DNA from: Acidimicrobiia bacterium
GTDB taxonomy: Bacteria > Actinomycetota > Acidimicrobiia > Acidimicrobiales > Bin134
Length of the DNA: 64,000 nt
NCBI GenBank assembly: GCA_022822905.1
Contig: JAJDYE010000008.1
Coordinates: 32,846-96,845 of the forward strand
Direction of reading: 5' to 3'
Shown here: positions 1-64,000 of the stretch, piece after piece
Layout of the letters: every line of letters begins with the position of its first letter
How positions within the stretch are numbered: position 1 is the first letter of the stretch
Notes under the pieces: generated by a model
Databases searched by the model: none
What the model was told of the DNA's origin: nothing
What the model saw: the letters and a program-made list of their open reading frames with translations, nothing else
Made by a program: the position numbers and the translations under genes

Positions 1-422
1 GTTTCCGGGTGCTACGGGTAATCGAGATTTTGGGCATCGTGCGGCGGGAGCTGGTGGTGCAACTCCATCCTCGGGCGGTGGTGCCGGTTAGGGTGTCGGG
101 AGCGGTGGCTTCGGAGGCTTCGCTCACCCGAGTCCATAACTTCCAGATTCTGTGGGTGCTGGCCGCCGCCTCGGGGGTGTTCGGCATCGCCTTGCTGGGG
201 GGAGACATGCCGACCGCAGTGTCGGGGTCGATCTCCGCGCTGGCTACCGCCGGACCTGGCTTGGGCGATCTCTCGGGTTTTGCCGATGCCACGGTGCTGG
301 CTGCCCCGGCTCGAGGGGTGTTGATTGCCCTGATGTTCCTGGGCCGGCTGTCGATCTACCCGGTGGTGGTGGTGATCGGCTGGGGTATAGGCGAGATCCA
401 GCGGATGCGGCTGAGACGATGA
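1..422 (+). CDS. trkH: TrkH/KtrB-family K+ transporter, C-terminal fragment (gene starts upstream of window)
   Basis: The C-terminal sequence ISALATAGPGLGDLSG...ARGVLIALMFLGRLSIYPVVVV parallels the C-terminus of the next gene (ISALSNMGPALGDAG...ARAVLMSMMLIGRLEFF). Stop TGA at 420-422. Confidence 0.7.
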   Translation, partial: FRVLRVIEILGIVRRELVVQLHPRAVVPVRVSGAVASEASLTRVHNFQILWVLAAASGVFGIALLGGDMPTAVSGSISALATAGPGLGDLSGFADATVLAAPARGVLIALMFLGRLSIYPVVVVIGWGIGEIQRMRLRR

Positions 423-478
423 GGCTGAGACGATGAGGCTGGGGCGATGAGGCTGGAGACATGAGGCTGGGGCCATGA
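405..478. repeat. 14-bp tandem repeat, 5 units (atg[ac]ggctgNNNcN), spanning the trkH1 stop and the trkH2 start
   Basis: Units start at 405, 419, 433, 447 and 461. Each contains ATG, GAGG (unit 0 has GCGG) and, with the next unit, a TGA. Read directly from the sequence. Confidence 0.95.
419..478 (+). other. Chain of four 5-codon mini-ORFs (MRLRR, MRLGR, MRLET, MRLGP), each overlapping the next by ATGA
   Basis: ATG at 419, 433, 447 and 461; TGA at 434-436, 448-450, 462-464 and 476-478. The first ATG overlaps the trkH1 stop (420-422). The last TGA overlaps the trkH2 ATG (475-477). Confidence 0.6.
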
Positions 479-2055
479 CCGCGGTATTGACGGCTGCCCG
501 TCGGGGGAGGGCCGCGGTGAAATGGGCTGTGTCCCAGCTTCTGGTAGACCGACCCTGGAATGTGACCAGCAGAGTGGGGTTCGTGGTCGGGCTGGGGCTC
601 CTGTTCATGGTGCCGGGGATGCTGTTGGCCACCCTGGTGGAGTGGGGGTCGTCGGTATCGGACGATGAGATTGCCCTGGGAATGGGAGCGCTGGTCACGC
701 TTGTTGGAGGGGGGCTGTTGGTGACCTTCACTCGGCTCGACGAGGACATGCCCCCGGCCTCGGTCTTCGCGGCGGTGGCATGGACGTGGATCGGCTTGTC
801 GCTATTCGCCGCGCTGCCGCTGTGGTTTTCCGGCGAGCTGGGGAGCTTCGACACTGCCCTGTTCGAGGCGGTGTCGGGCGTTACCGCCACCGGCTCCACC
901 GTGCTCAGCCCCATAGAGGGGACGGGCCGAGGCGTGCTCATGTGGCGCCAGATCATGCAGTGGTACGGCGGCATGGGCATGGTGGTGCTGGCGGTGACCA
1001 TTCTGCCGTTCCTGGGGGTCGGAGGGCTGAGCCTCATCACTGCGGAGGCTCCCGGTCCCACGTCCGACCGGCTGGCGCCTCGGGTGAGTTCCACTGCCCG
1101 GAGGTTGTGGGCACTCTACGGTGGCATCACCCTCGCGATAGCGGCCGCCCTGATGATCGCCGGATTGAGCCTCTACGACGCAGTGGTCCATGCCTTCACC
1201 AGCGCAGGCACCGGGGGCTTCTCGCCTTACGACGACTCCATCGGCCACTTCGACAGCATCGCGGTGGAAGCGGTGATGATTGTTGGGATGCTGGTGGGAG
1301 GGGTGAGCTTCACCCTTCACTGGCGGGCGGTGTCGGGCAACCCGGGGGTTTACGGAAGGTCTTCTGAGTTTCGCACCTATCTCCTTGTGATATTCGCGGT
1401 CGCGTTGTTCGCGTCCCTGCTGAACTGGCTGAACGACTTGTCTGATCTGGCCAACAGTCTCCGCAACGGGATCTTCGGCGCGGTGACCCTGGGCACCAGC
1501 GGCGGTTTCGGCAACGCCTCCAGTGCCAATCCGGGCGGCGATTTCGCGGCATGGACGCCGGGGGCACAGGCATTGCTGCTGCCCCTCATGGTGATGGGGG
1601 GCATGACCGGGAGCACCGCCGGGGGGTTGAAAGTGTTGCGGGCCCAAGTGATGGCGAAATACATGCGGGTCGGGCTGCTGCGAGTGAAGCATCCCAGGGT
1701 GGTGGCACGGGTGAAGCTCGGCCAAATGGTGGTGTCGGAGCCGATACTCCAGCGGGTGGCGGGGCTGGTGGCCCTCTACGCGTTGTCAGCGCTTGTGGCA
1801 ACTTTGGTGCTGGCCGCATTGGGCCAAGACCTGATCACTTCCTCGTCTGCGGCCATAAGCGCGTTGAGCAATATGGGACCCGCTCTGGGCGACGCCGGGC
1901 CCACCTCCAACTACTTGGTGTTCTCCCGTCCGGCCCGGGCGGTGCTGATGTCGATGATGCTCATCGGCCGCCTGGAGTTCTTCGCCATCTTCTTGGTGGT
2001 GGTGTCGGCCTACGAGCGGACCCGTCGGCTGACCCGAGTCAACCTGCGACGTTGA
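475..2055 (+). CDS. trkH: TrkH-family potassium uptake protein
   Basis: 526-aa polytopic membrane protein with repeated pore-loop-like motifs (TATGSTV, SAGTGGFSP, GGMTGSTAGGLKV), typical of TrkH/KtrB. Confidence 0.85.
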   Translation: MTAVLTAARRGRAAVKWAVSQLLVDRPWNVTSRVGFVVGLGLLFMVPGMLLATLVEWGSSVSDDEIALGMGALVTLVGGGLLVTFTRLDEDMPPASVFAAVAWTWIGLSLFAALPLWFSGELGSFDTALFEAVSGVTATGSTVLSPIEGTGRGVLMWRQIMQWYGGMGMVVLAVTILPFLGVGGLSLITAEAPGPTSDRLAPRVSSTARRLWALYGGITLAIAAALMIAGLSLYDAVVHAFTSAGTGGFSPYDDSIGHFDSIAVEAVMIVGMLVGGVSFTLHWRAVSGNPGVYGRSSEFRTYLLVIFAVALFASLLNWLNDLSDLANSLRNGIFGAVTLGTSGGFGNASSANPGGDFAAWTPGAQALLLPLMVMGGMTGSTAGGLKVLRAQVMAKYMRVGLLRVKHPRVVARVKLGQMVVSEPILQRVAGLVALYALSALVATLVLAALGQDLITSSSAAISALSNMGPALGDAGPTSNYLVFSRPARAVLMSMMLIGRLEFFAIFLVVVSAYERTRRLTRVNLRR

Positions 2056-3301
2056 GAAATGCGCTGAGGGCCAGCGCGAAGTCCACGGGATCCTGGGCAC
2101 CGCACATTTCCCTGGCCGAGTGCATCGAAAGCTGGGCGACGCCGACATCGATGGTGGTCACCCCGGTAGTAGAGGCCGCGAACGGCCCGATCGTGCTACC
2201 GCAGGGCATGTCGCCGCGGTGGACGTAGAGTTGGTGGCCCACTCCGGCCTTCTCGCACGCCTCGGCGAATGCGGCCTCGCCCACCGCGTCGGTGGCGTAG
2301 CGCTGGTTGGCGTTGCGCTTTATCACCGGTCCATCGCCCATGGCTATGTGATGATCGGGCTCATGGCGCTCGGGATAGTTGGGATGGGTGGCGTGGGCCC
2401 CATCAGCCGACGCACACAGCGACTGGGCCAGGGCGGGATGCAGCGCGCCGCGGCTGCCGACAATTCGCTCCAGCACGGTGGGCAGCAGGGTGGACGCGGC
2501 CCCCTGTGCTGAGGCGCTGCCGACCTCTTCGTGGTCGAAAAGGCACAGCACTGCGCTGGGAGGCGAGTCGGCTAGAGCGTCGATCAGGGCCTGGAGACCG
2601 GCCCAGCACGACACCTGGTTGTCGATGCGAGGGGCATAGATGAACTCGCCGCCGATGCCGCCGATCACCGATGGAGTGAGGTCGTGGAGCATCGCATCCC
2701 AGGCCAGCACCTCGTCGGCATCGACACCGGCCGCCTCGGCCGCCGCCAAGGCGAATTCGCCGGGGGTGCGCAGCCCCAGCCCCCATACAGGGACGATGTG
2801 GGTCTGGGGGTTGAGCAGCAGCCCCTTTTGGTTGACCTCCCGGTCGAGGTGGATGGCGAGCTGGGGCACTCGGAGCACCGGCCGATCGATACAGAACAGC
2901 CGTGTGCCCGTTGGAGTGGCTACTCGACCGGCCACCCCAAGATCGCGATCCAGCCAGCTGTTGAGCAACGCGCCCCCGTACACTTCCACGCCGAGTTGCC
3001 GATAACCGGCCTGACCGGTGTCGGGCTGGGCAGTTATGCGCAAGTTTGGGCTGTCGGTGTGGGCGCCGATGATTCGAAAGCCTGCATCGCTGGTCTGGTG
3101 CCGCCACGCCACCAGGCTGCCGCCTCGGCGCACGTAGCGGCTGCCGACGGCGTCGGGCCATTCGTCGGCTTCGTCCATTTCGGTGAACCCTGAAGCCCTC
3201 AGGACATCGGCCGCTCGATCGACCACGTGAAAAGGCGTCGGACAGGCGTCGATGAAGTGAAGCAAGCCGTCAATGCCGCGGATTTCGTTCACTCCAGCCA
3301 C
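2039..3301 (-). CDS. M18-family aminopeptidase (aspartyl aminopeptidase-like)
   Basis: LLHFIDACPTPFHVV, GAHTDSPNLR, FDHEEVGS and SMHS motifs. The start is placed at an in-frame GTG (3301 or 3292) after GGAG; the ORF-track ATG at 3448 gives an unlikely N-terminal extension. Confidence 0.85.
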   Translation of the reverse strand: MAGVNEIRGIDGLLHFIDACPTPFHVVDRAADVLRASGFTEMDEADEWPDAVGSRYVRRGGSLVAWRHQTSDAGFRIIGAHTDSPNLRITAQPDTGQAGYRQLGVEVYGGALLNSWLDRDLGVAGRVATPTGTRLFCIDRPVLRVPQLAIHLDREVNQKGLLLNPQTHIVPVWGLGLRTPGEFALAAAEAAGVDADEVLAWDAMLHDLTPSVIGGIGGEFIYAPRIDNQVSCWAGLQALIDALADSPPSAVLCLFDHEEVGSASAQGAASTLLPTVLERIVGSRGALHPALAQSLCASADGAHATHPNYPERHEPDHHIAMGDGPVIKRNANQRYATDAVGEAAFAEACEKAGVGHQLYVHRGDMPCGSTIGPFAASTTGVTTIDVGVAQLSMHSAREMCGAQDPVDFALALSAFLNVAG

Positions 3302-3467
3302 TCCAGCCTCATCATTAACAGGCGATTCCACCCTGTAATCATGCCTCTTGGGAGTCTCCCGAGCAGAACAGACTTGGTAGGGGACTGGGTTGCGGCGGTA
3401 AAATTGAAGCCCTGCCGCTGGCCAATGTCGTCTCGGCGCGCACCGCAAACACGCTGGAAAGGACGCA

Positions 3468-6400
3468 ATGAGGAACTGGCCGCAGCCTCCCGGTCTGCCA
3501 CACCCCCAGGGGCTTTACAACCCCCGAAACGAGCACGACGGCTGCGGGGTGGGCTTTCTGGTGGACCTTAAGGGTCGGCCGCGGCATGAGATTGTGTCTG
3601 TGGGCTACGGGGCTCTGTGCAACCTCCAGCATCGGGGGGCGCTGGGCGCGGAAGTGAACACCGGCGACGGCGCGGGATTGCTGATCCAGGTGCCCGACGA
3701 CTTCTACCGCCAGGTGTGCGACTTCGATCTGCCGCCGGCGGGACACTACGCCACCGGCATCGGCTTCCTCCCCGACACCCCCGAGGCCGCGGCCCATGCC
3801 CGGGAGGCCATGGACGCCATCGCTGCCGACGAGGGGCTGACTCCCCTGGGATGGCGGGAGGTGCCCACCTGTCCCGACGAGCTGGGGGCGCAGGCGCTGG
3901 CCACCATGCCCTCGTTCTGGCAGCCGTTCTACTCCGGCGACGGGCTCGATGCCGATGCACTCTTGCGGCGGGCCTACGTCGTGCGCACCCGCATTCGCAA
4001 CGAGGTTGCCTATGAGACCGATGACCAGGCCGATACTGGGGCACTGGGGTCGAAAACCCGCAAACTGACATATGGCTACTTTGCCAGTCTCTCCAACCGG
4101 ACCATCGTCTACAAGGGCATGCTCACCACCCCTCAGCTCGGAGAGTTCTACTCCGATCTGAGCGACACCCGGGTGACCAGTGCCCTGGCCATGATCCATT
4201 CCCGGTTCTCCACCAACACTTTCCCGTCCTGGCCGCTGGCCCACCCCTACCGCTTCATCTCCCACAACGGCGAGATCAACACCGTGCAGGGCAACCGCAA
4301 CTGGATGCGGACCCGTGAGGCGCTGTTGAGCTCGCCCCACCTCCCTGGCGACTTGGAGCGGCTGTTCCCGGTGTGCGCCGAGGGGGTGAGCGACACCGCC
4401 AGCTTCGACCAGGTACTGGAGCTGCTGTACATGGGCGGCTACTCGCTGCCCCAGGCGGTGCTCATGATGATCCCCGAGCCGTGGGAGAACCACGAGTCGA
4501 TGGCGCCAGAGCTGCGGGCCTTCTACCGCTACTACGCCTCGCTGATGGAGCCGTGGGACGGTCCCGCCGACATAGTGTTCAGCGATGGCACGCTGATCGG
4601 CGCGGTGCTCGACCGCAACGGCCTGCGCCCTTCCCGTTACTGGGTGACCGACGACGACCTGGTGATCATGGCGTCGGAAGTCGGGGTGATGGCCGTGGAC
4701 CCGGCGGCCATCGTGGAAAAGGGCCGCTTGCAGCCCGGCCGCATGTTCTTGATCGACACCTCTGAGGGCCGCATCGTGCGGGACACCGAGATCAAAGAGC
4801 GGTTGGCCTCGGCCCACCCCTATGGGCAGTGGCTGGCCGACAACCAAGTGGATCTCGACGATCTGGTCAACCGCCCGCTGCCCGAGCCGGACGACACCCC
4901 GCTGGTGGTTCGCCAACAGATGTTCGGCTACACCCATGAAGAGCTCAAGATCCTGCTGGCCCCCATGGCCCGCGACGGCAAAGAGGCGCTGGGGTCGATG
5001 GGCACTGATACCCCGGTGGCTGTTCTCTCCAACCGGTCCCGTTTGCTGTACGACTACTTCCAGCAGTTGTTCGCCCAGGTGACCAACCCACCGCTGGACG
5101 CCATCCGGGAGGAGATCATCACCGCCACCTGTGGATGGCTCGGCCCCGAGGGGAACCTGCTCGATCCCCGGCCCGAATCATGCCGCCAGATCTTCACCCC
5201 CCACCCGGTGATCACCGACCAGCAGTTGGCCAACCTGGTGGAGGTGGACGGGCCCGGAGGCCACAGCCACTGGTCCACTGAGGTCGTTCCCTGCCTGTAC
5301 GCGGTGGACGACGGAGGGCCGGGACTGCGGATCGCTATCCAGCGCATCCGGGAACAGGTGAGCCGAGCCATCGAAGCGGGCAAGAACATCATCGTGCTGT
5401 CCGACAGGGGGGCCGGTCTCGATTCGGCCCCGATCCCCTCATTGCTGGCCACCGCGGCGGTACACCACCACCTCATTCGGGAGAAGACCCGGACCCGGGT
5501 GGGCCTGGTGGTGGAAACCGGCGACGCCCGCGAGGTACACCACATCTGCCTGCTGCTGGCGTACGGGGCTACCGCGGTCAACCCCTATCTGGCATTCGAG
5601 ACGATCGACCAGATGATCGACGAGGGTCTGTGCGGCTTCTTGCCTGACGACGACAAGGCGCTGGCCCATCGCAACTACATCAAGGCTTGCGACAAGGGTG
5701 TGCTGAAGGTTATGTCCAAGATGGGCATCTCCACGGTGAAGTCGTATGTGGGGGCTCAGATCTTCGAGGCCATCGGCCTGGGGCACCCCATCATTCAGGA
5801 GTGCTTCACCGGCACGGTCAGCCGCTTGGGCGGCATCGGCTTCCCCCAGCTTGCCGAGGAGGTGCGGCTTCGCCACCGCATCGCCTACCCGGAGAACCCC
5901 GATGAGCGGGCCCACCGCACCCTGGAAGGGGGAGGGGAGTACCAGTGGCGCCGGGAGGGCGAGTACCACCTGTTCAACCCCGAGACGGTGTTCAAGCTTC
6001 AGCACGCCACCCGAGAAGGCCGCTACGACATCTTCAAGCAGTACACCGAGAATGTAGACACCCAGTCGGAGCGCCTGGCCACCCTGCGGGGGCTGTTCCG
6101 ATTCCGAACCGGGCGGCGAGAGCCGATTCCCATCGAGGAAGTGGAACCAGTCTCCAGCATCGTCACCCGGTTCTCCACCGGGGCCATGTCATACGGATCG
6201 ATCTCAGCCGAGGCCCACGAGACCCTGGCCATCGCCATGAACCGCATCGGCGGCAAGTCGAACACCGGCGAGGGAGGCGAAGACCCCGCCCGCTATGTGC
6301 CTGACCCCAATGGCGATCTGCGCCGCTCAGCCATCAAGCAGGCCGCGTCGGGGCGGTTCGGGGTGACCAGCGAATACCTGGTGAACAGCGACGACATCCA

Positions 6401-8087
6401 GATCAAGATGGCTCAGGGGGCCAAGCCGGGCGAGGGCGGCCAGCTTCCGGGCCACAAGGTGTGGCCTTGGATCGCCGAGGTCCGCTACTCCACCCCCGGC
6501 GTGGGGTTGATCTCGCCGCCCCCGCATCACGACATCTATTCGATCGAGGATCTGGCCCAACTCATCCACGACCTGAAGAACGCCAACCCAGAAGCCCGCA
6601 TCCACGTCAAGCTGGTGTCGGAACTGGGAGTGGGCACGGTGGCCGCGGGGGTGTCCAAAGCCCATGCCGATGTGGTGCTGATCTCGGGTCACGACGGGGG
6701 CACCGGAGCCTCGCCGTTGACTTCCATCAAGCACGCTGGCACCCCGTGGGAGCTGGGGCTGGCGGAGACCCAGCAGACGTTGTTGCTGAACCGGTTGCGG
6801 GACCGGATCGTGGTGCAGACCGATGGCCAGCTCAAGACCGGCCGGGATGTGATGATCGCGGCGTTGCTGGGGGCTGAGGAGTTCGGGTTCGCCACCGCGC
6901 CCTTGGTGGTTGCGGGGTGTGTGATGATGCGGGTCTGCCATCTGGACACCTGTCCGGTGGGGGTGGCCACCCAGGATCCGGAGCTGCGCAAGAAGTTCAC
7001 CGGCCAGCCCGAGTTCGTCATCAACTTCATGGAGTACATCGCCGAGGAGGTGCGCGAGCTGTTGGCCACGCTCGGCTTCCGCTCGCTGGCGGAGGCTATC
7101 GGGCGGGTGGAGTGCTTGGACGTGAGCGACGCGGTGGACCACTGGAAAGCCTCGGGACTCGACCTGTCGCCCATCCTGTATGCCCCTGACATCGATCCTG
7201 AGGCCGACCGGCACTGCACGCAGCCCCAGGACCACGGCCTCGATCGCGCCCTCGACCAGCAGCTCATCTTGATGGCCGAGTCCGCTTTGGAAGACGGCCT
7301 CGCGGTGGAGATTGACCTCCCTATCGGCAATGTGAACCGAACAGTGGGCACCATGCTCGGCCATCAGGTGACGTCAAAATGGGGGGCCGATGGCCTGCCC
7401 GACGACACCATCCGCATCAACTTCTCCGGGTCGGCCGGCAACAGCTTTGGAGCCTTTCTGCCCCGGGGCATCACCATGAAGCTGACTGGCGATGCCAACG
7501 ACTACGTGGGCAAGGGCCTGTCAGGCGGGCGTATCATCGTGACCACCTATCCGCAGGCTCGGTTCGTTGCCGAGGAGAACGTGATTGCGGGCAACGTGAT
7601 CGGCTACGGCGCCACCAGCGGCGAGCTCTTCCTGCGAGGGCTGGTGGGGGAGCGGTTCTGCGTCCGCAACTCCGGTGCCGTCGCGGTGGTGGAGGGTGTG
7701 GGCGACCACGGCTGTGAGTACATGACCGGCGGCCGGGCCGTGGTACTCGGTCCTACGGGAAGGAACTTCGGTGCCGGGATGTCGGGCGGGATCGCCTATG
7801 TACACGACCCCGATGGGGTGTTTCCCGCCAAGGTAAACCCGGAGATGGTGGACTTGGAGGCGCCTGACGACGGTGACCGGGAGTGGCTGCGGGACCGCAT
7901 CAGCCAGCACATGGTGAACACGGACTCGGCCGTGGCCGAGCGGATATTGGCCAACTGGGCCACCGAGGCTGACCGCTTCGTGAAGGTGATGCCGAAGGAT
8001 TACAAGCGGGTGCTCGCCGCGCTGGCCGAGGCCGAACGGACCGGCACCGACGCCGAAGCAGCCATCATGGCGGCCGCCCATGGGTGA
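3468..8087 (+). CDS. gltB: Glutamate synthase large subunit
   Basis: 1539 aa. N-terminal amidotransferase Cys after a propeptide (EHDGCGVGF), FMN/Fe-S central domain and C-terminal GXGXG domain. Confidence 0.97.
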
Positions 8088-9540
8088 TATTCGGGGGTTC
8101 ATCAAGCACGGCCGGGAGCTGCCCGTCCGCCGCGCGGTGCCGGTGCGCATCAAAGACTGGAACGAGGTCTACCGGGACTTCGATGCCGAGTCGGTGCGCA
8201 CTCAGGCCTCGCGCTGCATGGACTGCGGCATTCCGTTCTGCAACAACGGCTGTCCTTTGGGCAATCTGATCCCCGACTGGAACGACCTCGTCTATAGGGA
8301 CCACTGGCGGGAGGCAATCGAACGGCTTCACGCCACCAATAATTTCCCCGAGTTCACCGGGCGGCTCTGCCCGGCGCCCTGCGAAGCCGCCTGCGTGCTG
8401 GGGATCAACGAAGACCCGGTGACGATCAAGCAGGTCGAGGTGGAGATCGTGGACCGAGCTTGGGAGGAGGGGTGGATCACCCCGGTGGTGTGCGACGACC
8501 GCACCGGTCGCTCAGTCGCGGTGGTGGGGTCGGGGCCGGCAGGGTTGGCCGCGGCCCAGCAGCTCACCCGGGCGGGCCATGATGTGGTGGTGTTCGAGCG
8601 GGCCGACCGCATCGGCGGGCTGTTGCGCTACGGCATCCCGGAATTCAAGATGGAGAAGCGCCATCTCGACCTCCGGCTGGCCCAGATGGAGACCGAGGGA
8701 ACAGTCTTCAAGACAGAGGTGAACGTAGGAGTAGACATCAGCGCGGCCGAGCTGACTGAGCAGTACGACGCGGTGGTACTGGCCGGCGGGGCGACCCAGT
8801 GGCGCGATTTGCCCATTCCAGGTCGGGAACTCGAGGGCATCTATCAGGCCATGGAGTACCTGCCCCCGGCCAACCGGGTGCAGGAGGGTGATCTGGAAGA
8901 GCACCCGTTCTCGGCGGAGGGCAAGCACGTGATCATCATCGGTGGGGGTGACACTGGTGCCGACTGCTTGGGCACCGCCCACCGCCACGGGGCAGCCTCT
9001 ATCCACCAGTTCGAGATCTTGCCCCGCCCGCCCGACGAGCGGGATGACTCCACCCCGTGGCCCACCTGGCCGCTCATGTACCGGTCGTCTTCGGCCCATG
9101 AAGAGGGCGGCACCCAGATCTACGCCATCAACACCGTGGAGTTCACCGGATCGGGCGGCAGGGTGGAGGCGTTGCGCACGGTGGATGTGGAGCAGTCGTT
9201 TGAGGGCGGGCGGATGAGCTTCAATCCCATCAAGGGCACCGAGCGGGCGTTTCGGGCCGATCTGGTGCTATTGGCCCTCGGTTTCGTCGGCCCCGAGATC
9301 GGCGGTCTGCTTGACGACCTAGGGGTGGGGCTCACCGACCGGGGCAATGTGGCCCGCGACGACAACTGGATGAGCACCGTTCCCGGCGTGTTCGTGGCCG
9401 GCGATATCGGCCGGGGCCAGAGCCTCATAGTGTGGGCTATCGCCGAAGGCCGGGCCGCCGCCGCTGCCGTCGACGAGTACCTCACCGGCGACACTCTGCT
9501 GCCCACTCCTCTGGTTCCAACCGCCCAACAGCTCCGCTAG
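8080..9540 (+). CDS. gltD: Glutamate synthase small subunit (NADPH)
   Basis: 486 aa. Cys clusters [12 protein letters not shown] and CPAPCEAAC, dinucleotide fold [14 protein letters not shown]. Overlaps the gltB end by 8 nt. Confidence 0.95.
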
Positions 9541-9548
9541 CCCCTCCT

Positions 9549-10241
9549 CTAGAAGGGGCGGGCGTCGAGGAAGTCGAGGGCGGTGTCGATGAAGTCGAAT
9601 GATTTGGGGGTGGCGAAATGATCGACGCCCCTAAGGACGACGAGGCGGGCGTCGGGCAGGGCTTCCACCAACTGGTCAGCGGGGTAGGCGAAGTCCTTAT
9701 CGCCCACCACCACGAGGGTGGGCACCGCGACATGGGCGAGGCAATCGGTGTCGAAGGCGGTGCGGCTGGCCAACAGGGCGGCGAGTGCCTCCCGGTCGGC
9801 TTCGGGATCATCGGCCAGGGTGGAGAAGTGGAGTGCTTCGGGGTTCTGGGGGTCGGGCTCACCGGTGACGGCGTGAAGGATCATGCGGCTGTGGTCCTCA
9901 TCCCGTTCGAATAGGTTCTTGCCCACCCCGGATACAACCAGCTTGTGGAATCGCTCCGGGGTCTTTGAGGCGATGGACAACAGGGTGTAGGCCCCCAACG
10001 AAAACCCGATGGCGTCGATGGGCTCGTTGGGGAAGTGGTCGATCACATGCTCTTCGAAATTGGCATAACCCTCGGGATGGTGGGGTTTGGGAGCGGTGCC
10101 GTGGCCCATCAGGTCGACACCGATTGCTTCCCGACCGGCATCGGCCAAGAGGTCGAGCCAGGCGTTGTCTCCCCAAGTCCTTCTGGCCGAACCGGCCAGT
10201 CCGTGCAGTAATGCGACTGCGGGTCCGCTCACCTCGCTCAC
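9549..10241 (-). CDS. Alpha/beta-fold hydrolase
   Basis: 230 aa with HG oxyanion motif (LLHGLAGS) and nucleophile elbow GFSLG. GTG start. Confidence 0.75.
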   Translation of the reverse strand: MSEVSGPAVALLHGLAGSARRTWGDNAWLDLLADAGREAIGVDLMGHGTAPKPHHPEGYANFEEHVIDHFPNEPIDAIGFSLGAYTLLSIASKTPERFHKLVVSGVGKNLFERDEDHSRMILHAVTGEPDPQNPEALHFSTLADDPEADREALAALLASRTAFDTDCLAHVAVPTLVVVGDKDFAYPADQLVEALPDARLVVLRGVDHFATPKSFDFIDTALDFLDARPF

Positions 10242-10276
10242 ACTAGTGACGGCTGAAGAGCAACTTGCGAAGCGCC

Positions 10277-10307
10277 AGAGAAAAGAAGGAGGCCCCGAGT
10301 AGCCTCC
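10277..10307 (-). terminator. Intrinsic terminator candidate ending the ncRNA candidate
   Basis: The minus strand reads GGAGGC-tactcggg-GCCTCC followed by TTCTTTTCT. Confidence 0.5.
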
Positions 10308-10553
10308 CGGTCGAAACCGGTCGACTTCTCGGGGCCGTCCCGTGCGGTCCTGGAGCCTCAGCGGGCTTGCGCCCCCCGGTTCCCCGGTACCTACCCCCCA
10401 GACCCTCGCGGCGCCTGGCCGCCTTCCCGGTCTTCGGCTTTCGGTGGTGCCACCGACTTCCTCGGCCCGTTCCAGTAACCCTGCGGACTCTTGTGAACCT
10501 TCGCCCTTTCGGGCGCTTGCTCTCTCGAGTCACCCCGCTTGTCTCTGGTAGGT
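10280..10553 (-). ncRNA. Unassigned structured RNA candidate (about 270 nt), either stand-alone or the 5' leader of the hydrolase gene
   Basis: No credible ORF. G-rich with many local hairpins (GCGCCCgaaaGGGCG, GTCGAccggttTCGAC, CCCCGAG...CTCGGGG). Bracketed by a promoter-like element and a terminator on the same strand. Confidence 0.4.
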
Positions 10554-10559
10554 GGGCAT

Positions 10560-10587
10560 ACCATAGCGCGGAAAATACCCAGGTCAA
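10560..10587 (-). promoter_or_regulatory. Sigma70/SigA-like promoter candidate
   Basis: The minus strand reads TTGACC-16 nt-TATGGT (-35 at 10582-10587, -10 at 10560-10565). Confidence 0.45.
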
Positions 10588-10590
10588 GCG

Positions 10591-10625
10591 GAAAAACGAA
10601 ATCCACAGGGTTTTCCACTGCTGTG
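10591..10625 (-). terminator. Weak intrinsic terminator candidate after the GDPD gene
   Basis: Minus strand CACAG..GGaaaaCC..CTGTG hairpin followed by GATTTCGTTTTTCC. Confidence 0.3.
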
Positions 10626-10693
10626 AGTAGAAATCCCCAAGAAACCTGCATTTAACCACAGGCATAAGCCCGATTTGGAGCTTGGATCGACCC

Positions 10694-11449
10694 TCAGGAC
10701 CACATCCCGCGCGCCACAAGAACGTCGCGCAACACGGTGGGCCGGTCGGTCATGATGCCGTCCACCCCCATGTCGAGGAGTCGGTGCATCTCGTCGGCAT
10801 CGTCGATGGTCCACACATGCACTGCAAGTTCTTGGGCGTGGGCAGCGTCCACGAATCGCTGGTGGACTAGCGGAACAGCCTTGGCGCTCGGGGGAACCTG
10901 GGCGCACGCGCCGGCCTTGACCTTTACTGGCAAACCAGCCGATGCAGCCTGGAGTTGGCCGACCTCCTTGGGACTCAGTCCAGTACACAAGCGAGGTCCA
11001 CCCAACCGCCGGGCGAGGGCCAGTCGGCGGCCGGAAAACGAGCCGACGCAGACGCGGTCGACGGCATCGGCGCGTTGGAGGGCACCGATCAGGGGCACAG
11101 TGGCCTGGTCGTGTTTGGGATCGACCGCGATCCGGAGGCCGGGCCAGGCTTCCAAGAGCTCCTCGAACCGGGGAATGGCGTGTCCACCGCCGACTCTTAT
11201 AGCTTTCAGATCCCGCCAGTTCAGGTCGGCGATGGCCTCGGGCCGTCCGCTGAGGCGCTGCAACCCCTCGTCATGGAACGCCACCAGCACTTCGTCGCGG
11301 GTGGCGTGTACGTCGGTCTCGACATATCGGTAGCCGAGGTCGATGGCGGCGGCGAACGCGGCCATGGTGTTCTCCGGCCCCTCCGCGGCGCCCCCCCTGT
11401 GGGCGATGGGAATCGGGCCGTCATGGTCCAAAAACGGCCAAGCACTCAC
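10694..11449 (-). CDS. Glycerophosphodiester phosphodiesterase family protein
   Basis: PIAHRGG...ENTMAAF..AIDLGYRYVETDVHATRD..LVAFHD motif. Start placed at GTG 11449; the longer ORF to 11566 overlaps the divergent gene. Confidence 0.8.
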   Translation of the reverse strand: MSAWPFLDHDGPIPIAHRGGAAEGPENTMAAFAAAIDLGYRYVETDVHATRDEVLVAFHDEGLQRLSGRPEAIADLNWRDLKAIRVGGGHAIPRFEELLEAWPGLRIAVDPKHDQATVPLIGALQRADAVDRVCVGSFSGRRLALARRLGGPRLCTGLSPKEVGQLQAASAGLPVKVKAGACAQVPPSAKAVPLVHQRFVDAAHAQELAVHVWTIDDADEMHRLLDMGVDGIMTDRPTVLRDVLVARGMWS

Positions 11450-11486
11450 CAGCGAAAGAGTAGTAGTCGGAGTAGATTCACTATTC

Positions 11487-12272
11487 GTGGCTTGGGATCC
11501 CGCGGAGAAGTTCAGGCAACTGCTCCAAGACGAGGAGTTCGCGCTCCATGAGGGCGCGCTGTGCATTGCCGCTCACGGCTGCCCTGGGATGGATTTCCAA
11601 GCCGAACTCGACCGGCTCCACGCACTGGTCGATCGCTGCGACCGCTCCAGCCGAGACGGAATGCTGCATTCACTGTTCAGCGAACTGGGATTTCACGGCA
11701 ACCGGGCTGACTACTACGACCCGCGGAACTCTTTCCTGAATGAGGTCATACACCGGCGCACCGGCATTCCCATCAGCCTTGCCGTCCTCACGATCGCCAT
11801 TGGACATCTCTCCGGCAATGCCTTTGACGGAATCGGGCTTCCCGGGCACTTCCTGATCCGGGACCGCAACGAGACCGACGTGTTCATCGACGTGTATGCC
11901 GGGGGAGCGCTGCTCGACGCCCAGGGTTGCGAACAGCTCTTCCACCAGATCACCGGGGGTGACAAGGGTTTCCATCCCGCTTATCTGGCACCGGTGGACC
12001 ACTCGTCGATCATGGAGAGAATGCTGGGGAACCTTCGAGCGATCTACGCCCAGAACAAGGACTACGCCAATCTGGAGTGGGTACTGGAGTTGCGGACGAT
12101 GTGTCCATCGGTTCCAGCCGACGAGGCAAAGCAGCTCGGCATGCTCAACATGGAGCGGGGCCGATTCGACCAGGCCGCCCGTCGGTTCGAGCAATTGGCC
12201 CAAGTTGCCGAGGACGATGATGAGGACCAGCTTCAACGACTGGCCACCCTTGCTCGTGCCCGCATGAACTAA
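11487..12272 (+). CDS. SirB1/YchA-like transglutaminase-fold plus TPR-like protein
   Basis: LFSELGFHGN..DYYDPRNSFLNEVIHRRTGIPISLAVL...GLPGHFLIRD is typical of this family. Start uncertain (GTG 11487 chosen). Confidence 0.6.
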   Translation: MAWDPAEKFRQLLQDEEFALHEGALCIAAHGCPGMDFQAELDRLHALVDRCDRSSRDGMLHSLFSELGFHGNRADYYDPRNSFLNEVIHRRTGIPISLAVLTIAIGHLSGNAFDGIGLPGHFLIRDRNETDVFIDVYAGGALLDAQGCEQLFHQITGGDKGFHPAYLAPVDHSSIMERMLGNLRAIYAQNKDYANLEWVLELRTMCPSVPADEAKQLGMLNMERGRFDQAARRFEQLAQVAEDDDEDQLQRLATLARARMN

Positions 12273-12335
12273 TGGAAGAGGCCGGCCTCCTATAGACCGC
12301 GAATTCAGCCCGACCGGGCGGTAGCGTTAAATCTC

Positions 12336-13754
12336 GTGCCCCGCCGAACCAAGATCATCGCCACTATTGGCCCGGCATCGGAATCGCCCGAGATGCTGCG
12401 GGCCATGGTGGACGCGGGCATGGACGTGGCTCGCATCGGGCTGGCTCATGGAACGCTGGACGAGGCTCTCGGTCGTATGCGCCTCGTGCGCCAGGTGGCC
12501 CAGGATGCGGGTCGGCGGGTGGGGGTGCTGGTGGACTTGCCCGGCCCCAAGGTGCGAACGGCGAGTTTTGGCCAAGAAGGCGTGGAACTGCGGGCCGACA
12601 CCGAAGTGGAGATCAGGGTGGGCGACACCCAGAGCACCGCTTCCGTGGTGGAAGTGGAATATGAAGATCTCCTCAACGACATCGCCGTTGGCGACCAAAT
12701 AGCGCTGGGCGACGGACAAGTGCGGCTGCAAGTGGCGGACGTGTCAGCAGACAAGGCCACCGGGGTGATCCTTCACGGTGATGTGATCCACGGGCGGCCT
12801 GGCTTTCGGATCCCCTCCGACCGGCTCAGTATGCCCACGCCGACGCCTGAGGACTTGCAATGCCTGGACGCGTTCGTGAGTGAAGCGGTGGACATGGTGG
12901 CTGTTTCGTTCGTGCGGTCGGGAGACGACATACGCCGGGTGAAGGTGGAACCCCATCCGGACGGCCCGCTGGTGATCGCCAAGATCGAGACTCAGGCGGC
13001 CGTTCAGAACCTGGACGACATCATCGAGGCGTCGGCAGGCATCATGGTGGCCCGCGGCGACCTCGGAACTGAATGCCTGTTGGAGGAGACCCCCCACCTT
13101 CAAAAGCGGATCATTCGAGACTGCATCGCCGGGGGATTGCCCGTGATCACCGCCACCCAGATGCTGGACTCCATGGTCCAGGCATCCACCCCGACGAGGG
13201 CCGAGGTGTCGGATGTGGCCAATGCGGTTTTCGACGGCACCAGCGCAGTGATGCTCTCGGCCGAGACCGCCATCGGGGCCCACCCGGCGGCCACGGTGGC
13301 CACCATGGCCCGAATCGCCGAGCGGGCCGACGAGGAGTTCGACTACGTCCGCTGGGGGGAGAACATCCGCCGCTTGCGCATGACTGATGCTGATGCCCCC
13401 ACCTCGGTCACCGACGCCATGACCGGGGCGGCCGCCACCGCGGCGAACGAGCTGAATCTGGCCGCCATTGTGTGCATCTCGGCGTCGGGGTTCACCGTTC
13501 GGTCGATGGCCCGGTTCCGCCCCCAAACGGCCATATTGGGGTTCAGCACTTCGGAGCGCACCGTTCAGCAGCTCACCCTGAGCTGGGGAGTCACCCCCAT
13601 GCTGGCCTGCGAGCCGGGCACCTACGAGGCTCGAGTGGCCGAGGCATTGAGCCTGGCCAAAGAAGCCGGGCATGTTGTCCCCGGGGATGTGGTTGCCGTT
13701 CTGGCCGGCATGGAGGAGGCCACCGACGTGCTGCGCTTGGTGCGCATCCACTGA
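12336..13754 (+). CDS. pyk: Pyruvate kinase
   Basis: RRTKIIATIGPAS, MDVARIGLAHG, KIE..AV.NLDDI, MVARGDLG and MLSAETA motifs. Confidence 0.95.
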   Translation: MPRRTKIIATIGPASESPEMLRAMVDAGMDVARIGLAHGTLDEALGRMRLVRQVAQDAGRRVGVLVDLPGPKVRTASFGQEGVELRADTEVEIRVGDTQSTASVVEVEYEDLLNDIAVGDQIALGDGQVRLQVADVSADKATGVILHGDVIHGRPGFRIPSDRLSMPTPTPEDLQCLDAFVSEAVDMVAVSFVRSGDDIRRVKVEPHPDGPLVIAKIETQAAVQNLDDIIEASAGIMVARGDLGTECLLEETPHLQKRIIRDCIAGGLPVITATQMLDSMVQASTPTRAEVSDVANAVFDGTSAVMLSAETAIGAHPAATVATMARIAERADEEFDYVRWGENIRRLRMTDADAPTSVTDAMTGAAATAANELNLAAIVCISASGFTVRSMARFRPQTAILGFSTSERTVQQLTLSWGVTPMLACEPGTYEARVAEALSLAKEAGHVVPGDVVAVLAGMEEATDVLRLVRIH

Positions 13755-13773
13755 CCGTAGAAGGATTGCGCTT

Positions 13774-14220
13774 ATGAGCGATGCGCCGGTGAATCTGACC
13801 CGCTCGGGGCCGCCCGAGACTGTTCTAGATCCTGAGCCGGCCGAAGCATTGCTCGCGCTGGCCGAGGCGATGAGTGCGGACGAGGCCCAAAGAAGGGATG
13901 CCGTGGCCGAAGTGGTTGCCCGATTTCCCCGCTTTCTAGACGGCTGGGCTCGACTGGGATTGCTGGCCCGTGACCAGGCCGAGGCGTATGCCGCCTTCCG
14001 GGTGGGTTATCACCGGGGACTGGACCGGCTGCGCCAGAATGGCTGGCGGGGATCGGGCTATGTGCGCTGGGCCCACGAGGTGAACCGGGGCTTCTTGCGG
14101 GCCTTGGCCGGATTGCAGGCCACCGCGGCGGCGATCGGGGAGACCGACGAGGAGGAGCGCTGCCTTCTTTTCTTGCACCAACTCGACCCGTCTTGGCCTC
14201 CAGCGGACTGGAGGGATTGA
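13774..14220 (+). CDS. DUF3151-family protein
   Basis: FPRFLDGWARLG...AFRVGYHRGLDRLRQNGWRGSGYVRW...NRGFLRAL pattern. Start at ATG 13774. Confidence 0.7.
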   Translation: MSDAPVNLTRSGPPETVLDPEPAEALLALAEAMSADEAQRRDAVAEVVARFPRFLDGWARLGLLARDQAEAYAAFRVGYHRGLDRLRQNGWRGSGYVRWAHEVNRGFLRALAGLQATAAAIGETDEEERCLLFLHQLDPSWPPADWRD

Positions 14221-14221
14221 C

Positions 14222-14785
14222 GTGGCGGCGCCAGGCGGCAGCGGACCCATCGGCCCGTACCCCGAACATGTAGTGGACGATCCTGAGGCTCAAGACGGCT
14301 ACGACCGACTCCGCCGGAGGGTCTTGTGGAGTCTGCCCTATGGGTTGTATGTGGTGGGCTCGCGGGCCGGGGAACGGCGCAACGGCATGACCCTCAACTG
14401 GGCCACCCAGTTGGCCTTCGAGCCCAAGCTGGTGGGCATTGGCGTGGAGCATCCCGCCTATACCCACGAGCTCATTTCCGAGGGCGGAGTGTTCAGCCTC
14501 TGCACGATCGCCAGAGAAGACCGGGCGATCGTGCGCAAGTTCACCAAGCCGGTGGAGGTCGATTTGGCGGCCATGACCCTCAACGGCTTCGGCTTCCACG
14601 ACGGGGTTACCGGCGCGCCCATCTTGGACTGCGCTCCCGCCTATCTCGACTGCGAGGTGCGCGACGCAGTGGTGACTGGCGCCCACACCCTGTTCATTGG
14701 CGAAGTGGTCGACTGCGGCTTCCAGCACGACGAGGACACCCCCGTTCTTCGTATGGAAGACACCCGCATGAACTACGGAGGCTAG
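14222..14785 (+). CDS. Flavin reductase family protein
   Basis: LYVVGSR..GERRNGMTLNWATQLAFEPKLVGIGV is typical of the flavin reductase-like FMN-binding domain. Confidence 0.8.
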   Translation: MAAPGGSGPIGPYPEHVVDDPEAQDGYDRLRRRVLWSLPYGLYVVGSRAGERRNGMTLNWATQLAFEPKLVGIGVEHPAYTHELISEGGVFSLCTIAREDRAIVRKFTKPVEVDLAAMTLNGFGFHDGVTGAPILDCAPAYLDCEVRDAVVTGAHTLFIGEVVDCGFQHDEDTPVLRMEDTRMNYGG

Positions 14786-14811
14786 AAATCGAGTCCGGCT
14801 TCACCGGTGCA

Positions 14812-15354
14812 GTGCTGGCGGGAGGGCAGAGCCGACGGATGGGCGCGGATAAGGCGTTCATCCCGGTGGGGGGCAGAAGACTGATCGATTGCGCTTTGGA
14901 GGCATTGGCCCATGCTTCGCAGCGATTCATCGTCGGCGGCGACGATCCCCGTCTAGAGGATGCTGCGGCCTTGGCCGATGCCCGGCACATCTCCGACCGT
15001 TGGCCCGGCGAGGGTCCTCTTGGGGCTGTGGCCACCGCGCTGGAATTGGCCGATCATCCGGTAACGGTGGTCTTGCCCTGTGATCTCCCCGCTATCAGCC
15101 CCGAGGACGTGGCGGTGCTGGTGCAGGCAGTTCGCGAGTCTTCGGCCGCCGCCCCCTCAGCGGCCGTATTCACCGACCAACGGCGCCACTATCTGCCCCT
15201 GGCCATCGATACGGCAGCCGCAGCACTGGCCGAGCGCCTGTTCGAATCCGGCCAGCGCGCGGTTGCCTCGCTGCTCGATGCATTGACTGTTGTCGACGTT
15301 CCCGCGCCACCATCGGCGGTGGCAGATGTCGACACACCCGAAGACCTCGGCTGA
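14812..15354 (+). CDS. mobA: Molybdenum cofactor guanylyltransferase (MobA-like)
   Basis: VLAGGQSRRMGADKAF and LPCDLP motifs. Start uncertain: GTG 14812, with no ATG upstream in frame. Confidence 0.7.
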   Translation: MLAGGQSRRMGADKAFIPVGGRRLIDCALEALAHASQRFIVGGDDPRLEDAAALADARHISDRWPGEGPLGAVATALELADHPVTVVLPCDLPAISPEDVAVLVQAVRESSAAAPSAAVFTDQRRHYLPLAIDTAAAALAERLFESGQRAVASLLDALTVVDVPAPPSAVADVDTPEDLG

Positions 15355-16552
15355 GCCCAGCCAGCCCGTTAGCCTCGACAGAGTGGAAGCCCTAGTCACC
15401 TCTCGGCGCAAGTTGGCCGCGGTGGTGGCTGATGCATCGACCGCAGATGCCTATGCCCTGGATACCGAATTCCACCGGGAGCGCACCTACTACCCCCGAC
15501 TCGCACTGGTCCAGATCGCCTGGCGCGATCAGCTGGCCATCATCGACCCGCTGGAAGTTCCCATAACCCCGCTGGCCAAGCTGTTGGACGGTGAAGGGCT
15601 TGCCGTGCTCCATGCCGCGGAGCAGGACTTGGAGGTCCTCTGCCACGAATGCGGGACGCGGCCTCGGAGGATTTTCGACACCCAGATAGGGGCCGGGTTC
15701 ATCGGCTACAGCTCGCCTTCGCTGGCCGCGCTCCACGATCGCCTGCTGGGGGTGGAATTGGCCAAGGAAGCTCGTATGTCCGACTGGTTTCAGCGGCCGC
15801 TGCCCGATCGCATGCTGGCCTATGCCGCGGCCGATGTGGAGCGCCTACTGGAGATCAGCGACATCTTGCAGAAGGAACTGCATGCCCGAGGCCGTCTGGA
15901 ATGGGCTGAGGAAGAGTGTGCGCTCTTGTTGGAGCGGGCCGACGCAGGCCGGTCTCCCGAAACCGCCTGGCACCGGATCAAAGAGGTCCGCCGAATGGAG
16001 GGTCGACAAAGGGGGATAGCCCAAGCGGTGGCCCGATGGCGGGAAGAGTACGCTGCCCGTTTGAATAAGCCCGTTCGCCATGTGCTGTCGGATCTGGGGG
16101 TTGCGGTTGTGGCTCAACGCATGCCCAAGTCACTCGCCCAGTTGCGGGAGATACGGGGTGTCGAGCCTCGCAACCTTCGCAAGGGCGCCGACAAGGAGCT
16201 GTTGGCCTTCCTCGACGGGCTCAAAGACGCTGAAATGGCGGTCGAGCCGGCCAGCAAGTCGCCCAAGTTGGATCCAGCGCTCAAGCCGGCGGTCAATCTC
16301 ATCACGTCGTGGGCCGCCCAGCACGCCGCCGACGCCGCTATCGATCCAGCCCTAGTAGCCACCCGCAGCGATATCGAGGCTCTGCTGAGGGGCGATCCGG
16401 ATTGTCGAGCTCTCAAGGGGTGGCGAGCCGACATCATCGCGGCACCGGTCCAGCGATTGTTGAGCGGGACCGCGGCAGTAGCCTTCGACAGCCAAGGCAA
16501 GCTCACGCTTGAGGAGCGCTCAGGGCGACCGATTTTGGACACACATGAGTGA
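15326..16552 (+). CDS. rnd: Ribonuclease D
   Basis: DEDD exonuclease motifs (ALDTEF, HAAEQDLEVL, YAAADVERL) plus an HRDC-like C-terminal region. Start uncertain (ATG 15326). Confidence 0.85.
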   Translation: MSTHPKTSAEPSQPVSLDRVEALVTSRRKLAAVVADASTADAYALDTEFHRERTYYPRLALVQIAWRDQLAIIDPLEVPITPLAKLLDGEGLAVLHAAEQDLEVLCHECGTRPRRIFDTQIGAGFIGYSSPSLAALHDRLLGVELAKEARMSDWFQRPLPDRMLAYAAADVERLLEISDILQKELHARGRLEWAEEECALLLERADAGRSPETAWHRIKEVRRMEGRQRGIAQAVARWREEYAARLNKPVRHVLSDLGVAVVAQRMPKSLAQLREIRGVEPRNLRKGADKELLAFLDGLKDAEMAVEPASKSPKLDPALKPAVNLITSWAAQHAADAAIDPALVATRSDIEALLRGDPDCRALKGWRADIIAAPVQRLLSGTAAVAFDSQGKLTLEERSGRPILDTHE

Positions 16553-16604
16553 GTTGCGCTTCATGAATCCGATTTCCGCTGATCCATTGAAAGGAAGCAC
16601 ATGA
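16545..16604 (+). other. 19-codon bridging mini-ORF (MSELRFMNPISADPLKGST) between rnd and the PRTase gene
   Basis: Its ATG 16545 lies inside CATGAGTGA, which contains the rnd stop (16550-16552). Its TGA 16602-16604 overlaps the downstream ATG 16601 (ATGA). Confidence 0.4.
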
Positions 16605-17113
16605 GCGAAGCAGCAGACCGGGAATGGCTCGACTGGGATTCCTATGGTCGGGCTGTGCGGGAATTGGCGGCGTTGGTGGCCGACGACGGCTACCGGCCAG
16701 AGATGATCTTGGCCATCGCCCGAGGCGGCCTCTTCTGCGCAGGGTCACTCGGCTATGCCCTGTCGATCAAGAACATCTACGTGATGAACTGCGAGTACTA
16801 CACCGGGGTGGATGAGCGGCTTCCCGTTCCAGTGATGCTGCCTCCTGCCGTTGACCTGGTGGATCATCGCAACTCCAAGATACTCATCGCCGACGACGTG
16901 GCCGACACCGGCCACACGCTCAAAATGGTCTACGACTTCTGTGTAGAGCGGGTTGGCGATGTGCGCTCCGCGGTGCTTTATGAGAAGTCGCATTCCCTGG
17001 TGAAGTGCGACTACGTGTGGAGGCGAACTGACCAATGGATCAACTTCCCGTGGTCCACGGATCGACCCCTGGTGAGTGCTGAGGAGGCCCGCCATAGGGT
17101 TCTCGATGCTTAG
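16601..17113 (+). CDS. Phosphoribosyltransferase (purine PRTase-like)
   Basis: PRPP-binding loop ILIADDVADTGHTL; 170 aa. Confidence 0.8.
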   Translation: MSEAADREWLDWDSYGRAVRELAALVADDGYRPEMILAIARGGLFCAGSLGYALSIKNIYVMNCEYYTGVDERLPVPVMLPPAVDLVDHRNSKILIADDVADTGHTLKMVYDFCVERVGDVRSAVLYEKSHSLVKCDYVWRRTDQWINFPWSTDRPLVSAEEARHRVLDA

Positions 17114-17262
17114 TTGCGTGTCGCGGCCAGGCGTTCTTGGAATTAGCGGTGTGCAAGATACGGCAACCGAGTGGTTAGACTGGCCTTTATGAGAGGTTAG
17201 GGGGTGAGTTCCCCCTGCTGCCGGAGCTAAAGAGCCGCCGGCTTGATATTGCGGAGCCGCCC

Positions 17263-17481
17263 ATGAAAAAGGGACGCCACCGTCGTTACGAAGAAGCTCG
17301 TGCGCTGAAGCACACAAGCGACGACTTCGACGTTATGTTCGAAGAGAACGAGGACCCATGCGTGGAATGTGGAGCCATCCCCGGTGAGGAATGCCGACTC
17401 GTGAAGGTTGGGGCAAAACCCTGGTGCGAATACCGGGACACCCCGAACGCTGACAGCGTTGACGAGCTATTTCCCGACTGA
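17263..17481 (+). CDS. Small acidic hypothetical protein with 4 Cys (CxxC-x8-C-x11-C)
   Basis: 72-aa ORF in a locally A/T-richer stretch. No recognised family. Confidence 0.4.
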   Translation: MKKGRHRRYEEARALKHTSDDFDVMFEENEDPCVECGAIPGEECRLVKVGAKPWCEYRDTPNADSVDELFPD

Positions 17482-17537
17482 GCCGGTCTTCTCAAGACGA
17501 CCTATTTCCTGACAGAGCCGGTCTTACTAGACCCCGG

Positions 17538-19250
17538 TCACACTCCCTCCGTCTCGTCGAGGATCTCGTCGAGTCGAAGGATGTCGTCAGCCCGCACCAC
17601 CCCGATGAAGGTGTCGTCGTCGTCGGTCACCGGCAATTGGTCGGTGTCATTGGCGTCCATCTGGGCCACTGCATCGCGCAATGTCCAAGACGGACGGGCC
17701 GTGGGAAGATCGCGCCGAGCGATGTCGGCAACCAGCGTGTCGTTCCACACGTCGCGTTCTAGATCGCTCATCTGCTCCAAGCCGCACATCCCGAGATAGG
17801 TTCCACCGTCGACTACCGGGACTTCTCGTTCGCGTCGACCAAGAAGATGGATGTACACCAATTCACTGACCGTGGCGTCGGGGGGCACGGTCAGGGTGTC
17901 GGTGGTGAGTGCGGAGGTGAGGGGCAGGGCGAGCCGGCGCTCCACCAGGCCCTCCCGCTTGTCGAGCTGATAGGAAGCCACCGAACTGGATCCGGCCACT
18001 AGCTGCGACACTGCGGCGGCGATGAGCGCGGGGACTACGAACACTGATGCGCCGGTGCTCTCCGCAACGAACATAACTGCGGTGATGGGCGCCCGGTACC
18101 CGGCGCCCAAGAAGGCGGCCAGCCCCAGCGTGCGGTACAGCCCGATGTCGGCCGTTCCCAATGCTTGGCCCACGAAGCTGCCCACAATCACCCCCTGGAC
18201 GGCCAGGGGAATGAACAGCCCGCCGGTGCCTCCGGCGCCCACGGTGGTGAGGGTGGCGATCACCCGGAAGGCAAGCAGGCTTCCGATGAGAAGCAGGGTG
18301 TGATTGTCGTCTTGCAGCCATTGGGTGGCCTCCACCCCAGGGCCCAGGCTCAGGGGCTGGTCGAACACTGCCTCGGTCGCCACCACCAGTCCAGCCAGCA
18401 CCGCACCGCCCACCAGGATCCTGACAATGACCGGGTAGTGCAGTTCGAGCCCTTTGGCCTGGCGCACCAGCCAGGCGAATCCCCGTCCCCCAAGACCGGC
18501 CACGAGGCCAAGGAGCGCCCCCCCGCCCAAATGGATGATGCTGAGATCGCCGCCGTGGCTGCCCAGATCGATAACCGGATCAGTGCCCAGGATGGCCACG
18601 TACACCAGATAACCGGAGGCCGATGCCAGCAGGGCAGGCAACAGGGCCCGGCGAGCCACGTCGTCGCGATAAGGGGCTTCCAACGCGAAGATCACCCCGG
18701 TTGCCGGGGTCTTGAACACGGCGGCGATGCCAGCAGCCGCTCCGGCGGTGAGCAGCATCTTGGCTTCTTCCCGGCGCAACCATCGTGAAAACAGTCCCTG
18801 AGTGCTGTGGCCGACGGTGGCACCGGCGTACACCGAGGGGCCCTCCAATCCCATCGAACCCCCTAGGCCGATGGTGGCCACACCGGCGAGGAGCTTGGCG
18901 GGAAGTTGGGAGAGGGGCAGTCGGGGGTGGCGTTCGTGGAAGGCGCGGACGTACTCGTCGGACGTCGATGGGGAGGCGCCCCGCCCGAGATAGCGCAAGA
19001 TTGCGACAGCGGCAAACAAGCCGATGGCCGGAGCCGCCGCCTGCCACCAAAGCGGGCCCTCCAAGAGCCTCTTGAGCAGCACTTCAACGGTGAGCTGCTC
19101 AAAACCAGCCACCAATAGCCCGACGAGAGCCCCGGTGACGATGGAGAGCACCATCACGGCGGGAAAGGCCCGGCGCGGTCGGAACGAGGCGAGCAGCTCC
19201 ACCCCTGACCGTGCGATTCGTCCCGTCAAAAGACCTTGGAGTGCTTGCAT
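17538..19250 (-). CDS. ClC-family chloride channel/antiporter with C-terminal CBS pair
   Basis: GLEGPSV, FKTPATGVIFALE and GGLFIP selectivity-filter motifs, with a CBS-like C-terminal tail. Confidence 0.9.
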   Translation of the reverse strand: MQALQGLLTGRIARSGVELLASFRPRRAFPAVMVLSIVTGALVGLLVAGFEQLTVEVLLKRLLEGPLWWQAAAPAIGLFAAVAILRYLGRGASPSTSDEYVRAFHERHPRLPLSQLPAKLLAGVATIGLGGSMGLEGPSVYAGATVGHSTQGLFSRWLRREEAKMLLTAGAAAGIAAVFKTPATGVIFALEAPYRDDVARRALLPALLASASGYLVYVAILGTDPVIDLGSHGGDLSIIHLGGGALLGLVAGLGGRGFAWLVRQAKGLELHYPVIVRILVGGAVLAGLVVATEAVFDQPLSLGPGVEATQWLQDDNHTLLLIGSLLAFRVIATLTTVGAGGTGGLFIPLAVQGVIVGSFVGQALGTADIGLYRTLGLAAFLGAGYRAPITAVMFVAESTGASVFVVPALIAAAVSQLVAGSSSVASYQLDKREGLVERRLALPLTSALTTDTLTVPPDATVSELVYIHLLGRREREVPVVDGGTYLGMCGLEQMSDLERDVWNDTLVADIARRDLPTARPSWTLRDAVAQMDANDTDQLPVTDDDDTFIGVVRADDILRLDEILDETEGV

Positions 19251-19284
19251 CCTGTGTGACTCACTGCCGGTATTCTACTGGCGG

Positions 19285-20727
19285 ATGAAGTTTCGAAAGG
19301 CCGACCCCTTGATGCGAGACCTTCGGCGGGTACTGCCTTCCGACCGGGTGAGGGTAGCCCCGTTGGAGCGCTCGATCATGGGTCGGGACGCGTCGATCTT
19401 CGAAGGCGGCCGAGCCGGACCGGTGTGCTTCCCGATCAGCACTGAGGAAGTACAGGGCTGCGTGGACGCCGCCCGCCGCCATGGCCGGGCGGTGGTACCC
19501 CGGGGAGCGGGGACCGGGCTGGCCGGGGGAGCGGTTCCCCTGGAAGAGCCGGTGGTCGTAGTTGCCACCAAGATGAACCGCTTGCTCTCGGTGGATGCCG
19601 ACCAGCGTGTGGCTTGGGTGCAGCCAGGCATGATCAACCTGGACCTCAGTCGAGCTCTTGCGCCCTATGGTTTGCATTATGCTCCTGACCCCTCAAGCCA
19701 GCAGGTGTGCTCTTTGGGCGGCAATGTGGGCACCAATGCGGGCGGCCCCCATTGTTTGGCCCTTGGGGTGACCAGCGCCCATGTGCTGGCCGCCGAAGTG
19801 GTGCTGATGTCGGGCGAGTCCGTAGTGCTAGGCGATGCCGACGGCTGGACCCCCGGCTTGGATCTGAGGGGGGCGTATGTGGGATCTGAGGGGATGCTTG
19901 GGATCACAACCGCCATTGCGGTACGGCTTACCCGCAATCCTCCTGCGGTGGAAACCCTGCTGTTGGCCTTCGACTCGGTTGACGCGGCGGCCCAGACCGT
20001 TAGCGCGGTAATCGCCGATGGCATCGTGCCCGCGGCCATAGAAATGATGGACAAGAACATCATCTGGGCAGTGGAGAACTTCGTTGGGGCCGGGTTTCCC
20101 ACCGACGCGGCCGCTGTGGTGATCGTGGAGGTAGACGGCCTTCCCGGCGGTGTGGCGGCCGAGGCCGATCGAGTGGCAGAGCTGGCCGTTGAGCGAGGAG
20201 GAAGCGTCCGTCGGGCAACCGACGACGAAGAGCGGGCTCTGATATGGAAGGGGCGTAAGAGCGCGTTTGGGGCCATTGCCCAGATCAAGCCCAACTACTA
20301 CCTGCACGACACGGTGGTTCCCCGGACTCGGCTGGCTGAGGTGATGAACCAGGTGTACGAGATCGTCGACGAGCACGACTTACAGGTGATGAATGTGTTC
20401 CATGCCGGTGACGGCAACCTTCATCCGCTGTTGCTGTACGACGCCCGGGAACCCGGGATCATGGAACGGGTACACGCCGCCGGATCGGCGATAATCGAGG
20501 CGTCGCTGGCCGTGGGCGGTGTGCTGTCGGGCGAACACGGCATCGGTATCGAAAAGCGGGATTTCATGCCGCTGATGTTCAGCGAGGCCGATCTAGACGC
20601 CCAAGCTCGGCTGCGGAGGGCTTTTGATCCAGAAGAGATGGCCAACCCCGGCAAGGTGCTGCCCACAGGAGCGAGCTGCGCTGAAGTGAACGCGCTCGGA
20701 AAAGTCCCCGAAGGGGTTTGGGGATAA
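19285..20727 (+). CDS. glcD: FAD-linked oxidase, glycolate oxidase subunit GlcD-like
   Basis: FAD-binding PCMH motif (VVPRGAGTGLAGGAVP) and C-terminal GEHGIG. Start at ATG 19285; the ORF-track start 19024 overlaps the ClC gene. Confidence 0.85.
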   Translation: MKFRKADPLMRDLRRVLPSDRVRVAPLERSIMGRDASIFEGGRAGPVCFPISTEEVQGCVDAARRHGRAVVPRGAGTGLAGGAVPLEEPVVVVATKMNRLLSVDADQRVAWVQPGMINLDLSRALAPYGLHYAPDPSSQQVCSLGGNVGTNAGGPHCLALGVTSAHVLAAEVVLMSGESVVLGDADGWTPGLDLRGAYVGSEGMLGITTAIAVRLTRNPPAVETLLLAFDSVDAAAQTVSAVIADGIVPAAIEMMDKNIIWAVENFVGAGFPTDAAAVVIVEVDGLPGGVAAEADRVAELAVERGGSVRRATDDEERALIWKGRKSAFGAIAQIKPNYYLHDTVVPRTRLAEVMNQVYEIVDEHDLQVMNVFHAGDGNLHPLLLYDAREPGIMERVHAAGSAIIEASLAVGGVLSGEHGIGIEKRDFMPLMFSEADLDAQARLRRAFDPEEMANPGKVLPTGASCAEVNALGKVPEGVWG

Positions 20728-21636
20728 GTGTCTAGCCGAGAGGCGCCAGCAGATCTGGAATCGTTCGCTGCTGAGGTGGGGACGGATGGCCCGGTGGCGG
20801 TGGTCGGTGGGCGCACTCAATGGGAGATTGGGGGCCAGTGCCCGGAGGAGACCCGCTTGGTGCGGGCCCCGGCTGGGGTGCGTGGTTTCGATCCCGCCGA
20901 CATGACCATTCGGGTGGGTGCCGGTACACCGGTAGAGGAACTCGACGCTGCGCTAGCCGAGGCTGGCCAACGAGCCAACTTGCCGGTATCGCCTGGGGCC
21001 ACGGTGGGCGGTGTGCTGGCTGTCGGCCGCGATGACCTTCATGCTCTCGGCCGGGGGCGGCTTCGGGACGCCCTGCTGGAGGTGGTCTACGTTGGCGACG
21101 ATGGGCGGCTCGTCACCGCGGGCGGTCCGACGGTGAAGAACGTATCGGGCTTCGACTTGTGCCGTTTGCTGGCGGGATCGCTGGGCACGCTGGGATTGCT
21201 CGGCGAAGTTATACTGCGCACGTGGCCCCGGCCGGCGGCGCAGCAATGGCTGGCGGGACCGTGCGATCCGGTGGAATTGCGCCGCAGCATGTATTGGCCG
21301 TCTTCCATCCTGTGGGACGGCGAGATTACGTGGGTTCATTTGGAGGGTCACGAGTCCGATGTGAAGTCCGAGGCTGAACTGGCCCGCTCGCTGGGGTGTG
21401 AGCCCACTGATGGACCGCCACCCCTGCCGGCCTATCGGGTGCCGACTGGAGCGCTGGAGGCGGGGCAGCCAACGGGCAGTTATCTTGTGCAGATCGGTAC
21501 CGGGATGGCCTATGTGTCTGAGCCCCGGCCGATCCCCGGCCCCGGTCCGGCAGTGGTTACCCTTCATCAACGGTTGAAATCCGAGTTCGACCCCCGAGGT
21601 CGGCTCAATCCCGGGCGCGACCCGCTGGCGGCTTGA
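20728..21636 (+). CDS. glcE: Glycolate oxidase FAD-binding subunit GlcE-like
   Basis: FAD_binding_4-like domain (GGRTQW, VKNVSGFDL). Located between the glcD-like and glcF-like genes. Confidence 0.75.
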   Translation: MSSREAPADLESFAAEVGTDGPVAVVGGRTQWEIGGQCPEETRLVRAPAGVRGFDPADMTIRVGAGTPVEELDAALAEAGQRANLPVSPGATVGGVLAVGRDDLHALGRGRLRDALLEVVYVGDDGRLVTAGGPTVKNVSGFDLCRLLAGSLGTLGLLGEVILRTWPRPAAQQWLAGPCDPVELRRSMYWPSSILWDGEITWVHLEGHESDVKSEAELARSLGCEPTDGPPPLPAYRVPTGALEAGQPTGSYLVQIGTGMAYVSEPRPIPGPGPAVVTLHQRLKSEFDPRGRLNPGRDPLAA

Positions 21637-22838
21637 TGACGGCGAAGAAATCGCTCGGAATCGACACCGAGGAGATGGCTTCCAGACCCGCATTGGGAAT
21701 CGACACCGAGGAACTGGCCTCATGCGTGTCGTGTGGGCTGTGCTTGCCCCATTGCCCGACATTTCGGGTGACCGGCGAAGAGTGGGCCTCGCCGCGGGGG
21801 CGCATCAGCGCCATGCGCCAGGTGCAAGACCACGGCATGGCCGTGGACGAGTCCTTCTTAGCCTCGATGGATTCGTGTGTGCAGTGCCGGGGATGCGAGC
21901 CGGCCTGTCCGTCCGGGGTGCCCTTCGGCTCGATGATGGAGGCCACGCAAGCTGAATTGGCTCGACGGCGGCGCGTGGACTGGCGCCGGTGGGGATTCCG
22001 GGTTCTCGGCCATCGCTGGCTGTTGAGCCTGCTGTCTCGGTCGCTGGCCGTGGTCCAGCGGCTTCGGTTGGTGCCTTCCAAGCGACTGGGACTGCCCAAG
22101 ATTCCCCTGGTGCAAGAGCGGCTTCGAGCGACCGGCAACGACGTATGGCTGTTCACCGGCTGCGTGATGGACGCTTGGCAACGATCAACCCACGCCTCGG
22201 TGAAGCGGGTGGTGGAGTCGGCTGGCGCCGGCGTAGCCCTGCCAAGCCCAGGCGCGGCGTGCTGCGGCGCTTTGTCGCTCCATGCTGGTTTGGAAGATCA
22301 TGCCCACGCCCTGGCCGCCCGAACGATGAAGGCCTTGGAGGGTTCAGCCCCGATTCTGGTGGACTCGGCCGGTTGTGGGGCTGTTCTCAAGGAGTACGGC
22401 AAGCACTTGGGCACCCCAGAAGCCGTCGCCTTCAGCGAGCGGGTGATGGACGTACATGAGTGGCTGGCAGCTCAGGCCGACCAACTGCCATCAGTGGGGG
22501 AGCGGCGCCGGGATGTGATCGTCGCGGTTCACGATCCCTGCCATCTGCGCCATGTGCAGCGAGCCCATCAACCGGTGGCCGATGTGTTATCCAGCTACGT
22601 CACTATGGTCACTCTGGACGACGAGGGTCTGTGCTGTGGGGCCGGCGGTGCCTACGCTGCCATGCAACCGGAGCTTGCGGCATCGATCCGTGATCGCAAG
22701 CTGGAGGCCATCAACCGCTCCGGCGCCGATATCGTGGCCAGCGCCAATCCCGGCTGCACCATTCACTTGGCCAATGCCGGGGTGGACGTGCGCCACCCCT
22801 TGGAGATCGTGGACGAGGCAATCGACTATGACGGCTGA
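21636..22838 (+). CDS. glcF: (Fe-S)-binding protein, glycolate oxidase subunit GlcF-like
   Basis: Two ferredoxin-type clusters (CVSCGLCLPHCP, CVQCRGCEPACP) and two CCG-type Cys-rich domains. Confidence 0.85.
   Translation: MTAKKSLGIDTEEMASRPALGIDTEELASCVSCGLCLPHCPTFRVTGEEWASPRGRISAMRQVQDHGMAVDESFLASMDSCVQCRGCEPACPSGVPFGSMMEATQAELARRRRVDWRRWGFRVLGHRWLLSLLSRSLAVVQRLRLVPSKRLGLPKIPLVQERLRATGNDVWLFTGCVMDAWQRSTHASVKRVVESAGAGVALPSPGAACCGALSLHAGLEDHAHALAARTMKALEGSAPILVDSAGCGAVLKEYGKHLGTPEAVAFSERVMDVHEWLAAQADQLPSVGERRRDVIVAVHDPCHLRHVQRAHQPVADVLSSYVTMVTLDDEGLCCGAGGAYAAMQPELAASIRDRKLEAINRSGADIVASANPGCTIHLANAGVDVRHPLEIVDEAIDYDG
21657..21734. repeat. In-frame 39-nt tandem duplication at the glcF 5' end
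   Basis: ggaatcgacaccgagga occurs at 21657 and 21696. The protein reads LGIDTEEMAS..LGIDTEELAS. Confidence 0.9.
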
Positions 22839-23004
22839 GCACATCCGTGAGCAGCTCGAACAGATCGCTGAGCAACTCGACGATCTGGCCGTGTCAGTGC
22901 TGCGCGACGCGGTGGAAGAGGGAGCGACGACGCGGCCCGAAGAGGAGAAAAGGCTGACGCGCGCCCGCCGGTCAGTCGAGAAGGCGATCCAGATCTTGGG
23001 CTAG
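22828..23004 (+). CDS. Small hypothetical protein (58 aa, helical/charged)
   Basis: ATG 22828 overlaps the glcF end by 11 nt. No recognised family. Confidence 0.4.
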   Translation: MTAEHIREQLEQIAEQLDDLAVSVLRDAVEEGATTRPEEEKRLTRARRSVEKAIQILG

Positions 23005-25361
23005 ACGGCTACCGCGTCGTAAAGCGTGGTCCTCTGGCGCAGGGTGCGGCCCAGGGGAGCGCACAGGGCTCGAAGGTCGTCCTCGGTTGCTTCTTGGCCG
23101 TGGGACGCGCCGGCAGCCCTCGAGATGTTCTCGTTGATGAGGGTGCCGCCCAAGTCGTTCACGCCGGCTTGGAGCATCTGGGCGGCCCCCGCCATGCCCA
23201 ACTTCACCCATGATGCCTGGATGTTGTGGATCCACCCGTGGTAGGCGATACGGCCCACGGCGTGCATCAGCAATGCTTCCCGGAAGGTGGGCCCCCGTCG
23301 GGATCGCTTTTGCAGGTAGATGGGGGCGGCCATGTGTACGAACGGAAGCGGGACGAATTCGGTGAACCCGCCGGTCTCCTTTTGGAGCTCACGGGTGCGG
23401 ACCAAGTGGCGAGCCCAGTGCACGGGCTGCTCGACCGTGCCGAACATGATGGTCACGTTGGACCGCAAGCCAAGCCCGTGGGCGGTGCGGTGGGCATCCA
23501 ACCACTCGCCGGTGTCGATTTTGTCGGGGCAGATCACTGCCCGAATCTCATCGTCGAGAATCTCCGCGGCCGTGCCGGGCAGTGAGCGGAGGCCGGCGTC
23601 CATCAACCGGCGCAGATAGTCGGCCAGCGGCTCTTCCAGCCGTCGGGCGCCCTCAGTGACCTCGAGGGCGGTGAATCCGTGGACATGGATGTCGGGTGCC
23701 GCGTCTTTCACCGCCCGGGTGACGTCGATGTAGTAGTCGCCATCGAAGTTGGGGTGGATGCCGCCTTGCAAGCAGACCTCCGTGGCACCGGCCTCGGCCG
23801 CCTCTACCGTGCGCTCGGCGATGTCGTCCAGGCTCAGCAGGTAGGGGTCGCCTCTCAGATTGAGCGACAGCGGGCCTTTGGAGAAACCGCAAAACCGGCA
23901 CTTGAACGTACACACGTTGGTGTAGTTGATGTTGCGGTTGGACACCCAGGTGACGTCGTCTCCCACCGCGCTTTGGCGCAGCTCGTCGGCCAGGGCAGCC
24001 ACCGATCGGACCTCGGGTCCTCGAGCACCAAACAGGGCCACGATCTCTTCGACCCCGACTTCTTGGCCAGCCCGGACCCCGGCAAGCACTTCGCCTATCG
24101 CACCTCCGGTGGCCGCCTGGCCAGCCAGGACACCAGTTTCAGATGGTGTGGCCAGCAGCATCGAGGGCCGGGCAGTGGCGCCAGCCGGGGTTGCGCTCTG
24201 GTCGGACGGCGGTGCGAGCAACTGCGGCGGTGCGGCATCAGCGCCGGAGTACCAGCCGCCGTCATCGGATCGTCCCAGGCCTTCCGCATCGCTGCGGTCA
24301 AGCACGGGGAACCGCATGTCCTGATCGAGCCATCGCTCGGAGTCGAGTGCGTACTCGGGATACACAGTCAGCCGAGGCGCCAATGCGAACCCCTTGGCCT
24401 CTGTGACTGCCCGCAATCGTTCGAGGGCCGGCCATGGACGCTCAGGATTCACGTGGTCGGCGGTGACCGGGGAGACCCCTCCCCAATCGTCGATGCCCGC
24501 ATCGAGCAGCCGACCAAAGTCGTCAGAGAGGTTGGGCGGGGCCTGAAGGTGGATCTCCTCAGGCAGGATGAGACGAGCGAGAGCGATGGCCTCCAGATAC
24601 TCGTCGCCCTCGCAGGGCGGAGCGGCGTGCATGGCCGTGCCCGGCTTGGGCAGGAAATTCTGGAGAATGACCTCTTGAATGTGGCCCCAGCGCCGATGAG
24701 ATTCAGCGATGGCCTCTAGAGCGTCGACTCGGTCGGCGCGAGTTTCCCCGATCCTCACCAGGATTCCGGTGGTGAACGGGATGGCCAGTCGGCCCGCGGC
24801 CTCCAAAGTGGCCAGGCGCCGGTCGGGGGTCTTGTCGGGTGATCCCCGATGGCAGTCCAGATCGGCCAGCGTCTCGAGCATCATCCCCTGCGATGGGGCG
24901 GTCTTGCGGAGCAGGGCCAGTTCCTCGGAATGGAGTGCCCCGGCGTTTGCGTGGGGGAGCAGACCGGTCTTGTCCACCACGAGCCGGGTGGCATGGGCCA
25001 GATAGTCCACGGTGGAGGCAAATCCGTGCTGATTCAGCCACTTTGCGGCATCGGGGTAGCGCAGTTCGGGGCGCTCGCCCAAGGTGAAGAGCGCTTCGTG
25101 GCAGCCGGCGGCCGCTCCCGATTCGGCGATGGCCAGCACGTCGTGATCGCTGAGATAGGGCGACTCCAACCGGGCCGGAGGCTGGGCGAAGGTGCAGTAG
25201 CCGCACTTGTCCCGGCACAGCATGGTGAGGGGGATGAACACCTTCGGGGAATAGGTCACCCGGGCACCGTGCGCTCGATCCCGAATCTCTCGGGCCTGGG
25301 CCATGAGTTCGGCCAGGTCCAGATCCAGAAGGCTATGACTGCCGGTGTCGGTAATTGTCAC
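23001..25361 (-). CDS. fbiC: Bifunctional FO synthase (CofG/CofH fusion), F420 biosynthesis
   Basis: 786 aa with two radical-SAM cores (CRDKCGYCTF and CTFKCRFCGF). The GTG start overlaps the tal stop (GTGA). Confidence 0.93.
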   Translation of the reverse strand: MTITDTGSHSLLDLDLAELMAQAREIRDRAHGARVTYSPKVFIPLTMLCRDKCGYCTFAQPPARLESPYLSDHDVLAIAESGAAAGCHEALFTLGERPELRYPDAAKWLNQHGFASTVDYLAHATRLVVDKTGLLPHANAGALHSEELALLRKTAPSQGMMLETLADLDCHRGSPDKTPDRRLATLEAAGRLAIPFTTGILVRIGETRADRVDALEAIAESHRRWGHIQEVILQNFLPKPGTAMHAAPPCEGDEYLEAIALARLILPEEIHLQAPPNLSDDFGRLLDAGIDDWGGVSPVTADHVNPERPWPALERLRAVTEAKGFALAPRLTVYPEYALDSERWLDQDMRFPVLDRSDAEGLGRSDDGGWYSGADAAPPQLLAPPSDQSATPAGATARPSMLLATPSETGVLAGQAATGGAIGEVLAGVRAGQEVGVEEIVALFGARGPEVRSVAALADELRQSAVGDDVTWVSNRNINYTNVCTFKCRFCGFSKGPLSLNLRGDPYLLSLDDIAERTVEAAEAGATEVCLQGGIHPNFDGDYYIDVTRAVKDAAPDIHVHGFTALEVTEGARRLEEPLADYLRRLMDAGLRSLPGTAAEILDDEIRAVICPDKIDTGEWLDAHRTAHGLGLRSNVTIMFGTVEQPVHWARHLVRTRELQKETGGFTEFVPLPFVHMAAPIYLQKRSRRGPTFREALLMHAVGRIAYHGWIHNIQASWVKLGMAGAAQMLQAGVNDLGGTLINENISRAAGASHGQEATEDDLRALCAPLGRTLRQRTTLYDAVAV

Positions 25362-26461
25362 CGATGGCCTTCCGTCAATCGATCGGCGGTTGTGGCCAGG
25401 CTTTCCAGCAAGTCGTCGAATGACTTCACGAAGGCTGACACCCCCTCGTCCTCCAGCCGGTCGGCCACCGCATCGAGGTCTACGCCGACATTGGCGACTC
25501 CATCCAGAATCGACTGGGCGGCGTCGGGGTCGGCATCCACGGTACGGGCCAGTGTTCCGTGGTCGGTAAACGCTTCCAGGGTGGCGTCAGGCAGCGTGTT
25601 CACAGTGTTGGGCCCGATGAGCTGATCGACATACAGGGTGTCAGGATAAGCCGGGTTCTTGGTGGAAGTGGAAGCCCACAGCGGCCTTTGCACTCGTGCC
25701 CCTCGGGCTTTCAGAGCCTCCCAGCGGGGTCCGGTGAACTGCTCGGTGAACAATTTGTAGGCCACCTGGCCTTGGGCCACCGCAGTTTGACCCCGCAGAG
25801 CCAGCGCCTCTGGAGTGCCAATAGCCTCCAGACGTCGGTCCACTTCGGTGTCGGTGCGGCTGATGAAGAAGGAGGCCACCCCGGAAACTGATGACAGGTC
25901 GCCTGGGCAAGCCTCTAGGCCGCGGAGATAGGCCTCGATCACCTCGGCGTAGCGGGACAACGAGAACAAGAGGGTCACGTTGATGCTGCGCCCTTCAGCG
26001 GTCATGGCCTCGATGGCAGGCAGGCCCTCAGCGGTCCCGGGGATCTTCACGTAGAGATTGGAGCGGTTGACGCGCTGGTGGAGCGCCCGGGCCGCGGCCA
26101 GGGTGCCATCGGTATCGCGGGCCAGCTTGGGATCGACCTCCACCGAGACGAAGCCATCCAGGCCGTCACTGGTGTCGTGTACCGGGGCGAGCGCGTCAAG
26201 GGCGCCCCCGATGTCGCTGAGCACGAGCTCCCAATAGCCATCGGCAACGCTCAATCCGTCGGCCAGCAATCCGGCGAACTGCTCGTCGTATTCGCGCCCC
26301 GAGGTCATGGCCTTCTGAAAGATGCTGGGATTGGAAGTGAGTCCTCGCACGCCGCGCTCAACCCAGCGGTCCAGCTCACCGTTGTTGATCCACTCTCGGC
26401 GCAGATTGTCGAGCCAAGGGCTCTGCCCGTGCTCGCGGTACAAGTCGTGGAGACTGCTCAT
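25358..26461 (-). CDS. tal: Transaldolase
   Basis: SPWLDNLRR, GLTSNPSIF, VSVEV and YVKIPGT motifs. ATG 26461 overlaps the tkt stop (ATGA). Confidence 0.93.
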   Translation of the reverse strand: MSSLHDLYREHGQSPWLDNLRREWINNGELDRWVERGVRGLTSNPSIFQKAMTSGREYDEQFAGLLADGLSVADGYWELVLSDIGGALDALAPVHDTSDGLDGFVSVEVDPKLARDTDGTLAAARALHQRVNRSNLYVKIPGTAEGLPAIEAMTAEGRSINVTLLFSLSRYAEVIEAYLRGLEACPGDLSSVSGVASFFISRTDTEVDRRLEAIGTPEALALRGQTAVAQGQVAYKLFTEQFTGPRWEALKARGARVQRPLWASTSTKNPAYPDTLYVDQLIGPNTVNTLPDATLEAFTDHGTLARTVDADPDAAQSILDGVANVGVDLDAVADRLEDEGVSAFVKSFDDLLESLATTADRLTEGHR

Positions 26462-28440
26462 CTTTGTTGCTCCTCGCTCTCGATCAGCGATACCGCCTGA
26501 GCGGCTACGTTGGCCGGGTTCATCCCCAGCTTGTCCAGCACTTCTGACCCTGGTGCCGACGCCCCGAAGCGGTCGATGCCCACAGGAAGGTCCACCCACC
26601 GCTCCCAGCCCAGTGTTACCCCGGCTTCCACCGACAGCTTGGGCACTCCCGGCAACAGCACGCCTTCCTGGTAGGCCGGGTCTTGTTCGGCGAACAACTC
26701 CCAGCAGGGCATAGAGACCACTCGAGCGCTTACGCCCTGTTCCGAGAGAGCGGTTGCCGCGTCGACGCAGAGCGATACCTCGCTGCCGGAGCCCACCAGT
26801 ATCACCTCGGGGTTGGGCCGGTCGACCAAGGTGTAGGCGCCTCGGGCCACGCCGTCGTCAGCTGCGGTTCCCTCCAAGACAGGCACGTTCTGTCGCGTCA
26901 GGATCATGGCGCTGGGGCCATCGAGATCGACAGCCAGCCGCCACGCTTCCGCCACCTCGTTGCCGTCGGACGGACGGAACACTCGCAGGCCGGGAATGGC
27001 CCGTAGCGACATGACGTGCTCGACTGGCTGGTGGGTGGGGCCGTCCTCGCCGACCCCCACGGAATCGTGGCTCCACACGAAGATGCTGTGGGCCCCCGAC
27101 AATGCAGCCAATCGAACTGCGGGCCGCATGTAGTCGCTGAACACCAGGAAGGTGCCGCCTATCGGGACCACGCCTCCGTGTAGAGCGGCTCCGTTGAGCA
27201 CCGCACCCATGGCATGCTCTCGGATGCCGAAGTAGATCTGGCGTCCGGCAGGGTGGGTCGAGCTGAGCGGTTCGGCGTCGGAGAGGCTGGTTCCGGTGTT
27301 GCCGGTGAGGTCGGCGCCGCCCGCGATCAGGCCCGGGACGACATCGGCCATGGCATTGAGGCAGGCGGAGCTGGCCTTGCGGGTGGCTACCGACTCGCCG
27401 GCGGGCCACGACGGGAGCTTGTTCTCCCAGCCGGGAAGCCCCCTACCAGCCAGGCAAGCCTCGTACTCCGAACGCTGGGGTCCAAGTGCTTCCACCTGTT
27501 GTTGCCAGACCAACCGCTCGGAGGCATTCCGGCGGCCAGCCGCCCGATAGGCATCGAGCACGTCGTCGGGCACATAGAAGGACTTGTCCGCCGGCAGCCC
27601 CATCACTGCCTTGGTAGCCGCTATCTCCTCGTCGAACAGCGAATAGCCGTGGGCCTCGTGGTTATCGGTTTGGCCCGGGGAGGGAAAGGCGACATGACTG
27701 CGGACAATGACCATCGAAGGAGCGTCGTCCACTGCCATTGCCGTTCTGATTCCTGTTTCGAGGGCATCAAGATCCTCGGCAGCCTCACCCAGGTCCACCA
27801 CATGCCAGCCGTAGGCCTCGAATCGCTGGGCCGCGTCGTCAGACAATGACAGGTCGGTCGGCCCGTCAATGGTGATCCGGTTGTCGTCGTACAGGCAGAC
27901 CAGCCGATCGAGGCGCTGATGCCCAGCCAGCGAGGCAGCCTCATGGCTGATCCCCTCTGAGAGGTCGCCGTCGCTGCATAGAGCGAACACCCGGTGATCG
28001 CAGACATCGGCGCCGAAGCGGTGACGCAGCCAGCGCTCGGCCAGGGCCATTCCCACCGCGTTGGCGATTCCTTGGCCTAGCGGCCCGGTTGTGACCTCCA
28101 CACCCGCGGTGTGACCGGCCTCAGGATGTCCGGGAGTGCGGCTTCCCCACTGGCGGAAGTCCCGCAGGTCGTCCAGGGTCAGCCCTTGGCCGGTCAAATG
28201 GAGCATCGAGTACAGCAGGATGGAGGCGTGGCCGGCGCTGAGCACGAACCGGTCCCGGTCGGGCCAAGTCGGGTCGTCGGCGTCGTAGCTCATTATTCGG
28301 GTCCAAAGCACATGAGCCAGTGGTGCCATAGCCATGGCCGTCCCCTGATGCCCGGAGCGGGCTTGGTGAGGGGCGTCCATGGCAAGGCCGCGGATCACGC
28401 TGATGCCTTGGCTTTCGAGAGCGGCGGGGAACGCGGGCAT
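26458..28440 (-). CDS. tkt: Transketolase
   Basis: SGHQGTAM, GPLGQGI, DGDLSEGI, GEDGPTHQP and FRPSDGNE motifs. Confidence 0.95.
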   Translation of the reverse strand: MPAFPAALESQGISVIRGLAMDAPHQARSGHQGTAMAMAPLAHVLWTRIMSYDADDPTWPDRDRFVLSAGHASILLYSMLHLTGQGLTLDDLRDFRQWGSRTPGHPEAGHTAGVEVTTGPLGQGIANAVGMALAERWLRHRFGADVCDHRVFALCSDGDLSEGISHEAASLAGHQRLDRLVCLYDDNRITIDGPTDLSLSDDAAQRFEAYGWHVVDLGEAAEDLDALETGIRTAMAVDDAPSMVIVRSHVAFPSPGQTDNHEAHGYSLFDEEIAATKAVMGLPADKSFYVPDDVLDAYRAAGRRNASERLVWQQQVEALGPQRSEYEACLAGRGLPGWENKLPSWPAGESVATRKASSACLNAMADVVPGLIAGGADLTGNTGTSLSDAEPLSSTHPAGRQIYFGIREHAMGAVLNGAALHGGVVPIGGTFLVFSDYMRPAVRLAALSGAHSIFVWSHDSVGVGEDGPTHQPVEHVMSLRAIPGLRVFRPSDGNEVAEAWRLAVDLDGPSAMILTRQNVPVLEGTAADDGVARGAYTLVDRPNPEVILVGSGSEVSLCVDAATALSEQGVSARVVSMPCWELFAEQDPAYQEGVLLPGVPKLSVEAGVTLGWERWVDLPVGIDRFGASAPGSEVLDKLGMNPANVAAQAVSLIESEEQQR

Positions 28441-28456
28441 AAATCGGCCGGTCCTT

Positions 28457-28488
28457 TCAGATGGTCATGGGAAATGTCGGATGGTCAT
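28457..28488 (-). other. Two consecutive mini-ORFs (MTIRHFP, MTI) bridging the FIST gene and tkt
   Basis: Minus strand: ATG 28488 overlaps the FIST stop (28487-28485). Its TGA (28467-28465) overlaps the second ATG (28468). The second TGA is at 28459-28457, 16 nt before tkt ATG 28440. Confidence 0.4.
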
Positions 28489-28493
28489 GGGAA
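28460..28493. repeat. Perfect 14-bp direct repeat (gatggtcatgggaa) with 20-bp period
   Basis: Copies at 28460-28473 and 28480-28493, across the FIST stop and the FIST-tkt spacer. Confidence 0.95.
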
Positions 28494-29609
28494 CAGCACC
28501 ACCGAAGCGGTGAATCCGTGGAGGAAATTGCGACCCCCGATCGGCCCGAGTTCGCCGGCGCAGAACATTCCGGCCACCGGCGCTCTCTCCAGAGCCTCGT
28601 GGACCACGGCCGCGTCGTGGTCGGGACCTTCGAACAGGTGGGTCCCCCTGCCGTTGCACGTGAATACCAAGGCCGACCCAGCGGAAGCGTCAGCCATCAG
28701 CTCTCGCAGGTCCTCGTCAGCGGTGGCAGCGTCCCGCACTTGGAATTGGACTGTGGTACCGACTTCGACCGAGTCGCCCACCGCCAGTGCGCCAGTTTGC
28801 TCGTCGGCACCGATCAATCCTCGGATCAAAAAGTCGCCCCGGTGGAATTCTGATTTGTGCTCGTCGATGACAATGCCGATATGGAGTCCTCTCGATACCA
28901 GGGCTCGGTCGGCCTCGTCCAGTGCCAAAAGGGTCTCCCGCAGACGGTCCACCGCCGGGCGGCCTCCCATCTCCGAAACGATGTTGTCCTCAGATTTCGT
29001 CACGGTGAAGGGCTGGCCAATGGGGCGACAACCCTGAGAGACAACGGTGCGAACCTTTACCTGGGGATCGAGGATGACGCCTACCGCACCGTCGTCGTAG
29101 ACCTGATGGCCCAGAACCAGGCGATTGCCTCCCGGTCGGCCGGCGGCAGAGGCCAAACCTCCCACCACAGTCATAGGCGGTTCCGCATTCAACAAGGCAT
29201 CGCTGGGGAAGGTGAATGGATCGGGGACCACCAGCAGTGTTCCCTCGGCATCGACGGGAATCCCGCCCACTGCCCAGCCGTCGGGGCCGCGGACTGCTTC
29301 GAGTCGCACCGCTCGAGCGGGGCATTGGGATGCGGCCCAAAGCGAAACAGCCGGGCGCTCCTCCACTTCGAGCGGGCCGCCGATCACCGATACCGCGGTG
29401 GTGCCGATGAGGACAGACGGAGCCAAGACCTGGTGGATGGCATCGGCAATTTCGTTGATCGCTTCCCGATGGGAGGCCGAGGTGAACAGCACGGCTAAGT
29501 CGGGGGAGGGTCCCACCGCTTCGAGGATCTCGCCGATTACCTCTCCCGCGGCGTTAGCCGAGTCAGGATGCTCGGATAAAGCGGCCCCATACCTGCTCAC
29601 TACCTGCAC
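28485..29609 (-). CDS. FIST-domain (FIST_N/FIST_C) sensory protein
   Basis: 374 aa. N-terminal pattern (PDLAVLFTSASH...) and overall layout are typical of FIST proteins. Family assignment made by eye. Confidence 0.65.
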   Translation of the reverse strand: MQVVSRYGAALSEHPDSANAAGEVIGEILEAVGPSPDLAVLFTSASHREAINEIADAIHQVLAPSVLIGTTAVSVIGGPLEVEERPAVSLWAASQCPARAVRLEAVRGPDGWAVGGIPVDAEGTLLVVPDPFTFPSDALLNAEPPMTVVGGLASAAGRPGGNRLVLGHQVYDDGAVGVILDPQVKVRTVVSQGCRPIGQPFTVTKSEDNIVSEMGGRPAVDRLRETLLALDEADRALVSRGLHIGIVIDEHKSEFHRGDFLIRGLIGADEQTGALAVGDSVEVGTTVQFQVRDAATADEDLRELMADASAGSALVFTCNGRGTHLFEGPDHDAAVVHEALERAPVAGMFCAGELGPIGGRNFLHGFTASVVLFP

Positions 29610-29677
29610 GCTAGTCCGACGGCGCGCTCTGTCAGCGGAAAAAACGTTGCGTTACACAAATGGGGGGAGGCTCTTCG

Positions 29678-30472
29678 TCAAACCTGAACAGATGTGGTGG
29701 AGCGAGAGGCCAGCGCGTCGACGTCGGCATGGCGAATTTGAGCCAAACCGAGCCAGCTGGCCATGCAGATGAACCACCAGCCCAGGTCGAATTGGTGCCA
29801 ATGTCGGGCGAAGCGAGCCGATGTTGGGGCGGCATGGTGGTTGTTGTGGTAGCCCTCGCCGCAGGTGAGCCAGGCCAACCAGGTGACGTTGGTGGCGCTG
29901 TTGTCAAACGGCCGGCGGCCGAATGTGTGGGCCACCCCGTTTACCGAGCCGCCCAAGCCGATATAGCCCACGGTATGGACCGCTGAGGCCACTAGGCCGG
30001 GCACCCAGCCCAGCCACAACACCAGGATGGCGACTCCCAAGGCCAAACCGATGATCCCCCGGTTTAGCAGGATGCGGTCGGGCAGGGTGATGGGGATGTC
30101 TTTGGCGTAGCGCTCGGTGGTGCGGGGGTCGCGGGCCGATCGCCGATAGAGGGCGGCATTGGTGAGCTGCACGCGAAGCCAGCCCAACCGGGCTGGTGAG
30201 TGGGGGTCTTCAGGGGCATCGGTGTACGCATGGTGCTTGCGGTGGACTGCGGCCCACTGCCGGGCTGAGATTCCGGTCGCCATCCAGAGGAACACTTTGA
30301 AGAAGCTGCGAATGGCGGGATGCATCTGAACAGCCTTATGGGCCAGGTCCCGGTGCAAGTACACGGTGGTGGCGAGATTGGCCAGCTGGGTAAGGGCGAG
30401 GCCTACCGCAATCGCGATCACTATCTGCACGAGTTGAACTCCCAATGGGTTAGGACCGGCTGCTGATAACAA
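29678..30472 (-). CDS. Membrane acyl-CoA/fatty-acid desaturase
   Basis: Three His boxes: HRDLAH, HRKHH and HNNHH. Confidence 0.85.
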   Translation of the reverse strand: MLSAAGPNPLGVQLVQIVIAIAVGLALTQLANLATTVYLHRDLAHKAVQMHPAIRSFFKVFLWMATGISARQWAAVHRKHHAYTDAPEDPHSPARLGWLRVQLTNAALYRRSARDPRTTERYAKDIPITLPDRILLNRGIIGLALGVAILVLWLGWVPGLVASAVHTVGYIGLGGSVNGVAHTFGRRPFDNSATNVTWLAWLTCGEGYHNNHHAAPTSARFARHWHQFDLGWWFICMASWLGLAQIRHADVDALASRSTTSVQV

Positions 30473-30588
30473 CAGCCACGGATGTGACCCTAGAGGACAG
30501 AGGGGGGTTACATGAAGGTTGAACGCCCCAGAACCTAGTGCCTAACGCTGAGGCGTCAGGGTGAGAAAGGGAGAGACAGGCAAGTAGC

Positions 30589-31242
30589 GTGTTCGGGGTG
30601 GGGGTGTTGTCGGAGTTCGAGTCGAAGCAGCTTCTCGCTCGCCATGGCGTTGCCGTGAGCAGAGACAAACTGGCGCACTCAGCCGACGAGGCGGTGGCCG
30701 CAGCGGTCGAAATCGGCGGTCCGGTGGCGGTAAAGCTGTGCGGCTCGTCGCTGGCACACAAGAGCGAGCGGGGGTTGGTGCGGCTGGGTCTCGACAACTC
30801 CGCTTCGGTGCGCACCGCAGCCGACGAGCTGCTGGCCGCAGCCGTCGAAGACGATGGCGAGGTGGCCCTGCTGGTATCGGAGATGGTTGCCGGGTGTCGA
30901 GAGTTCATTGCCGGCGTAGTACACACCGAGCAGTTCGGTCCCGCGCTCATGCTCGGTTTGGGAGGGGTTCTGGCCGAAGCAGTGGGGGAGGCAGTGTTCC
31001 GGCTTCTTCCGGTGAGCGAGGCCGACTGCAAGGACATGATCGAAGACTTGGACATCCCCGCCCTCATGGCTCCGCTCCGGGGCGAACCTGCGGTTGACCA
31101 GGGTGCGTTGGTGGACTCGTTGTTGGGCTTGGCTCACGCCGGGGGAGGGGAAGGGGTTGAGGCCGTCGATGTAAATCCCCTGGTGATCCGGGACGGGTTG
31201 CCGGTGGCTGTAGACGCTCTGGTGGTGACGACGGGCTCATGA
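30589..31242 (+). CDS. ADP-forming acetyl/acyl-CoA synthetase, ATP-grasp (beta) subunit
   Basis: SEFESKQLLARHGVAV...GGPVAVKL...HKSERGLVRLGL...VDVNPL is typical of ATP-grasp_5. Confidence 0.7.
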   Translation: MFGVGVLSEFESKQLLARHGVAVSRDKLAHSADEAVAAAVEIGGPVAVKLCGSSLAHKSERGLVRLGLDNSASVRTAADELLAAAVEDDGEVALLVSEMVAGCREFIAGVVHTEQFGPALMLGLGGVLAEAVGEAVFRLLPVSEADCKDMIEDLDIPALMAPLRGEPAVDQGALVDSLLGLAHAGGGEGVEAVDVNPLVIRDGLPVAVDALVVTTGS

Positions 31243-32702
31243 GTCGGCCACCGTTAGATCTTCTGTTCGACCCCCAGGGCATCGTGGTAGCTGGTGCCTC
31301 CACGCATCCGGGCAAGTTCGGATTCGTTGCTCTTCACAACGTGTTGGCCGGAGGGTTCGACGGGCCGGTCTTCGCCACCAACCCCGATCAACCCAGCATT
31401 TTGGGAGTTGAGGCATTGGAGTCGGTCGCCGATATACCTGAGGGGGCAGCCGACCTGGTCTTCGTCTGCACTCCGCCCCACACGTGTTCTGAGATCTTGA
31501 GATCGGCGGCCAGCAGAGGGGTTGGCGCGGTGTTCATCGCCTCAGGTGGCTTTCGGGAGGCAGGTTCCGAAGGGGCTCGAGCCGAAAGGGAACTGGTGCA
31601 ATTGGCCCGGTCGCTGGGCATGGTGGTGGCGGGGCCGAATGGGCAGGGGCTGATTTCCAATCCGGCCAAGCTGGCCGCCCAGATCGTGGCGCCCATTCCG
31701 CCCCCTGGGCCGATTGCAGTAGCCAGCCAGTCGGGCAATCTGGTCTCGGCGTTCATGAACTACGCGGCACAGAGCGGAGTCGGCATCAGCCGAGCGGTGA
31801 GTGCGGGAAACGCCGCCATGTTGGGAGTGGTGGACTATCTCGGGTGGTTTGCCAGCGATCCCCATACCAAGGCCATGGCTGCATATGTCGAAGGAGTAGA
31901 AGACGGCCCAGCATTTGCCGCAGCTATCAAGAGAGTGGCCGCGGCAAAGCCGGTCGTACTGGTCAAAGGGGGAACCACCCCGCGGGGAGCGCAGGCCGCG
32001 GCCAGCCACACGGGAGCGCTGGCAACCGACGATCGAATTTTCGACGGGATGGTGCGCCAGAGCGGTGCGGTACGGGCTCAAACCATCGAAGAGGCCTATG
32101 ACGCGGTAGCAGCCTTCGCCACCCAGCCCCTTCCTGCTGGGCCCCGTACTCTGGTGCTGTCCAGCGCGGGCGGATGGGGGGTTATCGCCGCTGACGCGCT
32201 CTCGAAGTCGAAACTTGAGTTGATTCCCCTCCCCGCCGACTTGAAGGAGGCCATCGATGGGTTGGTACCGCCCCGCTGGAGTCGCAGCAATCCGATCGAC
32301 CTGGCTGGGGGCGAGAGCCGCGACACCATTCCCGAGGTCATTGACCTCGTTGCCGATCATCCTGAAGTCGACGCGGTGATTTATCTGGGTATGGGGATTC
32401 AGGCCAATACTGCGTCCCACTTGCGTTCGGGCCCGTACTTCGAGGCGGCCGAACTGGCCCGTATCTGTGAGTACCATGAGCGCCAGGACAGCCGCTTCGC
32501 CCAAGCCGCAGCCGATGCCTCCGCTCGAACGGGCAAGCCCATTTTGGCCGCGACCGAACTGGGGATAACCCAGCCTGACAACGCCGGCCCCGCCACGCTG
32601 GCTGCCCAGGGCAGCTATTGCTTTCCTTCCGCTGACCGGGCGGTGAGAGCTTTGCACCACATGTGGTGGTACGCCCGCTGGCGCAAGCGCCTCCTAGGAT
32701 AA
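31239..32702 (+). CDS. ADP-forming acyl-CoA synthetase, CoA-binding/ligase (alpha) subunit
   Basis: IVVAGAS..PGKFG CoA-binding fold and SQSGNL..AAASHTGALA phosphohistidine region. ATGA overlap with the upstream gene. Confidence 0.75.
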   Translation: MSRPPLDLLFDPQGIVVAGASTHPGKFGFVALHNVLAGGFDGPVFATNPDQPSILGVEALESVADIPEGAADLVFVCTPPHTCSEILRSAASRGVGAVFIASGGFREAGSEGARAERELVQLARSLGMVVAGPNGQGLISNPAKLAAQIVAPIPPPGPIAVASQSGNLVSAFMNYAAQSGVGISRAVSAGNAAMLGVVDYLGWFASDPHTKAMAAYVEGVEDGPAFAAAIKRVAAAKPVVLVKGGTTPRGAQAAASHTGALATDDRIFDGMVRQSGAVRAQTIEEAYDAVAAFATQPLPAGPRTLVLSSAGGWGVIAADALSKSKLELIPLPADLKEAIDGLVPPRWSRSNPIDLAGGESRDTIPEVIDLVADHPEVDAVIYLGMGIQANTASHLRSGPYFEAAELARICEYHERQDSRFAQAAADASARTGKPILAATELGITQPDNAGPATLAAQGSYCFPSADRAVRALHHMWWYARWRKRLLG

Positions 32703-32707
32703 TTCCA

Positions 32708-34210
32708 GTGCGCCGAATCGTGATGCCCGTTCTGCTGCTTGTGATTGCCCTTGCCGCGCTATTCGGCTCGAACCAGCTCAGCGACCAGCTTCATGACGAT
32801 CTGGGGGAGGTGGCCACTGACGACACTGTTCCACCGGGTGTGGGTACTCCTTTGGTCTCCACCCGCCGCCTCACCTCCATGCTGGCCCCGTCGCTCACTG
32901 AGCCTGACTTCTTCGACACTTTGGACGAGTTGATGGCCAGCTCCCCCGTCTCTGCATGCCTCCATGTGACTCAGAATGGAAGCTCCTTTGACCCCCGCGA
33001 GAACGGTTACACCAACACTCCGGTTTCACCTTCTGATGCCACCCTGCTGCTCACCCTGGCCACGGCTCACCAGGCGTTGGGACCTGATCACACCTTTACA
33101 ACCTCGGTCCAGTCGGTGGTTCCGATGGAGGGCGGCGTGATCAACGGAGACGTCTACCTAGTCGGTGGAGGCGACCCCTTGTTGTTGACCCGCGAGTTTG
33201 CTGCCACCCTGGAATTGGGCCAGAACCAACTCCGCACTCCCATCGAGGAACTGGCTCAGGACCTAGTGGACGATGGCTTGGCTCTAGTGACAGGTGCGGT
33301 GGTGGGCGACGCCACTCGCTATGACGACCTGTTCTACGGTTCTTGGCCGGAGGAGACCATTGAGTCCCAGAACATCGGCACCCTGCTGGCTTTGCAATTC
33401 GACGACGGCTGGCGGCAGTTCCCGGTTTCGGATCCAGAGTTAGAAGCCGAAGAGACCGCGGCTCAAGCCAATGAGGAGGCGGTTGGTTATGTGGTCGCGG
33501 ACGATCCACCGTGGTATGCCGCGGCGCTGTTCGACGACATGCTCGAGGCGCGGGACGTGGTCATACGCCGCACCCCTCGCTCGGAGGGAGTGCCGGAGGG
33601 AGAAGAGCTCTACATCCTGGCGTCAATCGAATCAGCGCCGCTTTCTGCCCACTATCGGCAGATTCTCGACAACCGGGATATCGAGACCATCGAGATGCTG
33701 ATCAAGGAAATCGGATGGGTCACCACGGGGGTGGGCAGCACCCAAGCCGGACTTCAGGCGATGAACAACACGCTGGCCAGGGTCGGGATCAACTCCGATC
33801 AGTTCCAACCACTCAAATTCGATGACGGCTCGGGACTTGATCCGGACAATGTGGCCACCTGCCCGGTGTTCACCGCACTCCTAGACAGCAATGAGTACAC
33901 CCCGCTGTTCCGTGAGTTACTGCCCACCGCCGCCGAGGCCGGACCGCTTCAGAGCCGATTCACCAGCGTCGAGAACCCCGGGCGGATCAGAGCACTGTCA
34001 GGCGGGACATCGGGCACTTCGGTGATGATGGGGTATATCGACATCGGCCGTGGCCAAGAGTTGACCTTCGCTTTCATCGCCAACCAGCAGGGCCCGCTGG
34101 ACAACCAGGCTCTGAAGGAACTTGAGGGCCGTGTCGTCGGCCATTTGGCCAGTCTGGAAGCGAAGCCGACCCTCGACGACATCCAACTAGCACCACTTCG
34201 GCTCGGCTGA
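32708..34210 (+). CDS. PBP4/DacB-like (peptidase S13 fold) exported protein with degenerate catalytic motifs
   Basis: Signal/anchor VMPVLLLVIALAALFG. S13-like blocks are present (DVYLVGGGDPLL, DDGSGLDPDN), but there is no SxxK anywhere in the protein. Confidence 0.65.
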   Translation: MRRIVMPVLLLVIALAALFGSNQLSDQLHDDLGEVATDDTVPPGVGTPLVSTRRLTSMLAPSLTEPDFFDTLDELMASSPVSACLHVTQNGSSFDPRENGYTNTPVSPSDATLLLTLATAHQALGPDHTFTTSVQSVVPMEGGVINGDVYLVGGGDPLLLTREFAATLELGQNQLRTPIEELAQDLVDDGLALVTGAVVGDATRYDDLFYGSWPEETIESQNIGTLLALQFDDGWRQFPVSDPELEAEETAAQANEEAVGYVVADDPPWYAAALFDDMLEARDVVIRRTPRSEGVPEGEELYILASIESAPLSAHYRQILDNRDIETIEMLIKEIGWVTTGVGSTQAGLQAMNNTLARVGINSDQFQPLKFDDGSGLDPDNVATCPVFTALLDSNEYTPLFRELLPTAAEAGPLQSRFTSVENPGRIRALSGGTSGTSVMMGYIDIGRGQELTFAFIANQQGPLDNQALKELEGRVVGHLASLEAKPTLDDIQLAPLRLG

Positions 34211-34233
34211 CGTCGACGCGGGATCACGCCAAC

Positions 34234-34866
34234 ATGACCGAGGCAACCACGATGCCCATGTTCCCACTGGGGATGGTGCTGTTGCCCACCATGGTGGTGC
34301 CGATCCATGTGTTCGAGCCCCGGTACCGGCAGATGACAAGAGACTGCCTAGACGGCGACCGAGAGTTTGGAGTGGTGCTCATCGAGCGGGGCAGCGAGGT
34401 CGGGGGCGGTGATACCCGCACCTATGCCGGAACGGTGGCCAAGATCATCGACGCCCAAGAGTTTCCTGATGGACGTTGGGGCCTCATGGTCGGGGGTACA
34501 CGCCGGGTTCAAGTTTCCCACTGGCTGGAGGATGACCCTTATCCCCGGGCCGAAGTTCAAGATTGGCCCGACACCGGCCAATTCAACGATGAAGACGCCC
34601 CCCTCCAGCTGCCGTCGGTGGTGGCGCAGTGGCGCCGGGTACTGGCATTGCAATCAGAATTGGGGGCGCCCGGGCCTCCTGCCGACTTTGAGATATCTGA
34701 GGATCCCCCGACTGCGGTCTGGCAGCTCTCGGCTCTCTCTCCGATGGGGCCGCTCGACAGACAGAAGCTGCTAACCGCAGACAATGCGACTTTCCGCTTG
34801 GGCCTGTTGGCTGAACTTCTGTCTGACGCCGAAGAGGTCATTCGAGCCAGAATCGAAATGGGGTAG
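34234..34866 (+). CDS. LON substrate-binding (N-terminal) domain protein
   Basis: MFPLGMVLLPTMVVPIHVFEPRYRQM is a typical LON_substr_bdg start. Confidence 0.8.
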   Translation: MTEATTMPMFPLGMVLLPTMVVPIHVFEPRYRQMTRDCLDGDREFGVVLIERGSEVGGGDTRTYAGTVAKIIDAQEFPDGRWGLMVGGTRRVQVSHWLEDDPYPRAEVQDWPDTGQFNDEDAPLQLPSVVAQWRRVLALQSELGAPGPPADFEISEDPPTAVWQLSALSPMGPLDRQKLLTADNATFRLGLLAELLSDAEEVIRARIEMG

Positions 34867-34908
34867 TGGGAATCACCCGGATAGGCTGAGCGGTTGCAGG
34901 AGGAGGCC

Positions 34909-35250
34909 GTGTCCAAACGTTCAAAAGCTGCCCGAAAGGGGAACTCGCCCAACGCAACGTTGGCCGAATTGAAGACGCTGCTTATCGGCTACGGCCGACA
35001 GGAGATCGTCACGCCGCTCACCCACTTGGGGAAGACGCTGAAGCTCGGCGTGCTCGGCGCGCTGAGCATCGGGATCGGGCTGATCTTCCTGACCATTGCT
35101 GGGTTGCGCCTGCTCCAAACTGAGGCCTCTGGGGTGTTCGACGGCAACATGAGCGCCCTGCCCTATGCAATTGTGCTGGTCGGACTGCTTGTCGTTCTGG
35201 CCAGCGTGTTCGCGCTCAGAAGCCAAGCATCGAGAGGAGACCGTTCGTGA
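34909..35250 (+). CDS. Small membrane protein, actinobacterial 'Holin-X'/DUF1469-like
   Basis: Two TM helices. GTG 34909 is preceded by AGGAGGAGG. Family assignment tentative. Confidence 0.5.
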   Translation: MSKRSKAARKGNSPNATLAELKTLLIGYGRQEIVTPLTHLGKTLKLGVLGALSIGIGLIFLTIAGLRLLQTEASGVFDGNMSALPYAIVLVGLLVVLASVFALRSQASRGDRS

Positions 35251-35468
35251 GCGATCTGGACTTGGGCCGCGAGGCGATAAGCAGAGACGACATCCAGGCC
35301 AAGTTCGAAGAACTGAAGCACAGCTTGGACGGCACCGCGGAGACGGCCCGCACCCCGGCGCTGGCCGGGGGAATCGTGGTGTTGGCCGTGCTGGTTGCGT
35401 TGGCATTCATGTTGGGGCGTCGCCGCGGGCGGGCCAGCCGGACCGTGGTCGAAGTCCGCCGGGTCTGA
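35247..35468 (+). CDS. Small C-terminally anchored membrane protein, hypothetical
   Basis: 73 aa. GTGA overlap with the upstream gene. One TM helix (GGIVVLAVLVALAFML). Confidence 0.45.
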   Translation: MSDLDLGREAISRDDIQAKFEELKHSLDGTAETARTPALAGGIVVLAVLVALAFMLGRRRGRASRTVVEVRRV

Positions 35469-35472
35469 TCGG

Positions 35473-35685
35473 ATGCCAGATCCTCTGGGGTACTTGCGTC
35501 GACAGGCCATCAGGCGTGGCGTGGTGGGCGGGAGCCGAGCGTGGCTTATCTTGGGCGGGGCGGTTTGGGGGGTCCGACTCTTGCGGCGGATGGCGAGCAC
35601 CCGCCAGATGCGAAAGGTGCTGTCCCAGGAATTGCGGCCCGGCGAGAGCCTGATTATCTCCCATCTTTCCGACGAATCGCAGTGA
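35473..35685 (+). CDS. Small hypothetical membrane-associated protein
   Basis: 70 aa from ATG 35473. Its stop overlaps the trmI GTG (GTGA). Confidence 0.4.
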   Translation: MPDPLGYLRRQAIRRGVVGGSRAWLILGGAVWGVRLLRRMASTRQMRKVLSQELRPGESLIISHLSDESQ

Positions 35686-36458
35686 GCCGGGCGCTCGAAG
35701 CCGGCGAGTTGGTCTTGCTCACCGACCGAAAGGGTCGCCGCTATCTGCTCACACTGGTCGAGGGCGGTGAATTCCACACCCACGCGGGGTCGGTGGCTCA
35801 CGACGAGCTGATCGGCGGCCCCGAGGGAACGCAGGTACGCACGACCCGCAATGCTGAGCTGACCGTCTGGCGCCCCACTCTCCGCGACTATGTGCTGAAG
35901 ATGCCCCGTGGAGCACAGGTGGTGTACCCAAAGGACAGCGCGGCCATCTTGATGCACGCCGACGTCTTCCCCGGTGCTCGGGTATTGGAATCGGGAGTGG
36001 GATCGGGGGCGCTGTCGCTGAGCCTGCTGAGAGCGGGAGCGGTGGTGGTGGGTTATGAGGTCAGAGAGGACTTCGCCCAACAGGCGGTCGAGAACGTAAC
36101 CGGCTTTCTCGGCGCGAAGGCTGTTGATCGCTTCCAGGTGGAAATCAGGGACTGTTACCAGGGAATCGACGCCGAGGGCTTGGATCGGATTGTGCTCGAC
36201 CTGCCAGAGCCTTGGCAGGTGGTGCCCCACGCGGCTGCTTCACTGCGTCCCGGCGGGATCCTGGTGGCCTACACCCCGAGCATCATTCAGGCAGTGCAAC
36301 TGCGAGAAGCCTGCGACTCCGGACCTTGGGCCTTTGCTTCCACCATGGAAGTCCTTCATCGTGGCTGGCACATCAAAGGCGACGCGGTCAGGCCCGAGCA
36401 TCGCATGGTGGGCCACACCGGGTTTGTGACTGCTGCCCGTCGACTCGCAGATGAGTAG
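35682..36458 (+). CDS. trmI: tRNA (adenine58-N1)-methyltransferase
   Basis: HTHAGSV.HDELIG N-terminal domain and SAM fold VLESGVGSGALS, DLPEPW. Lies next to mpa, as in mycobacteria. Confidence 0.85.
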   Translation: MSRALEAGELVLLTDRKGRRYLLTLVEGGEFHTHAGSVAHDELIGGPEGTQVRTTRNAELTVWRPTLRDYVLKMPRGAQVVYPKDSAAILMHADVFPGARVLESGVGSGALSLSLLRAGAVVVGYEVREDFAQQAVENVTGFLGAKAVDRFQVEIRDCYQGIDAEGLDRIVLDLPEPWQVVPHAAASLRPGGILVAYTPSIIQAVQLREACDSGPWAFASTMEVLHRGWHIKGDAVRPEHRMVGHTGFVTAARRLADE

Positions 36459-36477
36459 ATGAATCTGGAGGCGAGGC

Positions 36478-36717
36478 TCAGACCTCGATGAAGATGCACT
36501 CCCCAGGGCATTCCTCGGCTGACTCGATGGTGGCCTCTTCCTGCCCTTCGGGCACGATGGCCAGCCCTTCGACGCCGCCCGGCTCGCTGAAGACCTTGTC
36601 GCCTTCTTTCACGTAGGCAAGACCGTCATCGAGCAGAGTGAAGACATCGGGGGCGATCTCTTCGCAGAGACCGTCACCAGTGCAGAGATCTTGATCGATC
36701 CAGACCTTCATTTGCAT
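36478..36717 (-). CDS. Small single-cluster ferredoxin
   Basis: KVWIDQDLCTGDGLCEEIAPDVF...CPGECIFIE. Confidence 0.85.
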   Translation of the reverse strand: MQMKVWIDQDLCTGDGLCEEIAPDVFTLLDDGLAYVKEGDKVFSEPGGVEGLAIVPEGQEEATIESAEECPGECIFIEV

Positions 36718-36855
36718 CGGTGCAGTGGCCCTTTCATTACAGGCAGCGGACGGCAAGCATGGTAGACGCTGGGTGAGCCTTCAGTGTAACCGACCGGAAG
36801 ACGACCTTGGCCATACAGCGGAAATTGAATAGAGCGCGTGTAAAGTCGCGTTGGT

Positions 36856-38655
36856 ATGACAGACGGCGACGCAGCGGCAGATACAGGTATCGCACCAGAG
36901 GAGTCTTCTCCAGCCGAGCAAGCAGGTATCGCACCAGAGGAGTCTTCTCCAGCCGAGCAGGTAGCAGCGCTTGAAGAAGAGATTGCCGTTCTCCGCCAGC
37001 GGCTTCAGGATGCCCCCAAGCGGGTCCGCACCCTAGAAGAGCGGCTCTTGGAGACCAAGGGACAGCTGGCCAAGGCTGTCTCCCAGAACGAGAAGCTCAC
37101 CTACACCCTTCGCGAAGCCCGTGAGCACATTTCCGCCCTGCGGGATGAGGTGGACAAACTCACCCAGCCCCCGTCGGCGTACGGGACTCTGCTGGGTCGC
37201 AACGAGGACGGGACGGTGGATGTGTTCTCGGGGGGTCGCAAGATGCGGGTCGCCCTCCATCCCGAGATCGAGTCTGAGGAGCTGAGCCGGGGACAGGAGG
37301 TTGTTCTGAACGAATCGCTGAACGTCGTTCTTTCCCGGGTGGGCGATGGCACCGGCGAGGTGGTGACCATCAAGGAGGTATTGGCCGGCGGTCTGCGGGC
37401 GCTCATTGTCGGGCGGGCCGACGAGGAGCGCGTGGTGGAGTTGGCCACCGAGATGATCGACCAGCCGCTCAAGAGCGGGGACACCGCGCTTATGGACTCT
37501 CGCTCGGGTCTGCTCGTCGAGCGCCTGCCCCGGCCCGAAGTAGAAGACCTCGTGCTAGAGGAAGTTCCCGATATCACCTACGAGCAGGTCGGTGGCTTGG
37601 ACGAGCAGATCGAGCAGATCACCGATGCGGTTGAGCTCCCCTTCGTTCACCAGGCTCTGTTCGCCGAGTACCAGTTGCCTGCACCCAAGGGCATCTTGTT
37701 GTACGGGCCGCCGGGTTGCGGCAAGACCCTGATCGCCAAGGCGGTGGCCAACTCCCTGGCCGGCAAAGTGGCCGACATCAGCTCGGACCGGGAAGCACGC
37801 TCCTATTTCCTGAATATCAAGGGTCCGGAACTGCTGAACAAGTACGTGGGCGAGACCGAGCGCCAGATCCGCCTGGTGTTCCAACGGGCTCGAGAGAAGT
37901 CGGCTGAGGGATGGCCGGTGATCGTGTTCTTCGACGAGATGGAATCTCTCTTCCGAACCCGGGGCACCGGGATCAGCTCTGATATGGAGTCCACCGTGGT
38001 GCCCCAGCTCTTGGCCGAGATCGACGGGGTGGAGACTCTGCGGAATGTGATCGTGATCGGCGCTTCGAACCGGGAAGACCTCATCGACCCGGCGATTCTG
38101 AGGCCGGGGCGTCTAGATGTGAAGATCAAGATCCAGCGTCCCGACGCTGACGCGGCCTGCGCCATTTTCTCCCGCTATCTCACCTCCGAGCTGCCAATCG
38201 CCGCCGAGATGGTGGAAGGTCTTGGCGGCGGCGACCCCGACAAGGCCATCCAGGCCATGATCGAGCAGACCGTGACCGAGATGTTCTTGGAAGAGGAGCG
38301 CAACCAGTTCTTGGAGGTCACCTACCAGAACGGTGACAAAGAGATCATGTACTTCAAGGACTTCGCTTCCGGAGCCATGATCGAGAACGTGGTACGGCGG
38401 GCCAAGAAGCTGGCCATCAAGCGTTTGTTGGCCGGCGGTGCGCCGGGCATCCACGTCACCGACCTGCTGAAGTCGGTGAACCAGGAGTATCGGGAGCACG
38501 AGGATCTGCCCAACACCACCAACCCCGACGACTGGGCCAAGATCTCGGGCAAGAAGGGGGAGCGAATCGTGTTCGTCCGCACGCTCCTGTCCGACGAGGA
38601 GTCGAGCCAGGGCGGGCGCTCCATAGAGGCCATCGGCCCCGGCCAATACCTCTGA
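36856..38655 (+). CDS. mpa: Proteasome-associated AAA ATPase (Mpa/ARC)
   Basis: Coiled-coil N-terminus, OB domains, Walker A GPPGCGKT, Walker B IVFFDEME and C-terminal GQYL docking motif. Confidence 0.95.
36886..36963. repeat. In-frame 39-nt tandem duplication in the mpa N-terminal region
   Basis: Copies at 36886-36924 and 36925-36963 differ at 2 positions. The protein reads [26 protein letters not shown]. Confidence 0.95.
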
Positions 38656-38694
38656 GCCCCAGACCCACCCCCTAAGTCATGTAGCGTGCCCTGC

Positions 38695-40218
38695 ATGGCG
38701 GTTCCCAAGATCTGCGGCATCGAGACCGAGTTCGGGATCGTGCACACCGGCACCGACGACGCCAATCCGATAGCGGCTTCATCCCTGCTTATCAACTCCT
38801 ATCTGTCTGAAGTTGAGCGCACGGGGGAGGGTGGACCGGCTGCCGGAGTGACCTGGGATTTCGAGGACGAGATGCCGGGCAATGACATCCGGGGTATTGC
38901 TCCTTTGGGGTCGCTGGCCCCCGAGATCGAGACCCATTTGGTGAATGCCGTGCTTACCAACGGAGCTCGCTACTACGTGGACCATGCTCATCCCGAGTTG
39001 TCCACCCCCGAGTGCAGCAATGCCTTGGACGTGACTCGCTACGACAAGGCCGCCGAACTGATTCTCAGGCGCTCCATGGAAGCGGCCGCCCAGATACTGC
39101 CCCCGGGCCAAGAGCTCGTGGTGTACAAGAACAATTCCGACGGCAAGGGCAACAGCTATGGGTGCCATGAGAACTACCTCATGGCGCGCGCCACTCCTTT
39201 TTCCCAGATAGTGGTTCATGCCACCGCCCACTTGGTGACCCGCCAGATCTTCACCGGCTCGGGCAAAGTGGGCTCCGAGGCACCTGGTCTGACTACCGAA
39301 GACGTTCCGTTCCAGATCACCCAGCGGGCCGATTTCTTTGAGGAGGAGGTGGGGCTGGAAACCACCCTCAAACGCCCCATCATCAACACCCGGGACGAGC
39401 CTCACGCCGATGCCCGGCACTATCGCCGCCTTCACGTGATCGCCGGTGACGCCAACATGTCGGAGGTGGCGACCTTCCTCAAGGTGGGAACCACTGCCAT
39501 TGTCCTGGCCATGGTGGAGGACAACATCCTGCCCCGGGAGTTCCGCTTTCGAATGCCAGTGCTCGCTATGCGGCAGGTGTCCTACGACCTGAGCCTGGCC
39601 AAACCCCTGGAGCTGGCCGATGGAACTTCTGCCACTGCGCTTGAGATCCAGTGGGACCTGTTGGACCAGGCCCGAAAATATGCCGACAGCCATGGGCTCG
39701 ACGCAGTGGGCGGCTCTGTGGGCGAGATGGTTATCGACCGGTGGGAGCAGGTCTTGGCCGGTCTGGAAGCTGATCCCGCAACCCTGGCCGGCCAGCTTGA
39801 CTGGGTGGCGAAGTATCGGCTGATCCAGGGCTTGGCCCAGCGCCACGACCTGCGCTCTGACGATGCCCGGTTGGCCGCACTCGATCTCCAGTACCACGAC
39901 TTGCGGCCCGAGCGGTCGGTTGCGGCCAGGGCGGGGTTGGAATCGTTGATCTCCGCCGACGGCGCGCAAGCAGCCATCACCGAGCCGCCATTGGACACTC
40001 GGGCCTTTTTTCGAGGTCAGTGCCTCAAACGATGGGCCTCCAGCATTGTGGCCGCCAACTGGGACTCGATCGTGTTCGATGTGGGCGACGAGCCGTTGCG
40101 GCGGGTGCCCATGATGGAGCCCTCCCGGGGAACCGCAGACCATGTCGGTCAACTCTTGGCTGACTGCGACACCGCTGCTGATCTGTTGAATCGGCTGAGA
40201 GAATCAGGCACCCGCTGA
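38695..40218 (+). CDS. dop: Pup deamidase/depupylase
   Basis: KICGIETEFG start and Dop/PafA carboxylate-amine ligase fold ([21 protein letters not shown]). Located between mpa and pup. Confidence 0.93.
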   Translation: MAVPKICGIETEFGIVHTGTDDANPIAASSLLINSYLSEVERTGEGGPAAGVTWDFEDEMPGNDIRGIAPLGSLAPEIETHLVNAVLTNGARYYVDHAHPELSTPECSNALDVTRYDKAAELILRRSMEAAAQILPPGQELVVYKNNSDGKGNSYGCHENYLMARATPFSQIVVHATAHLVTRQIFTGSGKVGSEAPGLTTEDVPFQITQRADFFEEEVGLETTLKRPIINTRDEPHADARHYRRLHVIAGDANMSEVATFLKVGTTAIVLAMVEDNILPREFRFRMPVLAMRQVSYDLSLAKPLELADGTSATALEIQWDLLDQARKYADSHGLDAVGGSVGEMVIDRWEQVLAGLEADPATLAGQLDWVAKYRLIQGLAQRHDLRSDDARLAALDLQYHDLRPERSVAARAGLESLISADGAQAAITEPPLDTRAFFRGQCLKRWASSIVAANWDSIVFDVGDEPLRRVPMMEPSRGTADHVGQLLADCDTAADLLNRLRESGTR

Positions 40219-40297
40219 AGCGCCACCGCGAATTGCCCTCACCTCGGTGTGGGCGCGATATCGTGATCCACACGAACTCGGGCATGAGGGGAATGAG

Positions 40298-40492
40298 ATG
40301 GCGGAAAGAGAGCAGATCAAGAAACCGGCGCCTCAACGCGAGCAGACTGAAGTTGAAGACGCTCCGGCGGCCTCGGAACAAGTCGAGGAGTTGAAGGCCG
40401 AACTCGACGACCTGCTGGATGAGATCGACGAGGTGCTGGAGACCAATGCCGAGGACTTCGTGAAGTCATATATCCAGAAGGGCGGGCAGTAG
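40298..40492 (+). CDS. pup: Prokaryotic ubiquitin-like protein
   Basis: 64 aa, acidic, with LDDLLDEIDEVLE..NAEDFV..YIQKGGQ and a C-terminal GGQ. Confidence 0.93.
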   Translation: MAEREQIKKPAPQREQTEVEDAPAASEQVEELKAELDDLLDEIDEVLETNAEDFVKSYIQKGGQ

Positions 40493-40557
40493 CCCTTTGT
40501 GGCAGTCGTTCGTTTGGACCGGCGCGGTTCAGACCTCATCGCGGTAGTCTGCCAATT

Positions 40558-41358
40558 GTGACGTTGCCCCTATTTGAAGCCGGGGGCGACCCGGGCCCCA
40601 ACTTTGCGGCTTTGCTTCGCTCCACCGGGTTGGCGCCGCCCGATCCCGACGTCCCGGCTGCCGATCTGGCTATAACTCATGCCACCACCGTGGTCGCCAT
40701 TCGCTGCCAGCAGGGAGTGGTGATGGCGGGGGACCGTCGAGCCACGGCCGGGCACCTCATCAGCCATCGCACGATTGAGAAGGTTTTCCCCGCCGACCGG
40801 CATTCCGGGGTGGCTATCGCCGGAGCTGCCGGGCCGGCCATGGAGATGGTTCGGCTGTTCCAGTTGCAGCTTGAGCACTATGAGAAGGTGGAGGGCAAGG
40901 GTCTCAGCCTGGACGGAAAGGCCAATCAGCTGGGCATGATGGTTCGGAACAACTTGCCCGCGGCCATGCAGGGGTTTGCCGTGGTCCCGCTGTTTGCCGG
41001 CTACGACACAACTCGAGAAGTCGGTCGGCTGTTCCAGTACGACGTGACCGGAGGCCGCTACGAAGAGCGGGAATACGCGGTGGGGGGTTCCGGAAGCCTG
41101 CATGCGGGAACGGTGATCAAATTGGGCTACCGACCTGGCGCTGATGCCGATGAGATGATTGATTTGACGGTGTCGGCCCTGTTCCGCACCGCAGAGGAGG
41201 ACTCCGCCACTGGCGGTCCCGATTTGGTGCGGGGCATATACCCGGTGGTGGCGGTTATCGGTGCCGATGGGTTCGAGCGAGTGGCCGATGCCGATGTGGA
41301 GGCACGGTTCCGGGATCTCCTGGCCAGTTTGGAGAGCCGGGGGGGTGATTTCGAATGA
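40558..41358 (+). CDS. prcB: 20S proteasome beta subunit
   Basis: Propeptide followed by the catalytic Thr (ITHA/TTVVAIR..GVVMAGDRRAT). Confidence 0.93.
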   Translation: MTLPLFEAGGDPGPNFAALLRSTGLAPPDPDVPAADLAITHATTVVAIRCQQGVVMAGDRRATAGHLISHRTIEKVFPADRHSGVAIAGAAGPAMEMVRLFQLQLEHYEKVEGKGLSLDGKANQLGMMVRNNLPAAMQGFAVVPLFAGYDTTREVGRLFQYDVTGGRYEEREYAVGGSGSLHAGTVIKLGYRPGADADEMIDLTVSALFRTAEEDSATGGPDLVRGIYPVVAVIGADGFERVADADVEARFRDLLASLESRGGDFE

Positions 41359-42032
41359 CCATGCCCTTCTACGTCGCGCCCGAGCAACTGATGAAGGATC
41401 GGGCTGACTTTGCCCGCAAGGGAATCGCCCGAGGTCGGGCCCTGACTGCGCTCAGCATCAGCAACGGCATTTTGATCTGCGCGGAGAATCGGTCGAACAC
41501 GTTGCGCAAGGTGAGCGAGATCTACGATCGGATCGCATTCGCCGGTGTCGGCCGCTACAACGAGTTTGATCAGCTCCGTATCGCCGGCGTGCGCCATGCC
41601 GACCTCAAGGGTTACACCTACAGCCGCGACGACGTGGACGCCCGGAGTCTGGCCAATCAATACGCCCAAGTTCTAGGCCAGACCTTCACCCATGAGATGA
41701 AGCCGATGGAGGTGGAAATACTGGTGGCTGAAGTGGCTTCTGATCCCGGTGGCGATCAGATGTTCCACGTGCTCTACGACGGCACTGTCAACGATGAGTC
41801 CGGCTACACCGTGTTGGGGGGAGAGGCCGACTCCATTGCCGAGCAATTGGGTCAGACCTACGACGGTGAATGGGAAGTGGGCGATGCCGTCAAGGCCTCC
41901 TCGGCCGCGCTGAGCGGTCAGGAGCGCACACTGGAAGCCGACGACCTCGAGGTGGCTCTCTTGGTTCGGGAGACCGGTCGGAGGGCGTTCCAGAGGATCG
42001 AGGGCGACGAACTGGCTGAGTTGTTGATCTGA
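41355..42032 (+). CDS. prcA: 20S proteasome alpha subunit
   Basis: [25 protein letters not shown] start. ATGA overlap with prcB. Confidence 0.93.
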
Positions 42033-42067
42033 TGAACCGGCGGGATCTCGGGATCGAGAACGGGTAG
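42032..42067 (+). other. 11-codon bridging mini-ORF ([11 protein letters not shown]), a decayed copy of the pafA 5' end
   Basis: ATG 42032 overlaps the prcA stop (42030-42032). TAG at 42065-42067 is 2 nt before pafA ATG 42070. The peptide resembles Paf[14 protein letters not shown]. Confidence 0.5.
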
Positions 42068-42069
42068 GC

Positions 42070-43428
42070 ATGGAGCGGCGCATCTTCGGGATAGAGAATG
42101 AGTACGGCGTTACCTGCGCGCTGCGTGGACATCGCCGGCTCAGCCCCGATGAGGTGGCCCGCTATCTGTTCCGCCGGGTTGTGTCATGGGGCCGTAGCAG
42201 CAATGTCTTTCTGGTCAATGGTGCCCGGCTCTACCTCGATGTGGGTTCGCACCCCGAGTACGCCACCCCAGAGTGCGACTCTGTCTACGACTTGGTGGCC
42301 CATGACAAGGCCGGCGAGCGGATTCTGGAAACGCTTATTGAGAGCGCCGAGCAGCGGTTGCGGGAAGAAGGGATCCAGGGGGACATCTACCTGTTCAAGA
42401 ACAACACCGATTCGGCGGGGAACAGTTACGGTTGCCACGAGAACTACCTGACGAGTCGGCGCGACGACTTCTCCGAGTACGCGGAGGTCCTGATTCCGTT
42501 CCTGGTCAGCCGCCAGATCTATGCCGGGGCGGGCAAGGTGCTCCAGACGGCTCGCGGGGCCACCTACTGCATGAGCCAAAGAGCCGAGCACATCTGGGAG
42601 GGGGTTTCCAGCGCAACCACCCGTTCTCGGCCGATCATCAACACCCGCGATGAGCCCCACGCCGACGCTGAGCGGTATCGAAGGCTGCACGTGATCGTGG
42701 GCGATTCCAATATGAGCGAATACGCCACTTTCTTGAAAACAGGAGCGACCAGCATCCTGCTTCGGATGTTGGAAGACCCATCGGTAGCGTTGAGAGACAT
42801 GACCTTGGACAACCCGATCCGGGCTATCCGAGAGATCAGCCATGACCCCACCTGCACTCGGCGGATACGCCTAGCCAGCGGCCGCGAGGTCAGCGCACTG
42901 GAGATCCAGTCTGAGTACCTCGACCGGGCGCTCAAGTACGCCGACAGTCGGGAGCTGGAGCCCCAAGAGAAGCAGGCCCTTCAGATGTGGGAGCATTGCC
43001 TGGTCCAGATCGCCAAGGATCCCCTCGGTTTGACCCGGGAATGCGATTGGGTGATGAAGTACCACCTAATCGAGGCCTACCGTGAACGCCACGACCTTGG
43101 TCTCGGCGACTCCCGGGTGGCCTTGCTAGATCTTCAGTACCACGACGTGAACCGCTCGCGCAGCTTGTTCTACCGGATGCAGAATCGGGGCTTGGCCGAG
43201 CGGATGTGCGTCGACGACGAGATCAGCCATGCGGTCGAGCACCCGCCCGCCACTACTAGGGCCCGACTCCGGGGAGAGTTCATTCGTCGGGCAAAGGAGC
43301 GCAAGCGGGACTACACCGTGGACTGGGTGCATCTGAAGTTGAACGACCAAGCCCAGCGGACCGTACTCTGCAAAGACCCGTTCCGAGCCCATGACGAGCG
43401 GGTGGAAAAGCTGATCGAATCCTTGTGA
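42070..43428 (+). CDS. pafA: Pup--protein ligase
   Basis: [28 protein letters not shown] and NSYGCHENY motifs; 452 aa. Confidence 0.95.
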
Positions 43429-43460
43429 TGTCCGGGCGCAAGCCAGAGCAGGGGCGCTGA
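43428..43460 (+). other. 10-codon bridging mini-ORF ([10 protein letters not shown]), a decayed copy of the pafB 5' end
   Basis: ATG 43428 overlaps the pafA stop (TGATG). TGA 43458-43460 overlaps pafB ATG 43460 (TGATG). It shares aagccagagcagg with pafB codons 8-12. Confidence 0.5.
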
Positions 43461-44425
43461 TGGTTGCCGGGTCGAGACGAAAGCCAGAGCAGGTAAGGCT
43501 GGAGCGCCTGCTTCGACTCATAGCCGCACTGATCGAGACTCCCCGCTTTTTGTCCATTGAAGAGTTGCTGGAAAGGGTTGGGACTTCCCGAGGAGACGAT
43601 TCGGCTGGCTACCCCGAAAACGGAGCCGCCGCCAAGAGGGCCTTCCACCGGGATATGAACCAGTTGGCCGATGCCGGCATACCGGTTATCGCCGGACCAG
43701 TACCCGGCCAAGAACGGGAGACCTGGGGGTACCGGATCCGCAAGCAGGACTACTCACTGCCAGAGATGGACTTTGAGGCCGACGAGCTCGCCGCCTTGCA
43801 CCGGGCTGCCACTGCGGTCCGTTTCGACGGGGTCTCAGGCACCGAGGCCCTGTGGAAGCTGGGCGGCCGGGTGGGGGAGGGGACCGAGGCTGAGTTGGCC
43901 GCGGTGCCTGTGCATCCCGCCCTGGCTGAGCTCTTCCAGGCAGTCACCGAACAGCGGGTGGCCGAGTTCACCTATGGCGGTCAGCCCCGCTCAGTGGAGC
44001 CTTGGACTCTGGCCTTCGACCAAGGCCACTGGTACGTGGTCGGACACGACCGAGGGCGGGAGGACAAGCGCACCTTCCGGGTGGACCGGATTGAAGGCGA
44101 TATGTCTCTGGGATCGCCAGGCGGCTTTCAGCAGCGGGAGGGAACCACAGGCTGGGCGCCATTCCAGCCCTGGAAGTTCGGAAGCGGCCCGGCTGTCACC
44201 GCCCGATTGAAGGTTGACCCCGATCAGGCGGTTTGGGCTGCTCGGCGGCTCGGCCAAGAGCCCTCGGAGAGGGGTTCCGACGGCTCGGCTGTGTTCGAGG
44301 TAGTAGTTCGAAGCCCAGACGCCTTCCGATCCCTGGTTTTGGAGTTCCTTGAACATGCCGAAGTGCTCGGACCTCCTGAACTGCGCACTGACATGGTGGC
44401 TTGGCTCGAAAGACTGAGCCGATGA
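43460..44425 (+). CDS. pafB: HTH/WYL-domain transcriptional regulator PafB
   Basis: N-terminal wHTH (RLLRLIAALIETPRFLSIEELLERV), WYL-like core (HWYVVGHD) and a position directly after pafA. Confidence 0.85.
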   Translation: MVAGSRRKPEQVRLERLLRLIAALIETPRFLSIEELLERVGTSRGDDSAGYPENGAAAKRAFHRDMNQLADAGIPVIAGPVPGQERETWGYRIRKQDYSLPEMDFEADELAALHRAATAVRFDGVSGTEALWKLGGRVGEGTEAELAAVPVHPALAELFQAVTEQRVAEFTYGGQPRSVEPWTLAFDQGHWYVVGHDRGREDKRTFRVDRIEGDMSLGSPGGFQQREGTTGWAPFQPWKFGSGPAVTARLKVDPDQAVWAARRLGQEPSERGSDGSAVFEVVVRSPDAFRSLVLEFLEHAEVLGPPELRTDMVAWLERLSR

Positions 44426-45378
44426 GCCGGTTGAGCGCTGGTGACCGTCTGCGGAGGATGCTGGAACTGGTTCCGTGGGTGATGTCCCAAGGTGGCGCCG
44501 AGCTGAGCGAGGTGTCCCAGCGCTTCGACTACCCGGAGACAGAGCTGCGGGAAGACTTGGTGAAAGTGCTGTTTGTGGTTGGGCTGCACCCGTTCACGCC
44601 AGACGAGCTGATATACGTGATGGGTCTGGATGAAGATGACAACGGCGGTTGGGTGGCGATCAGCAACGCCGACTATTTCTCCCGGCCACTCCGGCTCACC
44701 CCTGGCCAAGCGCTGGGTCTTATTGGGGCTGGGGAGGCTCTGTTGTCTGGTGCTGACCCTGAAGGCCCCTTGAGCCGGGGATTGGCCAAGTTGGCCGATG
44801 GGCTTGGAGTGAGTATGGGCGAGGACCTCGCGGTCAGCCTGGGAGAGCTGGCCGATGAATGGGTCGAGCCTCTGTTGGCCGCGGTTGCTGGTTGCCGCCA
44901 AGTAAGGGTCCGCTACTTCAGCTTCGGAAGAGGCCAGGAATCCGATCGCGTTATTCATCCATTCCGAGTTTTCTCAGATATGGGCAACTGGTATGTGCAG
45001 GGCCACTGTCAGCAAGCCGAAGGGGTGCGGGTATTCCGAATTGATCGGATCAGATCGCTAGAACTGTTGGAGGCGCGGTTCGACCCGCCCGACGAGGCCA
45101 GCGCACCCTCAGCCTTCGAGGCCCGCGAAACCGACCCCCGGGTTGTGCTGCGGCTATCGCCAGGGGCTTCTTGGGCCATTGAGAAGTACCCCACCGAAGA
45201 CCAGGTGGTTCTAAGCAGCGGGGAGGTCGACGCCACCATGCCCGTGAGCCATGTCAGCAGGCTCGAGCGGCTGTTGCTCCAGCTAGGACCTCAGGCTGAG
45301 CTACGGCGCGCCGACCCACCGGTGGTTCCGGATCAGGCTCGTCTCGCCGCCCAGCGGGTACTGGCCCGGTACCAGTAG
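44422..45378 (+). CDS. pafC: HTH/WYL-domain transcriptional regulator PafC
   Basis: Paralog of pafB (RLRRMLELVPWV, NWYVQGH). ATGA overlap with pafB. Confidence 0.85.
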   Translation: MSRLSAGDRLRRMLELVPWVMSQGGAELSEVSQRFDYPETELREDLVKVLFVVGLHPFTPDELIYVMGLDEDDNGGWVAISNADYFSRPLRLTPGQALGLIGAGEALLSGADPEGPLSRGLAKLADGLGVSMGEDLAVSLGELADEWVEPLLAAVAGCRQVRVRYFSFGRGQESDRVIHPFRVFSDMGNWYVQGHCQQAEGVRVFRIDRIRSLELLEARFDPPDEASAPSAFEARETDPRVVLRLSPGASWAIEKYPTEDQVVLSSGEVDATMPVSHVSRLERLLLQLGPQAELRRADPPVVPDQARLAAQRVLARYQ

Positions 45379-45392
45379 GGGTATTCAACGCC

Positions 45393-46082
45393 GTGAACAT
45401 CGATCAGCCTGACCAGCAAGCAGGCCCGGTAGCTGCGTCAGCTTCGCAGGACCAGCATGCCGATCAGCCGGTATTCGCGCCGACTCCCGAGGACGGTGGG
45501 GAGAGCGGAGCAGACGGCAAACGGAATAAGTCCACTGCCCGGGTCGTCGCCGAGTGGGTTCTGGTGTTGGCTGGGGCCCTGGTGTTGGCCCTAGTGCTGC
45601 GCTCGGTGCTGTTCCAGGCCTACTACATCCGGTTCACTTCCATGGAGCCCACACTGGGCAACGGCGACCGGGTCTTGGTGAACAAGCTGGGCTATGACCT
45701 CAACGATGTGAATCGCGGGGACCTTGTGGTGTTTGAGCGGCCTTCGGGAGTCAGCGGCCGACAAGAGGATGACCTCATCAAACGGGTCATCGCCCTGCCT
45801 GGTGAGGTGATCAAGTTTGTCGAGGGAAATGTCTATATCGATGGCCGACGGCTCCACGAGCCCTATCTTGAATCATCCGGCATCACGACGGGCAGGATGC
45901 CTTCAGGATGCGAGCGCATTGTGGACGGGGGCTGTTTGATCGGGGAGGGGAAGGTATTCGTCATGGGTGACAACCGGGCAAACTCCACCGACAGTCGGGC
46001 CTTCGGTCCCATCCCCGAGAACTTGATCGTGGGACACGCCTTCTTGCGGCTTTGGCCGGTGACGGATTTCGGTCGCCTCTAA
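45393..46082 (+). CDS. lepB: Signal peptidase I
   Basis: SMEPTL (catalytic Ser), GDLVVF, KRVIALPGE and GDNRANSTDSR boxes. Confidence 0.9.
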   Translation: MNIDQPDQQAGPVAASASQDQHADQPVFAPTPEDGGESGADGKRNKSTARVVAEWVLVLAGALVLALVLRSVLFQAYYIRFTSMEPTLGNGDRVLVNKLGYDLNDVNRGDLVVFERPSGVSGRQEDDLIKRVIALPGEVIKFVEGNVYIDGRRLHEPYLESSGITTGRMPSGCERIVDGGCLIGEGKVFVMGDNRANSTDSRAFGPIPENLIVGHAFLRLWPVTDFGRL

Positions 46083-46089
46083 TTCTCGC

Positions 46090-46941
46090 TCAACGGTCGT
46101 AGGGATTCTGGCCGTGGCCGTGGTCGTTGAAGACGTGGATTACTCCATCGGTGTGGTCGTCGTGCTCGCCGTGGAATACGCAATCGTCCTTATCGCCGTG
46201 GGCCATGCGAAGGCCGAAGGCCTCTTGCAAGTTCTTGTTGGTCAGAACCTCACCGGGCGGGCCCAAAGCGACTATCCGGGTGGCCAAGAGAATCACCTGG
46301 TCGCAAAGTTCGGCCTCGTCCATGTGATGGGTGGAGATAACCACGATTCGACCCCGCCTGCGTTCCTCATCGACGATGCGAAGGATCGTCTCTTGGCTGG
46401 GGATATCCAAGCCGGTAATGGGCTCGTCCATCAACAGCACGTCGGCGCCGTGGGCCAAGGCCTGGGCCACCATTACCCGCTGGCGCTGGCCTCCCGACAG
46501 CTCTCCGAACTGGCGATTGCCCAAGTCGGATACTTCGAGGCGTTCGGCCGCATTCTCGATCAGTATCCGATCTGCTGCTCCCAAACGCTTGATCAAACCT
46601 CGGTCGCGGAAACGGGACATGCGCAGCACGTTGGAAACGGTCAATGGCATCCACCCCCGCTGTCCGTGGTGCTGAGCCACTAGAGCGAATATCTTCTTGG
46701 AGGGTTCTGGGCAGATGGTCCCTTGGGCTGGCGGGATGAGGCCGCACATCATTCTGAGCAGGGTGGTCTTGCCCGAGCCATTTGGCCCGATCAGAGCGGT
46801 GGACGTTCCATGCTCGAATTGGCAGGTGACGTCAGCGAGGGCGACGTGACCGTTGCCGAATTTGGCGGTGACGTCGGCGAAGGCAATGGGATCTTTGTTT
46901 TGAGCGACCAGGGCCTTGACAGATGCGGCTTGCTCGCTCAT
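46090..46941 (-). CDS. ABC transporter ATP-binding protein (metal-type) with His-rich C-terminal tail
   Basis: Walker A GPNGSGKTT, signature LSGGQRQR, Walker B LLMDEP. Tail HGDKDD..HGEHDDH..DHGHG. No permease or binding protein is adjacent. Confidence 0.85.
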   Translation of the reverse strand: MSEQAASVKALVAQNKDPIAFADVTAKFGNGHVALADVTCQFEHGTSTALIGPNGSGKTTLLRMMCGLIPPAQGTICPEPSKKIFALVAQHHGQRGWMPLTVSNVLRMSRFRDRGLIKRLGAADRILIENAAERLEVSDLGNRQFGELSGGQRQRVMVAQALAHGADVLLMDEPITGLDIPSQETILRIVDEERRRGRIVVISTHHMDEAELCDQVILLATRIVALGPPGEVLTNKNLQEAFGLRMAHGDKDDCVFHGEHDDHTDGVIHVFNDHGHGQNPYDR

Positions 46942-47684
46942 CGACCCTCAGGGTACCAGCTTGTCAGCGCCTCTCCCATGCGGTCGACGTGGTCGCTGTA
47001 TACCGCGTCGATGCCCATGTCCAGCAGCTCTCTGAGCACTCGGGGTTGCTGGGCATCCCAGCCGAAGCAGAGGATTCCAAACCGGTGGAAGAGGGTTACC
47101 AGGCCACCGGTCCAGTCGGTTTGATGGAGGTTCACCGAGTCGATGGCGGCCTCGGCCAGCACTGCGGCGCGTCGCTCCGGCCCGCCGTCCATACGACTCA
47201 GCCGGGTGGAATTGCACAGGCGCACATCGGGCCAGAGATTTCGCAGTTCGACCAGGGTGTCCACGTCGGGGTGGCACAGCCATAGCCGCTGGCGAAGTGG
47301 AAGCCCGGTGCGGGCTGCGGCCTCGTCCACACTGGCGACCACCGCGGGAGCCGCGTCAGGATCTTTCAGATCGAGGGACAGCTCGAAACCTCCGCCGCAC
47401 TTGCTATAGAGCTCGGCCAGGCTGGGAATGTGGTCGGGAAGTTCGTCTCGCCGGCAATCGGGAATGGGCCGTTTCCGCGGCCAGCGGCCCATCCGAACAA
47501 CACCGTCATGGTCAAGCACCGCCAGCCCATCGGCGGTCACCCAGGCATCGCTCTCCAAGCCGGTGGCCCCCATTTCCAATGCCCGGCTGAACGCGGCCAG
47601 CGTGTTTTCCTGTTCGTGGGCTCGAGCCCCCCGATGGGCGAATCCAATTGGGGGTATGAGAAGGGCGGGAATCCTTGGGGCCAT
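46938..47684 (-). CDS. Glycerophosphodiester phosphodiesterase family protein
   Basis: FAHRGARAHEQENTLAAF..LEMGATGLESDAW.T.DG..VLDHD. Confidence 0.8.
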   Translation of the reverse strand: MAPRIPALLIPPIGFAHRGARAHEQENTLAAFSRALEMGATGLESDAWVTADGLAVLDHDGVVRMGRWPRKRPIPDCRRDELPDHIPSLAELYSKCGGGFELSLDLKDPDAAPAVVASVDEAAARTGLPLRQRLWLCHPDVDTLVELRNLWPDVRLCNSTRLSRMDGGPERRAAVLAEAAIDSVNLHQTDWTGGLVTLFHRFGILCFGWDAQQPRVLRELLDMGIDAVYSDHVDRMGEALTSWYPEGR

Positions 47685-47692
47685 TAGTCAAA

Positions 47693-47772
47693 CCTTGAGC
47701 AGCCTCGCGGAGTATAGGTAGCGATGGTCACGCCTTGAGCAGCCCTGTAAAGGATAGGTAGCGGTAGCCTCT
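47693..47772. repeat. Imperfect 40-bp direct repeat in the divergent GDPD/tatA intergenic region
   Basis: ccttgagcagcc...ataggtagcg occurs at 47693 and 47733. Confidence 0.8.
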
Positions 47773-47776
47773 CGGT

Positions 47777-48139
47777 GTGGGCAACCTCGGATGGGCTGAG
47801 ATCGCGGTGATTGTGGTGGTGGCCCTGGTTGTGCTGGGACCAGAGAAATTGCCGGGAGCAGCTCGCCAGATCGGGAACGTCCTTCGTCAGGTCCGAAAGA
47901 TCTCCACTGGGTTTCAGCAGGAGTTGCAAAATGCCCTGGACGAGCCCATAGAGGCTGAAGCCCGCCAGCGCGGCCAGCTTGCCGTTGAACAGAGCAGGCA
48001 GGGAAGCAGTCCGGGGATGGCCGGGCACCGGGACGAGGCGGTGGCCGTTGAACAGAGCAGGCAGGGAAGCAGTCCGGGGAACGAGGAGTCGAAGACACAG
48101 ACTGAACAGACCTCCGACCCACCGCCAAGCAGCCAGTGA
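47777..48139 (+). CDS. tatA: Twin-arginine translocase TatA/TatB-family subunit
   Basis: GWAEIAVIVVVALVVLGPEKLPGAARQIG start (TM plus hinge plus amphipathic helix). Confidence 0.85.
   Translation: MGNLGWAEIAVIVVVALVVLGPEKLPGAARQIGNVLRQVRKISTGFQQELQNALDEPIEAEARQRGQLAVEQSRQGSSPGMAGHRDEAVAVEQSRQGSSPGNEESKTQTEQTSDPPPSSQ
47981..48080. repeat. In-frame 63-nt-period duplication inside tatA (37-nt perfect core)
   Basis: gccgttgaacagagcaggcagggaagcagtccgggga occurs at 47981-48017 and 48044-48080. The protein reads AVEQSRQGSSPG twice. Confidence 0.95.
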
Positions 48140-48975
48140 GCGACCAGGGGGAGGGCCGCCTCCGGTCCAGCGATGGAACCATGCCTTTAATGGGGCACCT
48201 GGTGGAGTTGCGATCACGGCTCATCAAGAGCATTTTGGCCGTGGTGGCCGGCGCGGTGGTGTGCTGGGTGTTCTACCCCCAGATATTGGACCGGCTGGTC
48301 CAGCCCTATTGCGACGTGGTCCCCGAAGAAGCGGTGGCCGAAGAGGCAACCCGTCAAAACCTCTTCGGTGGCTGTGAGCTGTTGGTACTCGACCCGCTGG
48401 AGCCGTTCTCGGTGCGTTTGACCGTGGCGGGCTACGGAGGGCTGACGCTGGCAATCCCGGTGGTGCTCTGGCAGATATGGAGGTTCGTGCAGCCCGGCCT
48501 GTATCCCCGCGAGCGCCGTCACGCGGCCGCCTTCACCGTGATAGGAGCCCTGCTCTTTGCCTTGGGAGCTGGCCTCGCGTATTGGAGCATCCCCCGGGCG
48601 CTTAATTTCTTGGCCTCCATCGGCGGCGAAGACTTGGTGACCGGCTTCTCGCCAGCCAAGTACTTGTCGTTCGTCATCAAGATGATGGCGGCGTTCGGAA
48701 TCGGCTTCGAATTCCCCATCCTGCTGGTGTTCTTGCAGATGGCCGGGATCATCCACTACCGACAGCTGATACGAGGGAGGCGATTCGCAATTGTGGGCAT
48801 TGTCGCCCTGGTTGCGGTGATTACTCCTAGCGGAGACCCGTTCACACTCATGGTGCTGTCGGTGCCCATGTACCTGTTCTATGAGGCTGCAATAGGAATC
48901 GGCTGGTTGCGGGACCGCCGACAACGGCGCCAGGCGGCCGAAGAGGTAGAAGCCAATGCCGATACAGCAGGGTAA
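48136..48975 (+). CDS. tatC: Twin-arginine translocase subunit TatC
   Basis: MPLMGHLVELRSRL plus six TM segments. GTGA overlap with tatA (alternative start ATG 48181). Confidence 0.92.
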   Translation: MSDQGEGRLRSSDGTMPLMGHLVELRSRLIKSILAVVAGAVVCWVFYPQILDRLVQPYCDVVPEEAVAEEATRQNLFGGCELLVLDPLEPFSVRLTVAGYGGLTLAIPVVLWQIWRFVQPGLYPRERRHAAAFTVIGALLFALGAGLAYWSIPRALNFLASIGGEDLVTGFSPAKYLSFVIKMMAAFGIGFEFPILLVFLQMAGIIHYRQLIRGRRFAIVGIVALVAVITPSGDPFTLMVLSVPMYLFYEAAIGIGWLRDRRQRRQAAEEVEANADTAG

Positions 48976-49567
48976 GGATTGGGGCGAATCTGGAGGTCTT
49001 GGCGCTGACGGCGTGCTGGTGAGCAGCGACGCCGAGGCCCGGTCAGTGATTGAAGATGCCCGTCGGGCCAATCGTCCGCTGCCCGAGCTGGGGTTGTTGG
49101 GAGGTGATCTGTGCCGCACTCTCGGAGGACGGGGTGATGCCGAGGCCATTCGCTCACCGGAAGCGTGGAGGTTCGCCGTGGACCTCGGAGCAGTACTGCT
49201 GGATGGGCGTCTGTTCTGGTTCTGCGCCCACCTTGCGGCTCGGAGGAAGGGGTGGGCTGGCGAGGCGCTGGTGGCCATGAACGCGGCGTGGTGGGGAAAC
49301 TGGAATCTCGGACCCAAGGCCCATCCAGGAGACGGATTGCTAGACGTCTCCCATGGCCGTCTATCGGCCCGAGACCGGCTGCGGGCCCTCCGCCGGGTTG
49401 GCACCGGAGACCACCTGCCCCATCCCCAGATTCGGTACCGCCGCACCGGGGCTTTCCAAGCAGAGCTCGAGCGGCCGCTGATGGTGGAGCTGGACGGACA
49501 GCCAGTGCAAAGGGCTTCCAACTTGTCGATCCGAGTGGAGCCAGCAGCACTCATTGTAGTGGTGTGA
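48956..49567 (+). CDS. Hypothetical protein, remotely DAG/lipid-kinase-like with a degenerate GGDGT motif
   Basis: LLGGDLCRTLGG (versus GGDGT) and PGDGLLDV. 203 aa. Assignment is weak. Confidence 0.35.
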   Translation: MPIQQGKDWGESGGLGADGVLVSSDAEARSVIEDARRANRPLPELGLLGGDLCRTLGGRGDAEAIRSPEAWRFAVDLGAVLLDGRLFWFCAHLAARRKGWAGEALVAMNAAWWGNWNLGPKAHPGDGLLDVSHGRLSARDRLRALRRVGTGDHLPHPQIRYRRTGAFQAELERPLMVELDGQPVQRASNLSIRVEPAALIVVV

Positions 49568-50799
49568 CTGAGGACTGCATTAACGCGACAATCCACGACG
49601 GGACAAGTAGCATTCGCCCCGTGACTCCCGATGCGGCCAAGCAGCAGATGGCTTCAGAGGTTGATGCCCGAGCATCTCGACTACTCAGCGTCTCCCACCA
49701 GATCCATGAGAACCCCGAATTGTGTTTCGAGGAGCACACCGCCCACGATCTGCTCTGCTCTGTCTTGGAGGACGAGGGGCTCGAAGTGGAGCGGTCGGCA
49801 TACGACCTAGACACGGCGTTTGTTGCCAGAGCAGGCGGCGCCGGCCCTCATGTTGCGGTGATTTGCGAATACGACGCATTGCCTGAGATCGGGCATGCAT
49901 GCGGTCACAATGTGATCGCAGCCGCGGGACTGGGTGCCGGATTGGCCGCGGCCGTCCTGGCCGACGAGCTTGGGGGACGCGTCAGCATTATCGGCACCCC
50001 TGCGGAGGAGGGCGGCGGCGGCAAGCAATACATGCTGGAGAGAGGCGCTTTCGACGGCATCAGCGCAGCCATGATGGTACACCCCGCCAATCACGAGCTC
50101 GTCCGCATGAACACCATCGCCGTGGAGCAGCTCGTGGTGACGTACACCGGTAGGCCATCCCACGCCTCCGCGTCACCCCACCTGGGCAGAAATGCCCTCG
50201 ACGGTGCGGTGCTGGGGTATATGAATGTGGCTGCCCTTCGCCAGCACATACGGCCCGATGAGCGCATCCACGGGATCTTCACCCGGGCTGGGGACAAGCC
50301 GAACATCGTTCCTCACGATGTCGCCGCAGAGTGGTACGTCCGCTCTCCGAAGCTGGACAGCCTGGCCGAGTTGAAAGAGCGGGTGGTGGCCTGCCTCGAA
50401 GCCGGTGCGGCGGCGGCCGGGGTGGACATTGAGTGCCGTCGCGAATCGCCGATCTTCGCCGACTTGATCGACAACCGGGTGCTGCTGGACCTTTATGCCC
50501 GCAACGCCGCGTCGATGGGGCGGATCGCTCTCGAGCCCAAGTCGTCGGCCGCTGTCGTGGGCAGCACCGATATGGGAAACGTAAGCTATGCGGTGCCGTC
50601 GATCCATCCCATGATCAAGGTGGCCCCGGACAATGTGGCTATTCACACCCCGGAGTTCGCCCACTACGCCGAATCGGAAAGAGGCGACCAGGCGGTGCTC
50701 GACGGGGCGAAGATCATGGCCATGACGGTGGCCGATCTGTGGTTGGATCCAGGCGTTACGAACCGGGCTGCCGATGAGTTGGCTCAAAGCCTGCAATGA
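49564..50799 (+). CDS. M20-family amidohydrolase/metallopeptidase
   Basis: IHENPELCFEE, YDALPEIGHACGHN and PAEEGGGGK motifs. Start uncertain: GTG 49564 gives a GTGA overlap; GTG 49621 and ATG 49648 are alternatives. Confidence 0.85.
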   Translation: MTEDCINATIHDGTSSIRPVTPDAAKQQMASEVDARASRLLSVSHQIHENPELCFEEHTAHDLLCSVLEDEGLEVERSAYDLDTAFVARAGGAGPHVAVICEYDALPEIGHACGHNVIAAAGLGAGLAAAVLADELGGRVSIIGTPAEEGGGGKQYMLERGAFDGISAAMMVHPANHELVRMNTIAVEQLVVTYTGRPSHASASPHLGRNALDGAVLGYMNVAALRQHIRPDERIHGIFTRAGDKPNIVPHDVAAEWYVRSPKLDSLAELKERVVACLEAGAAAAGVDIECRRESPIFADLIDNRVLLDLYARNAASMGRIALEPKSSAAVVGSTDMGNVSYAVPSIHPMIKVAPDNVAIHTPEFAHYAESERGDQAVLDGAKIMAMTVADLWLDPGVTNRAADELAQSLQ

Positions 50800-50852
50800 G
50801 TCAATACGTCGCCAACCGGCAATGGCCCTTCAGCGGCTTGGTTCGTCGCTAG
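50796..50852 (+). other. 18-codon bridging mini-ORF (MSQYVANRQWPFSGLVRR), a decayed copy of the thyX-like 5' end
   Basis: ATG 50796 overlaps the M20 stop (50797-50799, ATGA). TAG at 50850-50852 is 6 nt before ATG 50859. MSQYVAN resembles MTQYVAE. Confidence 0.5.
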
Positions 50853-50858
50853 CCTGCA

Positions 50859-52475
50859 ATGACTCAGTACGTCGCTGAACAGTTCACCAATGAAGAGGCG
50901 GACATCCTCCGCCGGTACTTCACCAACCTGGATCAGCCGGTGTTCGCCCTCGTCAACCTGCCCGAGGTGGTCAAGGGGGCACTGTTTGCCCGCTATAGCC
51001 GTTCGGCCAAGTCGCTGCGTCGGCTGTTCTTGGACGAGTTTGTCGGCGAACTGGACATCAGTGGCGACGTGACTATCGACGCCACCGTGGGGCTGCGCCG
51101 AGCCGAGGAGCTATACGACCGGGTTTTCTTTGAATATGGGGACGATTCGGTTGCCCAGCTGGGCGGCGTCCACTTGGCCTGCGAGCAGGCCTCCAACATC
51201 TTGACCAAGGTGCTGGAGTGGGGCCGGCTTATGTCATATCTGGAGCAGTCCACGCGGTATATCGACTACCTCGCTCGGATCGGCGGCCGTTACCGCTACT
51301 ACCGCGATCCCGAGGTTGGGGAGTCTCCTCTGTCGGGCCGCTACGTGAGCGACATGGACCGAATGTTCGAGGCCTATGGCCAACTCCTGCCTGCCATGAC
51401 CGACTTCTACCGCGAGCACACCCCCAGGGACTCGGACTCCTCCGACTTCGCCTATCGCCAGGCGATCCGGGCCAAGGCCCTGGATGCGGTTCGGGGGGTG
51501 CTGCCCGCGGCAACCGTGTCCAACGTGGGCATCTACGGCACCGGCCAATCCTACGAGCTGCTGCTGCTTCGAATGCGGGCTCACGAACTACCGGAAGTGC
51601 AGGCCTATGCCGAATTGATGTTGACCGAGCTGCGCAAGGTCATCCCTTCCTTCTTGAAGCGGGTGGATCTAGAAGACCGAGGGGTGGCGTGGAGTCGCTA
51701 CATGGGCGACGTCCAAGAGTCGATGGAGAGCGTGGTCGACTACCTGCTGCCGGCCGACCTGCCAATTGATGAGGCTCCGACGGTGCGGTTGGTGGATTTC
51801 GACCCCGACGCCGAGATCAAGATGGTGGCGTCCATGCTCTATCCCTACACCCATTTCTCGGAAGAGCAACTAGAACGAGAGGTTCGGGCGATGGGGGCAG
51901 AAGACCGCCTCTCCGTCGTGCGGGCATACGTCGGTGAACGGGCCAATCGCCGACACAAGCCCGGACGGGCCTTGGAGCGTTCCTTTTACCGGTTCGACAT
52001 ATTGGCCGACTACGGTGCCTTTCGGGATCTCCAGCGCCATCGCATGCTCACCCTTGAATGGCAGAAGCTCAGCCCCCGACACGGCTTCACCCTTCCTGAG
52101 TCGGTGGAAGCCGCGGGATGTGCTCCGGTCTTCAAAGAGGCCATGGATCGCTCAGCCGACTTGTACGGCCTCTTGAACCGGGATTTCCCCGAGCAGGCTC
52201 CCTATGCGGTGAGCTTTGCCTACAAGGTGCGCTTCAACATGGGCATCAACGCCAGGGCCGCAATGCACCTTATCGAGCTGCGCACCACTCCTCAGGGCCA
52301 CTCGGTGTACCGGGAGATCGGGCAGGACATGTGGCAGCTCATCCGCGATGAGGCCGGTCACCCGGCAGTGGCGGAGATGATGCGTTTTGTCGACCTCAGC
52401 GAAGAGCCACCGCTTGGCCGCCTGGATGCCGAACTTCGAGCAGAAGAGCGTCGCCAGGTTCGAGAGCGGGCATGA
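50859..52475 (+). CDS. thyX: Long (538 aa) two-domain ThyX-like FAD-dependent thymidylate synthase homolog
   Basis: ThyX-motif remnants appear in both halves: GRLMSYLEQSTRY (N-terminal half) and QRHRMLTLEWQKLSPR (C-terminal half). Confidence 0.6.
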   Translation: MTQYVAEQFTNEEADILRRYFTNLDQPVFALVNLPEVVKGALFARYSRSAKSLRRLFLDEFVGELDISGDVTIDATVGLRRAEELYDRVFFEYGDDSVAQLGGVHLACEQASNILTKVLEWGRLMSYLEQSTRYIDYLARIGGRYRYYRDPEVGESPLSGRYVSDMDRMFEAYGQLLPAMTDFYREHTPRDSDSSDFAYRQAIRAKALDAVRGVLPAATVSNVGIYGTGQSYELLLLRMRAHELPEVQAYAELMLTELRKVIPSFLKRVDLEDRGVAWSRYMGDVQESMESVVDYLLPADLPIDEAPTVRLVDFDPDAEIKMVASMLYPYTHFSEEQLEREVRAMGAEDRLSVVRAYVGERANRRHKPGRALERSFYRFDILADYGAFRDLQRHRMLTLEWQKLSPRHGFTLPESVEAAGCAPVFKEAMDRSADLYGLLNRDFPEQAPYAVSFAYKVRFNMGINARAAMHLIELRTTPQGHSVYREIGQDMWQLIRDEAGHPAVAEMMRFVDLSEEPPLGRLDAELRAEERRQVRERA

Positions 52476-52591
52476 GCTTGAGATGCTCTTTTGGCCAAAT
52501 GGAAGATTGAACGGGTAAGTGCGCACATTGTGGGCGCGCCGGTGTCTATGATCCGCGCTGATCGGATTGCCTGAGGAGGTAGCAGGGGAGC

Positions 52592-53098
52592 ATGACAGAC
52601 CCTGACGAGCACGACGAGATGCCGGACGAGGAGTTCGACGAAAGCGCCATCGACGACCTCGACGAAGACATCGGCGAGGAACTCGATGATGAGTTCGAAA
52701 CTGTCCTCGGAGACGGCGATCTTGAAGACGACGACCTTGACGACGACCTCGACGAGGAACTCGAGGAAGAGGAAGAGAGCGGGAACAACGGGCCGGCTCG
52801 CAACGCAACCGCGGGCGATGATGAGGATGGCGAAGGGGAGGACATCGACCCCGACAACGTCGAGGCTGATCTCGACACCATTTTGAAAGACCGCCTGGCC
52901 GCCGGTGACGACGAGGACGAAGACGAGGAGACTCCCGACCCGTCGCCTGAGACCTCGGGTCAGGTCGCGCCCAAGCGAGACAATGAGTGGACCTGCGAGG
53001 GGTGTTTCCTGATCGTCAGCTCAAGCCAGTTCGGGTCCCGCGAGAATCCCCGGTGCCCTTCGGGGGAAGAGCCCTGTCCGTCTTTGGCCCGGCTATGA
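52592..53098 (+). CDS. DUF4193-family protein (acidic N-terminus, C-terminal Cys4 zinc-ribbon-like)
   Basis: Long D/E tract followed by WTCEGCFLIVSSSQFGS..NPRCPSGEEPCP. Confidence 0.7.
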   Translation: MTDPDEHDEMPDEEFDESAIDDLDEDIGEELDDEFETVLGDGDLEDDDLDDDLDEELEEEEESGNNGPARNATAGDDEDGEGEDIDPDNVEADLDTILKDRLAAGDDEDEDEETPDPSPETSGQVAPKRDNEWTCEGCFLIVSSSQFGSRENPRCPSGEEPCPSLARL

Positions 53099-53349
53099 GC
53101 CCGACCAATGACGTCGATTCCTCCCGGGAGGTAACTGGTTTTTCCCGCGAGTCGATGGACCGTCTGCTTGATACGGTGCTCTACGCTCCCGTGGGGCTTT
53201 TGCTGTCGGTTGACTCGCCGCCTTCCGAGTTGGCGGCCCGGGGTCGCCGCCATTTGGAAGCAGCTCGCCTGCTCGGCCGCATGGCTTTGGACCATTCCTC
53301 AAGGCCTTCGGGGGCCAGCGTCGACCCCGTTGATTTAGAGCCAGGTTGA
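53095..53349 (+). CDS. Small hypothetical protein
   Basis: 84 aa. ATGA overlap with the DUF4193 gene, and its stop overlaps the GNAT start region. Confidence 0.4.
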   Translation: MSPTNDVDSSREVTGFSRESMDRLLDTVLYAPVGLLLSVDSPPSELAARGRRHLEAARLLGRMALDHSSRPSGASVDPVDLEPG

Positions 53350-53852
53350 ACGTGAGCGATCGGCCGAAAGAGGGTACGGCCCGACCGGCTCGTTTCGATG
53401 AGGTTGGCATTGTGGCCGACTTGGCTCGGGAGGCTCGCAGTGAGGCCCTCGAATACCGGGGAGGGGAGCGCTGGATGGCCACGGAGGCCGCCTCCGAGCC
53501 TCTTGAAGATCATCTCGCCGAGCTGTTGGCTGCTCCAGAAGCCTTCGTGGTCGTTGGGATATGGGAAGAAGCGGTGGTGGGATACGGATTGGCTCAGCGG
53601 GTTGTGCGCCGGGACGGATCCTTCATTGCTCGAATCGACGAGCTATACGTGACTCCTGATGCCCGTTCGGTGGGAGTGGGGGAGTCACTGTTCGATGCCC
53701 TGAAGAAGTGGGCTCAGGAACAGGGTCTGGTGGCGATTGATGCTTTCGTGCTTCCAGGCCACCGCGAGGCAAAGAACTTCTTCGAGACGTTCAAACTGAC
53801 GGCCCATGCGCTAATCGTGCACACGCAGCTTGATCAAGAGCCAGAAGCGTGA
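53346..53852 (+). CDS. GNAT-family N-acetyltransferase
   Basis: Acetyl-CoA motif A region RSVGVGESLFDALKKWAQEQG. Confidence 0.8.
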   Translation: MNVSDRPKEGTARPARFDEVGIVADLAREARSEALEYRGGERWMATEAASEPLEDHLAELLAAPEAFVVVGIWEEAVVGYGLAQRVVRRDGSFIARIDELYVTPDARSVGVGESLFDALKKWAQEQGLVAIDAFVLPGHREAKNFFETFKLTAHALIVHTQLDQEPEA

Positions 53853-53890
53853 GCCGGACTCCATAAGGTGCTGGCGCTGATGGGGCAGAT

Positions 53891-54286
53891 ATGAGCGGGC
53901 CGGAGCTATGTGTTGGGGCTGTAGTGGTTCGCGACGGTGCCATTCTGTTGATCCGTCGGGGTAGTCCCCCAGGAGAAGGGCTGTGGTCGGTACCCGGTGG
54001 GCGGGTGAAGAAAGGGGAAACTCTAGCTGAGGCTGTTCGCCGCGAGCTGCGAGAGGAGACCTCCCTTGATGGAGAAGTGGGCCAGGCGGTGGGCTGGACT
54101 GAGCTCATCGGCCGACGACGCCACTACGTGGTGGTGGACTACTGGGTCACGGTGGCACCCGACGCGGTGCCAACGGCAGCTACCGATGCCTCAGACGCGG
54201 CATGGGTAGCGCTTGATGACCTAGAAGAGTGGGACTTGGTAGACGGCCTGCTGGAATTCCTGAGCGATCATCAAGTTATCGGCTAG
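53891..54286 (+). CDS. NUDIX hydrolase
   Basis: Nudix box GGRVKKGETLAEAVRRELREETSL. Confidence 0.88.
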   Translation: MSGPELCVGAVVVRDGAILLIRRGSPPGEGLWSVPGGRVKKGETLAEAVRRELREETSLDGEVGQAVGWTELIGRRRHYVVVDYWVTVAPDAVPTAATDASDAAWVALDDLEEWDLVDGLLEFLSDHQVIG

Positions 54287-55526
54287 CCGTCGGAGTGCCT
54301 GCCCGTCGGCGGGGGCGCTTCGGGGGAGGGGTGGGCTCCACTCCGAACAGAGCGGCAATGTGGGGAATCCGCTCCGATAGCTTCTTGACCTCAGCCAGCA
54401 GTTCTTCATCGGGCTTCTCAGGGATTCCCATGGGTTCCACGGTTCGGCGCACCGGGGAAAAGGCCACCGCGCCCATAACGGTTATCCAGCGCTTAGATGG
54501 AGTCTCGCTGGTCAATGCCGCGTTCGCCGCCTCGGTTAGGCGGGTAACGATGTCTTGAGGAAGGGGCACCCCGGCCTTCGGAGGGCGGGAACTGAGCCGC
54601 AGTGCCCGCACCATCCGGCCATCGGCCAGCGTGGCCGCGACCTCGGCCAGCCATTCGGCGTGTTCCCGGTCGACCCGCTCGGTGAGCTTGGCGCGAAGCT
54701 CCTCAGCCAGCGCTTTGGCCTCTTCGTCTGTTGCTCCAGATTCGGAGGCCACCACCACAGATCGGAGATCGCGGAGATCAAGCTCATCGATGCCGGCCAA
54801 TGCGGCTTCAACTCGATCCCGCCATTCCGCAGCTCGCATGCCGGAAAGCAGTTTGGCGGCCACAGTCAGGAAATCGTCAGACGAGTCTGAATCGGGCGCC
54901 TTCCCTTTCGACGGTTGTTTTTCAGGCTTGGCATCGGTATCAGGGGTGGGCTCTTCGGGTTTGGCTTGGGCGGCATCGCGAGCCTTCTTGCGCTGGTCTC
55001 GCAGGGCTTGTTCGACCGAACTGATGCCGTCACGCATCATCTTCTCGGCTACGGGCTGTTGCTCCTCAGGCAAGCTTTCGATCAAACGCTGACGGTGGGC
55101 GCGGTCCGGGCGCAGACGTTTGGCCTTGGGACGGTCATCCTCACGACGGGACTCCTGCCGGTCGCGGTCCTTCCTGTTTCCTCGGCCCCGGCGGTCTAGA
55201 CCCTCTCCTCGATCGCCGCGGTCACGCCCCCGGTTCCTTCGGTTGGACACCAGCTGGGTGGTCACTAGCGGCTGGTCTCGACCTGAGCCCAGGATCTCCA
55301 GTGTCTCCGGCATGGGGCGCTTCTCTTTGGCTTCAAACACCTCAATGATCTCAATGCCGTCCATATGGAATTCGGCCTCGACGGTCAGCTCGTCGCCCAC
55401 GCTGGCGGCAAAGGAGATCAGATCACCGGATACTTCACCCTTGGGCTCGCGCGCTCCAGCTGCTCGCCACGTCCAGGAGCCATCGGGCCGCTGGCTGGTC
55501 AGCTCGATCTCTATTCTCCGAGACAC
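54276..55526 (-). CDS. Hypothetical protein with an N-terminal beta-rich domain, an Arg/Asp/Gly-rich disordered linker and a helical C-terminal domain
   Basis: 416-aa ORF with GC3-rich codon usage. Linker RNRGRDRGDRGEGLDRRGRGNRKDRDRQESRRED. No family recognised. Confidence 0.55.
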   Translation of the reverse strand: MSRRIEIELTSQRPDGSWTWRAAGAREPKGEVSGDLISFAASVGDELTVEAEFHMDGIEIIEVFEAKEKRPMPETLEILGSGRDQPLVTTQLVSNRRNRGRDRGDRGEGLDRRGRGNRKDRDRQESRREDDRPKAKRLRPDRAHRQRLIESLPEEQQPVAEKMMRDGISSVEQALRDQRKKARDAAQAKPEEPTPDTDAKPEKQPSKGKAPDSDSSDDFLTVAAKLLSGMRAAEWRDRVEAALAGIDELDLRDLRSVVVASESGATDEEAKALAEELRAKLTERVDREHAEWLAEVAATLADGRMVRALRLSSRPPKAGVPLPQDIVTRLTEAANAALTSETPSKRWITVMGAVAFSPVRRTVEPMGIPEKPDEELLAEVKKLSERIPHIAALFGVEPTPPPKRPRRRAGTPTASR

Positions 55527-55622
55527 CGGCGGTCACGCTACCGCATGAGAGCTCAGCCGCAGAACTGCTGGCCCGCTTTCAGCGGTCGGGTGCAGGAGTG
55601 CTGGTGTGCCTTGGGCAGACAC

Positions 55623-55994
55623 CTAACACGATCCCAACACGCTGTTCGCGGCCACACTGAAACCCTCGAGTTCTACTGCGGTCGTCGCGGAAGAGGGGGA
55701 AAGCCCGGTGAGCACCGTGGGGCTCCAAGGGACTTGGGCCTCTACTCGAAGAACGGCTCCGCTCGGGGACTGGCTGATGCAGCCGGACACAATCGTGCCG
55801 TCGACGCTGGTGGCATTCACGGAGGCAGAGTTGCACCCATCACCGCCGCAACCGCTGATGAATGCCGCCGCCGCCCGGTCTGCTCGGTCAGCGGCTAGGT
55901 TGCCGCTGGCGATCAGCTCTGCATGGTCGGTGAGCGAGCCGGTGACCACTGCCACGGCCACACCGAGGGTCAACAGCACGATGGAGGTGTGCAT
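55623..55994 (-). CDS. TadE-like pseudopilin (Rv3654c-type)
   Basis: N-terminal hydrophobic helix MHTSIVLLTLGVAVAVVTG, then an Ala-rich ADRADRAAAA segment. Last gene of the Tad-like operon. Confidence 0.55.
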   Translation of the reverse strand: MHTSIVLLTLGVAVAVVTGSLTDHAELIASGNLAADRADRAAAAFISGCGGDGCNSASVNATSVDGTIVSGCISQSPSGAVLRVEAQVPWSPTVLTGLSPSSATTAVELEGFSVAANSVLGSC

Positions 55995-55998
55995 AGCG

Positions 55999-56418
55999 TT
56001 ATCCGACGGGCTCGACGCTGGCGGCGACGACCCGGTTGACGTTGAATAGTCGGCCCAACTCAACTGGACAGCTCACCACCACGGCGACCGATGGTGATGT
56101 GCTGGGGCTGCTCACCGGTGAGGGTTGGGAGATCAGGTTGACACTGAACTCAGGGTCGGTTTGGTTGCAGACCCCAGTGGTAGTGGCCAGCCCAGATTGT
56201 TCCACTGTGGCGGCGACTTCGGCCCATCGGGCCCGATCCGAGGGTTGGGCGCCATTGGAAGGGGATTGAGCCAGGGTGTCGGCGGCTTGGACCACGGCAG
56301 CTTCGGCGAAGGTCGAGGTTCGGTAGCGGGCTGTTCCCAGGGTGCCAGCCGCGTCAAGCACCACCACGCCGAGCGCCAGGGAAGGCAGGATCAGCAAGAA
56401 CGCGATGGCATCGCTCAT
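55999..56418 (-). CDS. TadE-like pseudopilin
   Basis: N-terminal helix MSDAIAFLLILPSLALGVVVL. ATG 56418. Overlaps the next gene's start region. Confidence 0.5.
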   Translation of the reverse strand: MSDAIAFLLILPSLALGVVVLDAAGTLGTARYRTSTFAEAAVVQAADTLAQSPSNGAQPSDRARWAEVAATVEQSGLATTTGVCNQTDPEFSVNLISQPSPVSSPSTSPSVAVVVSCPVELGRLFNVNRVVAASVEPVG

Positions 56419-56428
56419 GTAGGTACCA

Positions 56429-56830
56429 CTAACACGATCCGGGCACCTTGAGAACCGCAGTTTGGGTTGCCGAGCGGCAGGCAGTGGCGGTGGTATGCAG
56501 GGATGACACACGGGCGTTGAGCGGAGCGGCCGTGACAGAGGTGAACAGGTTGCAGGCCTCGGCAAACACCTCCACCGCCACCGGTTGCACGGCCAAATGA
56601 TCCATCTGGCTGAGAGTCGCTTGGGCCGCAGCAGTGAGCGCCTCCGTTGGGGGAGTGGGCTGACACTGCCACCCGGCTGCCACCGCCGCCTGAGCAGCCG
56701 CAGCAGCGCCCGACTGGGCGGCGGCGTCGGCCGACAGCCGGGTCACGTGGCTCACATATAGCCCGGTGATCGTTATCAGCAAGAACATGAGCAGCACCGA
56801 AGTGCGCAGCACGACCAAGGAGGTGGTCAT
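56429..56830 (-). CDS. TadE-like pseudopilin (Rv3655c/Rv3654c-type)
   Basis: N-terminal helix VVLRTSVLLMFLLITITGLYV followed by RLSADAAAQSGAAAAAQAAV. Confidence 0.55.
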   Translation of the reverse strand: MTTSLVVLRTSVLLMFLLITITGLYVSHVTRLSADAAAQSGAAAAAQAAVAAGWQCQPTPPTEALTAAAQATLSQMDHLAVQPVAVEVFAEACNLFTSVTAAPLNARVSSLHTTATACRSATQTAVLKVPGSC

Positions 56831-56836
56831 GGCTGG

Positions 56837-57052
56837 TTAGGAGCAAGATCCTGGAGGTCCACTTGGATCTGAAGGGGCCCAAGTTCCGCTCACTGCCTCA
56901 CACAGCGTCTTGCTGGTAATCCGCTTCAATTCGATGTTGTCGCTGTCTTCGGGCGCGTTGGAGCTGAGTTGGGCGTAGACGATGATCGACACGATGGCCG
57001 CGGCGGCGATGCCGACCACGATCAAGATCATCTGGACGATGGCGGATTGCAC
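56837..57052 (-). CDS. Small Flp/pilin-like membrane protein without a leader peptide
   Basis: 71 aa. The GTG start has AAGGAG 8 nt upstream. The protein starts directly with the helix QSAIVQMILIVVGIAAAAIVSIIVY. It occupies the position of the pilin gene in Tad loci. Confidence 0.5.
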   Translation of the reverse strand: MQSAIVQMILIVVGIAAAAIVSIIVYAQLSSNAPEDSDNIELKRITSKTLCEAVSGTWAPSDPSGPPGSCS

Positions 57053-57092
57053 GTTGGGTTTCTCCTTCAGGTTGTATGGCCGCCGCCGAGCT

Positions 57093-57806
57093 TCAGAGGA
57101 CGAAGATCACCGCGGCCATAACGGCAAGACCAGCGATGGCGGCCACCAGGGTGACCGTGGTTCCAATGGCCCGGCTGAGCTGGTCGATCGCCAGGCGTCG
57201 CTCGGACTCGAGAGTCCGAACCGATCGCGACAGTGACTTGTCCAACAAGTCGGAAGACGCCGCCCCCGCCCGCTCAGCAGCCACCACTGAAGCCAGCAGC
57301 GGTTCGGCAGGGGAACCGGCAATGGCCGCGGAGACCGCGGGCAGCGGATCCCGCCCGGCGTCGAGGGCGGCTCCAATGGCCCCCTGGGCCAAGGTGAAGG
57401 CCCGGCCGGAAACGGTCAGCGCCGCGTTGACCGCAGCCGCATTGATGGGTTGGCCTGCTGAGGTCAACAGCCGCAGCTTTCGCATCCATTCGAGCATCTT
57501 CTGATCTCGCTCGCTGCGGTAGGCCGCCGCGGCCAGTGCCCGAATGGCCGCCGGTGCCAACCAAGGCATCCACGTTCCGGTGACAACGGCTAAGGCCAGA
57601 CCTTCAGCCCAGCCAAACATCACCCTTCCTGCCACACCACCCGCCACTGTGCCGACAGCAGCCAGAAGCCAGCCGGTTGTGGAAATCTGATTGGGTGGCC
57701 ATCCCATGGCCGCAGCCTGAACTGCGAGGTGGCCACTGGTTTTGGGGCGGACCATTAGTAGTACTGCTACTGCACCTGCTCCCGACAATCCGGCCAGGAA
57801 GATCAT
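57093..57806 (-). CDS. tadC: TadC-like (T2SS F-family) inner-membrane platform protein
   Basis: Polytopic with a helical cytoplasmic domain. ATGA overlap with the tadB-like gene. Confidence 0.65.
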   Translation of the reverse strand: MIFLAGLSGAGAVAVLLMVRPKTSGHLAVQAAAMGWPPNQISTTGWLLAAVGTVAGGVAGRVMFGWAEGLALAVVTGTWMPWLAPAAIRALAAAAYRSERDQKMLEWMRKLRLLTSAGQPINAAAVNAALTVSGRAFTLAQGAIGAALDAGRDPLPAVSAAIAGSPAEPLLASVVAAERAGAASSDLLDKSLSRSVRTLESERRLAIDQLSRAIGTTVTLVAAIAGLAVMAAVIFVL

Positions 57807-58618
57807 CGGCTCATTCTCCAGGCCGGGGCCAGTACTCGAGCACAGAGCGCCGCGGTCAGCACCGCGAGAAGCAGCAGAAGCTGCTGCCCCTCCGGCGAGG
57901 CCAGCCACCGACCCACGTCTCTGGCGGCAAATCCGGTTATGGCCAGCATGCCGACGGCCATCACCACCGTGACGGCGATCTGAGGCATGAGAGCAGCCGC
58001 GTATCGGTGGAAGTGCCGGGCGGTTTCGGCGGCCTCCGTGGCCTCATCAGCCAAGACTCCGGCCAAGCCCACCCACTGGGAACCGCCCCGAAACGCCTCG
58101 GCCAGCACCGTGGCCAACATCTCGGCTACCGGCCGCTGGATGGTGGCGGCAAAGCGGTTGGCCGCTTCTACAAGGCCACCAGTCTGGCACTCAGCGCCCA
58201 TTACCCGAGCAGCGGCCCCGACCCGGCCGGTAATCAGCGGCGCGGCCTGGCGCACAGCTTCCACCACAGTGGGGGCCACCAGAGCCTGATTGGCCAGCCC
58301 GTTGGTCAGTTGAGCCAGCTCGTCGGCCTCCCGCAAGCTGCGGCGCGACCGGATCTGTATGGCGATGGCCCAGAGGCCCACACCGGTAAGGATCATCGCT
58401 GCCAGCCCCGTGATGGGTCCCAGCAAAATCTGCCCAACCAGAAATCCGAGAACAACCATGGCTGTAGCGGCGAGGGTTCCGACTCGGATCCTGTGTCGCT
58501 GAGCCAGCACCATGCTGCCGACCAGGAGCCCGGCCGGGTTTCCCGTTGAAGCCGGCCACCAGATCACGGCCATGAGAGCGAGTCCTGCGGTCAGGAGCAC
58601 CGCAGTTGGCGCGGTCAC
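57803..58618 (-). CDS. tadB: TadB-like (T2SS F-family) inner-membrane platform protein
   Basis: Polytopic with a helical cytoplasmic domain. The GTG 58618 start overlaps the ATPase stop (GTGA). Confidence 0.65.
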   Translation of the reverse strand: MTAPTAVLLTAGLALMAVIWWPASTGNPAGLLVGSMVLAQRHRIRVGTLAATAMVVLGFLVGQILLGPITGLAAMILTGVGLWAIAIQIRSRRSLREADELAQLTNGLANQALVAPTVVEAVRQAAPLITGRVGAAARVMGAECQTGGLVEAANRFAATIQRPVAEMLATVLAEAFRGGSQWVGLAGVLADEATEAAETARHFHRYAAALMPQIAVTVVMAVGMLAITGFAARDVGRWLASPEGQQLLLLLAVLTAALCARVLAPAWRMSR

Positions 58619-60243
58619 TTGTCCCTCGTTGCAGAGGCCAATGGCGGCGGAGGGGCCGCAGCCGGCGTTCCATCGGGGCCGCGGTGGGAACTGTCCGCCG
58701 GTCGAAGGTCGATTCCCACTGACTGGTACAGCCCCTCGATCTGCCCTTGGGGCCGGCCAACCGGGACGGCCCATCGCTGCCCGGGGCGAAGCGACCAAAG
58801 ACATTGGGTTTCGATGGTGTCGTGGCGGTCGTCGTAGCTGACGATCTGGGAGACGTCAGAGATCACCCGCCCCCCGAGTTCATTGCGGCCCATCCAGACC
58901 AGCAGGTGAACCGCGATGGCGATCTGCTGTCGGGCGAATCGGGGGTCGGCACCCTCGCTGCACGCGTACGACAGCAGCTTGGCCAGCACCCCCGGGCCAG
59001 GCTGACTGTGCAAGGTGACCAGGCAGCCGTTGAGTCCGCTGCTCATGGCATCCAACAGCGCAAGGGTTCCCTCACCCCTGGTTTCGCCGATCACCAGTTT
59101 CGACGAGTTGGCCCGCTTGGCATCGCGGATGTGGTCGCTCATGGAGAGCTTCCCCACGCCGTCGTTGTTGGCATCCCGAGTGAGGCGTTCGAAGCTGTTG
59201 GGGTGGATGTCATATTGGGCCAGCCGCAGCTCGGGGGTGTCCTCAATGGTGTCAATCCTCTCCGAGCCATCGACGGTGGCCAGCAGAGCCTGGCAAAGCG
59301 TGGTCTTGCCCCCGCCCATGGCCGCCGCGATCACTACGTTGGCCCGAACCGGACCTGACACCGCTCCCACCAGGATCTTCTGAAGCAAGGGGGCAGCCAC
59401 ATTGAGGTCGTCAAGGGTGGCCTTACCCGCCATGTTGGAGCGCAGCACCATAGTGGGGGGATGACACATGAACGCTTCGGCGTGGAGCCTCCATCGGTCA
59501 CCGAGGCGAATATCCAGGCGGCTGTCGAGTACGTCGAAGCGTTGGGGCTGCCCGCCCGAGAAGCTGGCCAAGTGGCGAGCTGTCTCGATCAGTTCATCGT
59601 TGGATGCAAACGGCGAGGGTCGTCGTTCGCGTTGGCCGTCGGCTCGGTGGACAATCGTGCACTCGCCGCCCCGGATCTGGAACTCCTCAACCCCGGTTTC
59701 TTCAAGCAGGTCGGCGAGGCGGGTCTGGGCGGCTTGCGAAGCCGACCAGAGATGGGTCTCGCGGTCAAGCGGATCGAGTCGGCGAGGGGCGACCGCGGTC
59801 CACGCTAATCGGCGTCCGACCCGGTGCAGACGACGCTGATCGCGACGGGTCGGCTCAGAGGAAACCCACAGGTTTGTGACCCCTTGGCCGCGGTTTCGAC
59901 CGAGGTCGGGTTGCTCGGCGGACACGACAATCGACACGATGGGGGTGACGCGGCGCGATCCTGTGTCCAGCCGGAGCTGGGAGCGCACGTCGGTGCTGTC
60001 GGATGCAGTGATCCACAGCACCGCGGCGGCCGATGCAACCGCCGACTCGAGGCGAAGCTCCGATTGGTCGTCTCCCATCGACAAGACCGTGGGGTGGCCG
60101 GCCGCCAATGCCTCGTCGACTTCGGCTGGAGAGGTAGCAAGAACGACACCGGGGGCCGCGCCGGCCATGCCCTCAAGCACTTCATCGAGCACTCGCTTTA
60201 CCGCCTCGGGGCTGAGCCATCGATCTCCTATGGCCAAGAGCAT
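58615..60243 (-). CDS. tadA: TadA/CpaF/VirB11-family secretion ATPase with an extra N-terminal domain
   Basis: Walker A AAAMGGGKTT, Asp box TIEDTPEL, Walker B KLVIGETRG, His box LVTLHS. About 170-190 aa of additional N-terminal sequence and a Pro-rich tail. Confidence 0.85.
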   Translation of the reverse strand: MLLAIGDRWLSPEAVKRVLDEVLEGMAGAAPGVVLATSPAEVDEALAAGHPTVLSMGDDQSELRLESAVASAAAVLWITASDSTDVRSQLRLDTGSRRVTPIVSIVVSAEQPDLGRNRGQGVTNLWVSSEPTRRDQRRLHRVGRRLAWTAVAPRRLDPLDRETHLWSASQAAQTRLADLLEETGVEEFQIRGGECTIVHRADGQRERRPSPFASNDELIETARHLASFSGGQPQRFDVLDSRLDIRLGDRWRLHAEAFMCHPPTMVLRSNMAGKATLDDLNVAAPLLQKILVGAVSGPVRANVVIAAAMGGGKTTLCQALLATVDGSERIDTIEDTPELRLAQYDIHPNSFERLTRDANNDGVGKLSMSDHIRDAKRANSSKLVIGETRGEGTLALLDAMSSGLNGCLVTLHSQPGPGVLAKLLSYACSEGADPRFARQQIAIAVHLLVWMGRNELGGRVISDVSQIVSYDDRHDTIETQCLWSLRPGQRWAVPVGRPQGQIEGLYQSVGIDLRPADSSHRGPDGTPAAAPPPPLASATRDK

Positions 60244-60863
60244 CAGCGAACGTCCTCACCGTGGCACAGGGGCCAACTTCCGGGAGGCGATTCCCAGATC
60301 CACCACTGCTCATCGGACAGTACAGCAGCCAATTCGGGGTCCGCCTCCACCGTGACGCTGGTGGAGGCGCCATCGCCGTCGGCTGCCACCACAGTCACCA
60401 AGGCAGCCGCACAGCCTCCGGGAGACGACGAGAACACGGCTCGCTTTCCGGCCACCGGACCCGGCTCGGGCCACATCTCGTCGCTCACCGTGAACCGCAT
60501 CAGTGCGGTTGTGCGGACATCGTCGCCGTCTTGGTGAGGGCTCAGCATCTTGGCTGAGACCAGGGTGCCCTCGGGCACATCAACCGCGGCCACGGTTCCG
60601 GCCAGCTCCGAGGGATGGATGAAGAGCACTGCCAAATCGGCAGGCATGTTGACCAAGGTGTGATCGCCGGGAGGATGCCCCGCAGTCCATCGTTGTGTGG
60701 CGGCAACCACCGGCACTTCCGCCACGACGTCACCGTCACGTGAAAGGGCAATAACCGCTGCCGCGGTGGCAGCGAGGACTATTGCCGCCGCGAGCAAGCG
60801 CCGCCGGAAGCTCACCGGCCAGGAAGTCGGCGACCACTGCTCGCGGTTGAGGCCGGCTACCAC
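60243..60863 (-). CDS. cpaB: CpaB/RcpC-like (SAF-domain) pilus assembly protein
   Basis: N-terminal TM anchor, then SAF-like VPVVAATQRWTAGHP..L..MPADL....ELAGTVAAVDVPEGTLVSAKML. Confidence 0.6.
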   Translation of the reverse strand: MVAGLNREQWSPTSWPVSFRRRLLAAAIVLAATAAAVIALSRDGDVVAEVPVVAATQRWTAGHPPGDHTLVNMPADLAVLFIHPSELAGTVAAVDVPEGTLVSAKMLSPHQDGDDVRTTALMRFTVSDEMWPEPGPVAGKRAVFSSSPGGCAAALVTVVAADGDGASTSVTVEADPELAAVLSDEQWWIWESPPGSWPLCHGEDVR

Positions 60864-62335
60864 AGGGTCACCTGCTGGCCCAGATACCCTGCCGGATCAC
60901 GGAACCAGGACAAGTCGGAGGCCACGGTCTCGGTATGGAGATCGCCCTGCTCAGAGGTGTAATTGATTAAGAGCTGCCACTCCCAGAAGCCTTGACGGGG
61001 GATAGACCAGCGGCACTTCCCGTGGCTGCTCTTCCAGTTCTCCGACAACGTCAGGACCCCGGTCGTGGGTGTGGTCCAAACTGGCAGATCACTCGGCGAG
61101 CACCATGTAGTGGGCGGATCGTTGCGGGGGAAGGCCGCGGCATACCACTGCTGGCGCTGTCGGCTGAGGCCATCCCACAGCGCCGCCGCAGCACGGGCTT
61201 CGCTGGCCGCAGCTGCGCTGCCCGGTGACCGCAGTTTGACCAGATCAGACGCCTGGTGGGGGAGCAGCTCCCGCAGCGATACCCCAACTGCGGTTGCCGT
61301 CCACAAGCATCCGTCCTTCGGGGCGTCCACCACATCGAGCGAGCGACCCGACTTCAGCGCAATCCAGTGGCGAGCTGGGCTCTCCGGGGTGGAGGCCGCG
61401 GTCAGAAACAGCTGGCCACCGGGAATTTCCGGGTGGTGATGCCCGGTAAATCCCTGGGAATAGGGAACGATCGACTCCCACCGCAGGGAGCTGAGAAGGC
61501 TCTGGCGGTCGGAGTTGCTCCACGAACTCGTACACACTTTGGAGGGCGGGGCGGAAGGAGACGGGTTGACAACGGGCGCGTTGGGGAGCTGCGGGCCAGG
61601 ACAAGTTCCGTGCCACGCACAGTTCTCGCTGTTGTGCGAACAGATGTCAGGGGTGTTCGGATTGCCATCGTGGTCGTAGGGGAACGGGGCGGGGTGAGTG
61701 TGCGGTGTCGGCGCGCTGCTGTGATCCAAAGAATCACCGAGACTGCCGCAATACACGGTGTCCACGTTGTCCTCGGTGTTCCCACCATCTCTCTCGGGCA
61801 GCACCCAAACCTCGTTGCCCTCTTCGTCTTGGTGATAGCTGACGATGCACGGGGCATCGCCGGTTACCGTGCTGCACAAGGGAGGACGCTCAACCAGGAC
61901 TTCCGCGCCATCCTCCGTTGTTCCGGGCTTGACGGTGTAGGTTCCCGGCGGCGGTTTCGATGAGGTGCCAGTGCCGTCATCCGACTCTTCTCGATCGTCC
62001 GGTGGAGGGGCAGTTGCGTCTTCTTCACCATCTTCAGGGCTGGACGTGTTGGGGTCATCCATGCAGCCGATCCACTCGTTGAACAAGCCCCAGGGAATCT
62101 GACCCGGCGGACATGTCGGCGGAGGATCGGGATCCTCCGGCTCAGGGGTTGGGTCCGGCGCCGGCACCGGTGTGTGCTCATGGGGGACCGGTTGGCCCGT
62201 ATCCGGGTCGGTACAGGTATCGGCAGTTGTGACTAGTGCGAACACCAGCATCACAAAGGCCAGCTTGCGGCGGTTGAACATCAATTGCCGGACAACCCGT
62301 TGCCTCCGCCGCTTTGATTTCGGCATCTGGTTCAT
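60857..62335 (-). CDS. Secreted or membrane-anchored Cys-rich, Pro/Asp-rich protein of unknown function
   Basis: Basic N-terminus plus TM/signal (KLAFVMLVFALVTTA), a PxP linker, more than 12 Cys and a C-terminal SWFRDPAGY motif. Overlaps the cpaB-like start by 7 nt. Confidence 0.6.
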   Translation of the reverse strand: MNQMPKSKRRRQRVVRQLMFNRRKLAFVMLVFALVTTADTCTDPDTGQPVPHEHTPVPAPDPTPEPEDPDPPPTCPPGQIPWGLFNEWIGCMDDPNTSSPEDGEEDATAPPPDDREESDDGTGTSSKPPPGTYTVKPGTTEDGAEVLVERPPLCSTVTGDAPCIVSYHQDEEGNEVWVLPERDGGNTEDNVDTVYCGSLGDSLDHSSAPTPHTHPAPFPYDHDGNPNTPDICSHNSENCAWHGTCPGPQLPNAPVVNPSPSAPPSKVCTSSWSNSDRQSLLSSLRWESIVPYSQGFTGHHHPEIPGGQLFLTAASTPESPARHWIALKSGRSLDVVDAPKDGCLWTATAVGVSLRELLPHQASDLVKLRSPGSAAAASEARAAAALWDGLSRQRQQWYAAAFPRNDPPTTWCSPSDLPVWTTPTTGVLTLSENWKSSHGKCRWSIPRQGFWEWQLLINYTSEQGDLHTETVASDLSWFRDPAGYLGQQVTLW

Positions 62336-62358
62336 GTGGGCTCCATCTCCTCAACCTC

Positions 62359-63627
62359 CTAGCAACTGAGCCAGAGCCCGGAGGGAATGGGCGGCACGGT
62401 AGGCAGGCCGTCTTCGCCCTCACCCCTCACCAGGCTGGCCAGGATGTCCAGTTCTTCGCACCGGCCTCTGCGGACGGTGTTGATCTCATGGCCTGACACC
62501 CTCTCAACGCACGGGCTGGCCCATCCGGCTTCGGCAAAGCGGGCAGAGCGAGCGGGGGCCACTTGCCGCCACAGGTCGTCGCATCGAGCAAGAAGACTGC
62601 ACCACCGCTGACGAACGGCTTCCGGGGACAGCTCAGGATCGTCGAGCGACAGGCCGTAGTCGGCAAACCGGTCGTCAGCGCTCAGGCGCCGGTAATAGCC
62701 GTCGGGGAGTCGGCACTCGTCTGCCACCTGCCGGACAGGGTGCGGATCGAGCCAACTCGCGCAATTCTCTGCCCAGCCGGTGCGAATATAGGGGGCGGCA
62801 CGCTGGCCAGTGCGCAGGTAAAACGCCTTGTAGTCATCCCACACGCAACGGTGGTCGTCGCGTGCTCCCAGATAAGTGATCGGGTATGCCATGTCGCGCC
62901 AGACCATGCTGCACGTCTGAACCGGCGTCCCCCCATACTGGAATTTCTGGCGGCTGAATGCGGGCCACTCCGCGAGGCACTCGCTCAGGTATCCGAGCAC
63001 AACATTCTCGGGGAGACCTTCCGGCGCATGATTGTGGAGAAGGCTTCGGTGGTATCCGCCAGAGTCGAGCAGTTCCCGGTGGGTGACCAATCGGGTGGCT
63101 CGAGGCAGTCCGCTGTCGTCTATTACGCAGGCCGGGTAAGGCCCGACACATCCCAACTCTTCAGCGGTGAGCGGAAACTCCGTGAACATGATGCCCAGGG
63201 TCTCGCAGGGATCTACCGGCCAGCCGACGTCGGGCGGCATCAGGGCATCGGATTCCGTCAAAGGATCCTCGGTATTGCCGCCATCTCCGGAAACAGTGTC
63301 TGTCCATCGCAGCCCAGACCACCACCGCAGTTCGTGGCGGCAAGTCGGGTCGCGAAACCAATCGGCATGGGGAAGCGCAGCCGAATGGTCGGCGCTGGAG
63401 GGCTCGACCACGCCGTCACCGGCCCTCACCGCGAGAACAGGTTCCGGATGTGGGGCTGGAGAGGCTTTCGCCTCAGGTGCTTCTGGCCCCGACAGCGCGA
63501 TCTGGGGCCTCAAGGCGGGTGGGTCCTCCGCAGACGCCAACGGACGGTCAGCGAGCTCATCGGAGGTTCCGGCGCAAGCCACCAGCAACAGCGCGGCAAC
63601 CAGGGAAACCTGCCAGGCGGCAACCAT
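62359..63627 (-). CDS. Cys-rich lipoprotein of unknown function with a DUF2510-like WFRDP...RWW..LRWT segment
   Basis: Lipobox LLLVAC after ATG 63627, with GGAGGG upstream. The ORF-track start 63714 lies inside the predicted promoter. Confidence 0.6.
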   Translation of the reverse strand: MVAAWQVSLVAALLLVACAGTSDELADRPLASAEDPPALRPQIALSGPEAPEAKASPAPHPEPVLAVRAGDGVVEPSSADHSAALPHADWFRDPTCRHELRWWSGLRWTDTVSGDGGNTEDPLTESDALMPPDVGWPVDPCETLGIMFTEFPLTAEELGCVGPYPACVIDDSGLPRATRLVTHRELLDSGGYHRSLLHNHAPEGLPENVVLGYLSECLAEWPAFSRQKFQYGGTPVQTCSMVWRDMAYPITYLGARDDHRCVWDDYKAFYLRTGQRAAPYIRTGWAENCASWLDPHPVRQVADECRLPDGYYRRLSADDRFADYGLSLDDPELSPEAVRQRWCSLLARCDDLWRQVAPARSARFAEAGWASPCVERVSGHEINTVRRGRCEELDILASLVRGEGEDGLPTVPPIPSGLWLSC

Positions 63628-63699
63628 AAGGCCCTCCGTTCGACGCTTCTCGGTGGGGGGCCTGTGAGGCCGATAACCCTGGCCTGAACCAGTGGTGCG

Positions 63700-63728
63700 A
63701 CTATAGTTGGCCATCTTTCAGATGTCTA
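63700..63728 (-). promoter_or_regulatory. Sigma70/SigA-like promoter candidate for the Tad-like operon
   Basis: The minus strand reads TAGACA-17 nt-TATAGT, in the only markedly A/T-rich stretch of this end of the window. Confidence 0.45.
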
Positions 63729-63862
63729 CAGCCAATTCCAATAAATTCCGTCTAACAATTTCCCCCGAAGCGTTGAGAATGCATGTTATGTAAAGTATTA
63801 GGACTGTTGACCACGGCATTTCTTTTGTCCCGGAGCCTGCCAAGTATGATCCCCCCAGAACG

Positions 63863-64000
63863 ATGACGAAAGCTCCAACCGACTACGACAACCCCGGATT
63901 CGCTCGGGCCCGTACCCTCGAGCCGGAGATGGCCAGCAACTACGTCGGTCACACGATGATCGGTGATCCTTTGGCCGACGCCGCCGTCGAGGCCCTCTCG
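63863..64000 (+). CDS. 5' fragment of a divergent hypothetical gene (continues beyond the window)
   Basis: ATG 63863 opens a frame that stays open to the window end (MTKAPTDYDNPGFARARTLEPEMASNYVGHTMIGDPLADAAVEALS). Confidence 0.35.
   Translation, partial: MTKAPTDYDNPGFARARTLEPEMASNYVGHTMIGDPLADAAVEALS

Follow-up and report, generated by a model that had tools for sequence, protein, structure and literature searches.

In an acidimicrobial genome, the paralogous genes trkH1 and trkH2 are joined by a short tandem repeat in which the end of one reading frame always coincides with the beginning of the next. This raises the question what such a repeat does inside an operon, and in particular whether ribosomes that finish trkH1 could be brought to trkH2 through it. 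The repeat was analyzed in a window of 64 kb (the whole stretch of DNA that was studied) and at the corresponding junction of related genomes.

Structure of the trkH1-trkH2 junction

Positions 405-474 consist of five 14-nt units arranged head-to-tail, which are followed by ATGACC, with the ATG of trkH2 at 475. Tandem Repeats Finder reported the region 405-478 with a period of 14, 5.3 copies and a score of 74, and related rows scored up to 106. The units, the small open reading frames (mini-ORFs) that they create and the flanking features are located as follows.

9..422, + strand, 3' part of trkH1: the final 137 codons, with the rest of the gene outside the window
405..418, + strand, unit 1, ATGCGGCTGAGACG: within trkH1, codes for MRLR and supplies bases 1 and 2 of the final Arg codon
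419..432, + strand, unit 2, ATGAGGCTGAGACG: in its ATGA the trkH1 stop and the mini-ORF 1 start overlap
433..446, + strand, unit 3, ATGAGGCTGGGGCG
447..460, + strand, unit 4, ATGAGGCTGGAGAC
461..474, + strand, unit 5, ATGAGGCTGGGGCC: GAGG at 463-466 is Shine-Dalgarno-like and lies 8 nt 5' of the trkH2 ATG
419..436, + strand, mini-ORF 1, MRLRR*: start overlaps the trkH1 stop (ATGA)
433..450, + strand, mini-ORF 2, MRLGR*
447..464, + strand, mini-ORF 3, MRLET*
461..478, + strand, mini-ORF 4, MRLGP*: stop overlaps the trkH2 start (ATGA, 475-478)
475..2055, + strand, trkH2: 526 aa, complete, ATG at 475
477..518, + strand, predicted hairpin (ACCGCGG...CCGCGGT): just 3' of the trkH2 ATG, encloses GGAGG at 506-510 and an in-frame GTG at 517

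Four pentapeptide mini-ORFs linked by ATGA had been proposed between trkH1 and trkH2 in the initial annotation, and their coordinates and peptides were recovered exactly. All five junctions in the window are ATGA, with each stop overlapping the next start, and the stop of trkH1 is separated from the start of trkH2 by a 52-nt spacer. Two details had to be corrected. The 14-bp repeat is real, but it begins at 405 within trkH1 and not after the trkH1 stop. A GAGG tetramer had been described 8 nt before each ATG; it is present at this distance from the ATGs at 433, 447, 461 and 475, but not at 419, where GCGG is found (unit 1 begins with ATGCGG).

Given a repeat with an ATGA, a period of 2 mod 3 and no in-frame stop, an ORF chain is obtained at any copy number. 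The mini-ORF chain is an automatic outcome of the repeat and not the sum of four separate coincidences. That any copy number regenerates an intact chain had been predicted, and indeed natural variants with 1-5 units keep the chain. The tandem array itself is far beyond chance, with five consecutive copies at an exact spacing of 14 nt. Elsewhere in the 64 kb, eight scattered matches to the unit with one mismatch were found, compared with a mean of 6.6 in shuffled sequences; these single near-matches are at chance level, and no second tandem copy of the unit was present in the 64-kb window.

Genomic context of the array

The window exactly matches the ENA contig KELL22-1 scaffold_332 (L064). The trkH1 fragment was assigned to the Pfam family TrkH (PF02386) with an E value of 5.7e-10, and the encoded protein ends in ...EIQRMRLRR before the TGA stop at 420-422. 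The complete trkH1, found in the source contig L064 and in L002, encodes 434 aa. trkH2 belongs to the same family (PF02386, E 2.3e-52), and TrkH1 and TrkH2 are paralogs with 35% identity (BLASTP, E 1e-54). The gene order is 5-formyltetrahydrofolate cyclo-ligase, trkA, trkH1, array and trkH2, followed by a convergent M18 peptidase gene, which places the array inside an operon trkA-trkH1-array-trkH2.

Proteins with 95-99% identity to TrkH2 are encoded in metagenome-assembled genomes (MAGs) labelled Acidimicrobiia or Candidatus Poriferisocius, and several of these MAGs are complete chromosomes. The window contains no 16S gene. The host is an uncultured acidimicrobial sponge symbiont.

The ATG at 475 is kept in 29 of 29 genomes with a full-length TrkH2 N-terminus, and codons 2-14 of trkH2 show a coding-like pattern in which the third position is the most variable. 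Therefore, the GTG at 517, which is preceded by GGAGG at 506-510, was rejected as the general start of trkH2; it is also missing in L008-L011 and others. A TrkH1-TrkH2 fusion by read-through or frameshifting was rejected as well, as the TGAs at 420, 434 and 448 shut all three frames. On the minus strand, two ORFs cover the array (12-1094 and 244-462); they have the appearance of the spurious frames that high-GC DNA commonly shows opposite coding sequence, here that of TrkH.

Assembly check and copy number

An assembly artefact, which the initial annotation had named as an outcome that would speak against its reading, could be ruled out, since the window's own array recurs in the source contig L064, and arrays are also present in independent samples of two other lineages and in complete long-read chromosomes. 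When arrays were compared within lineages by exact-protein look-ups in independent assemblies, the same 5-unit array was found in three independent samples for the TrkH2 variant P0008, and the same 2-unit array in three independent samples for the variant P0012. A scan of the JGI metagenomes with the array flank gave no match in that collection, which is without these sponge symbionts.

Between lineages, copy number of the 14-mer does vary, as had been proposed for checking, and 1-5 units are found across 39 lineages. Between L002 and L223, whose trkH2 DNA is 0.7% apart, copy number differs by a single unit. Five units are present in the window, against two in L001/L226 and four in L020, in each case at a trkH2 difference of 2% (for L001/L226 measured on DNA). 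The array is thus stable within a lineage and turns over at about 1% sequence divergence. As independent samples of one lineage carry identical arrays, it is not hypermutable over this time scale and does not belong to the contingency repeats.

Junctions in related genomes and origin of the array

The junction was parsed in 39 lineages, comprising the window and 38 relatives among the Acidimicrobiia (Ca. Poriferisocius), namely L001-L036 and two more from exact-protein look-ups. Six genomes (L016, L023, L027, L028, L031 and L033) have a single ATGA, GTGA or TTGA overlap between trkH1 and trkH2 and no mini-ORF; L027, L028, L031 and L033, with their plain NTGA overlap, serve as outgroups. The remaining lineages carry one (13), two (12), three (5) or four (3) mini-ORFs. 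A TrkH1 tail of the form QR[LM]RLxR* is present in the more distant of the six plain-overlap genomes. Such tails provide the template for the unit, and unit 1 that for the array. The initial suggestion that the repeat records repeated duplication of an ATGA junction gained strong support from the plain overlaps in six genomes and from the template in the TrkH1 tail. The ancestral state was the plain four-base overlap, and the array is a duplicated form of this junction.

Overlap was observed at 102 of 103 junctions in the 39 lineages (92 ATGA, 6 GTGA, 2 TTGA and 2 TAATG), a count in which the units share ancestry and are not independent. The sole broken junction is in L006, where the ATG of unit 2 has become ATA. 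By our own count, 31 junctions have no part in the trkH1 stop or the trkH2 start, and every one of them is intact. Five codons is the length of 57 of the 64 mini-ORFs; in L035 the last mini-ORF extends 9 nt into trkH2. Odd unit lengths of 8, 11 and 17 nt occur, and all are 2 mod 3, so that the reading phase is kept. Lineages have retained the array even where identity between their TrkH2 proteins is down to about 85%.

Conservation within the repeat units

In 57 non-first units the majority base of positions 1-6 (ATGAGG) has frequencies of 1.00, 0.98, 0.98, 0.96, 0.91 and 0.95, against 0.46-0.79 at positions 7-12 and 14. For comparison, fourfold-degenerate sites of trkH2 in the same 28 genomes have a mean of 0.76 with 3.4% invariant, and second codon positions a mean of 0.96. 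When the 32 unique units are taken, ATGA accounts for 4 of the 97 mismatches (p = 7e-10). Shared ancestry weighs less in contrasts of close pairs, where 2 of 26 substitutions were found in positions 1-6 and 11.1 were expected (p = 1e-4; 21 unit pairs in 11 contrasts, with a few genomes used twice and orthologous units assigned by us). As both classes of positions lie in the same units and have the same age, the difference in constraint is not due to the youth of the array. It is concluded that purifying selection acts on ATGAGG and on the integrity of the chain, with positions 7-12 and 14 drifting like fourfold sites.

The first unit, whose ATG is a mere Met codon of TrkH1, varies at position 1 (TTG and GTG in the 28-genome profile, CTG and CTA in the outgroups) and tolerates C at position 4. 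Units of the MKAQR type (ATGAAGG) recover AGG, shifted one base downstream, through a G at position 7, which would fit a Shine-Dalgarno-like role better than a constraint on the peptide. Codons 3-4 of the mini-ORFs are not conserved, and therefore the peptides are unlikely to matter; they are probably without function themselves. Position 13 of the non-first units is also conserved (C, 0.88), for which a relay of ribosomes offers no explanation.

Structure and signal scans gave little around the array. The fold of 385-520 was no more stable than that of shuffled sequences (z = -0.26). The hairpin predicted at 477-518 is present in the closest relatives only and its relevance is uncertain; per-genome folds around the trkH2 start shared no structure, and RNA structure was rejected as an explanation. 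No promoter-like site was found in or beside the array, and no terminator-like site either, the single match at 1257-1275 lying inside trkH2 and within shuffle expectation. No Rfam family matched positions 1-2200 at E <= 1 or reached gathering score anywhere in the window, and a tRNA scan was likewise without a match.

A model of serial termination-reinitiation

Ribosomes ending translation of one gene may start again at a nearby start codon. Published measurements place the most efficient coupling at -4 to +3 nt, with a decrease of 40-80% at +14 nt and near abolition at +38 nt; the upstream gene's last 15 nt are enough for reinitiation, and a Shine-Dalgarno element contributes without being obligatory (PMC10666635, PMC12548453). 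A gene downstream can receive its ribosomes from short ORFs, and in published systems the efficiency of coupling depends on context and does not reach 100% (PMC12548453). Subunits of heteromeric complexes are enriched among overlapping gene pairs (PMC10666635). By the published distance rules, the 52-nt spacer would uncouple trkH2 unless the intervening ORFs are used.

We hold, with moderate confidence and on comparative grounds, that the array is a slippage-duplicated junction which has been kept by selection for coupling through serial termination-reinitiation. In the ancestor, trkH1 and trkH2 would have shared a four-base overlap (NTGA), with an ATG- or TTG-AGG in frame in the TrkH1 tail, at a distance of 14 nt upstream. 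These two short direct repeats could have allowed replication slippage to duplicate the 14 nt that carry the junction, and further slippage would have led to gains and losses of whole units and thereby to a small local minisatellite. Each unit provides a start and a stop (ATGA) and a GAGG 8 nt before the next start, with overlaps of -4 nt. A ribosome that ends trkH1 would most likely reinitiate at the overlapping ATG, read five codons, stop and repeat this until trkH2 is reached, and ribosomes are in this way probably passed between the genes through up to four five-codon mini-genes. Coupling of the paralogs could thus be kept across a 52-nt spacer that is otherwise too long for it, and selection would act on the translation signals.

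The slippage-tolerant relay that the initial annotation had envisaged gains indirect support from the intact chains of 1-5 units, the overlap at almost every junction and the constraint on ATGAGG, and the conserved features are exactly those that serial termination-reinitiation needs. From these we infer the relay itself, that is, translation of the mini-ORFs, hand-over of one and the same ribosome along the chain, the role of GAGG as a Shine-Dalgarno element and the importance of coupling for balanced amounts of TrkH1 and TrkH2. With a reinitiation efficiency below 1 per step, four steps would be costly.

Alternative explanations

The same array could be a neutral passenger without a role, with translation of trkH2 starting de novo at the last unit alone (its GAGG and ATG), while the other ATGAs owe their apparent conservation to the youth of the units or to homogenisation by slippage. 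The chain is indeed automatic for whole-unit gain and loss, similar arrays elsewhere consist of near-identical and evidently young units, and L006 persists with a broken link. Moreover, a survey of the starts of 44 long ORFs in the window gave no clear enrichment of GGAGG or GAGG, although the starts of longest ORFs are unreliable at high GC. Youth or homogenisation cannot explain, however, why positions 7-12 and 14 have diverged like fourfold sites and ATGAGG has not. The neutral reading would also leave the complete set of intact internal junctions, the phase-keeping length variants and the persistence of the array among lineages with such diverged TrkH2 proteins to be accounted for, and we consider it unlikely. 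If ribosomes were lost at every step, the array could on the other hand act as an evolvable rheostat, with copy number setting the TrkH2:TrkH1 ratio and the ratio of each lineage being selected. Copy numbers of 1-5 units that change between lineages 0.7-2% apart and are stable within a lineage would agree with this, as would the incomplete and context-dependent coupling in published systems (PMC12548453). Drift would account for the variation just as well, provided that a constraint does no more than keep the chain intact, and selection on the ratio is regarded as distinctly improbable.

A conserved hexamer that recurs at a fixed spacing might also be a repeated binding site, with a regulatory protein or a small RNA binding to ATGAGG (or to CCTCAT on the opposite strand) and the start and stop codons being incidental. 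The hexamer is, however, exactly a start, a stop and a Shine-Dalgarno-like GG, and the tolerated GTGA, TTGA and TAATG variants keep the overlap while changing the motif. Units of 8, 11 and 17 nt preserve reading phase and not spacing, and no Rfam family, promoter-like site or stable structure was found in the scans described above, which makes a binding site very improbable. Leader peptides of the ErmDL type, with a +X+ arrest, have a conserved R/K-X-R/K motif in an ORF upstream of a resistance gene and an attenuator structure. At the trkH junction a M[RK]x[RK] start is found in only 9 of 64 mini-ORFs, the downstream gene encodes TrkH and no conserved alternative structure was seen in the folds, and the array was rejected as such a leader. 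A more general version holds that the peptides are functional and that MRLR stalls ribosomes together with macrolide-like compounds of the sponge holobiont, thereby gating trkH2. MRLR is present in mini-ORF 1 (MRLRR) and in the TrkH1 tail, and it is the shortest known macrolide arrest motif, with erythromycin stalling at Leu3 (PMC12583479). Against this stand the rarity of the motif, codons 3-4 that drift like neutral sites, a downstream gene for a K+ transporter instead of a resistance gene, and the lack of a conserved alternative RNA structure in our folds; drug sensing is hardly credible at this locus. Serial reinitiation through the mini-ORFs remains the preferred reading.

Similar arrays at other junctions

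Pattern scans were performed for ATGAGG or ATGAGGCTG cores at a period of 14, and the results concern the matches listed and are not a census. In the scan for three ATGAGG at period 14, heptamer repeats of the type (ATGAGGN)n dominate among the matches listed. The same architecture was found, among the matches listed, at at least five unrelated gene junctions, which were verified with Pfam.

L186, acyl-CoA dehydrogenase pair, seven units
L096, LarB-like AIR carboxylase followed by LarC
L065, SIS-domain protein followed by amidohydrolase, unit identical to ATGAGGCTGGGGCG
L093, GlmS-like protein followed by ROK kinase
L205, membrane protein followed by GFO/IDH/MocA oxidoreductase

The arrays at the acyl-CoA dehydrogenase, LarB-like/LarC and GlmS-like/ROK junctions are in other phyla. 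Near-identical units in the non-trkH arrays suggest recent duplications, and the Poriferisocius array stands out by its age and its diverged units. It may be speculated that junction-spanning duplications with their own start, stop and Shine-Dalgarno-like element are a widespread, unrecognised class of intra-operon elements, in which serial reinitiation (over four mini-ORFs here and seven units in L186) makes copy number a dial for the ratio of the flanking proteins; in this broad form the idea is quite unlikely to hold.

Local reinitiation by terminating bacterial ribosomes, its efficiency and the distance over which it works are still debated (PMC12548453, PMC10666635). The trkH locus is a natural construct series for this debate, with 0 to 4 consecutive five-codon ORFs at overlaps of -4 nt, and it offers ready-made sequences for asking how many reinitiation steps can follow in a row. 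Start, stop and GAGG are kept in some 30 species while the remainder of the unit drifts, which is comparative evidence that minimal ORFs can carry coupling over a spacer. The locus further illustrates how slippage mutations where two genes meet can be tolerated by an operon whose genes stay coupled.

Comparison with known systems

Pairs of co-oriented genes with ATGA or TGATG junctions, at which termination-reinitiation has been described (Huber et al., 2019, 2023; Brown and Wade, 2025), share with the trkH locus the overlap of -4 and sometimes -1 nt and a paralog pair that may form a complex, with GAGG as a candidate for the Shine-Dalgarno-like element 5' of the restart codon. The known cases have a single junction between two full-length genes, whereas here up to five junctions are chained and their number varies with the lineage. 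Short upstream ORFs, such as those of mycobacteria or of the bicistronic design (PMC12548453), resemble the mini-ORFs in that a tiny ORF plausibly does nothing but hand the ribosome on. They are, however, single, located at the 5' end of the mRNA and loaded de novo, while the mini-ORFs are serial, lie within an operon and would be fed by a terminating ribosome. Phase-variable simple sequence repeats of contingency loci are likewise made by slippage and vary in copy number. Unlike in those, no copy number of the trkH array alters the flanking frames or switches a promoter, and in each of two lineages three independent samples shared one and the same array.

Of the known systems, the mycobacterial MIRU (MIRU-VNTR) comes closest, for example in the senX3-regX3 operon (Supply et al., 1997, as described in PMC12548453 and PMC3184786). 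Both are intercistronic tandem repeats of variable copy number within one operon of an actinobacterium, and in both a small ORF lies in every repeat and reads in the same direction as the genes on either side. At its two ends this ORF shares 4 nt with the adjoining stop and start codons, so that neither insertion nor expansion does much to downstream translation. The trkH array is thus an intercistronic repeat of overlapping ORFs whose copy number differs between lineages, as defined for MIRU. Its units are only 14 nt long, compared with about 40-100 bp for MIRU, and its ORFs are minimal pentapeptides in an acidimicrobial sponge symbiont and not in a mycobacterium. MIRU are dispersed at some 40-50 loci and are apparently mobile, whereas the trkH unit lacks a second tandem copy in the 64-kb window and is derived locally from its own junction, namely the last 10 nt of trkH1 plus ATGA. 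The array is therefore best described as a new, minimal form of coupling-preserving intercistronic repeat.

Junction and 5' end of trkH2

In the relative L023, trkH1 and trkH2 are joined by a direct ATGA overlap, and the start of trkH2 (L023, ∼3834-4000) carries approximately three copies of a tandem repeat of ∼46 nt (CACCGCGGGGTGGGCCCGGATCCGAGCAACCGTGGGAGCAATTTT), which is unlike the repeat of the array. Because of these copies at the gene start, the trkH2 ORF of L023 reaches 563 aa. In two other relatives, L016 and L032, trkH2 lacks the N-terminal extension of ∼20 residues at the junction (∼4001) and the protein begins with MRAR. This start resembles the product of a deletion that joined the ATG of a repeat unit straight to the gene body. 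A member of the TrkH2 protein cluster, P0010 (516 aa, MRARLKRAV...), looks similar to this short-start trkH2.

Within trkH2 of the window, a strong GGAGG is located 6 nt upstream of an in-frame GTG (517) at codon depth 14 (506-519), and this site lies in a predicted hairpin. GTG 517 could be an internal trkH2 start in the closest relatives; when trkH2 of the relatives was compared, the site was not kept in L008-L011 and others.

The short-read (Logan) contig L229 terminates within the array, 37 nt upstream of trkH2 (L229, 1-37). The contig may stop there because its assembly broke off at the repeat, or because copy numbers were mixed in that sample.

Other repeats in the operon and the window

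Upstream of the window, the 3' end of trkA (GACGAAGTCAAGCGCTTCTTCGGGTGA) recurs ∼60 nt downstream with one mismatch (source contig L064, 1540-1640), and this second copy is placed in the trkA-trkH1 spacer, immediately 5' of the trkH1 ATG. It is a second junction duplication in the operon that holds the trkH array. Two further repeats were observed in the window:

36884-36959: perfect in-frame 39-nt direct duplication close to the start of ORF 36856-38655, giving 26 residues
52711-52777, plus strand: overlapping 12- and 15-nt repeats, giving an acidic run (DLEDDDLDDDLDEELEEEEE)

Period-14 repeats in other genomes

Other genomes were scanned for three ATGAGG cores with a period of 14. Among the matches listed (L066-L184), the majority were long (ATGAGGN)n heptamer arrays, chiefly not inside long ORFs, with hosts including Bacteroidota, Cyanobacteria, Planctomycetota and others; an example with 60-odd copies is found in a Planctomycetia MAG (L076). 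ATGA gene junctions duplicated as 14-nt tandem repeats were also observed between unrelated gene pairs, at no fewer than five loci of other genomes or metagenomes.

Gene pairs with a 14-nt ATGA-junction repeat
Acyl-CoA dehydrogenase pair: L186, 6895-6968, 7 units of 14 nt
LarB-like/LarC: L096
SIS/amidohydrolase: L065
GlmS-like/ROK: L093
Membrane protein/GFO-IDH-MocA: L205

When units were compared within each of these five arrays, they were found to be near-identical.

Follow-up and report, generated by a model that had tools for sequence, protein, structure and literature searches.

Short tandem duplications recur at gene boundaries in the stretch of DNA analysed here (the window), a 64-kb segment of a metagenome-assembled genome (MAG) from a sponge-associated actinobacterium of the class Acidimicrobiia, genus Ca. 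Poriferisocius. Around 12 such duplications, of 14-63 nt, sit at gene boundaries in the window (Table 1), and the junction-duplication pattern is real and still arising. The unduplicated state is seen in sister species for seven of the events, and the ages of the duplications range from within-species polymorphism, as in the tatA insert and the trkH copy number, to genus-wide. The explanation that we consider probable is that the duplications are made locally and then survive only where both genes, and the translational coupling between them, remain intact.

An initial annotation of this DNA had reported mini-ORFs, termed relays here, at six same-strand junctions (trkH1/trkH2, rnd/PRTase, FIST/tkt, prcA/pafA, pafA/pafB and M20/thyX-like), and direct reading of the sequence bore out all six. 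Its description of these ORFs as running from the upstream stop to the downstream start holds generally, the exception being the FIST/tkt chain, which ends 22 nt before the tkt ATG. The proposal that most of them are copies of the downstream 5' end, however, does not extend to the trkH and FIST/tkt units, which duplicate the junction together with the 3' end of the upstream gene. Two weaker cases that had been listed as free of duplicated sequence, MGQI and a stop codon at 53880-53894 and MEPT and a stop codon before 62335, indeed contain no duplication, and the frequency of such ORFs is at chance level. Three further events, of 35, 21 and 40 nt, were absent from the earlier list; they lie over the stop of the 72-aa ORF hyp72, in the C-terminus of an alpha/beta hydrolase and upstream of tatA, respectively.

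Table 1. Duplications, junctions and relay ORFs in the window.
Feature	Position	Strand	Basis or detail
trkH1/trkH2 junction VNTR	404-478	+	14-nt unit GATGAGGCTGNGNC, 5 copies
trkH1/trkH2 landmarks	trkH1 stop 420-422; trkH2 ATG 475	+	read from sequence
trkH1/trkH2, four 5-codon relay ORFs	419-436, 433-450, 447-464, 461-478	+	ATGA link between successive ORFs
alpha/beta hydrolase C-terminus, 21-nt in-frame duplication (FDFIDTA / LDFLDAR)	9556-9598	-	TRF score 65
rnd/PRTase junction	16536-16604	+	40-nt derived insertion 16536-16575
rnd/PRTase relay ORF, MSELRFMNPISADPLKGST and stop	16545-16604	+	ATG 5 nt before rnd stop; TGA overlaps PRTase ATG 16601
35-nt tandem duplication over stop of 72-aa ORF (hyp72), convergent junction	17461-17525	+	absent from L169, L170
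GlcF N-terminus, 39-nt in-frame duplication (LGIDTEEMASRPA / LGIDTEELAS)	21657-21721	+	repeat reading and relatives
FIST/tkt junction	28457-28493	-	20-nt duplication of FIST stop and ATGA
FIST/tkt relays, MTIRHFP and stop; MTI and stop	28488-28465; 28468-28457	-	read from sequence
mpa N-terminal region, 39-nt in-frame tandem duplication	36884-36961	+	repeat reading
prcA/pafA junction	42032-42069	+	diverged 38-nt copy of pafA 5' end
prcA/pafA relay ORF	42032-42067	+	11-letter peptide; compared with PafA N-terminal letters
pafA/pafB junction relay	43428-43460	+	TGATG at both ends; second TGATG on pafB start
40-nt tandem duplication, promoter-like stretch upstream of tatA	47687-47763	+	alignment with L004, L005
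tatA C-terminal tail, 63-nt in-frame insertion	region 47981-48106; insert 47981-48043	+	alignment with relatives
M20/thyX-like junction	50788-50858	+	63-nt derived insertion
M20/thyX relay ORF	50796-50852	+	MSQYVANRQ.. and stop, compared with MTQYVAEQ

The MAG source of the sequence, and the proneness of short tandem repeats to mis-assembly, might suggest that metagenome assembly introduced the duplications. Identical duplications, however, recur when the same species is assembled independently (L081-L088, from three samples), and thus do not reflect assembly artefacts. The same structures also occur in sister species whose MAG assemblies are complete and chromosome-level, and substitutions have accumulated between the older copies, such that the probability of an artefact is negligible.

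At the trkH1/trkH2 junction the number of relay ORFs ranges from 0 to 4 across about 30 species of the clade, with a direct NTGA overlap between the two genes in four of them (L264, L271, L279 and L281), and the number also varies within the species, the window carrying four relays versus one in the GTDB representative (L249). The ancestral trkH1 tail holds GATGA twice, 14 nt apart, providing microhomology, and once two copies exist slippage turns the site into a VNTR, as is shown for trkH. The chain from trkH1 to trkH2 is unbroken in 31 of 32 species, with the interior ATGA links kept despite 40 distinct unit sequences. Upstream, the chain from trkA to trkH1 is unbroken in 30/30 species and its relay peptides vary; this relay copies a segment ending in RPDTVDEVKRFFG and a stop, and its 59-nt unit is present in 1-3 copies. 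The conservation of GTGA and ATGA at trkA/trkH1 is partly imposed by the flanking coding sequences.

Comparison with sister species shows that the inserts are derived, having entered either stop-start overlaps that were originally ATGA/TGATG (M20/thyX and rnd/PRTase) or short spacers. At rnd/PRTase, L169 displays a plain ATGA overlap and L170 a TGATG. The insert in the window duplicates the PRTase start (GGACACACATGAGTGA) and the 3' end of rnd, and the C-terminus of the relay, PISADPLKGST, is the ancestral rnd C-terminus. In L004 and L005 the M20 and thyX-like genes simply overlap at ATGA, while the insert in L001 can be read as two duplication rounds (26 + 37 nt) of AGCCTGCAATG...CGTCGCT. The FIST/tkt junction, which is single copy in L169, has been hit twice independently in two species, by the 20-nt event of the window and by a 57-nt event in L170. 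The pafA/pafB relay repeats the KPEQ codons of pafB, and the start-to-start distance at this junction is 17 nt in L003 and L004, 32 nt in the window and 56 nt in L005, all of which are 2 mod 3; the steps between these lengths, of 15 and 24 nt, are multiples of 3.

At prcA/pafA the start and stop of the relay are preserved in 5/5 Poriferisocius species, and the relay is missing in more than 25 other Acidimicrobiia. The conservation of ORF boundaries across species here, and at trkA/trkH1 and trkH1/trkH2, could indicate that the products of the mini-ORFs are functional, either as small proteins or as regulatory leader peptides. The encoded sequences, however, drift freely, as illustrated by the prcA/pafA variants (for example MERRASGTENG / MVRRASGKGNG) and by VSRR / VSME / VSPA, and copy number varies. 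A leader peptide or regulatory upstream ORF would be expected to retain a conserved peptide or regulatory codons, together with an alternative RNA structure, and the relay peptides differ across the species compared. It is thus extremely unlikely that the relays are maintained for the peptides that they encode.

The in-frame duplications that the initial annotation had placed near the 5' ends or in linkers of mpa, glcF and tatA are all present, but the tatA copy is located in the C-terminal tail and not near the 5' end. In mpa the motif CAGGTA opens both copies, which are 39 nt apart, and recurs directly after the second; the duplication is found in the window, L001, L081 and L002 and is missing in L003 and L004. 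The glcF duplication also occurs in L169 and L170, and is therefore genus-wide and older. The tatA insert comprises an exact 37-nt copy of 48044-48080 and 26 nt of filler, of which a window-wide search revealed no second copy. The window and L082 carry this insert, but L001, which belongs to the same species, lacks it, as do L002, L004 and L005, and the insert is thus polymorphic.

Junction duplications are approximately fivefold enriched in the window. With a cut-off of at least 13.5 for the junction-centred repeat score, 6/42 window junctions were positive compared with 51/1744 junctions from other loci (Fisher p=0.0017). Short direct repeats with a spacing of 10-100 nt, in contrast, show no general excess, the window containing 18.8 per 100 kb versus 23.4 across other actinobacterial loci totalling 3.9 Mb and about 17 when these loci are restricted to a GC-matched subset; the enrichment is confined to the junction-located class. 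Comparable events were found in other Acidimicrobiia loci (L031, L047, L064, L247, L225 and L134).

These data bear on the earlier suggestion of a lineage mutational bias. Such a bias, as the main cause of the density, would take the form of a raised rate of 10-100 nt duplications or insertions in Poriferisocius, owing, for example, to replication that is prone to slippage or to end joining that adds templated filler. The genus does seem to be prone to junction duplication. In addition to the fivefold enrichment, the repeated events at FIST/tkt and the within-species polymorphism, L005 contains around ten junction or terminus insertions of its own in 21 kb, including PrcB/PrcA +41, PafB/PafC +62, CoA-ligase/S13 +47 and three 35-nt units at tatA/tatC, where the relays join VSNTA, from the TatC N-terminus, to DPPPSNQ and a stop, from the TatA C-terminus. 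The inserts that bear filler also suggest an unusual repair route. It should be emphasized, however, that the general repeat density is not elevated, that local junction densities in other Acidimicrobiia loci are similar (3/20 in L031 and 3/17 in L047) and that the window was chosen post hoc by the initial annotation. A mutational bias is thus a possible, if doubtful, main cause.

The route that we favour, local duplication followed by survival where coupling is retained, would begin at a junction in which the upstream stop overlaps the downstream start (ATGA, TGATG, GTGA or ATGNNTGA). A short tandem duplication, in some cases with filler, would be made locally across this operon junction, and the upstream gene would then end at the first copy of the stop and the downstream gene begin at the last copy of the start. 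As both proteins would be unchanged, boundary events would be expected to persist while equivalent intragenic mutations are purged; within genes, the only survivors would be events that keep the frame and fall in termini or tails that tolerate them, such as those in mpa, glcF and tatA. The relay ORF, as shown by its sequence, joins the duplicated downstream start, often with a Shine-Dalgarno-like GAGG, to a duplicate of the upstream 3' tail with its stop. Given the right period modulo 3 (2 for -4/-1 overlaps and 1 for -8), the relay would read the copy of the upstream tail in its native frame. The relay would then stop exactly on the downstream start, and the statistics described below suggest that a terminating ribosome would be passed from ORF to ORF as before, and the events that persist would be those with a coupled or an in-frame period. 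The duplications would have originated by slippage between microhomologies, and the selection step and translation of the relays are likewise putative. Head-to-tail copies with no spacer and with microhomology at their borders, the signature of slipped-strand events, are seen at trkH, mpa, the 35-nt hyp72 event and FIST/tkt, while the inserts with 26-50 nt of filler (tatA, M20/thyX and GltB/GltD) go beyond simple slippage.

The relationship between period and frame was assessed in a hand-curated tally of 13 events, selected from the repeat scan or alignment without regard to ORFs. In 10 of these the duplication period places the relay stop on, or adjoining, the next start (binomial p=0.0016, for a rule that was itself shaped partly by the window data), and out-of-frame overruns were observed in 0/13. 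The exceptions to the coupled frame are M20/thyX (63 nt), the L170 FIST/tkt event (57 nt) and Pup/PrcB (+49 nt). The -8 overlap of GltB/GltD is accompanied by periods of 67 and of 58, values that are 1 mod 3 and agree with the prediction of the rule, and the chains were unbroken in hand-checked arrays from L031, L064, L225, L134 and L247. The links of the relay chains are ATGA, GTGA, TGATG or ATGNNTGA overlaps, and thus have the geometry of coupled genes, with stop and start overlapping by 1, 4 or 8 nt or within a few nucleotides of each other; this does not hold for M20/thyX, with 6 nt between the ATG and the stop of the relay, or for FIST/tkt, with its 22-nt gap.

It might be contended that the relays are a neutral by-product, untranslated or irrelevant, that the duplications persist solely because neither flanking protein is damaged, and that the frame preference stems from chance, young age or composition. 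Under the rule of the initial annotation, in which ORF ends lie within ±8 nt of the flanking stop and start, relay ORFs were only marginally more numerous than in shuffled spacers, both with ATG starts alone (4 versus 1.7, p=0.04) and with GTG and TTG included (6 versus 3.4-3.7, p=0.05-0.1). An automated permissive chain test in other Actinobacteria revealed no significant difference between junctions with a duplication (7/25) and those without (221/1263; p=0.18). Stop-covering repeats at convergent junctions likewise avoid periods of 1 mod 3, and thus part of the frame bias may derive from hidden +1-frame stops and not from coupling. Relay peptides, furthermore, are not conserved, and the tatA and mpa events are too recent for decay. 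Neutrality, however, is difficult to reconcile with the coupled frame of 10 of the 13 events and the lack of overrun in any of them (p≈0.002), with the shift of the preferred period to 1 mod 3 at the -8 overlap, which matches the coupling geometry, with the 15- and 24-nt steps at pafA/pafB or with the retention of interior ATGA links at trkH. We therefore regard a purely neutral origin of the relays as unlikely. Selection to preserve translational coupling, the second option raised in the initial annotation, is supported, short of proof, by the frame fit and by the pafA/pafB and trkH data; the marginal relay counts and the chain test weigh against it.

A more far-reaching proposal is that relay copy number in these symbionts, such as the 0-4 at trkH1/trkH2 with its within-species polymorphism, acts as a selected, heritable and reversible dial on the ratio of products from adjacent operon genes, and that the modulo-3 rule governs in general how bacterial gene overlaps can be opened up. 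Each extra relay would then lower or reset the efficiency with which ribosomes are handed over. We consider this proposal improbable.

The view in the initial annotation that such a feature had not been described is only partly true. The nearest precedent is MIRU-VNTR: MIRU of mycobacteria, as summarised in the review PMC12548453 (citing Supply 1997), are intergenic operon repeats that carry a small ORF coupled at -4 nt to its neighbour. MIRU, similar to the repeats described here, are short, lie in operon junctions in the orientation of the genes, vary in copy number between strains and contain the -4 coupled small ORF, so that insertion hardly disturbs expression (PMC12548453). MIRU are dispersed, consensus-bearing and considered mobile, in contrast with the present inserts, which copy their own junction and are mutually unrelated. 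The units reported here are, in addition, shorter (14-63 nt) and the host belongs to Acidimicrobiia, not Mycobacterium. Common MIRU units are 53 and 77 bp long, both 2 mod 3. In the window the repeats lie between co-oriented genes, their small ORFs overlap the stop and start of the neighbours, and the trkH and trkA/trkH1 arrays behave as VNTRs. These similarities in operon position, orientation, coupling and copy-number behaviour could point to a mobile or dispersed repeat family of the MIRU type, with start codons as its target. Pairwise local alignment of nine inserts or units, however, gave no score of at least 10 except one marginal 11; each insert copies its own flanks, and the 26-nt tatA filler occurs just once in the window, which makes membership of such a family very unlikely. 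The junction repeats resemble MIRU but appear to arise locally.

Other known systems share individual features with the junction repeats. The links between relays have the geometries of termination-reinitiation coupling at -4/-1 overlaps (PMC12548453, PMC10666635), but whereas the classical arrangement is a direct gene-to-gene overlap, here 1-4 non-conserved mini-ORFs intervene and are predicted to relay the ribosome. Slipped-strand VNTRs, which include promoter tandem repeats of M. tuberculosis (PMC12817950), are likewise head-to-tail, with microhomology at their borders and copy number that changes within a species; the present repeats differ in being specific to stop/start junctions and in having a period that tracks the reading-frame geometry. 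Borg tandem repeats (PMC9879509) also originate locally and evolve rapidly, and those that are in frame extend disordered regions, as at mpa and tatA; they are, however, described as pervasive, while those reported here are sparse and mostly two-copy.

Junction duplication may provide a sequence-level route by which overlapping, coupled genes are separated while both proteins are kept, and would account for the origin of some junction mini-ORFs and intergenic VNTRs. The frame rule, in which overlap geometry sets the period, offers a simple prediction for complete genomes and reporter assays, and dispersed MIRU-like elements could plausibly descend from relay units of local origin. In practical terms, gene annotations should leave out the mini-ORFs, and the junction repeats are ready strain markers for uncultured sponge symbionts. 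The 40-nt duplication upstream of tatA represents extra sequence in the lineage of the window relative to L004 and L005, the polarity of the change being ambiguous. A promoter-proximal repeat is also present in the mpa/dop spacer of L004.

The initial annotation described short duplications at gene junctions of the window together with relay ORFs, mini-ORFs between two same-strand genes that run from the upstream stop to the downstream start, and this overall observation is confirmed. All the mini-ORFs that it listed are present, as reading of the six junctions showed (Table). It had also described most of the relays as copies of the downstream 5' end, which does not hold for the trkH and FIST/tkt units, as these consist of the upstream 3' end plus the junction. 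Nor does the FIST/tkt chain end on or next to the downstream start, since it terminates 22 nt ahead of the tkt ATG. The GNAT/NUDIX and MEPT* mini-ORFs, which contain no duplicated sequence, were treated as chance occurrences rather than as part of the pattern.

Junction duplications and other features of the window
Feature	Position	Strand	Observation
trkH1/trkH2	404-478		five 14-nt units; ORFs MRLRR*, MRLGR*, MRLET*, MRLGP*, each beginning on the terminal ATGA of the preceding ORF
C-terminal duplication	9556-9598		21 nt
rnd/PRTase	16545-16604		relay begins 5 nt ahead of the rnd stop; its end lies on the ATGA at the PRTase start
Convergent junction	17461-17525		35-nt duplication over the stop
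FIST/tkt	28457-28493	minus	FIST stop region duplicated, 20 nt
prcA/pafA	42032-42067		relay is a diverged copy of the PafA start
pafA/pafB	43428-43460		TGATG at both ends; pafB KPEQ codons repeated
ABC ATPase	46815-46897		42-nt similarity, 76% identity
Upstream of tatA	47687-47763		40-nt promoter-like tandem duplication containing TTGAGC-N17-TATAGG
tatA insert	47981-48043		63 nt; short exact junction copy plus filler
tatC start	48136; 48190		possible GTG overlapping the tatA stop (GTGA); called ATG
M20/Thy1	50796-50852		MTQYVA repeated as MSQYVA
Acidic low-complexity ORF	52592-53098		12-15 nt D/E-L repeats

The window has a GC content of 64% and encodes trkH1/trkH2, gltBD, rnd, glcDEF, cofGH, tal-tkt, an mpa-dop-pup-prcBA-pafABC cluster, tatAC, an M20 peptidase, a Thy1-domain gene and a Tad-like cluster. 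In PafA it matches the Acidimicrobiia MAG JAJDUJ010000007.1 at 100% identity and four MAGs named Candidatus Poriferisocius at 94-99%; for GltD no close relatives appeared among the matches listed. Exact-protein look-ups recovered the same species in independent assemblies of three samples, whose called genes and Pfam hits were used to build a table of 65 genes. Our own gene caller matched 60 of the 65 reference 3' ends but just 73% of the starts, and controls were therefore based on stop positions. The window differs from JAJDUJ010000007.1, the GTDB species representative, in having four trkH relays rather than one and the 63-nt tatA insert, and reads like the ENA assemblies ERZ23491334 (L082) and ERZ23491646 (L085) at the sites compared, namely the tatA insert, M20/Thy1 and rnd/PRTase; it thus represents a different strain. 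Identical structures in independent assemblies rule out an assembly artefact.

Comparison with sister species indicates the direction and age of these events. At M20/Thy1 the genes simply overlap by ATGA in the sister-species loci L004 and L005, while the window, the same-species locus L001 and locus L002 carry an additional 63 nt, which in L001 reads as two duplication rounds of AGCCTGCAATG...CGTCGCT. Similarly, rnd and the PRTase gene overlap by ATGA in L169 and by TGATG in L170, both sister-species loci, and are separated in the window by a 40-nt insert in which the PRTase start and the rnd 3' end are both copied; the final 11 codons of the relay are the ancestral rnd C-terminus. FIST/tkt is single copy in L169, extended by 20 nt in the window and, independently, by 57 nt in L170; neither sister locus has the 35-nt stop-spanning duplication. 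The 39-nt mpa duplication is confined to the window, L002 and two same-species loci (L001 and L081), the 39-nt glcF duplication is genus-wide, and the prcA/pafA copy, found in 5/5 Poriferisocius species, is absent from every one of more than 25 other Acidimicrobiia. The tatA insert is polymorphic, as the window and L082 carry it and L001, of the same species, lacks it. The trkH junction is a VNTR with 0-4 relays over some 30 species, four of which have a direct NTGA overlap. Overlapping genes thereby end up separated by 30-60 nt spacers holding relic ORFs, after which the site is able to act as a VNTR. In the window 29% of same-strand junctions have a spacer of this kind, compared with 18% elsewhere. 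The inserts proved unrelated when compared with one another and are therefore local copies rather than a dispersed element. In L005 the upstream prcA/pafA copy (L005 positions 9925-10040) is nearly identical to that locus's own pafA 5' end, both containing GACCGTCGC, while the copies of other species have diverged, which suggests either gene conversion or a new duplication there.

The geometry of these duplications says more about the relays than their mere presence does. When an ATGA or TGATG overlap is duplicated with period d, the ORF beginning at the first downstream-start copy keeps to the native frame of the second upstream-tail copy, and so terminates on the downstream start, only for d = 2 mod 3; an 8-nt overlap (ATGNNTGA) requires 1 mod 3 instead. 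In a hand-curated tally limited to events from the repeat scan or alignments, not from ORF searches, 10 of 13 events conform (binomial p=0.0016 against one third): trkA/trkH1 (59), trkH1/trkH2 (14), the window FIST/tkt (20), prcA/pafA (38), pafA/pafB (17, 32 and 56), four events in L005 (PrcB/PrcA, 41; PafB/PafC, 62; CoA-ligase/S13, 47; tatA/tatC, 35) and GltB/GltD, whose periods of 67 and 58 are both 1 mod 3, as its -8 overlap predicts. The exceptions are M20/Thy1 (63), FIST/tkt of L170 (57) and Pup/PrcB (49, ambiguous), and in none of the 13 events does the relay overrun the downstream start in another frame. Chains are also conserved. Between trkH1 and trkH2 the chain stays unbroken in 31 of 32 species despite 40 distinct unit sequences, and between trkA and trkH1, where the flanking genes partly dictate the end motifs, in 30/30, with a drifting bridging peptide (VSRR, VSME, VSLE, VSPA and others). 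In nearly all species of the clade (L249-L284) the three genes form a single unbroken chain of -4 overlapping ORFs; at the trkA/trkH1 junction, which lies just beyond the left edge of the window and in these loci precedes the trkH2 match by about 1.3-1.4 kb, this chain includes the 4-codon bridge and 0-2 copies of a 59-nt unit encoding a copy of the TrkA C-terminus.

Some of this periodicity may stem from something other than translational coupling. High-scoring stop-covering repeats at convergent junctions of other actinobacterial loci, where there is no downstream start, also avoid 1 mod 3 (8 at 2 mod 3, 11 at 0, none at 1); this bias may be caused by the hidden +1-frame NTGA stops abundant in high-GC genes. 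Relay counts also call for caution. If a relay must start and end no more than 8 nt from the flanking stop and start, four ATG relays are present in the window where shuffled spacers give 1.7 (p=0.04), and six where they give 3.4-3.7 once GTG and TTG are included (p=0.05-0.1), a marginal excess. A permissive automated ORF-chain test, kept solely as a caution, did not tell duplicated from unduplicated junctions in other genomes, finding chains at 28% and 17.5% of non-overlapping junctions, respectively (p=0.18), a high background. Relay presence alone is thus weak evidence, and that for relays being more than a by-product is mixed. The original interpretation is partly supported: the periods and the conserved chains make coupling-compatible survival of junction duplications likely, as read from sequence. 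For the mutational bias that it also offered, support is weak, in that overall repeat density is not raised: short direct repeats (10-100 nt spacing) number 18.8 per 100 kb in the window and 23.4 in 3.9 Mb of other actinobacterial loci (about 17 in the GC-matched subset), and a general excess of tandem duplication is therefore rejected.

Enrichment is seen at the same-strand junctions. A junction-centred score of at least 13.5 was reached by 6/42 window junctions against 51/1744 elsewhere (Fisher p=0.0017, optimistic because the window was picked for its pattern), and by 7/99 in sister species. The duplication process is clearly active within the genus: L005 has four junction insertions in 21 kb (CoA-ligase/S13, +47; PrcB/PrcA, +41; PafB/PafC, +62; tatA/tatC, 35 nt x 3), and in dop, trmI, hyp70 and the ABC ATPase it shows further events that span a stop or are in frame. 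The triplicated tatA/tatC unit holds the GTGA of the possible tatC start, its final copy being in frame into TatC. Among other Acidimicrobiia, L031 has five 35-nt units forming a chain of MTDPAGRDAARP* relays and a 47-nt duplication of the prcA start; junction arrays occur also in L064, L225, L134 and L247, and the one array hand-checked in each of these five loci is an unbroken chain. A genus-level propensity for junction duplication, possibly mutational, is plausible.

The duplications would originate by slippage between short direct repeats, such as GATGA, repeated at a distance of 14 nt in the ancestral trkH1 tail QRMRLRR*, and CAGGTA, repeated at 39 nt in mpa. Simple slippage is insufficient for inserts at tatA, M20/Thy1 and GltB/GltD, which carry 26-50 nt of filler, and these would need some template-switching or end-joining route. 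For the 26-nt tatA filler no source was found within the window. The same structure, a short exact junction copy plus filler without detectable source, is seen at GltB/GltD in L264, L274 and L283. Intragenic events would then be lost unless in frame and within tolerant segments, while those at stop/start boundaries would spare both proteins, the persisting ones probably being those in which the relay stops on the next start or which are in frame.

The closest precedent, and the sole close one in the literature found, is the MIRU, an operon-junction repeat whose small ORF shows -4 nt coupling with the adjacent gene and whose insertion would affect expression little, as outlined in a review (PMC12548453, citing Supply 1997). 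Position, orientation, a coupled small ORF (coupling here being read from sequence) and VNTR behaviour are common to both, but the window inserts do not form a dispersed consensus family, the defining feature of MIRUs. Ordinary slipped-strand VNTRs likewise match these events, which also parallel the M. tuberculosis promoter tandem repeats of variable copy number reported in PMC12817950, where dop-promoter copy-number analyses are among the methods. The open-access papers searched contained no account of overlapping junctions duplicating themselves under such a frame rule.

The three in-frame duplications proposed near 5' ends or in linkers (mpa, glcF and tatA) are all real, that in tatA sitting in the C-terminal tail. 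The repeat scan added three that had been missed, the 21-nt, 35-nt and promoter-like duplications (Table). A promoter-like AAGTCATGTAGCGTGCC is also repeated before dop in the mpa/dop spacer of L004. The ABC ATPase similarity was rejected as a duplication, as the copies encode two similar N-terminal segments (IAFADVTAKFG and VALADVTCQFE); the sole indel listed near it in the L004/L005 alignment is a 15-nt gap in L005 at 46893. The acidic ORF is the source of several repeat-finder hits unrelated to junctions.
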